This document shows positions 1 to 64,000 of a DNA stretch of 64,000 bases, piece by piece (the stretch's first letter is position 1; each line of letters begins with the position of its first letter). A program made the position numbers and the translations under genes. The notes beneath the pieces were generated by a model, which worked only from the letters and a program-made list of their open reading frames with translations, did no database searches and was not told where the DNA came from. This stretch comes from Vicugna vicugna (Eukaryota): the NCBI GenBank assembly GCA_013265495.1, contig MU060707.1, forward strand, positions 2,147,247 through 2,211,246, read 5' to 3'.

Positions 1-1471
1 TTCCATTCATATAGGCCCAAGGCTTGCATGCTGACTCATTATTCTCTCTGCACAGATCTGGTTCACGTACAGGCTTTTCACACTAAATAGACTTAAGATA
101 TGGAACGCTGAGTCCGTAGTTTGCCAGAAAATGGTACTATGAGATGACAGAATGAGGTGCATTTTTCAGACAAGCCTGTGTCAGCCTAGACCAGATATCA
201 GAATAGACCTGCTGGGTACGTGAGCTTCAAGACCACAGATCTGTGGTACATAAGTGCAGAGGGGATCGTGGGATCCTTCTAGGCTGGGGGTGGATGGTTG
301 ACATAAACCCCAGATCCAGGCCTTAAAAGAGTGTGAGATTGGGGCCTCTTTGCATGAAGGGATGGGATGAACAGTGCTAAGATCCTGGCAAACATTTGAG
401 TTATGACTCCAGCACCCAGGCTTCAGTAACAAATTGAGTTTAGGTGGCAGCTATGGCTTCTGGCAAAGCCTTGGGCCTATGAAGGTGGGGCCACAGTACT
501 GTGCTGGTCACCAGTCCATCAGGGGTTCCCTGCCTGCGAACGCTAGTCTCCTAGCAGAGGTAGTCACCTCAGGGCTCCAGATCCTTCCTCCCTGGAAGTG
601 GGAAGGCTGCTCCTGTACTCGGCTGGGCAGTGCCCACCGGCTCTGCACCAAGTCACTCATTTAGGGAGCGCAGCTGGGATAGGGGCCCCTGTGGTTGCAG
701 GCCTGGGGTTGTGCCCCCATCAGCTCGCTTACACAGGTGAGGAATGACATGCGTGGGTACAGTTCCTCTTTCTCAGATGTGTTTGGTATGTACTCTAGAA
801 TGTATGTAAAGGCCACGCCAACCTTAGTATGACTCTATTCTAGTAACATTCTTTTTTTGCCACAAAAAGCTTTGTTTCCATTTGGTCCATGGCTTGGGAG
901 GGAGCTTCAGGGTGGTTAAAAAGCTGCCTAGTAGGTGCACGGAGAGGCTCAGGCAGAAGCCCTTACACCAGGGGGTGCCAGAGGGGCCCCTGGACTCTGG
1001 ACTCTCTTAATGGTGCCTGAGGATGAGCCTTTCAAAGAAACTCACCCAGCCCATCCTGGAGGCTGTCCGGCTTGCAGAGGCTAGTCAGGTGACTGCCCAT
1101 CTTCTCAGTGGGTTTCAAGTCCTCATTAAGGGAGTGGCTCTCCAGGAAGTCAGAGATGGGTGTCTGTATGGGCAGACAAAAGACCCTGTTTCAGGTTTTT
1201 CTTCAAGGCTACAGCAGCTCCAGGGCATCCAGGGATGACCACTCACTTTGGGATGGCTTCTGCATGTCCTGGAATAGGGTATGGCCTCTGTGTTGGCTTT
1301 GCATCTTCAAGAGATGCTCGGCATCCTCGCAGTTTTCAGCCAGTTTACTGAAGTGTCCCAAGCCCTCCAGAGCCACATCATGGGGGTCAAAATAGAAGCC
1401 CAGAGAGAGAGGAGGTTCGCAGTTAAAGGCAGATCAAAGGGTGAATGGAGGCCTCCCTCTGGGGTAATTAT

Positions 1472-2141
1472 TGTCATAGAACTTAACACTAGCTTTAATG
1501 TGTGTGGGTGAGCAGAGCCATCTAGTGACAACAAGGGCTGTGCTGAGGGAAAGCGCCGTGTTTATGCAGGGCCAACAAGAAGTCTGAGCAGCTGACGCTC
1601 AACGTCCACAAGCCCGCAGAGGGTTTCAGGGAAACATGGCTTAAGGCAGGGTGAGGAAGGGGATTCTCAGGGTGCAGGATCAGCTTGTGCACAATTCTGA
1701 TTGGTTCCTGGTGGGATAACAGGGTGGCATCACGGGGACTGACATGATCCTCAGGCTCCAGCCAGTCTGGGGGCTACATGCTCAAGGTCATTGTAGGGTT
1801 AACTTCTCCCGTCTGGTGGGGGTTTTAGTATCTGTAAAAGCAACCTAGGAATGTGCACCAGACAGTGTTATCTATGTCCATGAGGGAGGCACTAAAGATT
1901 CCGTGATTGCTGTCTGATTGGTGCATTGTTAAAATTGTTACCAGTTCTCCCCACCCAAATGCTACTTCTCACTACATGTTCACATTCTTCCAATTGTTTA
2001 TTCTTGAGCTGAATTTTGTGACTCAGCGGAGGCCTGTAAGACTAAAGCTTTTCTACAGACAAGAGGCAGGGTGAGGTTGTGGTTGGGGGTGGCACAGGGA
2101 ATCTGTCCCAAGTAGGCCCCATAGGGTCCTGCTCTGTTACA
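1472..2141 (-). mobile_element. Solo ERV1-class LTR (MER34/MER39-like) inserted a few codons after the FTL ATG
   Basis: 670 bp with TG...CA termini and a perfect 4-bp TSD TTAT (1468-1471 and 2142-2145). FTL sequence rejoins across it. Subfamily assigned from memory only. Confidence 0.9.
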
Positions 2142-2291
2142 TTATGATGAATCATGGTTGATTGGCAATATAAGAGCTACGCTCAAAAAGTGGTGTTGCC
2201 TGGACGATGGCTGAGAAAATGATTCCGAAGGTTGTGAGTGGAAAAGAGCTTGGAGGTTGGTCAGAGGCTGGAAGAAAGTGTCCCTGGTTCC

Positions 2292-2322
2292 GTTCCGTCC
2301 AAAAGCTGCTGAAGCTGGAGAC
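2292..2322 (-). promoter_or_regulatory. Degenerate iron-responsive element (IRE) remnant in the FTL retrocopy 5'UTR
   Basis: The minus strand reads TCTCCAGCTTCAGCAGCTTTTGGACGGAAC against the FTL IRE TCTCTTGCTTCAACAGTGTTTG(G)ACGGAAC. The CAGUGN loop has mutated to CAGCUU, so it is predicted non-functional. Confidence 0.75.
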
Positions 2323-4644
2323 CAGCAGGACTGCAGGGCACATTCTGTTCTTGTTTGGAAGAACGTCCCTTTCTATCAAGTTGTTTAGCAGGGCCACAGG
2401 CTGCAGGCTCAGGAACGCTTCCTGGGGGAGACCTGGAGCGTGGACCTTGGGGAGACACCTGAGTAGAACACCAGCTGCCATTCTGGGCCTCCATTCATAG
2501 GTACAGAAAGACCTAGAACTGACTACGCAGCTCTAGAATTCTCTGTCATGACTGCACCCTTCAGGAACAAGGCTGGAGAAACAGATCCAGGGAACCCTCT
2601 TACATTCTCAGTGAGGCTGCCAGGACCCCAGACATCAGAGCCCTGAGTCCTTACCAAGTTGTGCATGGAGCAGGGACCTCATGCCGTGAGGCCCAAGCAG
2701 AGCAGAGTAGGGACCATGATGTGCTGCCCAGACCCCTCTTCAGCAATGAATCTTTTTGCCTACACTTTTGGAAAGGCCGCTGGCAGAGAGGCATCAGATA
2801 TCAACCCTCCATTTTATGTGTCTTGAATGCCATCCCTTCCTCCCCCCTCCTCCTGGGCACTGTGCCCAACCCACAGCCAGTCCATGATCAGTGCAGGGGT
2901 ATGACAGCCGGTCCTCCCATCCTAACCTGGGACGCCATGAAGGGCCATCCTAGCTTTAGTGTGCCCCGTGGGGTTGGCTGAGCCTTTCTGAGACTGTGTC
3001 ATGTTCAACCTCTCCCTCTGCCTGATCCTGCTTCCTTCCCTTCCACAGGGGTAACCTCCAGGGGACTCTCTAATAAGTTTCCTGCAGGTACCTCTCTGCT
3101 TTCCAGGGAACCCACCCTGGACAGCCTTCATTCCTGCCTCCACGGTCCCTTGTTGAGCAAGGATGGGTAGCCTGAGAGACTGGCTCATGTCTTCCATCTT
3201 ATGTCTCTGCCAGCCAGACAATTTATTGGTTACTCTCCACAAAAATAGATTGTCAACCTTGTTTCATGCAAAGTGGGCAAAGCTGCCTGGAAATCTGCCT
3301 GCTGGGAGGGCTTCTCACCTCCCATTCCCTTTCGGGCCCTCCACTGACTGGGGCCGTGTGACTGCTCCCCAGCGTAGTCTGTGCATCCATCTATAACCTA
3401 GGTGTGCACCTGTCCTCTTGGGTTAATTGTAAACACTTCAGAGTTGGGTGGGTTGAGAGCTGCTGCATCAACAGAAGAGGGTCCCATGGGATTCCCAACC
3501 ACCTGCTCATGCCCTGCGCTGTACCCCTGGAGTTACTCATACTTGGTCTTCGTTATCATACTTTGTGATGCTACATTGTGGTGCTTGCCTAACTTTGTGG
3601 CCCAAGAAACCCAGTTCATGATGGAAATATCTGATCCATCAAACCTGATGGTCATGCAGTGTTCTACTGTGAGGCTCTGGTTTCTACCAGAGCCAAAGAG
3701 CAACCCAGAAGCAATTATTGAGGAGAACTATTGAAGTGAGGCACGGCCTCACTTCAGTCCCTTAGGAATTGTGATTTTCTCACTAGGACCGTACAAGGCA
3801 CTTTATAGTGTCTGTTGCCCACAGACAACTCCAGTGTGAGTCAGCTGTGTCATGGGGCCCACGTGGCAGAGAGTACTCCTTCTCTGGGTTCCATGTCAGC
3901 TTGGAAGCTTGTGGATCACCTGGTGGATGAGTCGGGTGGTACCCCTATGTGGTCTGTGTTGCCTCTAAAGTCTAAAAAGTACCAAGAACTGGGCCACCTG
4001 CATCCTGGTTGTGTGACTTGTTCCTCACTTGAGAGGGAGTGTTCTAACATGCCAAGGCCGTTGCTGTGGCAGGCCTGAACCTTCAGGAGGCCCTCACCAA
4101 CTTCCGGTGCTCATCTGTGTGGCTAAGTCATCTAGAATGCTTGCTTCTTGTTGTTCAGCAGGTCTGAGCAAATAATGCCATTAGCATTATGGAGCAATCT
4201 GGTGGCCTTTGGAGTATCAGGACAAACATGACCCTTGCAGGCTCCATTGTGTCAGGGCAGGACAGTTCTTAGAACTTTGAGCATGGACAGTGAGGTGCGT
4301 AATTTCCACGCCAAGTGACGGCAAACTGCAGCAAGAGTGTATGTGACTGAAACTAGCTCTTGCCAGTCTGCTGACTGAGTCTGGCTTATATTTGCCCAGC
4401 TGGATTATAATACCAGCTGAATGAGGGTAAGGCTTGGCTGCAATTTGTTTCTCAAAGAATAACTTCTTGGTGGTCCCCACTTGGACATTCTTTGTTTACT
4501 GTTTCCTAAAGTGTGGCCACGTGACTGTTTAACAAGTGCTCCTTCCTGCCTTAGCAAGGAGAACTACATTTATACCAAAATATTGTGCTAGACCAGTTGT
4601 ATGAAGTCCTAACTGGTATTGGGTCAACAACTGTAGGTTCTTTT

Positions 4645-4790
4645 TTTTATTATTATTATTTTGGTAAGAAAACATGAGACTGACCTTGACAAACTGAGAT
4701 GCACAATTCAGTATTAACTGTAGGCATAATGTTATACAGTCGATCTCTAGAGCTTATGTGAAATTTCATACCCATCTAACAACTCCACTG
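4645..4790 (-). mobile_element. L1 (L1MA/MB-type) 3' end fragment
   Basis: A T-rich tail at about 4640-4665 is followed by the reverse complement of an L1 3'-terminal motif (cagtattaactgtaggcataatgttatacag..atctctagagctta). Confidence 0.6.
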
Positions 4791-5889
4791 AGCTTTCCAG
4801 TGGTTTCCTTGTATGCCACATGGTAAAATGGCATCTGAGGGGATGTTGGAGCACCTCCACAGTCTGCTACTAACTGTGTAGAGTTGACTGGTAAATTTCA
4901 CTGCAACTTCAAAAGGAGCAGTCATCTCCGGAGTGGGCGCTCCTGTCCCCCATGCTTTTGTGCAAGCAGTAGCTTTCCAGGGCTTGCAGTCTTTTATGCA
5001 GTGAAGTCATGCCTGCATATGGAAATCTGAACAGTGTCTGAGAACCTGAATGCTGATCTCAAATTGCTTACTTCCAGAGGTTCTTCATACACTGCAGAAA
5101 TGACAAAGTGACTTTCTGAATCTCAAAATGGCAGAGTGTCTTTTCCTAGAAGCCAGCAGAGAAGTCATGTCTATGCTTCCTGGTAATTGTTACGTACAAA
5201 ATGATTCTGCGGCTCTAGAGTCATTTCTGCCACCTCCTAAAATGTTAACAGTATTTACTTTATTTGGCATGCCCAGGTAATTTGAATGGATCTGAGTTGT
5301 GTCTATTTTTTATAATGGAAACTTCTTGTAAAAATTCAGGTGCTCAAGAAATTATCATTCATTAAGACATATCCTATCTGTGTATTCTGAAACTCTGTCC
5401 AGTTAACAAAACTGAGATTTTTTTTTATCGCTTGAGCAAATGTTATAGACAAGCAGTAGGCAGCATCCTCTCCTGGAACTCTATGGAGATTATTACATAT
5501 AAAGTAGGTTTACCAGGATGAGTCAGTTCACATAGTCCAGCTTATAGATCTAAGTCAGAAGAACTTTAAACTGTCGAGGAACATCTTAAGCAGATGATGA
5601 TGATGGTACAACTTTTGTTCTAGAGCCCTCTACCTTAGGGTGCTGCTGATGCTTTCAGTGTCAAGGATATAAAGCAACTTTCAGAGTTTAGGAGTATAGA
5701 TTTTAAGTTAGAAGCAGTAGAAAATGAGGCAAATCTGAGGAGAGCAACACTAAATATTCCTTTGAATCAACTGTAAATTTTACATGGAAAATGTTGCTTC
5801 TGTGTGTCTCACAGCCTTTCTTCTGGTGTCCTAGGAAAATGAATGGCTCTTTACCCTTTCCTGGCTCTTCTTCCTCTGCTTGGTAACCT

Positions 5890-6625
5890 AATAAAAGGAA
5901 ACCCTGGTACACTATTGGAATGTAAATCAGTACAGCCACTATGGAAAAGAGTATGGTTTCTCAAGAAATTAAAAATACAATTCAGCAATTCCACTTCTTG
6001 GTATTCAAAGAAAACAACTCAAAGTTATATACACTCCCACGTTCATCATAGCATTATTTACTATAGCCAAGACAGGTTGATTCCATAGGTGTTCACTGAC
6101 AGATGAATGACTATATATACACACACACATACTTACACATAACCACATAGGACCATTATTCATCCATGAGGGGGGAAAAAAACTCGCTATTTTCAACAAC
6201 GTAAGTGGAGCCTGAGGGCATTATACTAAATGAAAGGAGTCAGAAAGACATGTGCCTTGGGATGTTACTGCTATGGGGAATCTAAAATAAAGTTCATAGA
6301 TACAGAGAACAGATGGCTGTCTTGCCAGAGATGGGAGGCAAGGGGTAGGCTAAATGGCTGAAGAAAGTCAATGGGAACAAACTTGCAATTATACAATTGT
6401 GAGGACAGAATATACAGCATGGCAACTCTACTGATAGTGTATTGCATATTTGAAAGTCGCTAAGCATAAACCTTCAAGTTCTCAGGACAAGAAAAAAAAG
6501 AATCCTGTTGTCTGTAGCAATGGATACTAACTAAATTCATTGTGGTGATCATTTCACAGCACATGCAAACGTTGAATCATTGTGCTGTACATGTGAAATT
6601 AATATACGGTAGGTTAATATCCCAC
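5890..6625 (+). mobile_element. L1 3' portion (ORF2 end plus 3'UTR, L1MA9-like)
   Basis: Typical L1 3' motifs: gtacagccactatggaaaagagtatgg, cagatgaatg, catatttgaaagtcgctaag, ttgtggtgatcatttcaca. Confidence 0.85.
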
Positions 6626-6639
6626 AACATTTAAGAAGG

Positions 6640-9600
6640 AAGAGCAGAAGGCAATATGGAAAGGAATAGGAAGAAAGGTGAAACCTTGACCGCAGGCAGG
6701 GTGGGGGGTTTTTCAGGGATATGGGTGACCTATGATACATACAGGGATCTTAGGGACAATAGGAAAACATTTACCAGGAAGAAGGTCTTCTCTTGAAGTC
6801 AGACACGGTCAGCTCCACCTTGCTCAGTCACTTGGCTGACATGCGGAGGATGCCCTAGTACTTCATCCCATGGTGGGCTTTGTTCTACTCTGGAACGTGT
6901 TTCACCGTCTTGCCCAAAGGTGAAAGCTGAGTTCACAACCAAACGTGTGGTGGTAACACAAAGTTAGCTGCACTGTACTGTTCTCCATGGAGCATTCATC
7001 CAGTCCTTCCTGGGAGAAACCAGAACTTGAGGCTGAAACACAACTCAGGGCAGCAGTGCTGAATGACAAGAGTCTCCACAGACAGCTTCTGAGGTAGTTA
7101 GCACGCAATGGCCGAACTCCAATGCTCTACAACAGGAACTGTTCATTCTCCTCCTCACAGGGCTGTGGCTTGGTGGCAACAGCTCAGTTCAGGTGGGCTC
7201 CTCTGAGACCCAAATATGTATAATGGCCAAGTTCCACTGAAGATTTCCAAGCAGGGAGGTGCTTTGTTGGGTTGGCCCTGTTATGTCTTCAGCCTGCTCT
7301 GGGTGTGAGCAGCCCAATTATATGGAACAGTCAGACTCTGAACAAGAAGGAACTTGGTGACTCCATACCGTAAGAGAGGAGCCATATCCAAAAGGACTTG
7401 TTAGTTATGATTCTTTCCTATAAATGACTCTCAGTCCTGCTCACTGTGGTGCTCAGTTTTTGCGATTTGCCTGGACAGGAAAGCATTCCATCTTTCCCAA
7501 TTCACTTGCATCAGGACCAGGTGCAGGTACTCTATTTAGAGTGAACAGAGGTCCAGTCTGTTCTTGTATATTAAGCCAGGGACAGATGCCTGACTACTTG
7601 AAGCAAGTGCGCATGTGCTTCTTAAGTGGCTCCCTCTTACCAAAGGAAGCATAAGGAAGGGGTGTTGAAATGAAACACTTTCCCACTCTACCTCATCTAC
7701 CACAACTTGCTCCTCCCTTGAGTGGATAAGTATGCCTCCTTTCCTGCAGGAATGGTCAGCAGAGCCGTTCCAGCCTGCTTGAGTTTATGTTCATTTCTCT
7801 CAGCTTCTCTGGTATTTCTTTTTCTGAAAGGATAAACTAGAGATTGATTGAGGGGACCAAGAACTCAAGGGCCAAGTTACTCCCATACTCTGTATCTGAA
7901 AAGAGGCCATTATAGGTAAGAGTGTGGGTTCTTGAATTGCCCTGTTTTGTACCACAGCTTGTCTAGTCAAGGGTCGGAAAGTGGGATAACAAAGTACAGT
8001 CACCTCAGTTACTGTTTTTGTTCATCTGGAAGTATGTTAATTCGTTTTTGAAAGCTAATTTCATTGGTTAGAGAATTCTTGCTTGAGAGTCTTTAACATT
8101 TTGGATATACGGGTCTAATGCCTCCTTGTATTCATAGCTTCTGTTGAGAAGTCTGCTGTTAATCTTGTTGAGGCTCTCTCTTATGTGATGAACTGCTTTT
8201 CTCTTGATGCTTTTGAAACCTGGTAATATCTTTAAAGAGTTGGACTACGATGTGTTTAACTGTAAATCTCTGAACTTACCCTGTTAAGAGTTCATTGAGC
8301 TTCTTGACTCTGTCAAATGTTTGGTCAGTCATTCCTTTATATATTCTTTCTGCCTGTTTCTACCCTCTCCTTCTAAACTACCATTATATACATGCTGGTA
8401 TGCGTGTATATAATGGTAGTTTATATAGTGTCTGAGGTCTAATTTATTTTTTTTTTTCACCAGACTTTAATCTCAATCAGTCTATTTTCAAATTCGACTC
8501 ATTCTTCCAAGAGCTCACATCCACTATGGAGTCCTTCATAAGAATGTGTTATTGTACTTTTCAGCTCCAGAATCTGATTCTTTAAAAAAAATTCTATTTA
8601 TTGATATTCTCCACTTGAGACATTGTTCTCATACTTTTAATACTTTATGCATGATTTCCTTCTTTGAAGATATTTAAAATAGCTCATTTAGTTTTTTTTT
8701 TTTTATGGCAAGTACAAGTCTGGGTTTCCTCAGGACAATGTCTGACTGAATTTTTCCCTGTATGTGGGCATGTTTTGTATGCCTCACATTTGTTAAATTG
8801 GTTATTTTAAATGACGGGCAGCTCTGGGGATGATGGGCAACTCTGGGGGATTAAATTTCCTTAACCACAGGGTTTTTTTCTGGCTAATTAGTTTGTGAAT
8901 TTTCTAATTTCTGCAAGGTCTTAGTTCTTCATGTTTAGCCATTGAACCTTCTGTTTAGTTATCTTCGCTGACTAACCATTAGGTGCTGTGTATGTGTTGA
9001 ATATACCTTTAATTATCTGGCAGTTACAACTCTGCCTTAGACTTTACTCTGTACTGTGAGAGCCTCAAGGTCAGAAAACTAATTTCTTACTCCTTGCTAA
9101 GATCTCTTTATGGTATATGCACAGCCATGCACCTGTATGTGACCTTCTTAAGTCCCAGAAATAAACTGAAGATTTCAAAATCCCCTATGAATGTCACCTT
9201 CCAGCCTTTCCTTTCAAATTTTTGGTTAGTCTTTTATTTGCCCCATCTGGTAATGCTTTCTCAGACATCTGTTAAACAAACTTTTTTGACAATCAAACAG
9301 AGCTGGCTCACTGGAAACAACACTATTCCCTAAGTAAGTTCGACTAAAGAATCTCTGATAACAGGGCTTTGACCTGTCAGGTACATCCCAATAAAATAAC
9401 TACTAATTTCTGGAACAAAGGATTTTTATGAAGAGTCAAATTCAGTTCTGCCCTACAATGGCTGCTCTTTTTTACAGCTGCCTTTGTTGCAAGGCTATTG
9501 TTTTCAAGTCTGCTGCAAAGCTGTAGGGGGTGGGTATTGGAATAAGACAAGTTAAAATGTCACAATGCTCACTGTTTTTACTAAGTATTGGCCACATTTT

Positions 9601-11400
9601 TCTTGAATAAACTCTTTGGATTGTTGCATCTGGTTAACTTCCAGAGTACTGGAAAAGTTAACGTTGAGAATTTCTGTGATTGTACTCACTACTTTTATGT
9701 AGGAAGATTTTTGGAGATCCTTACCTTTCTGGTAATGTTTATTCCAGATGTGTTGACAATACAGGGGGAAGTTTTTCCAAAACTACTTTGCTTTGACTTC
9801 TGATCACAGGCCTCTGTGTGTAGGGGGGCGGGGTGTGACGCACATCATGAGACTGCTGGATAGAGCCTGGGCTGATGTTTTTCTTTCTCCTGACATGCCT
9901 GTTCCTTTGTCTCAATAAAGGGTTCTTCTTCATCTTAGAATACTTGGGGTGGTTCAAGGTGATGTTTATCATTATACGGTTGCCTGGAAGAAGTTTCCAT
10001 TCTAACTACCTCCATACAATTATCACTGGAATTTGATAACATGAGGAACACTGTCTGTTGTCCTGGGGCATTCGAGTCTTCCCTCAGAGTTCCAACACAC
10101 TTGGCTTTTTGATCAGAGGAGGCCAATTTCTCAAGGGATAGCATCTTACATTCACATAGAGGAAGCAAAAGGCTGAATACAGAAAGTTGATTAACTAGGT
10201 GTCCTCCATAGTGTTTTTAATGGATGCTTTTGGAAGAAATAGGGTTGTCCCAGATGAACTGAAGGCAGTGTCCAAAATAGTCAATGTCAGCATGTTCTCT
10301 GAGAAGGCAGGGGACCAGTCCAAGATTCACTGGAGCAGACAGAGTTCTGAAATAATTTCATTCACTATGGTCTCTTGATGCTGGGCTCAACTAACTTCAG
10401 GGAGGCAAAATTATGAGCCAGAAATGCTTCTCTTGAGAATGTAACCAGTGGATATAGCACATCCTCTTGGACCTCAGTGATAAGGTCACTGTGTTCTGAG
10501 GTGCTCTGTGCCCTGACTAACCCACAGAGGGAGTCAGATCATTTCAGCCTGGCTAGTTTTCATCTCAAGGGGTTTTGAGGTTGCACCATGATTTCTGAAG
10601 TTGCAATTGGCTTCTCATTTTAATTCTGAATTTCATTCTTCCTCAGAAATCAGAGCTCCAAATTGAGCCTTACTCATTGGTGGGCTATCTCAATGCTGAC
10701 TTGTTCACAGTTGCTATTAGTGGAGCTCCAGTCAAGATGGGTTGAAATGGGGAGTGGGCTTTCTGCCTGAAGCTTAATAACCTTTCTGAGATTTTGGTAA
10801 AAACCCAAGGGTTGAAAACCAGATTGAAGGAGTCTGCAGTGGGATGCAGATAACAAGTATTTTGCTGTTCTCCATGCTATGCCAAAAACACATCGGTACA
10901 GAGAATGTGGCATGGAACATGCCTAGCCTCTGCCACTCATTGCTCCCTGAAGGTTCTTCATTCAGGGGAAAGAGGGATGGGCTCAGTACCAGTGGAGTAA
11001 GGCTATCAAGATTCCATAGCTAAGCTCCCAACATCCATCCTCTTGTGATGCTGTCTTTTGCTCTCCTACAGAGATTCTTTAGACTAAGTATCTCATTCAG
11101 CCCTGCCTCCATTTCAACTTCCCCATCGTACCTGCCAGAAACAAATGTCTCTAATAATGGGATAATACTTCAGTTGCCTTGGATTCTAAGGATTGTTTTA
11201 CTTAAGTCTCATGTGTTTTAAATCTGCCATAAGGTGAATGTGCATTGTTTAACTAATTATATCTTCCTGAGAGATCCTGAGATTTTGAGATTTTGTTAGT
11301 CACTTTGGAAGAAATCTACAACTCATTTTTCCATTGGGGTGAAACACGGCTGCTCAGGTATTAAGTTTCTACACTTGGATGATTAGTTTAATACCAAGTG
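6640..11400 (-). pseudogene. Array unit U1 (contains an L1 insertion)
   Basis: 10430-10580 aligns with 24440-24580 and 32960-33110. Head motif at about 11061, acceptor-like site at 11132. The head lacks the ERVL LTR. Confidence 0.7.
8031..9570 (-). mobile_element. Old L1 fragment (L1MC/MD-type, 5'/ORF1 region)
   Basis: Reverse-complement L1 motifs such as ttctgttgagaagtctgctgttaatctt and ctcagctccagaatctg; T-rich. Confidence 0.75.
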
Positions 11401-12380
11401 GTACCTACCTCACTTTTAGTCCATGAGGAGAATTATAATCTGAGAACTTAATTTTTTCCCATTTATTATTTGAACTCTATCCTTCTTTGGGTTCTAGAAT
11501 AGTATTGATTTGAGCATTTTATTATTATTATTTTTTTTTTGGTGGGAAGAGTGTAATTCTTATATTCCTTCAACTCTTTCAGCTCTCATTACCTAGAGTG
11601 ATACCTGGTTCTTGTGTACTTTCTTCCCATTTAAAACGCCCATGCTTGAATCAAGGAGTTAAGAACAATGTGTTCTTAAACCCCTTCTCTTGCTTGCAGT
11701 CCTTGGCAGAACCTACTCTGGGAGGATTCCTGCAGTTGGAGTAGATACTCTCCTGATTCTCGAAGTGTACTGTTTCGAAAGAGATTTTACTTGGACTTTT
11801 GCCCACAGGGGTGCATACATATGGATGAAGGAGGGATGGGTTTTGACCCTGATCATCTGATCTCCTGCTGGACAAGCCTAGGTCCTCCTTTTATCCTTAT
11901 CTGCCTGACAATCCTGTTCCTTTTGTTTCAAAGTTCCGTCTCATCACAGAATATTTGAGATCATCCAGGTCAGGTTTTTCCCCTTCCCTGGAGGAGTGTT
12001 TTGCACCAGTTTACTGCAGGCAAGACCCAGTGGATGTTGATTACATAATATTTATTGTGGGGCTGAATCATCAGCGTCAACTCCCATACCTCTGGCTCTG
12101 ATTCAGGGTGTGTAGTTTTCTTCCATCATTATGGTGAAGGTCTGAAGACAGGAACCCATTAAGATTTGAGTCTGAGTTCTCTGCCAATAAGCCAGACTGG
12201 TTTTCAGTCTCTCAGTTGTTCTGAGGTGGAGCTACAACCCAGGTTGCCTGGAGGACTTGACACAGGCATGCCCTCTTTATGGAACTCCAGCTCTGGCATT
12301 CCTTACTGTGATGAGTGGGTGGAGGTGATAGTGAAAATCAGAGTAGGAACACATCTTGTAATCTTGCCATAAAGTTAGAG
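11400..12380 (-). pseudogene. Start of the next array unit, truncated at the ERV
   Basis: 11620-11900 aligns with 21630-21900 (cccatttaaaacgcc...gcagtccttggcag; aagcctaggtcct), at the same distance from the preceding head. Confidence 0.6.
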
Positions 12381-13675
12381 TTAAACAGCCTGGCAGTTTT
12401 ACCTTTTGGGTCCTTAATGGCAAAATTTTGAAAGAATTTTCAAGTTCTCCATAATGATCATCTTTATCAGGCTATTGATGCATTTTTGAATAACATGCCA
12501 GTCAATACAATTAGGAAATAGAATAGAAATTTGTTGATCACTAGCTGACTTTTGAACATCAGCTTGTCCCCATGTGCTTACTGTAGAAAAATCACCAGTA
12601 GGATCTTTCCAATCAACAGCTTCCATCCATTCTTTAACATATCTTATTGTGTACGAGGTTCTGTCTAATGATACAAATCTGAGTAGCCAGGCTGATGTTT
12701 CAGTGAGGAGGACAAATTGGCAAACTCAAAGGAGTCTTCTTTCACATTGGGAAAGTCCTTAGCATGTAATTCTGCCTTGGTCCAAGGGCTGTATGTGAGT
12801 GGTTTGGTGCCATCTTCACTGGACATGGCTGTAAAAGCGGCTGTCATTACAGGAGGGCAATATGGCTGACCTTCTGTGGGGGGACAGTCTTGGTGTTGTA
12901 AAAAGTTCAGAGGGGTGGATAGCATGGAGGAGAGCCTTGTGGACATTGAGAGGAAACAGGAAGGAGTGGAGGGAGCCAAGGAGAGAGAGCTCTCGGAAAC
13001 CTCAGAATTTTTCCAATTTGGAAATCCTTTAAGATCATTGCGAGTTAGTTTCTCTAAGGGACACAATAGTGGATTCCCCATTATGTGTGTGGAGGCCTCA
13101 AAATACCAATTGAAATACTCTTCAAGTCCTCATTGTCCTAAATCTTTTTTCCAACTGAATGTGCAAAGAAACTCACTTAAGAAATCTTAAATGAACTGCA
13201 AGAGGGCCCACAGTTTCAAGATCCTATGGGTGCTTTTAGTCCAATGCAACAAATTTACAAGAGGAGGGCCCATAGGTTTTGAACCTAAGATGAATGAGAG
13301 TCCTGCACAGCCACTGCCCCTCAGCAGCGCCCTTAGAAACCAAACTCCCCATGAGGGAGTGCTCACCAAGGAAAAGGATTCCCTTTCCAGATAAAGCCCA
13401 TGACAGGGAAAATCCAAATAAAGGCTTTAGAACCTTGGCCAAAATCAGACGTTCAGAACCGAGAGGACTTACCCTCATGACCCAAATCACCATGAAAATG
13501 ATGGAGTGCAAGGGACTCTGACATGGGACCTGCTCCTGTCTGGGGCAGGGCTGGAGGTAGAAGTGAGTCCCTTTGGCTTCCGTTTCTGACATACATAATG
13601 TCGTCTAACAAGGCTTAGATTCAAGGCTGCAAAGAACAAAGTTTTATTTGGAGACTTAGGAACTACAATTTGGGC
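12380..13675 (-). mobile_element. gag: ERV1 (gammaretrovirus-like) remnant: LTR 3' edge, leader and degraded gag
   Basis: Minus-strand peptides MGSLVSK...KTYGPSSCKF (matrix), YSPWTKAELHAKDFPNVKEDSFEFA...QPGYSDLY and WKDPTGDF...FPNCIDWHVIQKC (capsid). LTR remnant with AATAAA and a CA end at 13599. Confidence 0.85.
13578..13597 (-). promoter_or_regulatory. Degenerate primer-binding site, tRNA-Leu-like
   Basis: Immediately after the LTR CA end the minus strand reads TTATGTATGTCAGAAACGGAAG, against the tRNA-Leu PBS TGGTGTCAGAAGTGGGAT. Only the TGTCAGAA core and the position support the call. Confidence 0.45.
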
Positions 13676-13679
13676 TACT

Positions 13680-14045
13680 CATATACCATATGATTGCACT
13701 TAAATGTGAAATCTTAAAGAAAAAAACTCATAGAGGACATATGGGTGTTCTGCAAGAGGCAGGCGACATGGTGTAAGCAAAACGGCTGATGATACAAACT
13801 TGCAGTTACAGACTATGAGATGCAAGGCTGTAATGTCCAGCGTGACAACTACAATTCACACTGTGTTGCATATTTGAAAGTTGCAAAGAGTAAACCTTAA
13901 AGTTCTCATCACAAGAAATTATGTAACTACAAATAGTGACAGGTGTTAACTAGACTTACTGTGATCATTACACAATATGTGAATATTGAATCATCAAGCT
14001 GTACTTCTGAAATATAATATTGTATGTTAATTATACCAAATATTT
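13680..14045 (+). mobile_element. L1 3' end, paralogous to 6280-6625
   Basis: Motifs gcatatttgaaagttgc, aaccttaaagttctcatcacaag, ttgaatcatcaagctgtac. The downstream flank matches that of the 5890-6625 L1. Confidence 0.8.
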
Positions 14046-14060
14046 TGAAGGAAAGGATGG

Positions 14061-14123
14061 AAAATTTTGACCACAGGGTGGAGCCCTTCAAAATTTTGAC
14101 CACAGGGTGGAGACCACAGGGTG
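14061..14123 (+). repeat. Short local direct repeats (AAAATTTTGACCACAGGGTGGAG twice plus a partial third copy)
   Basis: Copies start at 14061 and 14090 (29-bp period), with GACCACAGGGTG again at 14112. The paralogous site near 6685 has a single copy. Confidence 0.9.
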
Positions 14124-16200
14124 ACCCATCATATGTACAGGAATCTTTTGGGGACAAGAAAGATACATTTACCAGAAGGAGGGTTTTCTCTTGAAGTCAG
14201 ATATGGTCAACCCTGCCTTTCTCAGTCATTTGGCTGACACTTGGAGGGTGGTCTGGTTACTGTGCCCCAAGGTGGTCTTCTATTCTGGAATGTCTTTCAC
14301 TCTCTAGTCTTGCCCAAAGGTAAAAACCAAGTTCACAACCAAGTGTTAAGTTGTGTCATGTTAGCACAAAATTGGCTGCACTGCACTATTTATTATGGGA
14401 ATTTTATTACCTCATGCTGAGAATTTTATCTCCTCCTCCTGTCTGCCATGGGATGGGGAGTGTGGTCATAGTCTTCCAGTGGAACCTCAAAAGTTGAGGG
14501 TGTGTCCAAAGGTATTTATCAACCTCCCACCTCCGTAGTTTGTGCTGGGGGACTGGGGAGAGCTGTTTGTCTCATCTGCCTTTGTATTCTGGGACCGTGT
14601 TGATGACTTCATCCTGGCTGTAGAGTCCCTGAGGAGGGTCGAGTTAGATTACTCACTGTATTCAAGTGTAATCCTTTGTTTCTACAAAATGACGCATTTT
14701 TCAGCAAGTCCACTGCGTTTTTTCTCTCATAAAAGAAAGCAAGCTAAAATGCCTAATGGAAATGGTCACTTATCCAATAGTAGATCCTCAGACTAGTATT
14801 TTCAAGTGAAAGGCTCCTACTTTGAGGGCAAACCTTACCAGCCTAGATATCTGCTTGGGAAATCCCACCAGTCCTCTAAGTAACTAAAAACAACAAAAAC
14901 ATGTTTATGTGAAAAGCAAAACTTGATATTCAGCATTATATGGCAAATAATCCTCATTTATTCCCAGAATCAGTACTTTCAGTTGACGTACAAAATGAAG
15001 AACTAAAATGGTGGTATTTATCAGAAGAATCTTATTTCTGTATGAAAGGAGTCTGTTTAGCTGCCAATTTCATCCCCGAGGCATGGGTGAGAGAATGCTG
15101 TAGGCTCCCACCCGGTTTCTAGAGTATGTGAGGCGTTTGGCAGTGAAGTCTAGAGGGCTCATGTGCCAGGCTGTCTCGTCCGGCAGTTGGCTGTATTGGG
15201 TGCCCGCCTAACTTGAAACCAGCACTTGAGGATGAACCACAAGTCAGTGCAGCAGTGCTGAATGACTCAGAAGCTCTCTGTGAGAATCTTGTCAGTTAGC
15301 AACCAAGGCCCAAACCTCAGAGGTCTACCATAGGAACTGTGTATTCTTGTCCTCATAGGTCTGTGGGTTGGTGGGAGCAGTTCTGTTTGTGTGGGCTCCT
15401 CTGAGACCCAAATACGTTTAATGGCCAAATTCCACTGAGGATTTCCAAACAGGGAGGTGCTCTGTTGGGTTTGCCCTGTTCTCTTCTGCCAGCTCTGTGA
15501 GTGTGAGCAGCCCGATTACATGAAGCAGTCAGATGTCGAGTAAGGAGGAACTTGATGACCTTATACCGCAAGAGAGGAGACACATCCAAAAGAACTTGTT
15601 AGTTACAAGTCTTTTCTAGAAATGACCCTCAGTGTTGCTCACTGTGGTGCTCAGTTTTTACAGTTTGTCCGGACAGGAAAGCATTCTGTCTTTTCCACTT
15701 CAATTGTATCAGGACCAGGTACTCAGAGTGAACTGAAATCCAGTCTCTTGTGTATTGACTCAGATGCCTGACAACTTGAAGCAAGTGCCCGTGTGCTGCT
15801 TACGTGGCTCCCTCTTCCCAAAGGGAGCATAAGGAAGGGGTGTTGAAACGAAACACTGTTCCCACCTACCTCATCCACCACAACTTGCTCCTCCCCTGAG
15901 AGGATAACTATGCCTCCTTTCCTGCAGGAATGGTCGGCAGAGCCATTCCAGCCTGCTTGAGTTCGTGTTTATTCCTCTCAGCTTCTCTGGCATATCTTTC
16001 TGTGAAGGAATAAGCTAGAGATTGATTGAGGGGACCATCAAATCAAGGGCCAAGTTATCTCATTCTCTGTCTGAAAAGAGGCCATTGTGAGTAGAATGTG
16101 GGCTTTTGAATTGCCCTGTTTTGTACCAAAACTTGTCTAGTCAAGGATGGGAAAGTGGGATAAAATGGGACTGTCACCTCAGGTTTTCTTGATCTGCGAG

Positions 16201-16767
16201 TGTTACCAGGAAAAGGGAAATAAGAATTACCTCAGTTTTTAGTCCCCTAAAAAGAAAGAATTTTTAAGGAGAGACAGAAAGAGTGACATAGTACACTCCC
16301 AAGAATTGGGAGCGGGCCAGTCCAAGAGGAAAAAATGGTGCCACTCTTTTGTTTTTCCATCTTATATCTTGGCTTAGGGGTACTTTTGTGATTGATTGAT
16401 TGATTGATGACTCAGGTTCTTTGAGTGATCAAGTTGATTGACAGCTGAGGTTCCTTGTGCTCTGGCACGCCCATCCCCTTTTGGGCAGGTTTTTACCCAT
16501 GAAACAGAGAAACCTATGGGAGGGGGCTCAAACTGTAATGTTAATTACGTTATAATGAGCACTGGGTCAAGTTACACTGGGTCCTTCTCTTATACGCAGC
16601 TGCAGTGTTTTGGGTTTAACTGCCTTCTTTTGCTGGCCCTCATCTAGAGAAAGTAAAAATTTCTGGAGTCCCTTATCCTGAATGCAGACATACTGTTACT
16701 TTCTGGGTTGTTCCTTTCCCCTTCCTCTCCTCCTTCCCAGTGCTTATTTCTATCTAACTGCCTAGCA
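16201..16767 (-). mobile_element. Solo ERV1-class LTR
   Basis: TG...CA termini and 567 bp. Absent from the paralogous empty site ATCTGGAAGTATG at 8024-8036. The flanks cgag/gaag are compatible with a decayed 4-bp TSD. Internal (GATT)n at about 16390-16408. Confidence 0.85.
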
Positions 16768-18085
16768 GAAGTATGTTAATTCATTTTTTTAAGGCTAATT
16801 TCATTGGGTAAAGAATTCGTGGTTGAAAGTCTTTTTCCTTCAACATTTTCAATTTGTGGTCCTAATGCCTTCTGGTCTCCATGGCATCTGATGAGAAATC
16901 AGCTGTTAATCTTATTGAGGCTCTCTTGTATGTGATGAATGGCTTTTCTTTTCCTTCAAGGTTCTTTCAACAGTTGGACTATGTGTCTAGTTGTGAGTTT
17001 ATCCTACTTTGGATGGAGTTCACTGAGCTTCCTGGATATGTCAGATGTTTGTAACCAATCTGGGAGGTTACAGCCATTTCTTCAAATATCCTTTCTGCCC
17101 TTTTCTCTATCCTCTTCTGGTACCACCATATGGACATGCTGGTCTGCTTGATGCCAGCATCTACAGGTGTCTGAGGCTCTGTTACTTTCTTGCTGTTCTC
17201 ACTGTAACCTCAATTAAATTACTTCCACGTTATTAGATATGAGCTGGTGGAAGAGTGAATCAGCAACTGAGCTTTTCAAGTGAATTTGTTTTTGTATCTT
17301 GCAACTTATATTTCCATATCATTCTTTAAAAATTCTATTGATGTTTTCTACTTGATGAGACATTGTTCTCATATTTTACACATGCTTTCCTTTACTTTTT
17401 GAATGTATTTAAGATAGTAACTGATTTGAGTAATTTTTTTTAGTAGTAAGTACAACATCTAGATTTCCTCAGGGACAGTGTCTACTGACTGAATTCCTCC
17501 CTGTGTGGGGGCTTTATTTTTATGGTACGCCTCAACTTGTAGTTAAATTGGACACTTACAATGGGCAGCTTTGGGAATCATAGGCAGCTCTAGGGATTAG
17601 GTTGCTCTAATCCAGGGTTTGTTGTCGCTGTTTGCTTAGTGACCTTCAGGGAATTCTGCCAGGTCTTAATTCTTCACGTTCAGCCACTGAAGTCTCTGCT
17701 CAGTTATCTTAATGACCTAATGAGATGGCTGTTTCCTTAAATGTTTTGGACCAGTAAGACTTCCAGTTGTGGATGAGGTGCCTGTGTGTGCTGGGGCACA
17801 CCTTTAATTATCTGGCAGTTTTAACTCTTCCTTAGCCTTTATTCTCCACTGTGAGAGACTCAAGGTCAGCAAGAAATAAGAAGTTAGGCTTTCTCAGGTC
17901 TTTTTTATGGTGTGTGCTTAGCCACGCACCTGTGTGTGGCCCTCTAAAGTCCCAGAAATATGCTTGGAGCTTTTTTAGGTCTCCTATGAACATCTCTTTC
18001 CAGTCTTTTCAAGTTTTTTTAATCAATATTTTGTTTTCCCCATCTGGCAATGCTGCCTCAGAGATCAGCGTTAAACAACTGAGAT
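16768..18085 (-). mobile_element. Old L1 fragment, paralogous to 8031-9300
   Basis: Colinear with 8031-9300 and shares the same left junction (agtatgttaattc). Confidence 0.75.
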
Positions 18086-20078
18086 GCAGGCAACATGCAT
18101 GTTGGTATCCTTGAGGCTGTGCCCAAAACAAGTAGGCACAGAAATTGTGGCGTGGAATATGCCTAGCCTCTGCCACTCATTCATCCAGAAGAATGTCAAA
18201 CCTCCTAGTTTCTCCTTTCAGGAGAAAGAGGGATGGTCTCAGTACCTATGGAGTAAGCCTATCATGATTCCATAGCTGAACTCCCAACATTCATCCTCTT
18301 GTGATGCCCTGGGAGAACCCAGCCCCAGAGCATGAGCCACTATGCAGGGAAGAATTGCAGGGTGACCAGACGCTGTCAAGGAAGTTTCCTGAGTCCTGCT
18401 TCATCTGGTGAAAGAGCAGGCAGCAATTCAAGGTGAGAGGCATAAATCTGCCCCATCATCACCTAAGAATGTTCTCCTGTAAGCACTTTTTTGGCTTGGA
18501 CGTTAATCACTTCCAGACAGTTCTTTGGAGGCCCTAATGGTCAGCATTCTCTTAAAATGAGCAAGTGTCTCCTTTCAGTGGGGTTGAGATATTATGGCTC
18601 CCATAGCAGGCTACGTAGAAGTGTGTCAGTTCTGTGAATCTTAAATCTGCCCTCGTTCACTAACCCATAGCACTACATGCTAGAATCTCGTAAGGGGCAT
18701 GTGAATCCTTGGAGCCACATAGCTGATGGAATATCTGATGGAATCCTGACGTAGTCGCTACCCAGCTCCCAGTGAGCAGCTCTGCAGTGAGAGGCACTTT
18801 ATACCAAGTTTCACTTTAACATTTTCATCAGGTTGCTACAGACGTGCAGGGTCACTGCATAGCCTGGACCTGGCAAACTACTCGGCAGCCTAGTTCCGGA
18901 GGCTGAACTGCGAAGTCTACTTCTCATGCTTGCACTGTCACCCTGCACCCAACCCGCCTTCTGTCCCTAACTCCCTCTTGACTCGGGGAGTGGCTGCATA
19001 TGGGCTGCACCTGGAACCAAACCCTTCTGGGTTAGATGAGGAACAGCGGCCTCGTCAGTTTTAGCTGGGCTGTGTGTGACCCCAGTGTTCCTGTGACTCC
19101 TGGACGGTGGAGGAGATCACACAGTCCCCCAGTCACAGACCACCTCGTGAAGAGCAGAGGCCATTCCCTCGAGGTGAATGGCAGTTTCTCAGAATGGTCA
19201 GTGCATCTTGGGAGCTCACCCGGGGAGGGGAAGTTCTGAATACAGGAAGTGCAGAGTGGAGACTCTGACTTTCCTTGATGCCTTTGGTACTAACTGAAAC
19301 ACGTCACAGAAAGTCTGGGAACAGACCAGCACCTTCTCCAGGTAGGAAGGGCTCAGGGTTCCGAGGAGCAGGGTTCTGAGTCCGTCCCATCACCTGGGTG
19401 TTAGTATCCTGGGCTGCCAGGCCAGTGGGGCAAAGGGTGAGAAGGGGCTACCTTCTGTGATGTGCAAACAGCAGCTGAGCTTGCTTTCCCGGGATTCCCC
19501 TTTCAGTTGTCCTGGGTGAGGTTGTTAGAGAGCCTGGACCGTGGCTACTGTAGGAGAGGACAGCAGAGACTCAGGGCTCTTTGTAAGAGCCTGATAGGAA
19601 TCATACCACCTCTTCTGGATGCTCTGCTGAATACAGCTCCTGGTCCTTTCTGAAGTACAAGGCCTCTCATGGCGTCTTGGCCTCTTTGGGGGAGAAGTTG
19701 AGAAGGAGACCAGAAGTCTGAGACAATCCACTTAGTTGCCAGGGGAGAGGGGGCCCTTTAGGGAAACCTGTCTTTTTCTATTCTTTGGAATAATTTGTAC
19801 GTGAGTGATGCATTTCTGGCTGAACTGGTAGTAGAATCCTATAAGGAGGCTAACTGGGCCCAGAAAATTCTTTTGGGGGAGGTTTTTAATGGTGTATTTA
19901 ATTCCTTTCATAGAAATACGCTTACGTATTTGAAGTTTATTGAACAGGCTGAATAACACCCTCATCTGTAGGCTGGGATGGCATGATATGTTACTATTTT
20001 TATTGCCTTTCTTTCCTTGATCAGTGCTGCCAAGGAAAGAATATTTATGAGGCATATTATTTGAAGAAAAGCCTCGGT

Positions 20079-20940
20079 GAGTTAATAATAGATTCCTTTT
20101 GAATGGAGAACCTGAAATAAGAATTTCGGACAAGCACTGTATTCCTACTGCTTGTGTAACTAAAGGACCACCAGGTTAGGGGCCTAAGTGAAGGCAAACT
20201 TTGTCTTAGAGTTCTGGAGATCAAGAGTCTGAAATGGGTCTCTTGGGTAAAATCAAGGTGTTGGCAGGGTTTGTATTCCTTTTGGTGGTGCAAGTTTGTT
20301 TCCCTGCTTTATCCACCTTCTAAAAGACCCCAGGAGTCCTGGCTTGTGCTCAAAGTCTTGGACTCTCTCTCAACGTCAAAGTTGGCAGTGCATATTGAAA
20401 TCTGACTCTTACCTCATCTTACTTTGCTCTTGTGAATAACTGGGCTCATGTTGCATAATCCAGGTTAATTTCCTTGACTGAAGTTCAGCTGATCAGCAAA
20501 CCTAATTCCCTCTTTTGTCTTAACTCCCCCTTGTCATGTAGTGCCACATGTTTACAGGTCCCAAGGATTAAGATGTTAACAACTTTGAGGGGTGCTGTTA
20601 TCTGTCTGCTTCATGGTAGTTTTTTTGGAAGTGATCCCCAGGAAGCCCAGGGCAGTGGGGAACCTGACACCAGTCAAAGGGAGCAGCCCCTGAAGTGGTT
20701 ACTATTCAGCTGGTCACTCAGTCCCACTTGGCTCCCCGTAAAGTGCCATGAAGAATGCATCTCATAATTGTGCCTCCTGGGGTCAAAAGTCTGGCCATTT
20801 ACCCACTCACTCTATCTGCCATGTTCTTTGCAGTTACCCCTCCCCTGAGCCATCAGTTCCCCTGCACTGCTGAGCTAGGACTCTGTATGAAACTAAGGGG
20901 ACAAAGGGTCAGGGTGTAGCGCTGGGCAACCCAGTCCTTC
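20079..20940 (+). mobile_element. ERVL-class LTR (LTR33/LTR40-like) in U2, split by MLT1
   Basis: The start gagttaataatagattcc..ctgaaataag lies before the MLT1, and tttggaagtgatccccaggaagcccaggg resumes after it. Strand and subfamily assigned from memory. Confidence 0.6.
20138..20613 (-). mobile_element. MaLR LTR (MLT1D-like), nested about 60 bp inside an ERVL LTR
   Basis: Begins tgtattcctactgctt..gtaac and contains aaatcaaggtgttggcaggg and cagctgatcagcaaacctaattcc, matching reverse-complement MLT1 motifs. Confidence 0.8.
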
Positions 20941-22250
20941 CCGTGGAATGCCAGCCTCCTGGACGTCCCTCTTAGTGGAAGAGGGACTAGTTCAGTGCTA
21001 ACTGCAGTAAGATGCTGCCTGTTGTATCTTCCTGTGGTGGAAAATTTTCCCTCCTCTGGGAAGAGATTTTTTTATACCCCTCTCATCTCATTTAGCCTTG
21101 TTGCCATCTCCGCCTCCCACAATGTCTGTGTGTATTAAATATCATAGGGTGCCCCAAACTAACAAAATTAAATTCCCTTGTATTCAAGGGATGACTTGCC
21201 TTTGTATGACTCATTCTCTTCCACAAATAGATAAGACTTTGTTGAGGATGTAAAACTAAATCTCCCTCATCACAGACCCCCCTTACAAGTCATGAGTTAT
21301 TCTAAGATAAATATTGTAAAAACTTTATGGCTGATTTCTTCATTGGTATATAATGGAGATCAGCAAATTGAGATTTCCACATGCGTATGTCAACTATTGC
21401 ATTTCATTGCTATCTACCTCTTGCTTTGAGGAAATATGATATAAGATCTTGGGGTTTTTTGTCAATAGTTTTCATAAAGTGTTTTCACTTTTAAGAAGTG
21501 GCTACATCCCATTTGAATTTGAACACTTGATCTTTTGTTTAATGAATTTATTCTGTCCTGACATCCTACCTTCCTTGGCTCCCCTCGAGTCTAGTAACCT
21601 AGTCTGGTCATGCTGCCCCCCACCGCCGACTCCCCCATCTAAAACTCCTAAGGTTGTATTGAGAAGGAAAAGGGATGTGTTGAACCCCCTCTGCTGGCAG
21701 TCCCTGGCAGGCCTAGACCACGTGCCTGGATCAACTGGACCCTGTTCTGGCTTCTAGGGAAGCTGTGGCCGAGTGCGTTTGGCTCTGGCTTCCCCTTCTT
21801 GCTGTGTGTGGTGTTTGACCTCCATCATCCCGGCCTCTGCTGGCCAAAGCCTAGGTCCTTATTTGACCTATGTCTTCCTGAAACCTACTCTTCAGTGCCC
21901 TTACAAGGGACATTTCTAAGCTAGAGTATTTAGATGGTCCAAGTGGAGTTTCTTACCACCTGCCTGCTCTGGGGAAAGTCACTTCATCTTGCTCCCAGGG
22001 ATGTCGATGACAAGGGCAGGATTTATTGTGGCCCTGGGTTGCTCAGGTGCCCTCCTTCCATCTACCATACCTGTGGATCCAGATCTTGGTCTTCCACACT
22101 CTGCCCCTTGTCTGTCGGGTGGTGAAGGATTGAGGTTCAGGGGTTGGCAATGCCCATGCTGTGTGCAGGGCCGACCCACTGGCTGATTATATCTCTGAAA
22201 AGACCATGTTATCCCTTTGTCCTGATCTTAAGTTGAGCTTCCGACACGGT

Positions 22251-22664
22251 TGTAACACAGCTGTGTCCTCTTAATGGAACTGTCGGTGGTGCAATATCAT
22301 GTACACATGAACACCATGCGGAGAGAAGCGAAGCAGTTCTCTATTGATTCTTAGAAAAGGATTTATATAGGACATGCACGGTGCCTCACATATCATCTAA
22401 GTTATAACAATGTTAATAATCCTAAGCTATTTAGGTCCCTAAACTCCTGCAGTAAGCACAGGATGTCACATGATCAAGGACAGATTGTTTGAAAGTTCGC
22501 CATGAAACTTCATTAAGTAGGCCATCTCTTATCCAGCCGGCTCTGCCTGTCTTAGGTTGTCCTCCTCTGAGGATCTTACCCATCACTGGCTATCCAGCTG
22601 TCCATACTGGATACATTAAGTAGGCCATTTCTTATCCAGCCTGGATATGTGACATTCCTCACAG
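22251..22664 (-). mobile_element. Probable solo LTR (unclassified) with an internal direct repeat
   Basis: TG...CA-bounded block with no counterpart seen in U7. The direct repeat CATTAAGTAGGCCAT(C/TT)TCTTATCCAGCC occurs at about 22512 and 22614. No clean TSD found. Confidence 0.5.
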
Positions 22665-24863
22665 CTTGTTTATCAGTTCAGCCCATGGCTTATTCTCTAG
22701 AGTCTTCAGACGGGGGCCTACAGGCACCAGCCCTGACTTTTCTTGTCAGGATGAGTTGAACAGGAGGTAAAGATGAATTTCCTAATTTGTCAGGAAAAGT
22801 TCTTGCCTGACATTTTCTCATGAGACAGGAACAGAATCCTCATGGCCTACAGATACGTCATGTGGCAGGTGCCCACCTTCCTCAGCGGCCACGCTGCTCA
22901 TCTTAAGAATGGGTGTTTCCCATAAGAAATTGTTTCATCTGTAAGCCCATTTCTGTGGTTCATCTTGATGGATGCTTTCAAAGAGAAGCTAGTTTTCAGG
23001 TTTTCTTGATTCTGAATAGTCCAGCAAGAATCAGGATCAACTAGATCAGGAATCTAACACTGAATATTCTTTTTCAGTTCTTACAAAAACTAATGGTTTT
23101 TAATGTGCTATAGTTCTAGGCTCTGTAGCTCTAGACGTTGACGTAGAATCAGGGTCAAAAATCTGCATTCCCATTAACAAGGATGGTATTTTATACTGAC
23201 AGAAATGATGACTTCGTAAACATACGACGTAATGTCCACTGCCCACTGCTATGCCTAATATGTTTTCTGTAACTCAGTCAGTGAGCTCTCTGAGCACAGC
23301 AGGCACCGTGGGTGAATCAGCCACCTGTCCACCACGGCTGGGACTCGGGATGTCTGTGCTGCCCTCTACCTTGAGCTCTGGGGGCCCCTGAGAAGAGGGA
23401 TGTTTGGGTGGTTACAATGAAAACATTGTCTTCCACACTTTTGTCTTTCCTCTTCTTGGTGATGCTGAGAGAGTTCCTTAAACCAAATCTTCAGCCACAA
23501 TTTTCCTATCATTTCTTTGATATATTTTTAGAGAGTATTTTATTTGAATATGTCCATCTGTTTCATGACTTTATATTCTTTGACAAATATCCACTATTTC
23601 ATCTTTGATAATGACTCTATCTCAATTTCTTGATCTTACTTTAATCTATTCAGGGAGAAGTGTAGGTTTGGCTTCAAGTTGGTGCCCTCTAGGTGACAGC
23701 TGTTTGTCCTATGAGTGCTGGTGGTAGCTCTTCTTCTTGAGTATAGATCTTGGCAGAAAGGCTCTAGTTAAAACTAGTTCTCTTGGTATTGGCTGAGATG
23801 TCCCCGGCGTAAGTTGAATGTACAGCTGTGTGGCACCAGGATGTAGTCCAAAAACATGTTCAGGTGCTGTTCATTGAAGTTTCCCCAGAGAAGCAAAGAT
23901 CTAAATGGTAGAAGGCCAGAGCTGGATGCCCTCTGTTCCCTGAAAGCCTTTGGCACCAATAGTCATGTGAATGTACCAGACCGTGATGGGAAAACACTCA
24001 TCTTAGGCATCACTGTCTCTTCTGTCTGGGCAGACAAGGCCCATCTGGGAGACATGGATGAGAATTCCAGAACCATTACAGTCCCATAGTGTCAGATTGA
24101 TTGGAAAGACAGACCTTTGTTCCCAAATTCTGATCCAGATACCCTTTCTAGATGGGAGAGGCATGTTGGTCACGCCTTCTGGGAATGAGCTCATTTATTT
24201 ATTCCTGGCCATGCTTCCCCATGGAGAATGGCTGAGAGACCCTAAGAGAGAGGTGGCTGCAGTAAACAATGATGCTAGGACTGTATTTCAAAAAGGGCTG
24301 TTTTTCACAAGAACTTGTTTTAGCGTGTAGGATAAAGGGTTTGCTTTTCTTGGCCACCCTGCTGACCAACAAGTATGCAAGGCAGGTACCTCACTGGACA
24401 ACTGTGATTCTGAAGACACATGCCTCTGAGTTCCTCTGGCAGTAAAGCTGGTGAGAATTCAACCAGTGGACTTGGTCCTCAGGGATGAGACCACTGTGAG
24501 TCTGGAGTGCCCTGTCATGACTCCCCCTGCAGAAGGGGCCAGATCAATTCAGTCCAGACCGTTTTGCTGAGGGGGAGTTACAGTTAATGATTTCAAGTGA
24601 CGGATTTCTGAGCTTGTAGTGGCCTCCTGGTGTATACCTCCTTCTCATACATTCCTTCTCGTGCCTTAAAGAGCAAAGGTATAAGCCTGTGTAAGTCTTC
24701 AATGGCGAGCTGCTATGATGAAGTCTTGGCATGTTATAGCTCCAATTAAGACTCCTCCTTGGTTCCTAGTAAGGTGCTTCAGATTTTGTGCACTGATCTT
24801 TGGTGGCAGTTCAACATTATTTATCCAAGAACAAGCCTGTTTAGACTCCTTCCATTCCAACTA

Positions 24864-25512
24864 CCATAGTCCCCCCATTATCCACAGTTGGGCTTTTCAT
24901 GGTTTCAGTTAATGTGGTCAACTATGGTCTGAAGTATTAAACGAAATATTCCAGAAATAAACAATTCATAAGTTTTAAACTGCATGCCATTCTGAGTAGC
25001 ATGATGAAATCTCATGCTGTCCCTCTCTGTCTCACCTAGGATGTGAACTATCCCTTTGTCCAGCGTATTCTGCCTGGTAGTCACTTAGCAGCCATCTTAG
25101 TTACCAGATCGACTATCGCAGTATCCCAGCGCTTGTGTTCAAGTAAGCTTTATCTTACTTAATGGCCCTAAAGTGTAAAAGTAGTGATGCTGGCAATTCA
25201 CATATGCCAAAAAGAAGCCGCAAAGTGCCTTAAGTGAAAAGATAAGGGTGCTCAAGATGGAAAAGGCATTAAATTTATATAAGAAGAAATTGAGAGGGAG
25301 AGAGACCACATTTGTATAACTTTTGTTACAGTGTGTCTTTATAACTGTTCTACTGTATTAGTTGTCAATCTCTTACTGTGCCTAATTTATAATTAAACTT
25401 TATCACGGGTATAGGGAAAACATAGTACCAAGCCCTATGTATTCTATCAGCGGTTTCAACCACCCACTGAGGGTCTTGGAGCACATCCCCCAGGGGTAAA
25501 GGGGAACTACTA
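24864..25512 (+). mobile_element. MER44-type (TcMar-Tigger7 derivative) non-autonomous DNA transposon
   Basis: TIRs (c)catagtcccc...ggggaactacta flanked by TA. Internal motif ttccagaaataaacaattcataagttttaaa..ttctgagtagcatgatgaaatctc. Confidence 0.9.
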
Positions 25513-28500
25513 TATTCATCTGTCATCACTTGCTTTTTGTTCCTGGATCTTACTGCTTTTGATCGGTCAACTTGACACTATACTGCATTCAGGATGGAAA
25601 GTCAGTTCTCCTTTGTTAAAGTGAAGAAAGCCTAGAATCAAAATGAACTGGAAGGTTGTAACTACCCTGACTTACTCTCTGAAGTTTCTGAGTCAGCGGG
25701 AGGAGGAGCTGTGTCTCCGTCCAAAGCTGAGATGGCTGTGAAAGGCTGGGGTCCTTCTGCTGGCAGCTTATTCCCGGTTCCTCCAGATCGTCGCTAGTCC
25801 ACATCCCCAGGAGGATCCCTTAGATGTTTGTGCTCTGACAACTGATGCTCAGTAGATGACGAGAAGGAGGTCTACCAGGCACTGTGGGGAAAACCCAGGT
25901 TGAGAAGACAAAGACTGGTTTCCATTTCCTGTGTGGAAGTGACAGAGGAACCTATCTGAGCAGTAATCCCCCAAACCCAGTCTTCGTCATCAGGGAAATG
26001 AGTGTGGGAGTTTCTCCCTGTTAACTGCTGAGAGAACAGGACTAGACATTACTGGGTTTTTTTCCCCCAGTCACTGAGCACTTTGGACACAGGTGCCCGG
26101 GAGACTTGGTTCTGTGTAGAACAGTAAGATGCTATCAACTTGGTGAACGCTATGGGCCCACATGTGGGATCTCGGGATTTAAACCTTGAGCATTTCCTGG
26201 TACTTGTCATCAGGTAGAGGTCACCCTCAGGTTTGGAAATTGCACATGATGTGGTTAATCTCCACTACCACCCCTTTCAAAGCGTCCTCTCACAGGATTA
26301 GGCATTATCTATTTCTCCCTATCGTCTTGTGTGAGGGGAACCCCGTTCCTACCTCTGCTACTCCTACAGTGGCGAGTTTAAACTAGTGATCGTCACATTT
26401 TCTTGGTCTTCATTTTCATGAATCTGCTTTCTCTCACCCACGATTGCCTTCAACCTGCTCTTCAATTTTGAATGGATGTTGGCCTCATGTACCCTTCTCA
26501 TGAGAAACCTCCACCAGACAGGTCACAGAGAATTCTATGTTTACATCTAGCTTGGTGGCCATAGGAGTCGTGTATTCCCAGAATCCTTCCTTGGTCAGAG
26601 ATCACTTCTGATGATCAGCCTTCTCTCAATTGAATGGTTTTAAAGTAGATTTAGTACCCTAAATACTTTAGGATGAAATGCTTCTTTTGCGGGGAGAGAC
26701 GGTTTTGTGAAGAGAACAACCTTTTACAAAAGCACAGCAACACCCCCGCTGAGGCAGAAATGACCATCTCACCCCTTACCCCTAAACCACTGTAGACTAG
26801 CTTTGACTACGGCGTCCAAAAAGCCTGTAAGAAGGGATGAAGGAGTGTGATGTGTTCTCCAGTGGATTTCTGCTTAGTCTACCTTTTTGCTCATCTGCTC
26901 TGTGCTGAGGAATCCAGAAGACTACTGTGGAAGTGGCTGGACTGAAGGAGGGGCTTCTTCCAGATGAGGAGGTAGTGTCCCTCTACTTAGCAGGTTTTCC
27001 TTAGTTCCTCATGGATCAACAGCTCTATTTCATTTAGTGTTGGTCAAGTAACTTTATTCCGGGCAGTAGAGTAGAAGCAAAAAAGATGCCTGAACTTGAG
27101 GATCATGCCTTTTACAGGAGGTGGCCTCCGCTCTGCTTTCCATTGTCCTCCTTATTGACTGAGGTCACAAGTGACCCCCATCACCCTGCCAGGAGTGGCA
27201 GATCAAAAGGAGAGGGCTGCTTCTTGAGCTTCCTTGATAGTACATTTTCTAAGAGGTGTTCAGAGGTCAAGGACCACCCAGCAAAGTGCTAGCCTCCCAT
27301 TCATGGCCCTAACCCCACAACTGAGGAAAGGATGTCCTGGAGGTGGAAAGGGACTTCATAACACCCAGACTGGGGACCAGTCAGTGGGTATGTCCATTTT
27401 GATCCCTCCAGAGCACCTGTTCTCATGTGTCCCACGTTGCACCGTCTTCAGACACCAGCCACACAGGTGGAAGGGAAGATTGGTTGGGTGGCCTGAGAAT
27501 AGCACCATCCTGGAGTGAGCTCATGGCTTGCCCACACGAAGGATACTTGTCTTATTCTCTTTCCTGTGATTCTCAAGTTTTAATCACCAAGTCACCTTTC
27601 AACTAAGATGCTTCAAGAAATATTTCTGTATTTTAGTTTACCAAAAATGACAAGAAATACCAAGGAAAATAGCAGAAGAAATTTGTAACTTCTCTTTCCT
27701 ACATTGGAGTAGAATGAGGTTTAGGTTTCAATTCCTGTGATTATTTTAATAAGTAAATGTATCTTAATACATGTTTCACTATATTGTTTAGAGGGGAAAA
27801 GAATGTAAAGTTCTTATCATTTCATTTTTGTAAACTTTTAGGTTTTTTTTTCTTGAGCTTTAAGACCTGTTATTCTTAAATGTGTACAACTCAAGTTCTT
27901 TCTATGGAAGAAAGGGTGTTAAGTCTTCTCTAACATTCTTCCTTTTCAGCTGCATGAATTCTGGTGAAACCTGTCCTGGGGAGGGCTGCCTTCCTATTAG
28001 AACCTCCCAGGACTTGAATCAGAAGGAACCCAGCTTCATGCCTTGCAAAGTCTAACCTGAAATGCAGATTTGGATTAGATACTGCACTGACTGATCAAGG
28101 TGAAGACTTCTGGGCCATTTTGCTTTAACTGTACCCACAGGGGTCCTTGTGGGAGGTGTGATCTTCATCCTGCCATCCTCTGATGGCCACAGTTCAGGAC
28201 TTTCTAGATCTCTTCTGTCTGATACTCTTGTTCCTTGTGTGTCAAATGACTTTGTTGGTTCTCCCCCTTGCAGAGAATTTCAGATGGTCCAGTGAAGTTG
28301 GTCACTTTCTTGGTGTCCTGAAAGATATCTTATCTCAAATGTATCCTGGGAAATGTCCACAGGAGGTTGACTATATGGACAGTGTTTATTGGGAGCTGGG
28401 ACAACTCTGGTCTTCCCCTCCAAGTACTGTATACATGGGCTCTGATTTCTGGGTCTTAAATGTTGCTGAAGGATCATTTTCCAATAATTGTTATCATGGA

Positions 28501-29035
28501 TATGGGTTCAGTATCTTAATGTGGAGGTACCTTGAGGTGTTGGTCTTTGATCTGTGGGTTCCATTTTCCATTTGTCTTGGTTACTCTATCTGAAAATGTG
28601 TCTTTTGGAAGTAATTAACCTAGAAAACATTTTTGTCCTGTGAAGGATAGTTTAGCCTGATGGAATGTAAATCTACTAGCTGAGCTAATGGATGCTTTCA
28701 GGTGGTATCGGGTGTGCCTGCTGGAAAGTACACAGAGAAAGCACAGGGTGAATGCAGGATAGTTGCAGCCAAATGTCAACAGGCTTCTTCTCATGATGCT
28801 GATGAGCACGTTCTGCTCTGGAAGCCGGGACTCTATCTGGAGACGTGGAATGGAATTCTGAATCCATATGCCTCCCTGCTGGCCTTCACTGACTTTGTGC
28901 AATAAGCATGAGCCAAGGGATTCTGTGTTGAAGAAGCTACTGTTGGTCATGCCTTCCAGGCTTTCCTTTCTGGGTCATGGTTTATGATACTTTTCTGGAA
29001 AGCATTTCCAGGGTCTTGGAGGATCAATGTGAGAT

Positions 29036-29080
29036 GAAAGAAAAAAAAAAAAAAAAAGAAAGAAAGAAAGAAAAAAAAAG
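29036..29080 (+). repeat. Poly(A)/(GAAA)n tract
   Basis: Directly visible A-run with GAAA repeats inside U4. Confidence 0.95.
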
Positions 29081-30779
29081 CTCAGGCTCTGCTCCGGATG
29101 TGACCTTCTATTTCTGATGCTCAGTGACAGGGGCTCCAGCTCTCCAGATGTCTCTGCTGACCATCAGCCTGGTGTGAAGCAGGGACCTCACTGACCACCT
29201 CTGCAGAAGCACTCCCATCAAGACTCTGATTTTTTTTTTTTGATGGTAAAACTGGTGATAAAACTGGTAAGGCTGCCCAGTGGCATGAGTCTACTTTGCC
29301 CTCAGGGATGAGCCCAGGGTTATCTTTGTCCAGACTATGTCTGGAGCAGGTGATCTCTCCTTTTAGCATGAAAGTTTCCTCCGGGAGAGTTTGCATTGTT
29401 ACGAGATACATGGGAGCAGATTTCTCAGTACGAATGTGTCTCCTTGTTCCTGTATCAAATCTCTTTCTCAGGGAGCAGAGGTATAAGGCTGAGTCTTCAG
29501 TGTGGGCTGTCATGACTGTATTCCCTGTGATTGTAGCTCCTATCAGTGCAGTCAGCTGGGTAAGCTTGACTTTTTTATCTGACCTTATTGGACCTCAGTC
29601 TAGTATCAAAAGTTGAAAGCATGTTCTATGTAGAGTGACCCATGCTATTTTGGGCTTGTCATTTTTCGTGTCATTTTTTCCTTAATTCTGCAAAGGCTGA
29701 TCATTTGATTTTAAAAAATCATCTTCACTATTTTCTAAGTCTGAATATTTTATATACTTCAAGAAGTTCATGAGGCTTTTGACCTTGAGCATAATGTCTA
29801 GGAAGCAGGGCAGTTTGTCACCAAGGGAAGAGAGCAATTCTTGATTGACAGTTTCAACCTCTGGTAAGGGACAGTTGTCTGAGAACTGGTACTTGGACAT
29901 GGTCTTGGAGGCCACTGTGGCCTTCATGGGAAGTATTCCTCTTACCTGCAGAGTCCCTTTCAGGTTTGTTTCTTTTCTTCCCAAGAAGCCTTTCCCTGTA
30001 TGATACCAACCATATCATGTCTAGAGATCTACTGAGCTCATGATCACATTATCGGAGAAGGGATGAGATGAGCAAGGAGATCTAGGTTTCATTACGTGTA
30101 TGTTCTTTGCTGCCCAGGGATGGGATCTGGAATAACTTGACAAGAAAGTTTCATCTCTTTTGAAAGCATGGGCATGTATATATTGTCTATCCTAGAAAGG
30201 TAGAGCATGGAGGTGGGCACGGCTGGTGGTAGACTGCGTGTGTTATCCCATAATCCCTTAATGGGCTGAGTTTCAAGTTGGGGGTTAATGGGAACTTACA
30301 GAAGGTTTTGGGAGGTGATTCTGCCTTTGCATAGTGCCCCTAGCCGTGCTTCCAACATGAAAATGTTCCAGTGAATGTTGTACCCTAAAACAACTTGGAA
30401 ATCGTTCCATCTTTTTTATTGTCTGGAAGCATTAGCATGGGAGTGATGTGTTTTCCTGGGTTTAAGCACTTCAGCATAAAGAATGTAGTGAGGAGACATT
30501 GAACCGGGAGGGGTTTTGATGGGAGATTTGGAATGAGTTAATATTTTTCATAGTCAAGTTTTATATTCTATGTCTACTTGTGTAAAACTCGGAAGTTGTC
30601 TCTCAAGCACTTATAAAAATAATTTTGAAATGTAAATTTCAAAGCCCCTGAATATTCTCTTACTTTCTAACCTACAGACCTTAAAAAGATAGGTCCCAGT
30701 TTTATATTCCTGACTTAAGTAATTTGCATTTTAATTTTTTGCTCAGTCTTCCAATGACAAAATGGAATTGAAACCTGAG

Positions 30780-31160
30780 TATCCTAGTACGGATCCCTGG
30801 GAAAAAAAAATCTGAGACTCAGACTTAGGGTGGGGACTGTATTTGGAAGTGATCCCAGAGAGCACAGAGGAGGGACTGATGCACGTGGGACAGGATGGGG
30901 ATGAACAGCCCGTGACAGGCACAGCCCTGAGCTGGTCTCCAAGGTTGTGTGAGGCTAGTCCTGCTAGAACCCTCTGAGGGACATGTGGATAGACTGTATC
31001 TCAGAATGTCTCTCCTAAGGGACAAAAGTCTGGTCACTTGCCCACAAACTCTGTTCATCCCTCCACTGTAGGTCACACATTCCCCTGAGAGGCTGAGAGA
31101 TGGCTTTACATGGAAACAAGAGACAGAGGATGAGAGTGTGACAAGGGGGAGCCAAATCAT
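30780..31160 (+). mobile_element. ERVL-class LTR (LTR33/LTR40-like) in U4
   Basis: tatcctagtacggatccctggg..tctgagac..tatttggaagtgatcccagagagcacagaggaggg. Confidence 0.65.
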
Positions 31161-31789
31161 TCCAGTAGGATGCCAACCTCCTGGGCCTCCCTATCGGTGG
31201 AAGGAAGATGGGCTTAGTACTTAGTACATCAGGGTGCTCCCTATTCCATCGTCCTGTGATGGGCACCTTCCCCCTCTCCTGGGAAGAGATCCTTTAGACC
31301 CTCCTAGATCTCATTCAGCCTCTCCCTGTCTCGGCCTCCCACAATGCCTGCCAAAACTAAATACCCCAAGTGTAAAAATGAGAGTATAAACACACCCTAT
31401 TGTCAAAGGATAATTTGTCTCTTTAAATCTCATGCTCTTTCTACTACAAAAAATTGATAAGAATGTGATATTTAAGGATCTAAAATTAGATCTGCCTCAT
31501 ATGTCAGATCTCTTACTTGCCCTCTGTAGATATTTTCAAAGAAATCTATTCTCTCATTGGTATGTGATGGAGGTTAGGGGGTTTAGATTTCCATAACAGT
31601 GTATTATGTCAATTTTTGCATTTAATCTCTCTCTACATTGTTTAGGGGCAAGTGTGATCTAAAATCTTACATGGAAGGAAATAAATTTTCTGAATATGTA
31701 ATATAGAGAAGAATGGTTTCATTACCTACTATGATTCCTTAGCACATTTTCATTAACCCAGACGGCAGGATGAGCTGTCCAAGCACAGC

Positions 31790-34700
31790 AGAGTCCACAG
31801 GTATTTGAACCATGTGTTTAGGGCCATGGAGCAGGGGACTCTGAACCCAAATGCCTGAAAGTCTTATACTTCCCTCTGTAGCGCACTGGGAGGGGCCCCT
31901 GAGACGGAGGCTGTTTGAGTGACTGGAATGAATAAATTCTGGCCCTTTGTCTTCTGCATTCCAGACTTGGTAGTTTCTTGATGCCTCTAGAAGAGTTCTT
32001 ACATCTGACCTTCAGCCATGTTTGTATTCGTTCCGTGTGGTTTTGCACTGGTACTATGTTTTACACTGAACATTTTTATGTTTTATGACTTCATATTCTC
32101 AACTTCATTTGACAAATATCAGCTTCTGTATCTTTGAGGAAGTTAACCTGGTCTTGACAAATTTCTTGATCTTCATTTAATTCTCTTTATTGAAAAATAG
32201 TTTCAGTTTTCTTAGACGGCACTTTTGAGGTGACTTTCTTTGTCCTGTGAATTCTTGTGGTGACTCTCCTGCCTGAGCTAAGAGTCTTGACTGAGTAATC
32301 CTTTGGTTGTTGGAGGTCCACCTGGGTTGATGGTCAAACTATACAGCACCTGGATGTCCTCAGAAGAAGTGACGTCTCTGGGGAAAATTGAAGGAGCAGC
32401 CCCTGAGGAAGCAGAGTCCTAAATGCCAGAACATTGGACCTAGATGCCCCCTGCAGCTTTTCTGAGTGCCTTTGGCATTTCCAATATTAATATGAGTGTT
32501 CTAGACAGGTGGGGGACAGTGGTCATCATGGACAACATTGTACCTTCTCTGGGAAGCCAGGGCCTATCTCTGAGACATGGAACCCCTCGTGAAAGCCATC
32601 AGTTTCATGTTGTCACACTGTTGGAACTATCTGACTTTTTACCCCAAACTGATCAGTGACATGGTCTGCTTGGGAGACAGAGTTGTTGGTCACACTTTCT
32701 GAGCATTTGCTAATGTCTGACTTATTCCTGGCAGTGTTTTCCTGTGATGATTGAACCAGAGGCCCTGGGGGATGCTCTATGTAATAAGAGGAAAATAAAT
32801 AATGCTAGGATTTTCCCCACAATTTTGTTGCTGTCAGTGGACAGAGTGAAGGGTTCTGTTTGTCCTGGCAGCTCTGGCTGACCAACAAGTATCTGTGAAG
32901 CAGGGACCTCACTGGGCAGCTTGTGAGGTCTGAGGACTCATGCATCTTAATCTGGTTAGTAAAGCAGATGAGAATTTAGCTATTAGATGTAGTGAGTCTA
33001 GCTGGTCCTCAGGGATGAGTGCATTGTGAGTCTGGGGTGCTCTGTGTCATGACTACCCTGAAAGAAGTAGCCAGATCAATTCAGCCTTGACCGTTTTGCT
33101 AATGGGGAGTTCAAGATGCTCATCGTTATTGTGGGAACAGACTTCCGAGTCTGTAATCGCATGCTGTGTGTAACTTTTCCTCCTTCCTTAGAGGTCTGTT
33201 TGTGTCTTCAGTGGTGGCTTGTTGTGATGGTCTTAACATGTTACAACTCCAGTGAGTGGAGACCATGTTGGCTCCAAGATGCTTCAGTTTTTTCTCATTG
33301 ACTTTTCTGGCAGCTCAGCATTACCCAGCAGAGGATGGGAGCACACTCAGATTACCCTTCCTCTGGCTAGTTTGTCTTCTTCATTGCAGCCTCTTGTTCC
33401 TGGTCCTGCTGCTGTCAACTGTTCACCTTGATGTTCTGTCACATTCAGGATAGAATGTTAGTCTTGTGTAGGTAGGAGAAAGTCTTAAACTGATAACTAG
33501 CTGGAAGGTTGTAACCAAACTCATCTTGTTCTCTGCAAATTGTCAGAAGGAAGGGTTCCTGTGTCTCTGTCTAAAGCTGATATGGGTATAAAAGACTCTG
33601 GGTCTTTCAGGACGATGTGGGAGCAGAGAGCTCATTTCCAGTACCCTCCACCCTCCACATTATCACTAACCCACAATCCTAGGAGGGTTTCTGAGATGTT
33701 CGTGTTCCTGTAACTGTAAAGTGTCTACTGAAAGGAGATCTGTAAGTTATTGTGGGCAAAACCTAGGTTTAGGGGACATTCAGCGATTGTGTGCCACTTA
33801 AAGATGGAAAATGTTAGATGGGAGTTTTCAGGGTTGCTCTTCTCAAGCAGTCTCATCTCAGCCAGGAAGGAGCTCATTGTGGGAAAATCCTTGCTAGCTT
33901 CTGAGAGAACTGAGCTGGTCTTTTTACTGTATCCTCTAGTCACTGAGCATCTGCTCGGTAGACATGGGTCTGTTCTGAGCATTAATAAGTAAAGTCATTC
34001 TGTTTTGTTGAATCTCATGGACCCTTAGGTAGGATCATAATTTAAGCTCTGTGCATTTTCTGGCATGTGCCACTGACTGCTGGGTACCAAATATTTAAGT
34101 GGGCCACCCAGAGAGGTGTTACATTCTGCTATAGCCCTTCTCAAAATAAAACATCTCATGAGACTTAAGAGCTTTCTTTCTCTGCCCCATTAGATTGTTA
34201 AAGGAACACTTCATTTGGACCCCAACCACTCACACAATGGCAAGGCAGCACTATTGATAAATCAGCCTTCTTTGTAGCTGCTCTCAACTGTTCTCTCCCT
34301 TTCTGCTGTGCACTGTTGAAGGTTACTTGGTAACATCACCATTGTCTCTCTAGGGTTCTCTACAAAAGAGGATATGAAGAAATTTACACTTTTAGGTCTT
34401 GGTTGGTAGTTTGTTCTTGTAATCCTTCCTTGACCAAATGTAGCTCAGGATGACCCTCCTTCTCTCACCATTTTTGCAAGAATATAATGTAGATGAGGAG
34501 AGGATATGACCGTGTTTTTGAGGAGACCAACTTCCCCCTTTCCATAAGAACAACCATCCTCCACTGAGGTAGAGTGAGGGACGTATACCTCCGCCTTAAA
34601 TCTGACGACAGCTCTGTGGTGTTCTGCTTCCCAGTTGGACTTCTGCTTGGCCCCTTTTACTTAATCTGCCCTGTGCTACCTGATCCAGGAGAAGACTGTG

Positions 34701-36600
34701 GAGGTATCTGGACTGATGAAGGGTCCACAGAGGGCAGTCTATATTCCCATAACTTCTCTTACAGGGGCCCATGAATCCCCAGGGTCACTTGAATAAAGTC
34801 AGCTTATCAAGTTGGGTACTTAAGTGAGCTCTGCCAACTCTGGGGTTCTTATATGTAAGAATTAGTGATATCTGACCTTCAGAATCTTGTTCCTTGATTT
34901 TACTGAGACTGGTCACCTTGATATTTTGAAACACTCAGGATGGAAACTTAATTCTCCCTTGTCACAGGAAAGCAAGATGATATCAGTTGGTCCTGGATAA
35001 CCCCATAGGTCCACAGGTGGGCTCTCACTGTTTAACTGTGCATTACCCAATATGAGTCATCAGGTAAAGGTGATCCTTCAGTTTGAAAAATTACACATCA
35101 TGTGATTAGTTCCCACTGCAACCATTTTCAGAGCATTACACTCCAATGTGGTTTCAGTTCTCTTCTTCTTATCATTTTTGAGTGAAGACTTCATGTTGAC
35201 CTGAGCACCCCTACAGTGAGACAGTAGCACTTGAAATAGAGGCACCATAAGTTTTACTGTCCATTTTAACATTGTTGCTCCCTCACATCTGGTCACATCT
35301 TACCTGTGCTAGTACTGGTATAACTTTAGCATTGTTACTGCCGTCTCATGAGGATCTCCCCTACAAATAGGACAGGGACGTTTTTCTGGGTATAGTTTAA
35401 GTTGGTGTCCATGAATTGTTTTATGTTCCTGAGATTATCCTTTGGAGAGGCCACTTATATTGATGGTGGACCCAAATTTGAATGAAAATAACATAGAGTA
35501 GGAAAGAGTACATTTTCCTTGCAGAAGGTAGAGTTTGCTATGTGAAAGTAGAAAAGGACATATATCTCCTCGCACTCACTCACTGAAGTGGAACTGAGAG
35601 ATACATATTCTTTAACTGAAATCCCTAGAGTGAGACCTTAAAAAGATGGTATGTCTGTAAGAAAGATTAAGGACTCTGTTGGTTTATTCCCCAGGGGATT
35701 TCTCTCTTGGCCACCTTTTCTCCAAGCTTCCCTGTGGTACCCAATCCAGATTCAGATCTAAAGAGAGGGCCATGCTCAGGGAGGACTGTTCCTACACTTG
35801 GATTTGTCTTGTTTCATTTCCTGTGATTCTCAAGTTTTAGTCACAATGTCTCCTTTCAACCGAAACACCTCACTACTGTGCTGTGCTAAAAAGATGGAGT
35901 CCAGAGCATGTGTCACAGGGGCATCCAGCCTCTGCCAGCGATGCCCACCGATTCCAGGAGAACGCCGATGCTCCTGGGTTTTGCTTTTGAGAGGAAAGGT
36001 GCAGAGCAGTCCTACTGCTTCAGGGCTGTTCTGATGCCACAGCTGAGGTCTCTGACGTCCATCTTCTTGCGATGGTGTCTCTTCCCCTCTCCTGGGAAGA
36101 GATTCCTTACGGACTCATCTCATCCAGACTTGTCCTCGCCTTGCCTCTCTCAGTTGTCTGCCAGGAACAAATACCTTAGAATTCTGATTCCTGGAGATTC
36201 ATTTGCTTTCACTGTGTTCTATGGGAGGTTTTCCTTTCTTTCCAAATATGTGTTTTTTCCAGCCAAGAATATAACACTGTTATCTAAAATTCAATCTGAC
36301 AAGAAGGTAATGTTTTCCAAAAATTGATACTGTAGACTTCTGCAAATTTCTTTTCTACATTACAGAGGATTGATGCTGAAGTTTATGGTTTTCATTCATG
36401 TGTGAATATTTTCATGTCGGTTACTTCTTTTCTAACACTATAAAATTTATTATATTTGTATAATTTAAGGGAGAATATGATCTACAGTTATTACCTTTTA
36501 GTTTGGTAAATGGTCTTTTCCAGCTCTTGAGTTTTTAAGTATGTTTACTTCTCTCTTGAAGATTGATCACTTTATGCTCTCTGTGGAGCGAAGTGCTTAA
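31790..36600 (-). pseudogene. Array unit U5 (no recognisable TE insertion; best reference copy)
   Basis: Contains most landmarks in order (31800, 32110, 32312, 32876, 33570, 34672, 35816, 36087), with the minus-strand acceptor TTGTTCCTGGCAG ending at 36158. Confidence 0.8.
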
Positions 36601-39600
36601 ATTCCATTCTGTCATTTATTTAGCCAGTGAATTCTAATGAAGTCTGGCCTGGAGAGAACTGCTTTCTCATTTGAAACTCCCAGGTCTCACTCAGAAGCAG
36701 GAGTGAGGTGTTTGAAACCCTTGTCCTGCTGCCTTCATGGCCTTGTCTAACCCCAGGTCACAGTGGTTTACACGCTGTGCTAGTGGATCAAGGTGAAAGC
36801 TGCTAAGGCTTTTACTTTCCCACAGTAGTCTGTGAAGGTTTTTTTGTGATTTTCATCCCACTAGTCCCCCATGACACAGTCTAGGACATCCTTTGTCGAC
36901 CAGATTCTCTTGTTTCCGTCTGTCAAAGATGGGGTTGTTCCCACACAGAGTATTTGAGATTGGCCAGGGTGTTTTCTGACCTTCTGAATATTTAGGAGAT
37001 TTTAGCTCTGGTTTATTCCCCCAGACAAATCTACAAGATGCTTATTCCATGGAGAGTGTGTAATGGGATTCTGGGCCACTTCTATCTTCATCCAAGGCTG
37101 GGACATCTGGACCCTCCCTTCTCTGGTCTTCATTGCACTGTCACATGATCCTTCTTTCAATGTTTTCTTCTTGGTACTAAGTTCAGTATCTTAAAGGAGT
37201 GAAACCCTCGGTGTCTCTCTGATCTGTGGGTTCCTTTTTCCACTGGTTGTGGTTACTTGCCTGAGAATGCAGGTCCATAGGTATTTGAACCACATGTCAA
37301 GGACCGTAAAGGATACCCAGAACCCCAAAACCCCAGAAGTCTGTACTTCCCCACCCTGTGCTGTGGGGACCCCTGGGTTGACAGTTTGTGTTCAGCTCCA
37401 TCACTTAGTTGTCAAAAGACAGTAGCAAGGAACAGGGACAATTATACTGATGGTAGAAACTTTAAAAGTTAAGTGCTCTCAACAACTGAGCTCATGGCTT
37501 TCTTCTGTTTGCTCAGAGCCGTGGGGTCAGACTCGGTCCATTTCAGATTGACTGAGCCAAGACCCTGATGGAGCCCTGCCTGCTGGACACCCCTCCAAAC
37601 CTCAGAAGATCCAGAGGATGCGTGCATCTGAATGGATCCCTTGCACCCACATTCAGTGTACAAAGTGAAGTCCCCAGGGACAGGCACACGTAGCTGTGAT
37701 TCTGGTCGCTACAGGCGCTGCACCTGCACGAGGTGAGCACTGTGCCTACCCGGATGAAAGCCCTCTAGCATTGCTGGATTCATGACTACCCGGTTGAGCT
37801 GATGGCCATTGGTCCACGTGGAGAGAACTATCAAGCTGATTCGGTATTTTAAGGATTTTTCAACAGAATTAGATGTACCATTCTACATTAAAAGGTACTA
37901 CAGTATCATGGGCTTAAAATATGCAGATTTTGCCACTTCTGGCAACACAGGCTTAATCTTATGGGGCCACGTGAATGAATGCTTGCAGTTAAGAGGCTGA
38001 TGGAGCATCCAGGTGGGTCCTGACATAGTCACTGCCCAGCTCCCACAGAGCAGCTCTGTCCTGAGAAGCTCTTCCAGTTTCACCTCAATGTGGTTATTTC
38101 TTCAGATTGTTCCAGTGAGCAGAATCATTCACAGCCTGGAGCTGGAGAAATTCTCAGCAGCCCAATGGCAGAGATTGGGTCCAGTTTGAACTGACGTCCA
38201 GTCCTGACCCCACTCCTCCCTCTGACCTTCATTTCTACTTGGTTTGGGAAATAACTGTATATGGAGAGACCTGAAATCTAACCCTTCTTTCATGATTAGA
38301 CAAGGAATAGCTGCCTTGTCAGTTTTAGCAGAGCTAGGACATCACCCTAATTCTCATATGACCCCTGCTTACTGGACACATCCAAGGCAAAGTGAGCTCT
38401 GAGAAATGAGTGTTCCTACTTCTACCTTGTAGACTCTGGAGAGAAGGGGACGCTGCTCCCTGATGCCTGGGAGCTGACGTGTCATCAGTGTCAGTTGGAC
38501 CCCCTACAAATGCGTCAGCTCTGTCTCTGATGCTGTTTCTTTCCCCTGGACTGTTGAGCAGAACACTTAACCCCCGGAGTCATAGCTGACCTTGTACGCA
38601 GCAGGTCATTCTTCCAGGTGACAGATTTAAACTGGCGCTGGCTGTTCTTAGGAATAGTCACTGGTAGGTGCTGCATCTTAGAAACTTACCCAGAGGAGCT
38701 GAAGGCCAGAATACAGGAGCAGAGACTGGAAGCTTCTGCCTTTCTTTCTTGAACTGACTGAAGTGTGTCCCAGAAAGTCTGGGGACAGCGCTGATCAGTC
38801 AACGCCAGCACCTTCTCCTGTGAGCAGGTGGGGCTCAGTGTGCTCCAATCCATTGGACAGGATGCTGAGTCAAATCTCTTCGTGCTGGGGACAGAATCCT
38901 GGGCCTGCCAGGCCGGTGGAACATAGTGGGAGGCAGCTCTGCCTTCTGTGGTGTGCAGAGAGCAGATGGGATTGCTTTTCAGATCTTAGCCCCTTTAGGT
39001 TTATACTTGATTTTTTTGTGTGTGTATTGGTTCAGAGAGATTTTATGATGACTGCACTAGGGTGAGGATACAGAGCTGGTTCTCAGAAAAAAAATGCAAC
39101 TTGGTTGTCAGGGAAAAGATTTGTTTAGAGAAATTTTCTGATATTCTTTACTCACTGGAATAATTTGCACTTTATATATTTGTCTGAACTCCTGGAGAAT
39201 CCAGAAGGGCGTTATAACAGAGAATAACTTGTGGAAAGATTTTTAAAGTTCACTTAGTTTCTGTTATAAGAAGCTTGGATATTCAAAGTCTTCTTCTTAA
39301 GTTTGAATAACGTAAGTTTTTCAAGACACTTGTGCCTCTAGATTTCAAGTGTAAATGAAGACTGTTCATAAGACACTTTCAATACTATAGTTTGGGATGC
39401 TAAGAGGAAATGTCGGTATTTTAATGACTTTTCTTTTGATCAGGACAGCCAGGGAAAGAATAGTGAAGAATCCTACAACTTGAAATATAAAGTAAGCCCC
39501 AAGGAGTTAGTATGCATTTTCCCGACCACAGGATCTGAGGTGAGAACTTGACATATGCTGTGTTACTTTCCAGTTGCTCCTGTAACAGACAACTATTGAC

Positions 39601-42600
39601 TTTAGTTTGGGTGCTTTTCATTGAGCAAAGCTCAACCTGGGGTAAATTGGAAGCCAGGGAATAATCTGGTTTCTGCAACTGATAGGAAATCACCTGAAGG
39701 CTGTGATAAATTTGGGTAACATGATGCTTAAAGGGAAGAGAAAAAAAATGTGGGTAATAGGGAAAGACCTGAAAAATTCTTACAGAAGAAGGTAAATCTC
39801 TGAGCTCTGGTCTTCCTAAAATCAAGTGTGTCTATTAAAGGTGTTTGGAAGTGTCATCCTGTTGATCAGTCCCATGTCAGGATTGGCATAGCTGTGTCTG
39901 TGCCATCCTGAACATCGGTCCAGCTCCTCTCAGGTGGGACATTGAAGAAGAGAAATTACCTAGGGTGCTGGGATCATCTTTCTTGGGGAAGGGAGACCCA
40001 ACAAAGTTCAGAGAGCCCCAGACACGTCCACGAGTCATCCTGAGGTAGAGAGTCCAGTGATGAATTCCAAATAGAAGCATCAGCCCCTCCAGGTGCCAGA
40101 AGGCTCAGCCTATCGGGGTCATAGGCACTGGAAATTCCAGGACCAACAGAGTGCATGTTGTCAGCAGGGCTTTTCCGTGGGACCACCCCGTCCTCCCCTG
40201 GAGCAGCCTGGTGCTGCCTCTGACAGCCGCTGCTGAATTTCACGCCGATGCTTTCACCACTTGCTGCAGCAGTGTTTCAGTTACTGGCTGATCAAGATGG
40301 AGAGCTGAAACCATTTCTCCAGGCAGTCTAATCTGGGTAGCTGGGTTGGCTGAACACAGCTTTCAAGACTTTCAGTAAAGGCCGTGTGGCCCAGTTGGGC
40401 ACATTTTGGCTCTGTTTTCAAACTCTCCTTTTGGAGCACAATAGCTCAGTCAGCAAGCTCCCTTCTAAATTCATCCACCTTAACGAGTCTCATGTGGCCT
40501 TAGAAGTTCCCGCTTTCTTGAATCCCACATCTTGCCCCAGTTCCTCTCCCTTAAAGAGCAGAAAGTGTGGTGTTCGCCTCTGTCCCTGGCTAAGTGAAGA
40601 CGGCATTGGCAGGAAACACCTGCCGTGTTAGGCAGGATTTTAGGATGGCCCCACAGCCTTTTCCCTCTGTAGATGACCGTAATCAGGTAACCTTGTATGG
40701 CAAGGGTGATGGATTTTTCCAGGTGTAAACAAGGTCCCAAATCAGGTGACCAAGTTGTCAATAGGGAAATATCTTGTGAGGCCCTGGCTTATTTAGAAGT
40801 TCTTTGAAAGCCATTCAGTTTTCCCTGAGGGCAGAGACTCCAGGGTCTACCGAGATTCTCTCGCTCCTTCACCCCGCCCCCCAGCCAACCCTTTTGATCA
40901 ACGTGACAGTCACAGCGAAAGGGACACTGCCAACAACTGAGGGATCTTGGAAGTGGATTCTTGCCGAGTCGAGTTTCCAGCTGGAAAAGTAGCCCAGCGG
41001 TGACCTGTTTGTCTCTTGTGAGACCCTGAAGAGGTGCCAGTGAAGCCGTGCCCAGAATCCAAGCTGTAGACTTCATGAGACAACAAACGGGCGTTGTTTT
41101 TAGCCTCTCGGGTGGTAACTTGTAGTAGAGCAGCAGACTGTCGTGCCCTTTGCTAAAGCCCTGCTCAGCCTGACCTGCTCCAGGGTTTCCAGAGCTATTG
41201 ATGGTGTGCAGAGTGAGCCTAGTGGAACTACCGTCATGTCTGTGCCTGCAACCTCACAAGGAACACTTCCCTGGCACGCAGCCCCTCATATGATGACAAG
41301 GTAGCGCTAGTGATAAGTCATGTTTTTCCCTAACGTTGGTGTAGCTGCTCTTCCTCCCCAGTTTTCATTCTATCTGCTCTTTATTGTCGAGATTACCCTG
41401 GTGGCATCTCTCGTCTTATTAGGGTGTTCCTTGAAGTAGGATATGAAGAATTCTATGCTTTCAGCTCCTCACTGATTGATGGTGCTCGGAATCCTTGCTT
41501 GTCAGAGCTTACGATTACTCTTTCTACCTACCCCAGTCTTGCTGAATATAAGGTAGATGAGGAGAAACATTTGTCTTCGCAGAAGAGAGAATTTGTGAAG
41601 AGACCTCTTTACTGCTGCACATAAGCGCAGTAATCACACAGTGAGGGAAAAACTGGCTATATGTCTCCGCCCTACGTCTGACAGGTCTGTGCTGTTTTGC
41701 AGCCCGGGTGGACGTCTGCTTTGGCCTTCTGTAGTTAGTCTGCCCTGTGCAGCCTGATCAGGAGGAGGATATGTGGGTAGGTGCCTGGAGGAGGAGGCTG
41801 CAGCTGAGCCTGCATTCCTGTGCCTTGTCTTATAGGGACCCGCGTCCCCCAGGCCAATCTGAGTAATGCTAATTCTCTTGTTCTTGGTGTGTCAGAAGGG
41901 ATCCTTTCCATCTAAGAGTATTTATGAAGATCCAGATGAGATTTTACACTTTTTCAATGCCCTGGAAGAGTTTAGCTCCGATTTATTACTAGACACTCCC
42001 CCTGGATGTTGGTTACATGGTAGTATTTATCATGAGCCTGGACGACTCAGGTCTTTCCCCAAGGCTCATACCCCCTGAGCTCTTGGATCGCTGCCTCTTC
42101 AGTCATTGAAAGTTGATCCTGTGACAGTGCCCTGTCTTCCTTGGCATAAGATCAGTATCCTAATGTCATGGTGCCTCCATGTGGCAGCCTTCCGTGGCCT
42201 ACGGGTTTCATTTTAGCATTGGTTTTGTTACTGTGACATAAAAACATATTTGGGGGGATGAGATCAACACAGAACATGTGTCAGATTGTTGTCCTGTTGA
42301 AGGTGGTCCACCTGGGTTGAGTGTAAAACCTAGGGAAACTTTTGCTTGATGACATTCTTTGATACTCACACAGTTCTGTAGGCTCCTGGCCTCCAGACAG
42401 CAATCTCATGCCAATTTCTCACCTTTTGTGATCAGTTTCCCCATGCTGCCTTCTCCAGAAGCGATATGTGACTGTTTTTGATAGTTTTCCCCGAAAGCCT
42501 TACCCTGTAGTTCTCCTTGCATAAAGGCTTGTCTTAGGTGAGAAAGTGAGATAGTTTTAGGGTTTCTTGATCCTCCCCAGAGTCAGCGATGTTTCAGGAA

Positions 42601-42880
42601 TGACTCAATCAGGAACTTAACGCTGGGCAATCTCACTTTTCTTTAGTCCTCTCCATGGCCATTAATCTCAGAGTATATTCTGGGTCTACATGATTTGATA
42701 AATCAGCCCTGATTTCTCAGTCATTCATAGATCAGCATCTGCAAGTCAGTTGAGAAAGAGGACATACATTCAGACAATGTATTTCCTTAAGCATAACATA
42801 CAGTTGGAACTTTTCACTTGCTTCTTGCTATGCTAATGAAGTCTTCTGTCATAACCTCAGAAAGTACAAGTGAGTTGCCC
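36600..42880 (-). pseudogene. Array unit U6 (composite, probably more than one partial copy)
   Basis: Carries two copies of the 'catatcttaatg..gatctgtggg' block (37185, 42150). 39850-40700 matches 52330-53090 and 61860-62520. 41530-41620 matches 62870-62980. Confidence 0.7.
39504..39600. mobile_element. Remnant of the same ERVL-LTR/MLT1 junction in U6
   Basis: gagttagtatgcattttccc..tctgaggtgag is followed at 39559 by tgtgttactttccagttgctcctgtaaca (MLT1 terminus), as at 20079/20138 and 53321/53378. Confidence 0.55.
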
Positions 42881-42889
42881 AAGAGTTGC

Positions 42890-45800
42890 AAGGTCCATAG
42901 GTGCTTGAATCACTTGCCTAGTGCCCTGGAGGCAGACTCTGGACCCAAATTTCTAAGGAACTGAATCATCCTCTAATTTGCACTGTGGGGGCCTCTTCAG
43001 AGAAGCAGGAGGTGAGTGAAAATGGAAACATGAAAACATTCTCAAGCCAGAATTATCATTGCGTTTCTTCTGCAATCACTTAGGGCAGTGACAACTCAAG
43101 AGGTTATGAAAGTGCTGCTTCCAAAAATTTTAGCTTCAAAACTTCCCTCTCCTTTTGATGCTATGGCACCTGTAGGATTTCAGATCTGACTCAGGAATCC
43201 TTGATAGGGAAAGGCATTTCAAAAGTCCATTTTCCAGCTGCTTCCTTTGGGTAAACAATAATTCACCATTGCTGACAACCCCATGGATGTATTTTTTAAA
43301 TGCTCAACCTTATTCTTGACAGAGTCAAAATCTCAAGTGATTATGATGTTAGGAGGCTATGTCCTTAGAATCTTCCTTGGATGGTCCTACAATTCTTTCT
43401 GTATCATCTCTGAGTGACGATTGAAAGTATGTTTCACGTGGCCTCTAAAGAAAATCATTTCAGAGTTAACTGTTTTATTGGTGTATTACAGCAATGCAGA
43501 TTTGAAGTGTTTTCCCCTTGGTGTTGAGTGCTTGTGCTCCTTCCTCACTTTTCATACTTGTCTTAACACAAGTGTGTCCTCTTAGGGGAACCAGTGCTGA
43601 CTTTCCCTGTTGGTCAGTTGGTTGAGGTGAATTGATGAACCTGACCAACCAGGGAAACTCCTTGCCTGATGCTTTCTTCTGGTTCGGAGTCAATGTCTGT
43701 AGCTTGTTGGCCGCCAGACACATCACATGGCAGGTGCCTGCCTTCATCGGGGCCACAGAACTCACCTCATCCTTGAGACTGGGTGTTTCCCTCTCTTATC
43801 CCCTCGTCTAAAGATGGACGGCTTCCCTCTGAATTTGCTCCACCTATAAACCCAGTCCTGTGGCTCTTCTGCGTGAATGGCTGTAGAAGAAACGAGCTTT
43901 CTCAGGGTTTCATAATTCTGTGTGGTCCTCCATGCCCTAGGATGGACTTCATCATGAATTAAATGCTGGTTATTCAAATGTCTCATTTTCAGTTTTTAGA
44001 AATGCTAATATCCAAGCACAGTTTCATTGCGCCCTTAGTGCTGCCTGAATAGAATCCAGACCCAAAGATGTGTCCCCATTAGCAAGGGTGACATTCTATA
44101 GTGAAAGAAATGGATTTTCTACAAATGATACAGAGAACCATCCGTTACCTCCTGCTACTCCTAGTGAAATCTGCTGTAGCCCAGTCAGATGAGCTGGCTG
44201 AGCACAGTTAACTACAGTCTGTGACTCTGGGTGGGATCCTGAACACAAAGGTATAAATACCCTGTCCCAGTCATTGCTTTGCACTTTGGGTACTGGAGAG
44301 AGGGTGTCTGGGTGAGGGAAATGAAACGCCTTGTCGCTTTGTCTTCCTCACTAAGCCTTGTCCTTTCCCGATGCCCTTTCAGTGTTCCTTTGTTTGATCT
44401 TCAATTACATTCATTCTCCTACTGATCCCATATATTTTTACATAGTATTATATTTATGCTGAATGTTTCATCTCTGTTTTGGGTCTATATATTCTTTGGG
44501 AAATACCTACCCTTGTGTCTTTGAGAATATTGAGTCTATATATCTTAATTTCTTGATCTATTAATCTTTCAATAGATTATAGGTTCTGTGTTCTTTAGAA
44601 TATGGTGCCCTTTAGGAACTTTCTTGAATCCTTAGGTTCTTGTAGTAACTTTTCTTCCTGAGTGTGTATATTCAGTGAGACTCTAGATTAAAAATGTTTC
44701 AGTTTGCTGACTTAGGTATATCTACCTGGGTTGAATGCCATTTTGTACTGTACTTGGAAGTCCTCCGAGGCTGGGATGTCCCAGGTGGTACTACTTCAAG
44801 TTTCCCCAGAGGAGGCAAACAACTAAATGCTAGCAGGTTAGAGTTAGATGCTCTCTAATTTCTTTTCCTGAAAGACTTTGTCACCAATAGTAATATGAAT
44901 GTCCCAGACAAGTAGGGGACAGTGCTTATCATGGACAACATTGTTCTTCTGTGTGCAGCTAAGGCTTGTCTGGGAGAGAGTTCTGAAACCATCCCAGTCC
45001 CAGTCCCACAACTAGGAATGCTTGCATTTGTCCCCAGACGATGAGCCATAGACATTTTTCTGAGCCAGAGACATTTTTCTGGCCCAGAGAAAAAGCTGTT
45101 GGTCGTACCTGCTGCGCATTAGCGCCTTACCAATTTATTCTTAATGATGGTTTTCTGAGGTCCTGAGGAATGACTATGATAAAAGAAAAATGAACAGTAC
45201 CAGGACTTTTTCATAAAGAACATGCTGTTTGTCAGTCAGTAGAGTGAAGGGTTTGCATCTCCTGGCAGCTCTGCTGAGCACAAGCCTGTGTGAATCAGGG
45301 ACATCATTAGTCTCTGGAGAACGAAGAATCATGCATCTTACTTACTTGGATAGTAAAGCTGCTGAGAATTAAACCAGTGGATTGAGAGAGGCTACTTGAT
45401 CCCCAGGGCTGAAGCCATTGTGAGTCTGGGGTGCTGTGATTCGTCTTACAGAAGGAGGCATATCAAGTCATCCTGGACAGTTTTGTTGAAGAAAAGTTCC
45501 AGTTGTTCATGAGTCCATGGGAACAGATTTCTGAGCTTGTAATAGACTCTTGCTGTATATTCTGAAATTTTCCTCACGTCTTAGCATAGATATAAGCCTG
45601 TTGGAGTCTTCCTCAATACTGGGCTTTGTAACATAGTCTGGACATGTGGTAGCTCTGTTCAGTGGACACCTGATGGCTCCTAGCAAGGTGTTTCAGTTGC
45701 ACCAGCTTTGCTGACAGCTCCTTGTTACTTGATGTGGATGGGGCAGGTTTAGACTTTCACTCCAGCTACCCACCTTTGTCTCATTTGTCTACTGTTCCTG

Positions 45801-48800
45801 GGTCCTACTGCTGGTACCCGGTCATCTTGATGAAGTTAATTCTCTCCTGGATAGAGTGAAGAAAACCGTAGAGTCAAAATTAATTGGAAAGTTGCAATAT
45901 CCATGCTTGCACTCTGAAACTTGTGTTAGTGAAGATGAGAGCCCCTGTGTCTCTGTCCAGAGCTGAGATGAAATGCTGCTGGTCTTCCATCAGAAAGATG
46001 GGGGAGCAGAAAGCTCATTCCCAATTCCTGTATTTCATCACTAACTCATATCTCTAGGAGAATCTCTGGAAACACTCATACCTGGATGGCTGACTTTATT
46101 TTGCTGAAGGAAAATGATCTGTCAATTAAAGTGGCAAAAATCCAGGTTTAGAAAACACTCAACAGATTGTGTGATACTATATTGGCATAATACAACTGAG
46201 CATCTAGAGATTCATGTGCTCAGCATACATGGGTCTGTTTGGAGCAGTGAAGTGTTAGCTGCTTTCCTAGATAATCCCACCATCGAAAGGTGGGACCTCA
46301 GGATGTACACTGTGAATTTTCTGGCACCAGCCATTTGGTGGTGATCATCCAACCCCTGGATGAATCGCCCAAGGTGTGGCTATTTCACAGGACATCACAG
46401 GTCTTTTAACTTGTCATGTGACTTAGTAGTTTATCCTTCAAGGCCATTGTAGACTGAGGAGGTCCTTATTGGGATCTCAACTATTCCTACAAAGACAAGT
46501 TAGCACCAGTAATAATATACATTTTTTCTTGTCATTTTGATGTAGCTGCTCTACCTTTCCTGCTATTTATTATTTAAGCTATCTTTGGGACTTTTCTCCT
46601 GTCTCACTATGGTCTTCCACCAACAGGATATGAAGAATTTAGTTCTGATAATGTCCATGAGGAAGTGTTTGGTTGTTACAGTCTTATCATGGCCATAAGG
46701 ATGTTTCTTAGAATTCTTCCTTGATCAGAGATGTAAACACCACTGCCCTTCCCCTGAACTTGAATGAATATATTGTAGATGAGATGAGAATGAATCCTTT
46801 GGGAAAGGCAGTTCCTCTGAGGTAACCAAATTCCTTTTATAGTGGACAGGAATCCTCCTGTGAAATGAGAAGGAGGGGATGTCATTTCTCCCTAAATCTG
46901 ATGACATTTGTGTGGAATCTGAGGACAAGTATGCAGGGCCTTTTATCAGTTGAGTTTCCTCTTTAGCCACCTTTACTAACTGTGCTATGTTGCCTGATCT
47001 AGGAGGAGACTGGAGGCAACTGGCCTGAGAAGATCTTAGAGAAGTTACAGGGATATGAGCTCATCTTGCAGTATGCTTGTTCCTTTGGGGTCAACTAGAG
47101 TAAAGATGATTTCCTTGCTGTGCCTCATTAGCTGGGATCAAGTAATTAACCCATACCGTGTGACCAGAACATATACTTCACCGTCAAGATCCTGCCTTTC
47201 AAAAGGTGGTGGTCTCACCTCCCTCAGTGTCCTCAAGCTGGAGGCCTGAGTGACCACCACTGGAAGTAGTAGAGAAAAAGGAGAGGGGTGTGCCTGAAGT
47301 GTTCTTGCTGGTGTATTTCCTAAGAGGTATCCAGTGTGCTGGGACATCCCAGCAAAAGCCACTTTTGCATTGATGTTCCTATGCTGCATTTGAGGGGGAA
47401 AGGGATCCCTGGAAATCAAAGAAGACTGGAACATCCAGATCAAAGATCGGTCAGTGGGTACGCCTGGTCCCTCCGGTGCACCCACTCCCATTTGCCCCAA
47501 GTTTTGTAGGCTTCAACACCAGCCACACAGATGGAGTGAGAAGTGGCTCACAGTTAGAGTGATAAATGTCAGGTCTAGCTGAGAGATGCTTCCAGGTTTC
47601 AGACAGGCAGGGGAGATTAAAATTAGTCTTACTCTTTCCTGTGATTCCAAGTTAATGTTATGTCTCCTTTTACTTCCTTTTAACTTTATCTCTATCATTT
47701 TTCTTCCTCCTGATTCTCTACCCCCATCATTCATGTCAGTGAATGAATAGTTAACGGTCCTCATTTTTTAAATAGAAAGTGAAACCTGAATGTCTTAGTT
47801 TGGATCTTTCAACTCTGAATAGACTATGGACTTGGGCCAGATACTTTATTTGGAAGTTTCCCAGGTAGCACACAGGTCATAGAGGTGAATATGAGACTAG
47901 AAGGGGTAATAGCCAGTAACAGGCACAGAACTGAGCTGTCACCTCGCCCTGGGTATGGCTCACTCCTAATTGGACCCTGTGAAGAACCATGTAGAATGTA
48001 TCACAGGATGTCCTCCCTGGAAGGCAGCAGTCCAAGGATTCTCCCGCCAACTCCATCTACCTCACTGGTTGAGATATTTCCTTCCTGCATGGCTAACAAG
48101 GACCTTGTGCCTGTGCTGAGCTCTCTTGAGCTTTCTTGGGAGAAAGCTTTAGGACAGAACCTGACACACATCACAAGGTCGCCAGGTGAAATGTGGCAAC
48201 AGGTGTGGTGCTGTCCTTCACAGATGCGCTGAGAACAAGGTCTAGAGGATGTGTTATGGAGCACCCCTACCTCTGCTACACACCCCACCTATTCTAGAAG
48301 AATGCCAACCCTCCTGGGTTCTCCTTTCAGTAGAAAAGGGACACATAGGTCCATACTAGCAAGTCAATACATATACCATAGCTGTAGTCTCCAGTACTCA
48401 TCTTGGGATGGCATCTGTTCCTCTCCTGAGAAGAGGTTCTTCATAGACCTCTAGTCCCATTCCCTTGCTACCATCTCTGTCTCTCAGTAACATCAGGCAG
48501 AATCAAATACCTTAGAATGCTGACAAATGAGACGTATTTGCTTACCCTGATTTATATGAGGGCTTTTGCTTTGTCTTTTCAAATACTTTTTTCCATCCAG
48601 GAATGAAAAATCATGTTGGCATATTATCTAAAACTCAACAGGCATTGGCCAAGAAAAAAATATTCTTGAAGAAATCTACAATATCTCATTCCTGCCTTGC
48701 AGTGGAATGGATATTGAGGTTTTAGATTCCATTCCTGTGTGAATGTTTCAACGTACCAGTGAGTCATGTCTAATGTTAAACGCTCATGTGGGCATCCTCT

Positions 48801-48980
48801 TCTTCCAGGAATACACTTTGCTCTGTTCCTGTTCACTTAGGATTAGTTTATTATATAAAGAATATCACCTTTCAGTTTTTAGGTGAATTTCATGCACATT
48901 CCTTGAGCTTCTCAAACCTGTCACTCACTTGAACATGAGCAAGCGATGCTCGTCTGCAGAGGAGTTTATTCCACATTGTG
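42890..48980 (-). pseudogene. Array unit U7
   Basis: Landmarks at 42895, 43660, 44520, 44721, 45270, 45950, 46981, 47636; ERVL LTR at 47791; head at 48421. Confidence 0.8.
47791..48222 (+). mobile_element. ERVL-class LTR (LTR33/LTR40-like) in U7
   Basis: tgtcttagtttggatc..tttatttggaagtttcccaggtagcacacagg, with the same left flank (gaaacctga) as in U4. Confidence 0.65.
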
Positions 48981-49782
48981 AAGTTGTATCCTCTCCTGTA
49001 GCCCCATGGATTCTGGTGAAGCCTGGCCTGGGAAGTGCTGCCTTCCCACTGAACCTTCGGGACTGAGTCAGAAGGCCGCGTGAAATGGGTTTGCCTGCAT
49101 TGCCTATGATGTCTAACCCGAGGGAAGGGTTGGACTGGTGACTGGCCTGACAGACAGAGGTAAAAAGGCTTCCCCAGCTGCCGGAGGGGTCTGACTTTGG
49201 TGTGTCATTCTCATCCCGTCCAACAGCCTAGGCTGTACTCAAGCATTTGTGTGACTGGTATCCTCATTCTTTATGTATCAGAAAGATTCTGTGCATTCAT
49301 GAGCATTTGTGAAGCTCTGGGTGAAGCCATTAACCGTGTGCATGTTCTGGAAGGGAGTTCAGTTCTGATTTATTCCTGGTCATATTCACTGGATGTTGAT
49401 CACATGGCAGCATGTATGACAGGCCTGGGCCACTCAGATCTTTCCCCTGAGCTCTCAGCTGGCTCTTTCATCATGTGAACTTGATCCCATGACAGTGCAC
49501 TGTCTTCATTGGTATGGAGTCCATATCTTAATGTGGTGGTGACTTCTCGTGACATCTTCCTTGATCTGTGGTTTCATTTTGCACAGGTTTTGGTTACTGT
49601 ATCTGAAAATGTATTTTAGGGGAGGAGATCAACCCTGAACATGTATCAGATCTCCATCCTGTTGAAGGATGGTCCACCTGGGTTTGATGTAAATCTGTTT
49701 GTAAGCTGATGGAATGCTGTTAGAACTTGAATGTCAGATGTGCTTTCTGGAAAGGGCACATAGGAAGTAAAGGATGCAGGAA

Positions 49783-50596
49783 AGCAGGAAGTTTGCACCC
49801 AGATGTCTTTGAAATTTCTTTCGATGCCTTAGGCACTACTAGAACGTTGTTGTCCCAGACAGAATGAGGACAGAGCTCATGATAGTCAGCAGTAAACTTT
49901 CTGCTTTGCTGGATTCTGTCTGAAGAAATGGAACAGAATTCTGTAATTGTTCCAGTCACCACAATGTTACCCTCCCTGGACTTCACTGTGTCCTATGAGA
50001 GAAAAAAGTGAGTGCAGTGTATTTTCTGGGTTGAGATATCTGCTACGCTTGTACCTTCCTTTCCAGACTTAACCCTTTACTGGTTGTGCTGGGTGACATT
50101 TTTCTGGGGAATGTGTTTCAGAAGTCCTGGAGGATGGGCACCATGGGAGAAAATCCAGAACTTTGAGAATGTGTGTCAGACAGACATGCTAGCAGGAAGT
50201 TTGCACCCAGATGTCTTTGAAATTCCTTTCTACGCCTTAGGCACCACTAGAACGTTGTTGTCCCAGACAGAATGAGGACAGAGCTCATGATAGTCAGCAG
50301 TACTTTCTGCTCTGGGTTGCTGGATTCTGTCTGAAGAAATGGAACAGAATTCTGTAACTGTTCCAGTCACCACAATGTTACCTTCCCTGGACTTCACTGT
50401 ATCCTATGAGAGAAAAAAGTGACTGCAGTGTATTTTCTGGGTTGAGATGTCTGCTATGCTTGTACCTTCCTTTCCAGACTTAACCCTTTACTGGTTGTGC
50501 TGGGTGACATTTTTCTGGGGAATGTGTTTCAGAAGTCCTGGAGGATGGGCACCATGGGAGAAAATCCAGAACTTTGAGAATGTGTGTCAGACAGAC
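49783..50596. repeat. Tandem duplication, 408-bp period, slightly diverged
   Basis: agcaggaagtttgcaccc starts at 49783 and 50191. About ten substitutions and one small indel separate the copies. Confidence 0.95.
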
Positions 50597-51178
50597 GTTT
50601 ATAGGTGCATGATGACAGGAGTTTCTTTTCTTGGGGCTACTCTGCTGACCATCAGCAAATGTGAAGCAGGAACCTCTCAGGCCAGCTCTGAGCAGAATTG
50701 TTCCCATCACATCTTAGCTTTTCTGGCAGTAAAGTTTGAGGAGCTCCCAGTAGACCTGAGGGTCCACACTGTTCCAGTCACCACAATGTTACCTTCCCTG
50801 GACTTCACTGTATCCTATGAGAGAAAAAAGTGACTGCAGTGTATTTTCTGGGTTGAGATGTCTGCTATGCTTGTACCTTCCTTTCCAGACTTAACCCTTT
50901 ACTGGTTGTGCTGGGTGACATTTTTCTGGGGAATGTGTTTCAGAAGTCCTGGAGGATGGGCACCATGGGAGAAAATCCAGAACTTTGAGAATGTGTGTCA
51001 GACAGACGTTTATAGGTGCATGATGACAGGAGTTTCTTTTCTTGGGGCTACTCTGCTGACCATCAGCAAATGTGAAGCAGGAACCTCTCAGGCCAGCTCT
51101 GAGCAGAATTGTTCCCATCACATCTTAGCTTTTCTGGCAGTAAAGTTTGAGGAGCTCCCAGTAGACCTGAGGGTCCAC
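50357..51178. repeat. Tandem duplication, 411-bp period, apparently identical
   Basis: actgttccagtcaccacaatg starts at 50357 and 50768. The ORF track shows identical peptides at 50480/50891 and identical N-termini at 50447/50858. Confidence 0.95.
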
Positions 51179-53320
51179 TTGATTCTCAGTACACTGGACT
51201 CGTGTTGACCTCACTACTGAGTCTGGGCTATACATGGAGCAGGGGTATAATCCTCTCAGCCTGGACTGAGTTCCCCTGGGAAAGAGTGATTCCCACCATG
51301 AAAATATCTGGATTTGAATTCGAGTCCTCCTGTCTGTTCTGAATTTTCTTCCCCCCTGAGAGTGTAGAACTAACTTAACAACGTTTCAGTATTTTCATGG
51401 TGGGCAGCGATAATAGTCTCATCGAGTTAAGCTTGTATCAGTGCTGCCAGCTGAGTCTAAGTGTTTTTTTTTCTTTATTTTGCTGACATTTCTTTTACCA
51501 TCTCAAAATTAAATGTCCAAGGATGGATGTTAGAAGTCTAGGTTTGCTCAGGCTGTTTTATCGTCACTACTGGTCCCTTGTTTTGATTCCTATTGCTGAT
51601 GACTGGTCATCATGATGTTTAGACCAGTGCCCTGTCAGAATGGACATTGAATTCTTCCTTAGCATAGGCTGAAGGATATCCTTGAGTCAAAATTAGCTGA
51701 AGTATGAACATACCTATCTTAAATCTCTGGCAGTAGAAGATAGGACTTCTGTTTCTCTGTGCAAAGCTGGCATTGGCATGGAGACGCCAAGTGTCTACAG
51801 AGGAAGGTAAGACAGTACGGTGCTCATTTCTGGTCCCTCAAGTCATCATGAACCCACATCTCTAGGAGTCGTCTCCTGAAACGCTTATGCTGGGCACCTG
51901 AGGATCTGGTACCCGACATACAAGTCATTACCACGGAAACACTCAGGAAAAATAGAAAAATGACTTTATCGTTTAAAGGTGAAAAAATCTCTAATTGATG
52001 AGAATACTTTTGAGGCTTCTCTCCAAAACACACAGTCCTGATCTTCACAATCAAGAGTTCAGCGTAGGGGGAGCCTCTTCCTGTTAACTATTGAGATGAC
52101 AGCACTGCTCTTACTGTTTTCCCAGCAGTGAGCATCTGGGGACCCTGTGGCCAGGAAGAGTGGGTCTGTTGGAAGAGTAAAATGATACCATTTGTGCTGG
52201 ACACACCCCTGGATCCATCCACTGGACCTTAGGATTATAACCCTTTACATTTCTTGGGATGTGACATCAGATAGAGGTCTCATGCTAGTGTTGAATATGA
52301 CATGTCATGTCACTGGGTGTGTCCCACACCGCCATACTGAAGACGGATGCTGGCTCCTAGAAGGTGGGACACTGGGGAGAGATGTGACCTGGGATGCTGG
52401 GATCATCTTCCATGGGAGGGTAGAATTGCATAAGTTGATCTGTCCCAGAAAATGGAGACCTAACAAGGTCCAGTGATCCACAGCCATGTTTGCTGGCCAT
52501 CCTGAGGTGGAGAATCCCATGGTGAATTCCAAATAGGGGCAGCAGCCCCTCCAGGCACCAGAATGCGTAGGCATCGCAGGGTCACAGGCATCAGAAATGC
52601 CAGGACCCACAGGGCAAGTGCTTGCCACTGTTCTGTTCTTCCTCCTCTGAAACAGTCTGGCCATGGCTTCTGACCGCTGCCCAATTCTGTGATACTGCTT
52701 CTTCGTTGAATGCAATAGGGCTTGGTTTACTTGTCTATCAGGGTCAAGGTCGAGAGTTTCTCCAGGTATACAGTCTGGGTATGTACGCTTGATGAGCACA
52801 TCTTTCAATACTGTCAGCAGAGCCAAAGGGAGCCCACAGGGGCTGCATCGTCCTTACGACTGAAAAGACTTCTTTGGGTATACAGTGGTTCAGTTAGCGG
52901 GGTTACTTCTAAACTGCTCTGTCTGCTTCAATTTCCTGTGACATGTGGCCTCTGAAGTCACCACCTTGTGTAGGCCACATCTTTCCTCAGCTGGTTTCCC
53001 TTTGAGGGCAGAAAGCGTGTTTTTTACCCCTATTGCTGGCTTGAGTAAAGATAATATTAGCAGTGGGCAGGATTCTAAGATGGCCCCAGGATCCCTGCGC
53101 CCTAGGGGTAAACTTTAGTAATTTCAGTCTTTGAGTTTAAACTTCAAATATAGAAGCACAAATGCCTTCAATGAACGCTGTTTATACCGTTTCAATACTA
53201 TAGGTTTGGAGGCTAAGAAGACATGTTTCTCATTTTATGACAGTTTTCTTCTTGATCAGGGCTGCCAGGGGAAGAATATTTATGAATCCTATTTTTGTGA
53301 AGTATAAAAGCAACCTCAGT

Positions 53321-54200
53321 GAGTTAGTATGGATTCCCCTGAACATGGAGTCTGAAATAAGATATTTGGATGGGAACTGTGTTTATCTCCTATTACTGCT
53401 TTGACAAATCACTAAGTTTCCACTTAAGTCAAAATCTGATCTGTCAGTTTTGGAGATTAGAGTTTGAAACGGGTGTCACTCGGATAAAATCAGGTTTGCT
53501 GGGCTGTGTTCTGTTTTGGTTTCTAGAAGACGCTTTCTTTCCTTGTCTTTTCTACTTTCTAACGCTTCCTGCTTTTCATGTCGTGGGCCCCGTCTTTGAT
53601 CTTCAGAGTCAGTACTTTTTTCTTCAGAGTTTTTTATCTTGAAACTGCTCTTGCCTCCACTTCTGAATCCCCTCTTCTACTCCATCCCTTTAATCACCCT
53701 TGTGATTACATGGTGCCCATGGGCAACATCCAGGGTAATCTCTTTCAAGTCATCTGATTAACAGCCTTAATACATCTGTGCCTGAGTTCTCCCTTGTCAT
53801 ATAACAAGATTTGGACGTGAACTTCTTCAGTCTACTTAACTGTCTATTTTGTTCAGTACCTTATTTGAAGCGATCCCAGAGAGCCCAGGGAAGGGAGGAG
53901 CAGATCAGAGACGGCGTGCTATGAGCAGCCACTGGATTGGGTATGACTGAGCTGGTCACCTCGACTCAGTCCCACAGGGGATCCTCTGAGGAACCATAAT
54001 GCACCTCAGAATTGACTCAACCGAGGGACAAGAGTCCAGTCATTTATGGACCGCCCCTGTCTGCCACCTTGTTTGTGGTTAGCTCCTAAGATATCCTTCC
54101 CCTGTGCAACTGAGATGGGACTATATGTACAAGGGGCCTGAGAAGGCAAGGTGTTGCAGGGCGCAGCCCGTGTGTCCTAGGTTTCCCTTTGAGCAGGTTC
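53321..54200 (+). mobile_element. ERVL-class LTR (LTR33/LTR40-like) in U8, split by MLT1
   Basis: gagttagtatggattcccc..ctgaaataag, then after the MLT1 ttatttgaagcgatcccagagagcccaggg. Confidence 0.6.
53378..53840 (-). mobile_element. MaLR LTR (MLT1D-like) in U8, same insertion site as in U2
   Basis: tgtgtttatctcctattactgc..., ggataaaatcagg, tcatctgattaacagccttaat, with the same left flank as 20138. Confidence 0.75.
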
Positions 54201-54424
54201 AGTGCCTACTGAAGCAAGGTGTTCCCTCTCCAGCCTCTTAGGAGAGGGGAAAAGCCTCCATCTTTTACAGGGAAGAATTTTACAGGGTCCCTAGATCCCA
54301 TCCAGACTTACCCCTACCTCTGTCTTCTACAAAGCCTGCCTGTATACCTTGGCTGCCAAAAATTAACAATAATTAACTTCACTGTGTTCAAACCATGATT
54401 TCTCTTTAAAACTCATTCTCTTCT

Positions 54425-55120
54425 AACCTCCCTCCCCCACACACACAATGGATGAGAATGGGCTGTTTCAAGATGTATAATTAGGTATATTTCATATGGT
54501 ATATTTTCCTTCCTGCCGTCTGGGTTACTCAGGTCTTCTCCCAAGGCTTGAACAACTTGGGATCTCATATCTCTGGCACCTCACACTGTTTTAAGATCAT
54601 GTTCCAATGATGAATTCATAGGTCATGGACTCATATCTTACTGTGCTTGTACCTTCAAGTGCAGCCCTCCTTAGTCTGTGGGCTCATTTTGCATGGGTTT
54701 TGCTTACTCTTCCCAAAAATATAGGTGGGGGAATGGATCATCTCACAACATGTGTCAGATCTCAGTCCTGTTACCCCTCCCCCCCCACACACACAATGGA
54801 TGAGAATGGACTGTTTCAGGATGTATAATTAGGTATATTTCATATGGTATATTTTCCTTCCTGCCGTCTGGGTTACTCAGGTCTTCTCCCAAGGCTTGAA
54901 CAACTTGGGATCTCATATCTCTGGCACCTCACACTGTTTTAAGATCATGTTCCAATGATGAATTCATAGGTCATGGACTCATATCTTACTGTGCTTGTAC
55001 CTTCAAGTGCAGCCCTCCTTAGTCTGTGGGCTCATTTTGCATGGGTTTTGCTTACTCTTCCCAAAAATATAGGTGGGGGAATGGATCATCTCACAACATG
55101 TGTCAGATCTCAGTCCTGTT
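54425..55120. repeat. Tandem duplication, 348-bp period, nearly identical
   Basis: cacacacaatggatgagaatgg recurs 348 bp apart (ORF starts 54625 and 54973). Two substitutions and a C-run length difference are visible. Confidence 0.95.
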
Positions 55121-56578
55121 GCAGGATGGGCCACTCAAGTTGCTGTGAATCTATTTGCTAAGCTGATGGCCGCTTGTAGACCATAAGGTATAGGGTGTAC
55201 CTGCTGGACAGTGCATGCAGGAAGTGCAGGTTGACTACAGGAAGGCTTCAGCTGGGTGCTCCTTAACTTTACGGCTTCTGACACCGCCAGCAACAAGGCT
55301 GACCCAGAAAAGCCCACAGTGCTCCTGGTGGGTCCGTAGCAGCATTTTCTGCTTTGGCCAGCCAGGGGCCAGTCTGGAAACGTGGAGCAGAATTCTGTGA
55401 CTGTTCCAGTCACCGCAGTGACGTTGAAGCTTGGGCGTCAGTGTATCTTGTGAAGTGAAAATGTGAGTCTAGTGTATTTTCTGGGTTGGGATTTGTCCTA
55501 GGCTTGTCTTCCCAGACTTATCCCTTCTCTGATTGTGTCTGGTGACATGTTTCAGGAAACATGTTTCTGAGTTCCTGGAGGATGGGTGCCACAGAAAAAC
55601 TTTTCAGACTATGTCAGACAGACGTGCATTGCTGATGTGTGGTGACAGGGTTCCACTTCTCTGGGCCACCCTGCTGACCCATGAGCTACTTTCCAAGCAG
55701 GGACCTCACAGGCCAGCTCTGGGCAGAAGCGCTTTTGTCTCGTCTTGGCTTCTCTGACAAGTTTGAGGAACACTTAATGGATCTGAGAGTCTACAGTGAT
55801 GAGCCCAGTCTACTTGTCCGGACTATGCCTGGATGGTTTTTTTTTCCCACCCTAGCATGGACAGGGTTGCCCTGGGAGAGTGATTACCATCAGGAAAATA
55901 AATGTCTGGATTTGAAATTGGGTCCCCATGTCTAATCTGACTTTCTCTTCCACCTGACAGTATAGACTTAATAGGATGTCTCAGCTGGCTGTATTCCTAT
56001 CAGTGCTGTCAACTGGTTCCTAGAGATATTTTTGTCATTTATTTTTCTGACCTTAACTTCTTGTATCTCAAAAGTAAATGCTCAAGGATGGGGGCTGTGA
56101 AGTCTACATTTACTCCGGCTATTTCATCTACTGGTCCCTGGTTCTTGGATTATGTTGTTGGTGACTGGCTACCAGTGCACTGTCAGGAGGAAAATTGAAT
56201 TCTTCCTTAGCAAAGGCTGAAAGAAGTCTTCAAATAAGAATTAACTGCCAGCCCTATATTGTTTTCTGAAATTTCTGTCGGAGGACAGGAGCCCCGTTCC
56301 TCTTTGCAAAGCTGGCAGGGGCACAGAGGCTGCATCTGTCTTCAGCAAGAAAAAAAAAAGCAGGGGCTCATTTCCAGTCCCTCAAGTCATTATGAACCCA
56401 CTTCCCTAAGAATGGTCTCCTGAAATGCTTATTATGAGTGACTGCTGCTCTTTCCTGACACAGATTTTTTAATTACCTTGGCAAATACCCAGAAAAGTGA
56501 CTGCATCTTTTACTGACGAAAAATTGCTAATAAAAGCAGTTCAGAGGCATCTCTTCAAAACACACGATTCTTTTAAAA

Positions 56579-56715
56579 NNNNNNNNNNNNNNNNNNNNNN
56601 NNNNNNNNNNNNNNNNNNNNNNNNNNNNNNNNNNNNNNNNNNNNNNNNNNNNNNNNNNNNNNNNNNNNNNNNNNNNNNNNNNNNNNNNNNNNNNNNNNNN
56701 NNNNNNNNNNNNNNN
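56579..56715. other. Assembly gap (137 N)
   Basis: Run of N. Confidence 1.
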
Positions 56716-56955
56716 CCTTGCTTTTTCCCCTCATCTGAAGAGGAAAGCATTCATACTCCTAAGTATAATGTGAACTCTGTGTTTTCCATTTGATGCCTTT
56801 TATCAGATTAGAGAAATTTTCTTTCCTTTTGAGCCTGACAGTTTTAAAAATCAAGAATGGGTGCTGAATTTTGAATGCTTTTTCTGCATGTACTGAAATG
56901 ATCATGAAGTTTTTCTTCTTTAGTACTACGATGAATTACGTTGATTTTTGATTGC
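56716..56955 (-). mobile_element. Old L1 ORF2 fragment next to the gap
   Basis: Reverse-complement L1 motifs aagaatgggtgctgaattttgaatgctttttctgca..tgaaatgatcatg..ttacgttgatttt. Confidence 0.65.
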
Positions 56956-57590
56956 AACACACAATTCTGATCATCACAATCGGGGAGGAGTTCAGTGTAG
57001 GGAATCTCTTCTTGTTAGATGATGACAGCACTGTCTTTATTGTTTTCCCAAATACTGAGCATCTGAGGACCGCATGCCTAGGAGGAATGCTTCTGTTGAA
57101 ACAATAAGATGATATCCTGGACCCACCTGTTGGATGTCAGGATTTTAACCCTTTACATTTCCGGGGATGTGCCATCAGATGGAGGTCTCCTCTAGTGTTG
57201 AATATGATATATCATGTCTCTGGGTATTTCCCAAACCACCAGCTCAAAGCAGTATCTTTCAGGAGGTGAGAGTTTCCTCTCTTCCATTCATCAGGTAGTT
57301 GTAAAGAGACCCATTTCCACCTCAGCTGCTCCTGCAAGGAGCAGTTTGCAGTGTGCTCAATCACATTATCCCCATTGTTTTGATTTAGCTGCCCTTCCTC
57401 ACCTCTGTCAGCTCTTTATTTTTAGATCTTTTCCATTCTGTATTATAGAAGGGACCTTGAGGATGTTCCTCCTGTTTTAATAGGGGCCTTTACTGAATAG
57501 GTTCTGAGGAATTTTGTGCCTTTAAGTCTTGGTGGTTTGCTGAAAGTTGTTGGGTGTTTCTAGAATTCTCCCTTAGCCATAAGTATTTTT

Positions 57591-60351
57591 TTTTCATTTT
57601 TTAGTTTTGTTAGGTAAAAGTGTTACAATTTGACCGCACATATACAGTATATTGCATGTAAATACATATATACAATATACTGTACATATTTTTAAAAAAT
57701 TTACCTATATGTACTTTTTATTGTTTCTAAGAACATTTAGTGCTTTAGCTTTTTAAACTTATATAGTTATCAAAGGAATAAAGCCAACCACAAAATAAGA
57801 ATTAATTTAAAAAGATACATACACCACACTCTCAATAGCAACATTCCTTATAATTGCCAAGATATGGAAGCTCTTAAGTGCACATCAACAGATGAATGGA
57901 TAAAGAAGATGCAGCATACGCATGTAATGGAATACAGCTCACCCATAAGAAGGGTATTTTGCCACTTGCAGCCATGCATTCACTTTTTTTCTTTTAAGTT
58001 CAAAAATCAGAATTTTATAACTAGCATAAACATTTCCATTGCATCAAAACCAACAAAATACCCAGAAATAAACTTAACCAAGGAAGTCACATATACTCCC
58101 CAAACTGTAAAACATTGATGAAGGAAACTGAAGATGATACAAAGAAATGGAAAGATATCTTGTGCTCTGGGATTGGAAGAATCAACATTATCAAAATGGC
58201 CACACTACCCAAAGTAATCCACAGATCCATCCTAACCCCCATCAAAATACTCGCGACATTCCTCACAGAACTAGAACAATTCCAAAATTTATAAGGAACC
58301 ACAAAAGACCCTGAACAGCCAAAGCAATCTTTTGTAGGTCTCTTTTTATTTCCTTCTCTCTTTTTGTTCTCTTTTCTTATGGTTTGACTAGAGAAAGTCT
58401 TTAACATGTTGTAAAGCTGGTTTGGTGGTGCTGAAATCTTTCAGCTTTTGTTTATCTGTAAAACTTTTGTTTTCTCCATCAAATCTGAATGAGAGCCTTG
58501 CTTAATAGAGTATCCTTGGTTATAAGTTTTCCTCTTTCTCACTTTGAATATATCGTGCTACTCTCTTCTGGCCTCTAGAATTTCTGCTGAAAAATGAGCT
58601 GATAACCTTATGGGAGTTCCCTTGTATGTTACTTGTTGCTTTTCTCTTGCTAATTTTAATATTTTCTCCTTATCCTTAATTTTTGTCAACTTGATTACTA
58701 TGTGCCTCAGTGTGTTCCTCTTTGGGTTGATCCTCTGTGGTACTCTATACGCTTCTTAAACTTGGGTGACTGTTTCCCTTCCCAGGTTGGAGAAGTTTCC
58801 AGTTATTCTCTCCAAAATTTTTCTCAGGTCCTTTCTCTCTCTCTTCTCTTTCTGGGACCCCCATAATATGGATATTAGCGTGCTTCATGTTGTGCCAGAG
58901 TTCTCTTAAACTATCCTCATTTCTTTTCATTCTTTTTTTCTTTTTTCTGTTCTGCAGTAGTGATTTCCATAGAAGAATCTGTCTTCTAACTCACTGATCC
59001 ATTCTTCTGCCTCATTTAGTCTATTCCTGGTTCCTTCTGTCATGTTATTCATTATCTTCAACTTTGTTTGGGTATTCTTTATATTTTCCAACTCTTTGCT
59101 AAAACCTTCAATCTGTGCATCTATACTCCTCTTTCGTTCTCTGAACATCTTTGTCGTCATTACTTTAAACGCTTTCCCAGATAAATTGCATATCTCCTCA
59201 TCACTTATTTCTTCTCCTGGGATTTTATCTTGTGCCTTGGCCTGGGAGGTATTCCTCTGCTGCCTCATATTGTCTAAATTCCTCTGCCATATTGTCTATC
59301 TTTCTATTTGTATTTTTAGGTAATTAGTTATGTTTCTTGACCTTGGAGAGGTGGCCCTCTGTGGGACATGTCCTATGTGTCCCAGCAGGACACTCTTCTC
59401 TTGTCACCCAAGGGCCAGGGTCCAGCTGGTCCCAGTGTAGAGTCTGGCCTGTGTTTGTGGATTCCTTCCACAGGCTTTGGGATTATTGTTTTCTTATTTC
59501 TGGTATCTGCCCCCTCCCCTATGGTGGACAAGGTAGGACTAGAGGCTTATGCAGGTTTCCTGGCAGGAGGAACCAGTGCCTGCCCATTGCTGAGTGAAGC
59601 TTTGTCCTGGACCTCTGGTGGGTAGGGCTGTGTCTAGAGGCATTTGTGGCTTAGGACATCTGCTGATGGGTGGGGCTGTGTTCCCACCCTGTATATTGTT
59701 TGGCCTGAGGCTTCCCAACAGGCTGTTGGGTGGGGCCAAGTCTTGGTGCTAATGATCTAGTCAAGATGTCAGCCTTCAGGAAAGCCTATGTAGATGGACA
59801 CTCCTGGAATGTCTGCCACCAGCTTTTATGTCCCCTCGGTGAGCCACAGCTGTCCTTTACGTCCCCAGGAGACCTTCCAAAACCAGCAGGCAGGTCTGGC
59901 CCAGATTCCTGTGAAATCACTGCCTCTGCCCTTGGATTTGGTGCACATGAGATTCTGTGTATGCTTCCCAAGAGAATGAAATCTGTTTCCCCCAGTCCTA
60001 TGGGGCTTCTGGAGATAAGCCCCATTGGCCTTCAAAACCAGATCTCCTGGGATCTCCTCCTCTCAATGCTGGAACCCTGGGCTGGAGAGCCTGATGTGGG
60101 GCTTAGAATGCTCACTTCTGTGGGGGGGCCTCTGTGACTTAATTGTCCCTCAGCTTGTGGGCTGGCCACCTGGTGGGTATGGGGTCCAATTATATTGCAA
60201 GCACGCCTCTCCTACCATTTCACTGTGGTTCCCTCCTTGTGTTTCCAGTTGAAGAAGATCTTTCTTGCTAGGCTCCAGTCTTTTTTTCCATGGTTGTTTA
60301 GCAGTTGTGATTTTGTTATAGCCAGGAGGAGAGACGAGCTCGTGGTCCTCG
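57591..60351 (-). mobile_element. Rearranged L1: 5'UTR plus ORF1 (minus), inverted ORF2/3' pieces (plus, about 57780-58330), A-rich tail
   Basis: ORF1p peptides (MRQQRNTSQAK...NRLNEAEEWISELEDR; NEDSLRELWHNMKHANIHIMGVPE). The 5'UTR runs to about 60351. Diverged 15-bp TSD gccataagtattttt (57576-57590) / gctgtagatattttt (60352-60366), 11 of 15 matching with all mismatches transitions. Array sequence resumes colinearly after it. Confidence 0.9.
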
Positions 60352-63300
60352 GCTGTAGATATTTTTGACATCCTCTCTCCTACCACACCGTCTAACTTTC
60401 ATGAAAATTTCATAGTTTAGGAGGAGAAAATTGGCTTTTGTGGAAGGAAGTATTGGTAAAGAGATCTGCTTTCTTTTTCCCACAAGCACTACTCTTCCAC
60501 TGAGGAGGACTTGGGGCCTATAGCCCTTCCCCTAAATCTTAGACAATCATTGAAAGAATTCTGTAAAGATTGGACCTGTCTGGAAGATGGGATAATTGGT
60601 GTGTGTTTTTTTGCCAGTTTGTTCTTTGATTTTTGCTAAATTCTGTGCTGATCCAGGAGAAGTTCTTAGAGGTAGCTGCCCTGAGGAAGGGGCTGCGGAG
60701 GATCTTGCATGCATGTAACTTACATGGGCACATGAGTTCCTCATGAGTCAGCTTGAGTAAAGGTGATACACCTGTTTCATTTCTGTTAGCTGTTATCATA
60801 CAGCAATGCACTGGGATTGAATATAAGCAAAAGAAATGACTGACCTTCAGGATTATGCCCTTGTAAAGCAAGTGACCTCCCCTCATCCTCCATTATCCTT
60901 GTTATTGACTGAGGCTAAGGTTGAACCCCTCTAGGGATGGCAGAGCTAAAGCAGAAGAGCGTCCCTCGAGCATTCTTGCTGGTGCATTTTCCAAGAGCTG
61001 TCCACTGGATTAGGATATCCTAGCAAAGAGCTGATTTGTATACGTGAACCTGAGCTACATATGATAGGAGAAGATGGTCCTGGAGGTGGAGTAGGGTGCT
61101 TGTAACCTACAGAGCAGAGAAACATACCATATTTTGTGTATGTTGTTCCCTCCCAAGCACCCATCCTTTATCATGTACCCCCAAATATGTTTTTCAGACA
61201 CCATTAGCCAGCTGGAATTGAAGGCATCAGAGTTGTTAGAAAGAGAAAGAGTCATATCCAGGGGAGAGATTTCATCTCGCCTATGCTGGGAATGGAGGCT
61301 GTGTTGCCTTGTTTGCTAGAAGAAGTTGTATTTGAACAATTTCCAACTTTTTCTTTCAAAATAGCATAATCTGTCCTGATATTCTACCATCTCCAGCTCC
61401 TGTTATTTCAAAGGAAGCCATGCTGTCTTCCCATTTGAAACTCCCATGATTGCCTCAAAAGGGAGACTGAGGGGTTTTTTCCACCACTTTCCTTATGGGC
61501 AAATCTCAGCAAAGCCTAAATCCAGAGCATGGCCTGACTAGACCCTGCACTGATATTCAAACGGGAATCCTTTCAAAAATATGTTTCTTTGACTTCTGTC
61601 CAGAAGTCTGTGGGTGGGGAAGGAGGTAGGTGGTGATGCCCAACACCTGAGCCCTTGATGGATAAAACCTTGACCTTTTACTTTTGTCTAGCCAATATTG
61701 TTGTTCCTACATCTTAAAAAAGGGAAACTTCCTTCCCTGCACACTTGTGATGTCCAGGTGAGCTGCCTTACTTTACAGCTTCCCTGGAAGAGTTGAGTAT
61801 GGGTGCACCAACTTATACGCAGACAATTCTCAGTGAATGTTAACAAATGAGCAGTATTTTTGTGGGTCTGGGTCAATTAGATCTTCTCTCCCAGACACTC
61901 ATACCCATGGCTCTTGAGTCACAGGCTCTCAGCCTTCCTTGCCGTGTGTTCCCTTTGTTCTGGGTGGCAAAGTCACAGGAAATTCCGGGACTCATGGGGC
62001 AAATGTTTGCTGCAGTTCTGTATAATGGGGCCACCACCTTCGCCACTGGTATGATCTGGTTGGTGCTTCTGCTGTCAGCCGTTGCTGAATTCTGTGCTAC
62101 TGTTTTCTGCATTTGATGTAGCAGTGCTTGAACTGCTTGCTCATCAAGGTTGAGTTGAGGCAGTTTCTTCAGGTAACCTAGTCTGGTGTGTGGGCTTGCC
62201 GAGAACAGCCTCCGATGCTCTTCAGCCGTAAAGAATGTGCAGCCCAGAGGGACACACTTCGTCGACAGGGTTGCTTTGCAAGTACAGTAGTTCAACCGAC
62301 TGGCTCACTTCTAAGTTTCTGTCTGCTTCAATTTACTGTTTCATGTGGACTTTTGAATTTAGCATCTTCTGATAGCCCGCATCTTGCCTTACTTTTTTCC
62401 CCTTAGGTTGCAGATAGTGTAGTTTTAACCATCACTGGCTAAATAAAGATGATCTTAGAGGGAACACATGCTGTTCACATGCAAAATTCTAAGGTGGCCC
62501 CAGGATCTCTGCCACTGATGTTATGACCACTATTAGTATGGCAAGGGTGAGTTTTTCAGATGTATTTAGGGTCCTGTATCAGTGGCTTCACCTGAATAAG
62601 ATCACCCTGGTTGGGTCAGACTATGCTGACTTTAGTCACTCGTATAGCAAGAGATTAGCACTAGAGACAAACCACACATTTTCCTTTCCACGTTGATGTA
62701 GCTGTGTACTATTACTGACACGACCTTGGACTGTTACCTGTTCATGAATACCCGCTCCCCTAAAGTAGGACGTGGAGAATTTTATGTACGTAGTGTAGAT
62801 TGGTGACTATGAAGAACTGACTTTCCAGGATTCTTCCCTGAAAGATAGTTTATGATGGTCACCATCCATCTGTGCCTCCAAATTTGAAAAGAAATGCTGG
62901 TAAAGAGAGCAAGTTGTATCTTTGAAGACAATATCCGTGAGGAGACCTAGTTCCTATTTTACTGCTGCACAGAAATCCCCACCAAATTCAGAGGAGGGGT
63001 ATATTCCCTACCCGAAATCCTAGCAGACTAGCTTAGAGGGACATGTTTAAATAAATAGGCATGTCTGCATGGAGGGAACAGAGGGCTGTTTTATTCTTCA
63101 GTGGGTTTCTCCTTGGGCCTCCTTTTCCCCAAGCTTCCCTGTGCTGCCCTACCTAGAAGGTGATGAGTAGAAATCAGGCTCACCTACAGAGGGAGCCACG
63201 CTAAAGGAAGACTAGTCCCTTAACTGATGGGGTCATGGAGGTTGCTCAAGAGTCAGCTTGTGCATCATTGATGTCCCTGTTGGTTGGGGTCAGGTAAATA

Positions 63301-64000
63301 AGGAATCATCATGAGGTGTGCGTTAAGTGCTGTCGTAGCTTCAAGATCCTTCCCTTTAAAAGGAGATGGTCTCTTCTTAAACTTCCCATGTCTTTTTGTT
63401 GACTAAGCCAGGTGTGACCTCCCTAGGAATGACAGTGCAGAAGCAGAGGCGTGTGCCTCACTGCTGTGCTGTGTTGACAACAAGGTTTAGAAATGTGCCG
63501 TGGATCCCCACAGGCTCTGGAGAAACGCCTACCTGTTTCAGGAAAATGTCAGTACTCTTGGGTCTTCCTTTCAGTAGGAAAGGCATAGATCAGTCCAACA
63601 GCAGCAAAGCTTATCTGATTCCATAGCTGAAGTCTCTGAGATACAGCCATTGATAATGCCTTTCCCCCGCTGAGAAACAGATTCCTTACACCTCTAATTC
63701 CATCCCTTATCCTCATCTATGCTTTCTGCCAGGATCAAATATCTTAGTATTCTGATTAATGGAGATTAATTTGCTGTTGGTGGATTCTATGAGTGGTTTT
63801 GCTTTATCTTTCCAAATACTATTTTTGATCCAGGAATATAACACTATGTTATTATCTGTGGTCAAGTCAGATATAGAATATTACTCTTCAAAGTGATCCC
63901 AGAAAGCCCAGTGAAAGGAGGGGTGAATCAGAAGTGGGGGGAGGGAATGGACATTGAAAGGGGCAGTATCAGCTGGATACCTGTAGTGGACTAGGGTTTA

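What the first reader, a model, noticed from the sequence alone, without database searches (positions are those of the whole stretch)
6640..63900. Window-spanning fossil tandem array of an unidentified large-exon gene-like unit
Seen: about 57 kb that looks like unique DNA resolves into roughly 9-11 same-orientation copies of one unit, recognised by multiple landmark motifs recurring in a fixed order (coordinates in features). Copies are about 65-75% identical by eye and all are broken by stops and frameshifts. The unit is not a TE I recognise: it has no RT, integrase or transposase motifs and no terminal repeats. Inference: it is the remnant of a gene family with one multi-kb exon encoding a P/S/Q/K-rich, probably disordered protein, architecturally like testis large-exon genes, which I cannot name. 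Standard annotation would miss it because no ORF exceeds about 170 aa.
Basis: partly seen in the sequence, partly recalled or inferred. Interest (0 to 1): 0.85.

Follow-up and report, generated by a model that had tools for sequence, protein, structure and literature searches.

The report
Ancient decayed 5-kb tandem duplication array
A stretch of mammalian DNA about 5 kb long was copied head-to-tail roughly ten times very long ago and has decayed since; the repeats are real, but nothing found shows that they came from a large-exon testis gene or that they make a protein today.

Summary
The array is real. Self-comparison resolves 9749-63983 into same-strand, colinear pieces of a ~5-kb unit (58 of 58 strong matches on one strand; 40.5 of 57.3 kb covered; reversed-sequence control empty), and it runs off the right edge. 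Corrections: 6249-9339/13680-18133 is a separate two-copy block; most copies are partial mosaics (8-12 pieces per segment); identity is 51-72% rather than 65-75%; the longest frame is 182 aa. Trees show nested duplications, long tips (0.2-0.4) and near-uniform site rates (gamma shape 6.7-13.7), with no codon periodicity, so the copies diverged like neutral DNA. The P/S/Q/K richness equals that of shuffled DNA. Pfam, Rfam, PDB, ESM Atlas and a 1.8-billion-protein profile search named nothing, but these tests are weak at this divergence. Two segments are somewhat stop-poor on the minus strand, so a coding ancestor stays open. Parts of the unit look like old solo LTRs (recalled, no Dfam available). 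Best reading: a fossil tandem segmental-duplication array about as old as placental mammals or older. It could lie inside a long plus-strand germline transcript (piRNA-cluster-like), which is untested.

The parts
9749..12287 (-). Leftmost array fragments (segments e, a, a, d, e)
   Evidence: profile matches E 5e-49 to 4e-206
18074..22280 (-). Mosaic copy (d fragment, w, a, x, d, e); its w-a-x block is sister to 37901-39600
   Evidence: a_19197 with a_38631 at 100/100 support
22717..29698 (-). Long colinear run (a2, a, b, c, e, a), interrupted at 24915-25521
24915..25521 (.). Insertion present in this copy only; resembles a MER44/Tigger7-type DNA transposon (recalled, unverified)
   Evidence: uncovered by profiles; sequence read
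30742..37381 (-). Array copies (d, e fragment, a2, a, b, c, b, c, d, e)
37901..43033 (-). Mosaic copies (w, a, x, v, c, e, a2)
43581..51601 (-). Most complete run (a2, a, b, c, d, e, a); one period is about 4.96 kb
47791..48230 (-). Solo-LTR-like piece inside segment d (ERVL LTR16-type end, recalled; 5' boundary approximate). Homologous pieces lie near 20.6k, 30.8k and 53.8k. No primer-binding site is apparent after its end.
   Evidence: raw copies. The 13-nt end motif matches exactly once and is not above chance by itself.
49783..51178 (.). Recent 411-bp tandem triplication inside segment a
   Evidence: TRF; 96-100% identity
51562..57471 (-). Array copies (b, v, x, d, e, a, b, c fragment); N gap at 56579-56715
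54427..55120 (.). Recent 348-bp tandem duplication
   Evidence: TRF; 98.6% identity
57601..60194 (.). LINE-1 insertion splitting the array; ORF2 piece at 58052-58330 on plus, ORF1-like frame on minus (the latter recalled)
   Evidence: PDB match to LINE-1 ORF2p, E 3.5e-17; ORF1-like frame not matched
60195..63983 (-). Array copies (c, e, v, c, d, d fragment); the array continues past the window edge
6249..9339 (.). Separate two-copy block, copy 1 (L1-like piece, 1-kb slow piece, L1-like piece; L1 identity recalled)
13680..18133 (.). Separate two-copy block, copy 2
7015..8030 (.). 1-kb piece (partner 15214-16200) diverging more slowly than its flanks
   Evidence: K2P 0.21+-0.02 against 0.37-0.42; peak 89-90% identity at 7616-7815

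Best explanation
A fossil tandem segmental-duplication array. A ~5-kb piece of ancestral mammalian DNA was amplified head-to-tail in nested rounds, with deletions that made mosaic copies. Shown: nested subfamilies and blocks duplicated together. Inferred: unequal crossing-over or non-allelic recombination as the mechanism. Long duplications stopped at K2P 0.37-0.49 between sister copies, roughly 85-110 My at a recalled neutral rate of about 2.2e-9 per site per year; the deepest splits are at 0.80-0.85. Since then the copies have drifted like neutral DNA, taking only a few insertions and two recent short tandem duplications. The unit was probably already largely non-coding when most copies arose, since it carries shared LTR-like relics (recalled). 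It makes no protein now. Whether part of the core (segments a and a2, minus strand) once coded is unresolved.
For: One-strand colinear repeats with an empty control. Well-supported nested clades, such as a_23810/32321/44725 and a_19197/38631 at 100/100, with median tips 0.26-0.33. Gamma shape 6.7-13.7, meaning almost equal rates at all sites. No period-3 signal in 8 of 8 segments, and no position consistently the most variable. About 4 gap openings per 100 columns. Amino-acid make-up explained by base composition. No family or named protein found. LINE-1 ORF2 confirms a mammalian-type genome.
Against: Segments a and a2 are stop-poor on the minus strand (0 of 30 non-coding simulations reach them), although the plus strand of a is also low, so the null is imperfect. 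Minus-strand frames of >=70 aa number 58 against 48+-6 in local shuffles (10 of 150 shuffles reach this; 33 of 150 with trinucleotide shuffles). Few later insertions and a steady T>A skew on plus (30 of 32 windows) may reflect transcription or selection. The 1-kb piece is slower than its flanks. The TE names and the rate are recalled.
Confidence: 0.55

Rival explanations
1. One reading: unprocessed pseudogenes of a birth-and-death family with one multi-kb exon on the minus strand (SPATA31/FAM205-like architecture), whose copies were genes for part of their history.
For: A 5-kb unit fits a compact large-exon gene; SPATA31 exon 4 is the longest coding exon and the family expands by segmental duplication (PMC5338094, passages). 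Stop-poor minus paths in a and a2, and a plus-strand ORF disfavoured. The minus strand is A-rich. A fast-evolving disordered protein would leave little rate heterogeneity (inference).
Against: No Pfam match above a curated cut-off in 297 stop-free frames and 28 read-through frames. No named hit for a 162-position profile of the most open frame among 1.84 billion proteins. P/S/Q/K is not enriched. Segments b and c are not stop-poor. An LTR-like piece lies inside the unit (recalled).
Confidence: 0.27
2. Present-day role, compatible with either origin: the array lies in a long plus-strand germline transcript, such as a pachytene piRNA precursor or lncRNA exon, and its sequence is raw material for small RNAs rather than constrained itself.
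For: T>A on plus in 30 of 32 windows, still 0.10 in the copies after about 30% substitution. Few later insertions: 37,916 of 45,910 bases of 18074-63983 are unit DNA. Most retroelement-like pieces lie on minus (recalled identities). Conserved pachytene clusters keep position and long first exons but not sequence (PMC7782496, abstract and section 13). They overlap duplications (PMC9925758, passages) and hold antisense pseudogene fragments (bioRxiv 2025.11.05.686807, passages).
Against: No expression, synteny or promoter data. Substitution asymmetry is not significant (A>G/T>C 1.15, 95% interval 0.98-1.34). No MYB-type motif (recalled patterns) in the slow 1-kb piece. An intron of a host gene, or an A-rich ancestor, gives the same skew.
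Confidence: 0.2
3. The unit is itself an old LTR retroelement (LTR plus about 4.5 kb of internal DNA) arranged in tandem.
For: An LTR-like end lies within the unit on the A-rich strand (recalled identity). Pfam also missed the window's own gag-like and L1 frames, so the negative result is weak.
Against: No primer-binding site after the LTR-like end in the raw copies. The LTR-like piece is cut short or missing in 4 of 8 d pieces. A profile of the core hit only 1 of 1.84 billion proteins, unlike what a dispersed high-copy element should give (inference).
Confidence: 0.07

Closest known systems
Old tandem segmental duplications and unprocessed-pseudogene arrays of mammals (general knowledge)
   Same: Head-to-tail kb-scale copies, nested subfamilies, mosaic breakpoints, co-duplicated repeat fragments, neutral-like decay.
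   Different: At 51-72% identity it is far below the >1 kb, >90% identity definition of segmental duplications quoted in PMC9925758, so standard tracks would miss it; no parent gene was found.
SPATA31 (FAM75)/FAM205-type testis large-exon families
   Same: Unit size is compatible; expansion by local duplication (PMC5338094, passages).
   Different: No family domain detected, no long ORF, no short 5' exons identified, composition not distinctive.
Eutherian-conserved pachytene piRNA clusters
   Same: Long insertion-poor tract of about eutherian age, strand skew, duplicated and possibly pseudogene-like content.
   Different: No small-RNA, transcript, A-MYB promoter or synteny evidence; the passages read do not describe ancient 5-kb tandem units.
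ERVL/MaLR solo LTRs (LTR16- and MLT1-type; recalled)
   Same: Short pieces in segments d and x look like them.
   Different: They make up only a small part of the unit; identity not checked against Dfam.

Membership tests
Tandem duplication array | kb-scale colinear same-strand copies beyond chance | tested here: met
Segmental duplication (strict definition) | >1 kb at >90% identity | tested here: not met
   long pairs 51-72%; only 348- and 411-bp units exceed 90%
SPATA31/FAM205-type genes | FAM75-type domain | tested here: inconclusive
   no Pfam hit, but Pfam also missed a frame that PDB confirmed as L1 ORF2
SPATA31/FAM205-type genes | one multi-kb coding exon | tested here: inconclusive
   stop-path simulation cannot separate a minus-strand coding ancestor from a non-coding one
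SPATA31/FAM205-type genes | P/S/Q/K-rich protein composition | tested here: not met
   equals dinucleotide shuffles (all three frames pooled, which dilutes a true frame)
Gene family under selection while duplicating | codon periodicity and rate heterogeneity among copies | tested here: not met
LTR retroelement | RT/integrase/gag homology in the unit | tested here: inconclusive
   none found; low sensitivity
LTR retroelement | primer-binding site after the LTR | tested here: not met
   read by eye in 4 raw copies
LTR retroelement | match to a Dfam/Repbase family | not testable with these tools
   no repeat library available
Pachytene piRNA cluster | abundant 1U testis piRNAs from a long exon | not testable with these tools
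   no expression data
Pachytene piRNA cluster | A-MYB-bound promoter | tested here: inconclusive
   no MYB-type motif in the 1-kb slow piece; a promoter could lie outside the window
miRNA/snoRNA/tRNA arrays | Rfam or tRNA match in each unit | tested here: not met
   0 Rfam matches at gathering score; 0 tRNA genes

The most novel reading that the evidence does not exclude
The array is the fossil of an unnamed stem-eutherian germline gene family (coding on the minus strand in segments a and a2) that died about 100 My ago. It is now read antisense as part of a long, conserved pachytene piRNA precursor, which would show how such clusters arise from dead tandem gene arrays.
Probability: 0.08. Interest if true: 0.7.

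Novelty: new member of a known kind. Interest (0 to 1): 0.3.

Why it matters
As a neutral fossil it matters little. It shows that unique-looking, insertion-poor mammalian DNA can be an ancient tandem array below the reach of duplication tracks, and it gives a datable record of early duplications. It would matter more if the core were traced to a lost gene, or if the locus proved to be a pachytene piRNA cluster, because the origin of the non-transposon sequence in those clusters could then be tested directly.

Tried and rejected
Pfam: 150 of 180 minus-strand stop-free frames of >=55 aa beyond position 9300, 147 mostly plus-strand frames and 28 read-through frames gave nothing above a curated cut-off. 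Rfam: 0 at gathering score in the whole window; 4 sub-threshold hits at the AT-rich palindrome near 8370. ESM Atlas: no usable hit for 2 of 2 frames. Word-seeded protein searches: none of 6732 and none of 899 candidates passed, which is weak evidence. The full HMMER profile search of one minus frame of segment a gave 1 hit at E 2.4e-4; it is an unnamed public-assembly record that may be human, so it stays unchecked and is not used as evidence. The other frames and segments were not searched this way. Motif resemblances seen by eye to Tudor and RapGAP domains got no support in PDB; those to cadherin and ERVL gag were not tested beyond Pfam. The L1 ORF2-like fragment in segment x (recalled) was not confirmed; one search used a wrong frame. 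A first stop-path test was discarded because its column shuffle lowered both strands. Local-aligner identities were discarded because shuffled pairs also gave 65-70%. A codon-usage path and splice-site scores, both with recalled matrices, gave no coherent gene model. The 1-kb piece holds a shared 82-codon open frame with in-frame indels, but dN/dS is 0.71 and dS is also low; folding was z -0.3 and -2.6 in the two copies. Literature searches for such arrays in piRNA clusters returned 0, 1 unrelated, 0 and 15 general papers; since the locus is unidentified this does not show it is unpublished. No mammalian genome, repeat library or expression set could be searched; the viral and metagenome contig collections stayed unchecked.
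Full report
Setting. The window is mammalian-type DNA: CpG observed/expected is 0.19, and a frame at 58052-58330 matches LINE-1 ORF2p in the PDB at E 3.5e-17. The species and locus were not identified.

Observation. Self-BLAST gave 67 forward and 3 reverse off-diagonal matches, and tiled nhmmer showed a dense web of same-strand matches from 9.7 kb to the right edge. I divided the unit into five core segments, in minus-strand order d-c-b-a-e, and four less common ones (a2, v, w, x). Their profiles cover 40,542 of 57,261 bases of the reported interval; the reversed window gave nothing better than E 0.3. All 58 strong matches are on one strand. Each core segment occurs 8-12 times, many of them partial, and segment-a anchors mostly lie 3.7-6.3 kb apart. 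So about ten copies of a ~5-kb unit is a fair description, but the copies are mosaics. The array starts at 9749, not 6640. The stretch 6249-9339 is instead duplicated at 13680-18133 as a separate block.

Divergence and history. Twelve selected array pairs are 51-72% identical (K2P 0.37-0.85); the only young events are a 411-bp triplication and a 348-bp duplication. Trees of segments a, b, c and e show well-supported nested subfamilies with median tips of 0.26-0.33. With a recalled neutral rate of about 2.2e-9 per site per year, the last long duplications date to roughly 85-110 My and the first are considerably older; this is an inference, and alignment error inflates the deep values. One copy carries an insertion at 24915-25521 that resembles a MER44-type transposon, and another is split by an L1 (the MER44 name is recalled).

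Was it a gene? Site rates are nearly uniform (gamma shape 6.7-13.7) and there is no period-3 signal in 8 of 8 segments, so protein-level selection left no trace during divergence. These tests do not see an ORF that died before or at duplication. The P/S/Q/K richness is what the A-rich strand gives by chance. Simulations of a stop-avoiding path have low power. Segments a and a2 are more open on the minus strand than 30 of 30 non-coding simulations; e, c and b are not; the combined result for a, e, c and b fits a minus-strand coding ancestor (z +0.5) only slightly better than a non-coding one (z -1.2), and disfavours a plus-strand one (z -2.4). Long minus-strand frames are in weak excess, which fades under a trinucleotide null. 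Pfam, PDB, the ESM Atlas, a word-seeded search and a full profile search of one frame named nothing. Pfam also missed the confirmed L1 frame, so these negatives are weak.

Repeat relics in the unit. By recall, part of segment d resembles an ERVL solo LTR and segment x a MaLR LTR followed by an L1 fragment. The support here is thin: the raw copies show a polyA-signal-like motif and one exact LTR-type end; a recalled MaLR end motif matched 2 of 3 x copies against 0.28 expected matches; the L1 fragment was not confirmed. If these names are right, the duplicated unit was ordinary repeat-containing DNA rather than one continuous exon. No primer-binding site follows the LTR-like end, which argues against a tandem provirus.

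Present-day role. T exceeds A on the plus strand in 30 of 32 windows, and later insertions are few. This suits a long plus-strand germline transcript, and conserved pachytene piRNA clusters are long-exon loci whose position but not sequence is kept (PMC7782496, abstract and section 13). They overlap duplications (PMC9925758, passages) and can hold antisense pseudogene fragments (bioRxiv 2025.11.05.686807, passages; its supplements were not seen). However, the substitution asymmetry is not significant, and an intron or an A-rich ancestor would look the same. Passages of PMC6461890 and PMC11615739 did not describe such arrays.

Side finding. In the two-copy block, 7015-8030 and 15214-16200 differ by K2P 0.21 against 0.37-0.42 for their flanks. 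A shared 82-codon frame shows dN/dS 0.71 with low dS and no homologue, and there is no Rfam match. This points to DNA-level constraint or an old conversion tract.

Verdict. Interest 0.3.

Noticed in passing
window 7015-8030 and 15214-16200: 1-kb duplicated piece about half as diverged as its flanks, peaking at 89-90% near 7616-7815, with an AG...GT-bounded exon-like stretch on minus and a shared 82-codon open frame lacking a protein-level selection signal
   Followed up: partly
window 12300-13690: Single-copy gag-like and leader fragment of an old endogenous retrovirus on the minus strand, broken by stops (recalled resemblance; Pfam found nothing)
   Followed up: partly
window 57601-60194: LINE-1 with an ORF1-like part on minus and an ORF2 piece on plus, suggesting an inverted insertion
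   Followed up: partly
window 1500-4600: LTR-like and ERVL-internal-like fragments in the left flank (recalled, unverified)
   Followed up: no
window 9700-64000: No SINE was recognised by eye in the stretches read, unusual for DNA this old; may reflect a SINE-poor lineage
   Followed up: no
window 49783-51178 and 54427-55120: Two recent short tandem duplications; one pair is 100% identical, so it could be an assembly artefact
   Followed up: partly
window 56579-56715: 137-base N gap inside a copy of segment b
   Followed up: no
window 29699-30741, 37382-37900, 40800-41241, 43034-43580: Single-copy stretches between array pieces, unassigned
   Followed up: no
window 8369-8428: AT-rich palindrome giving sub-threshold miRNA-family matches
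   Followed up: yes
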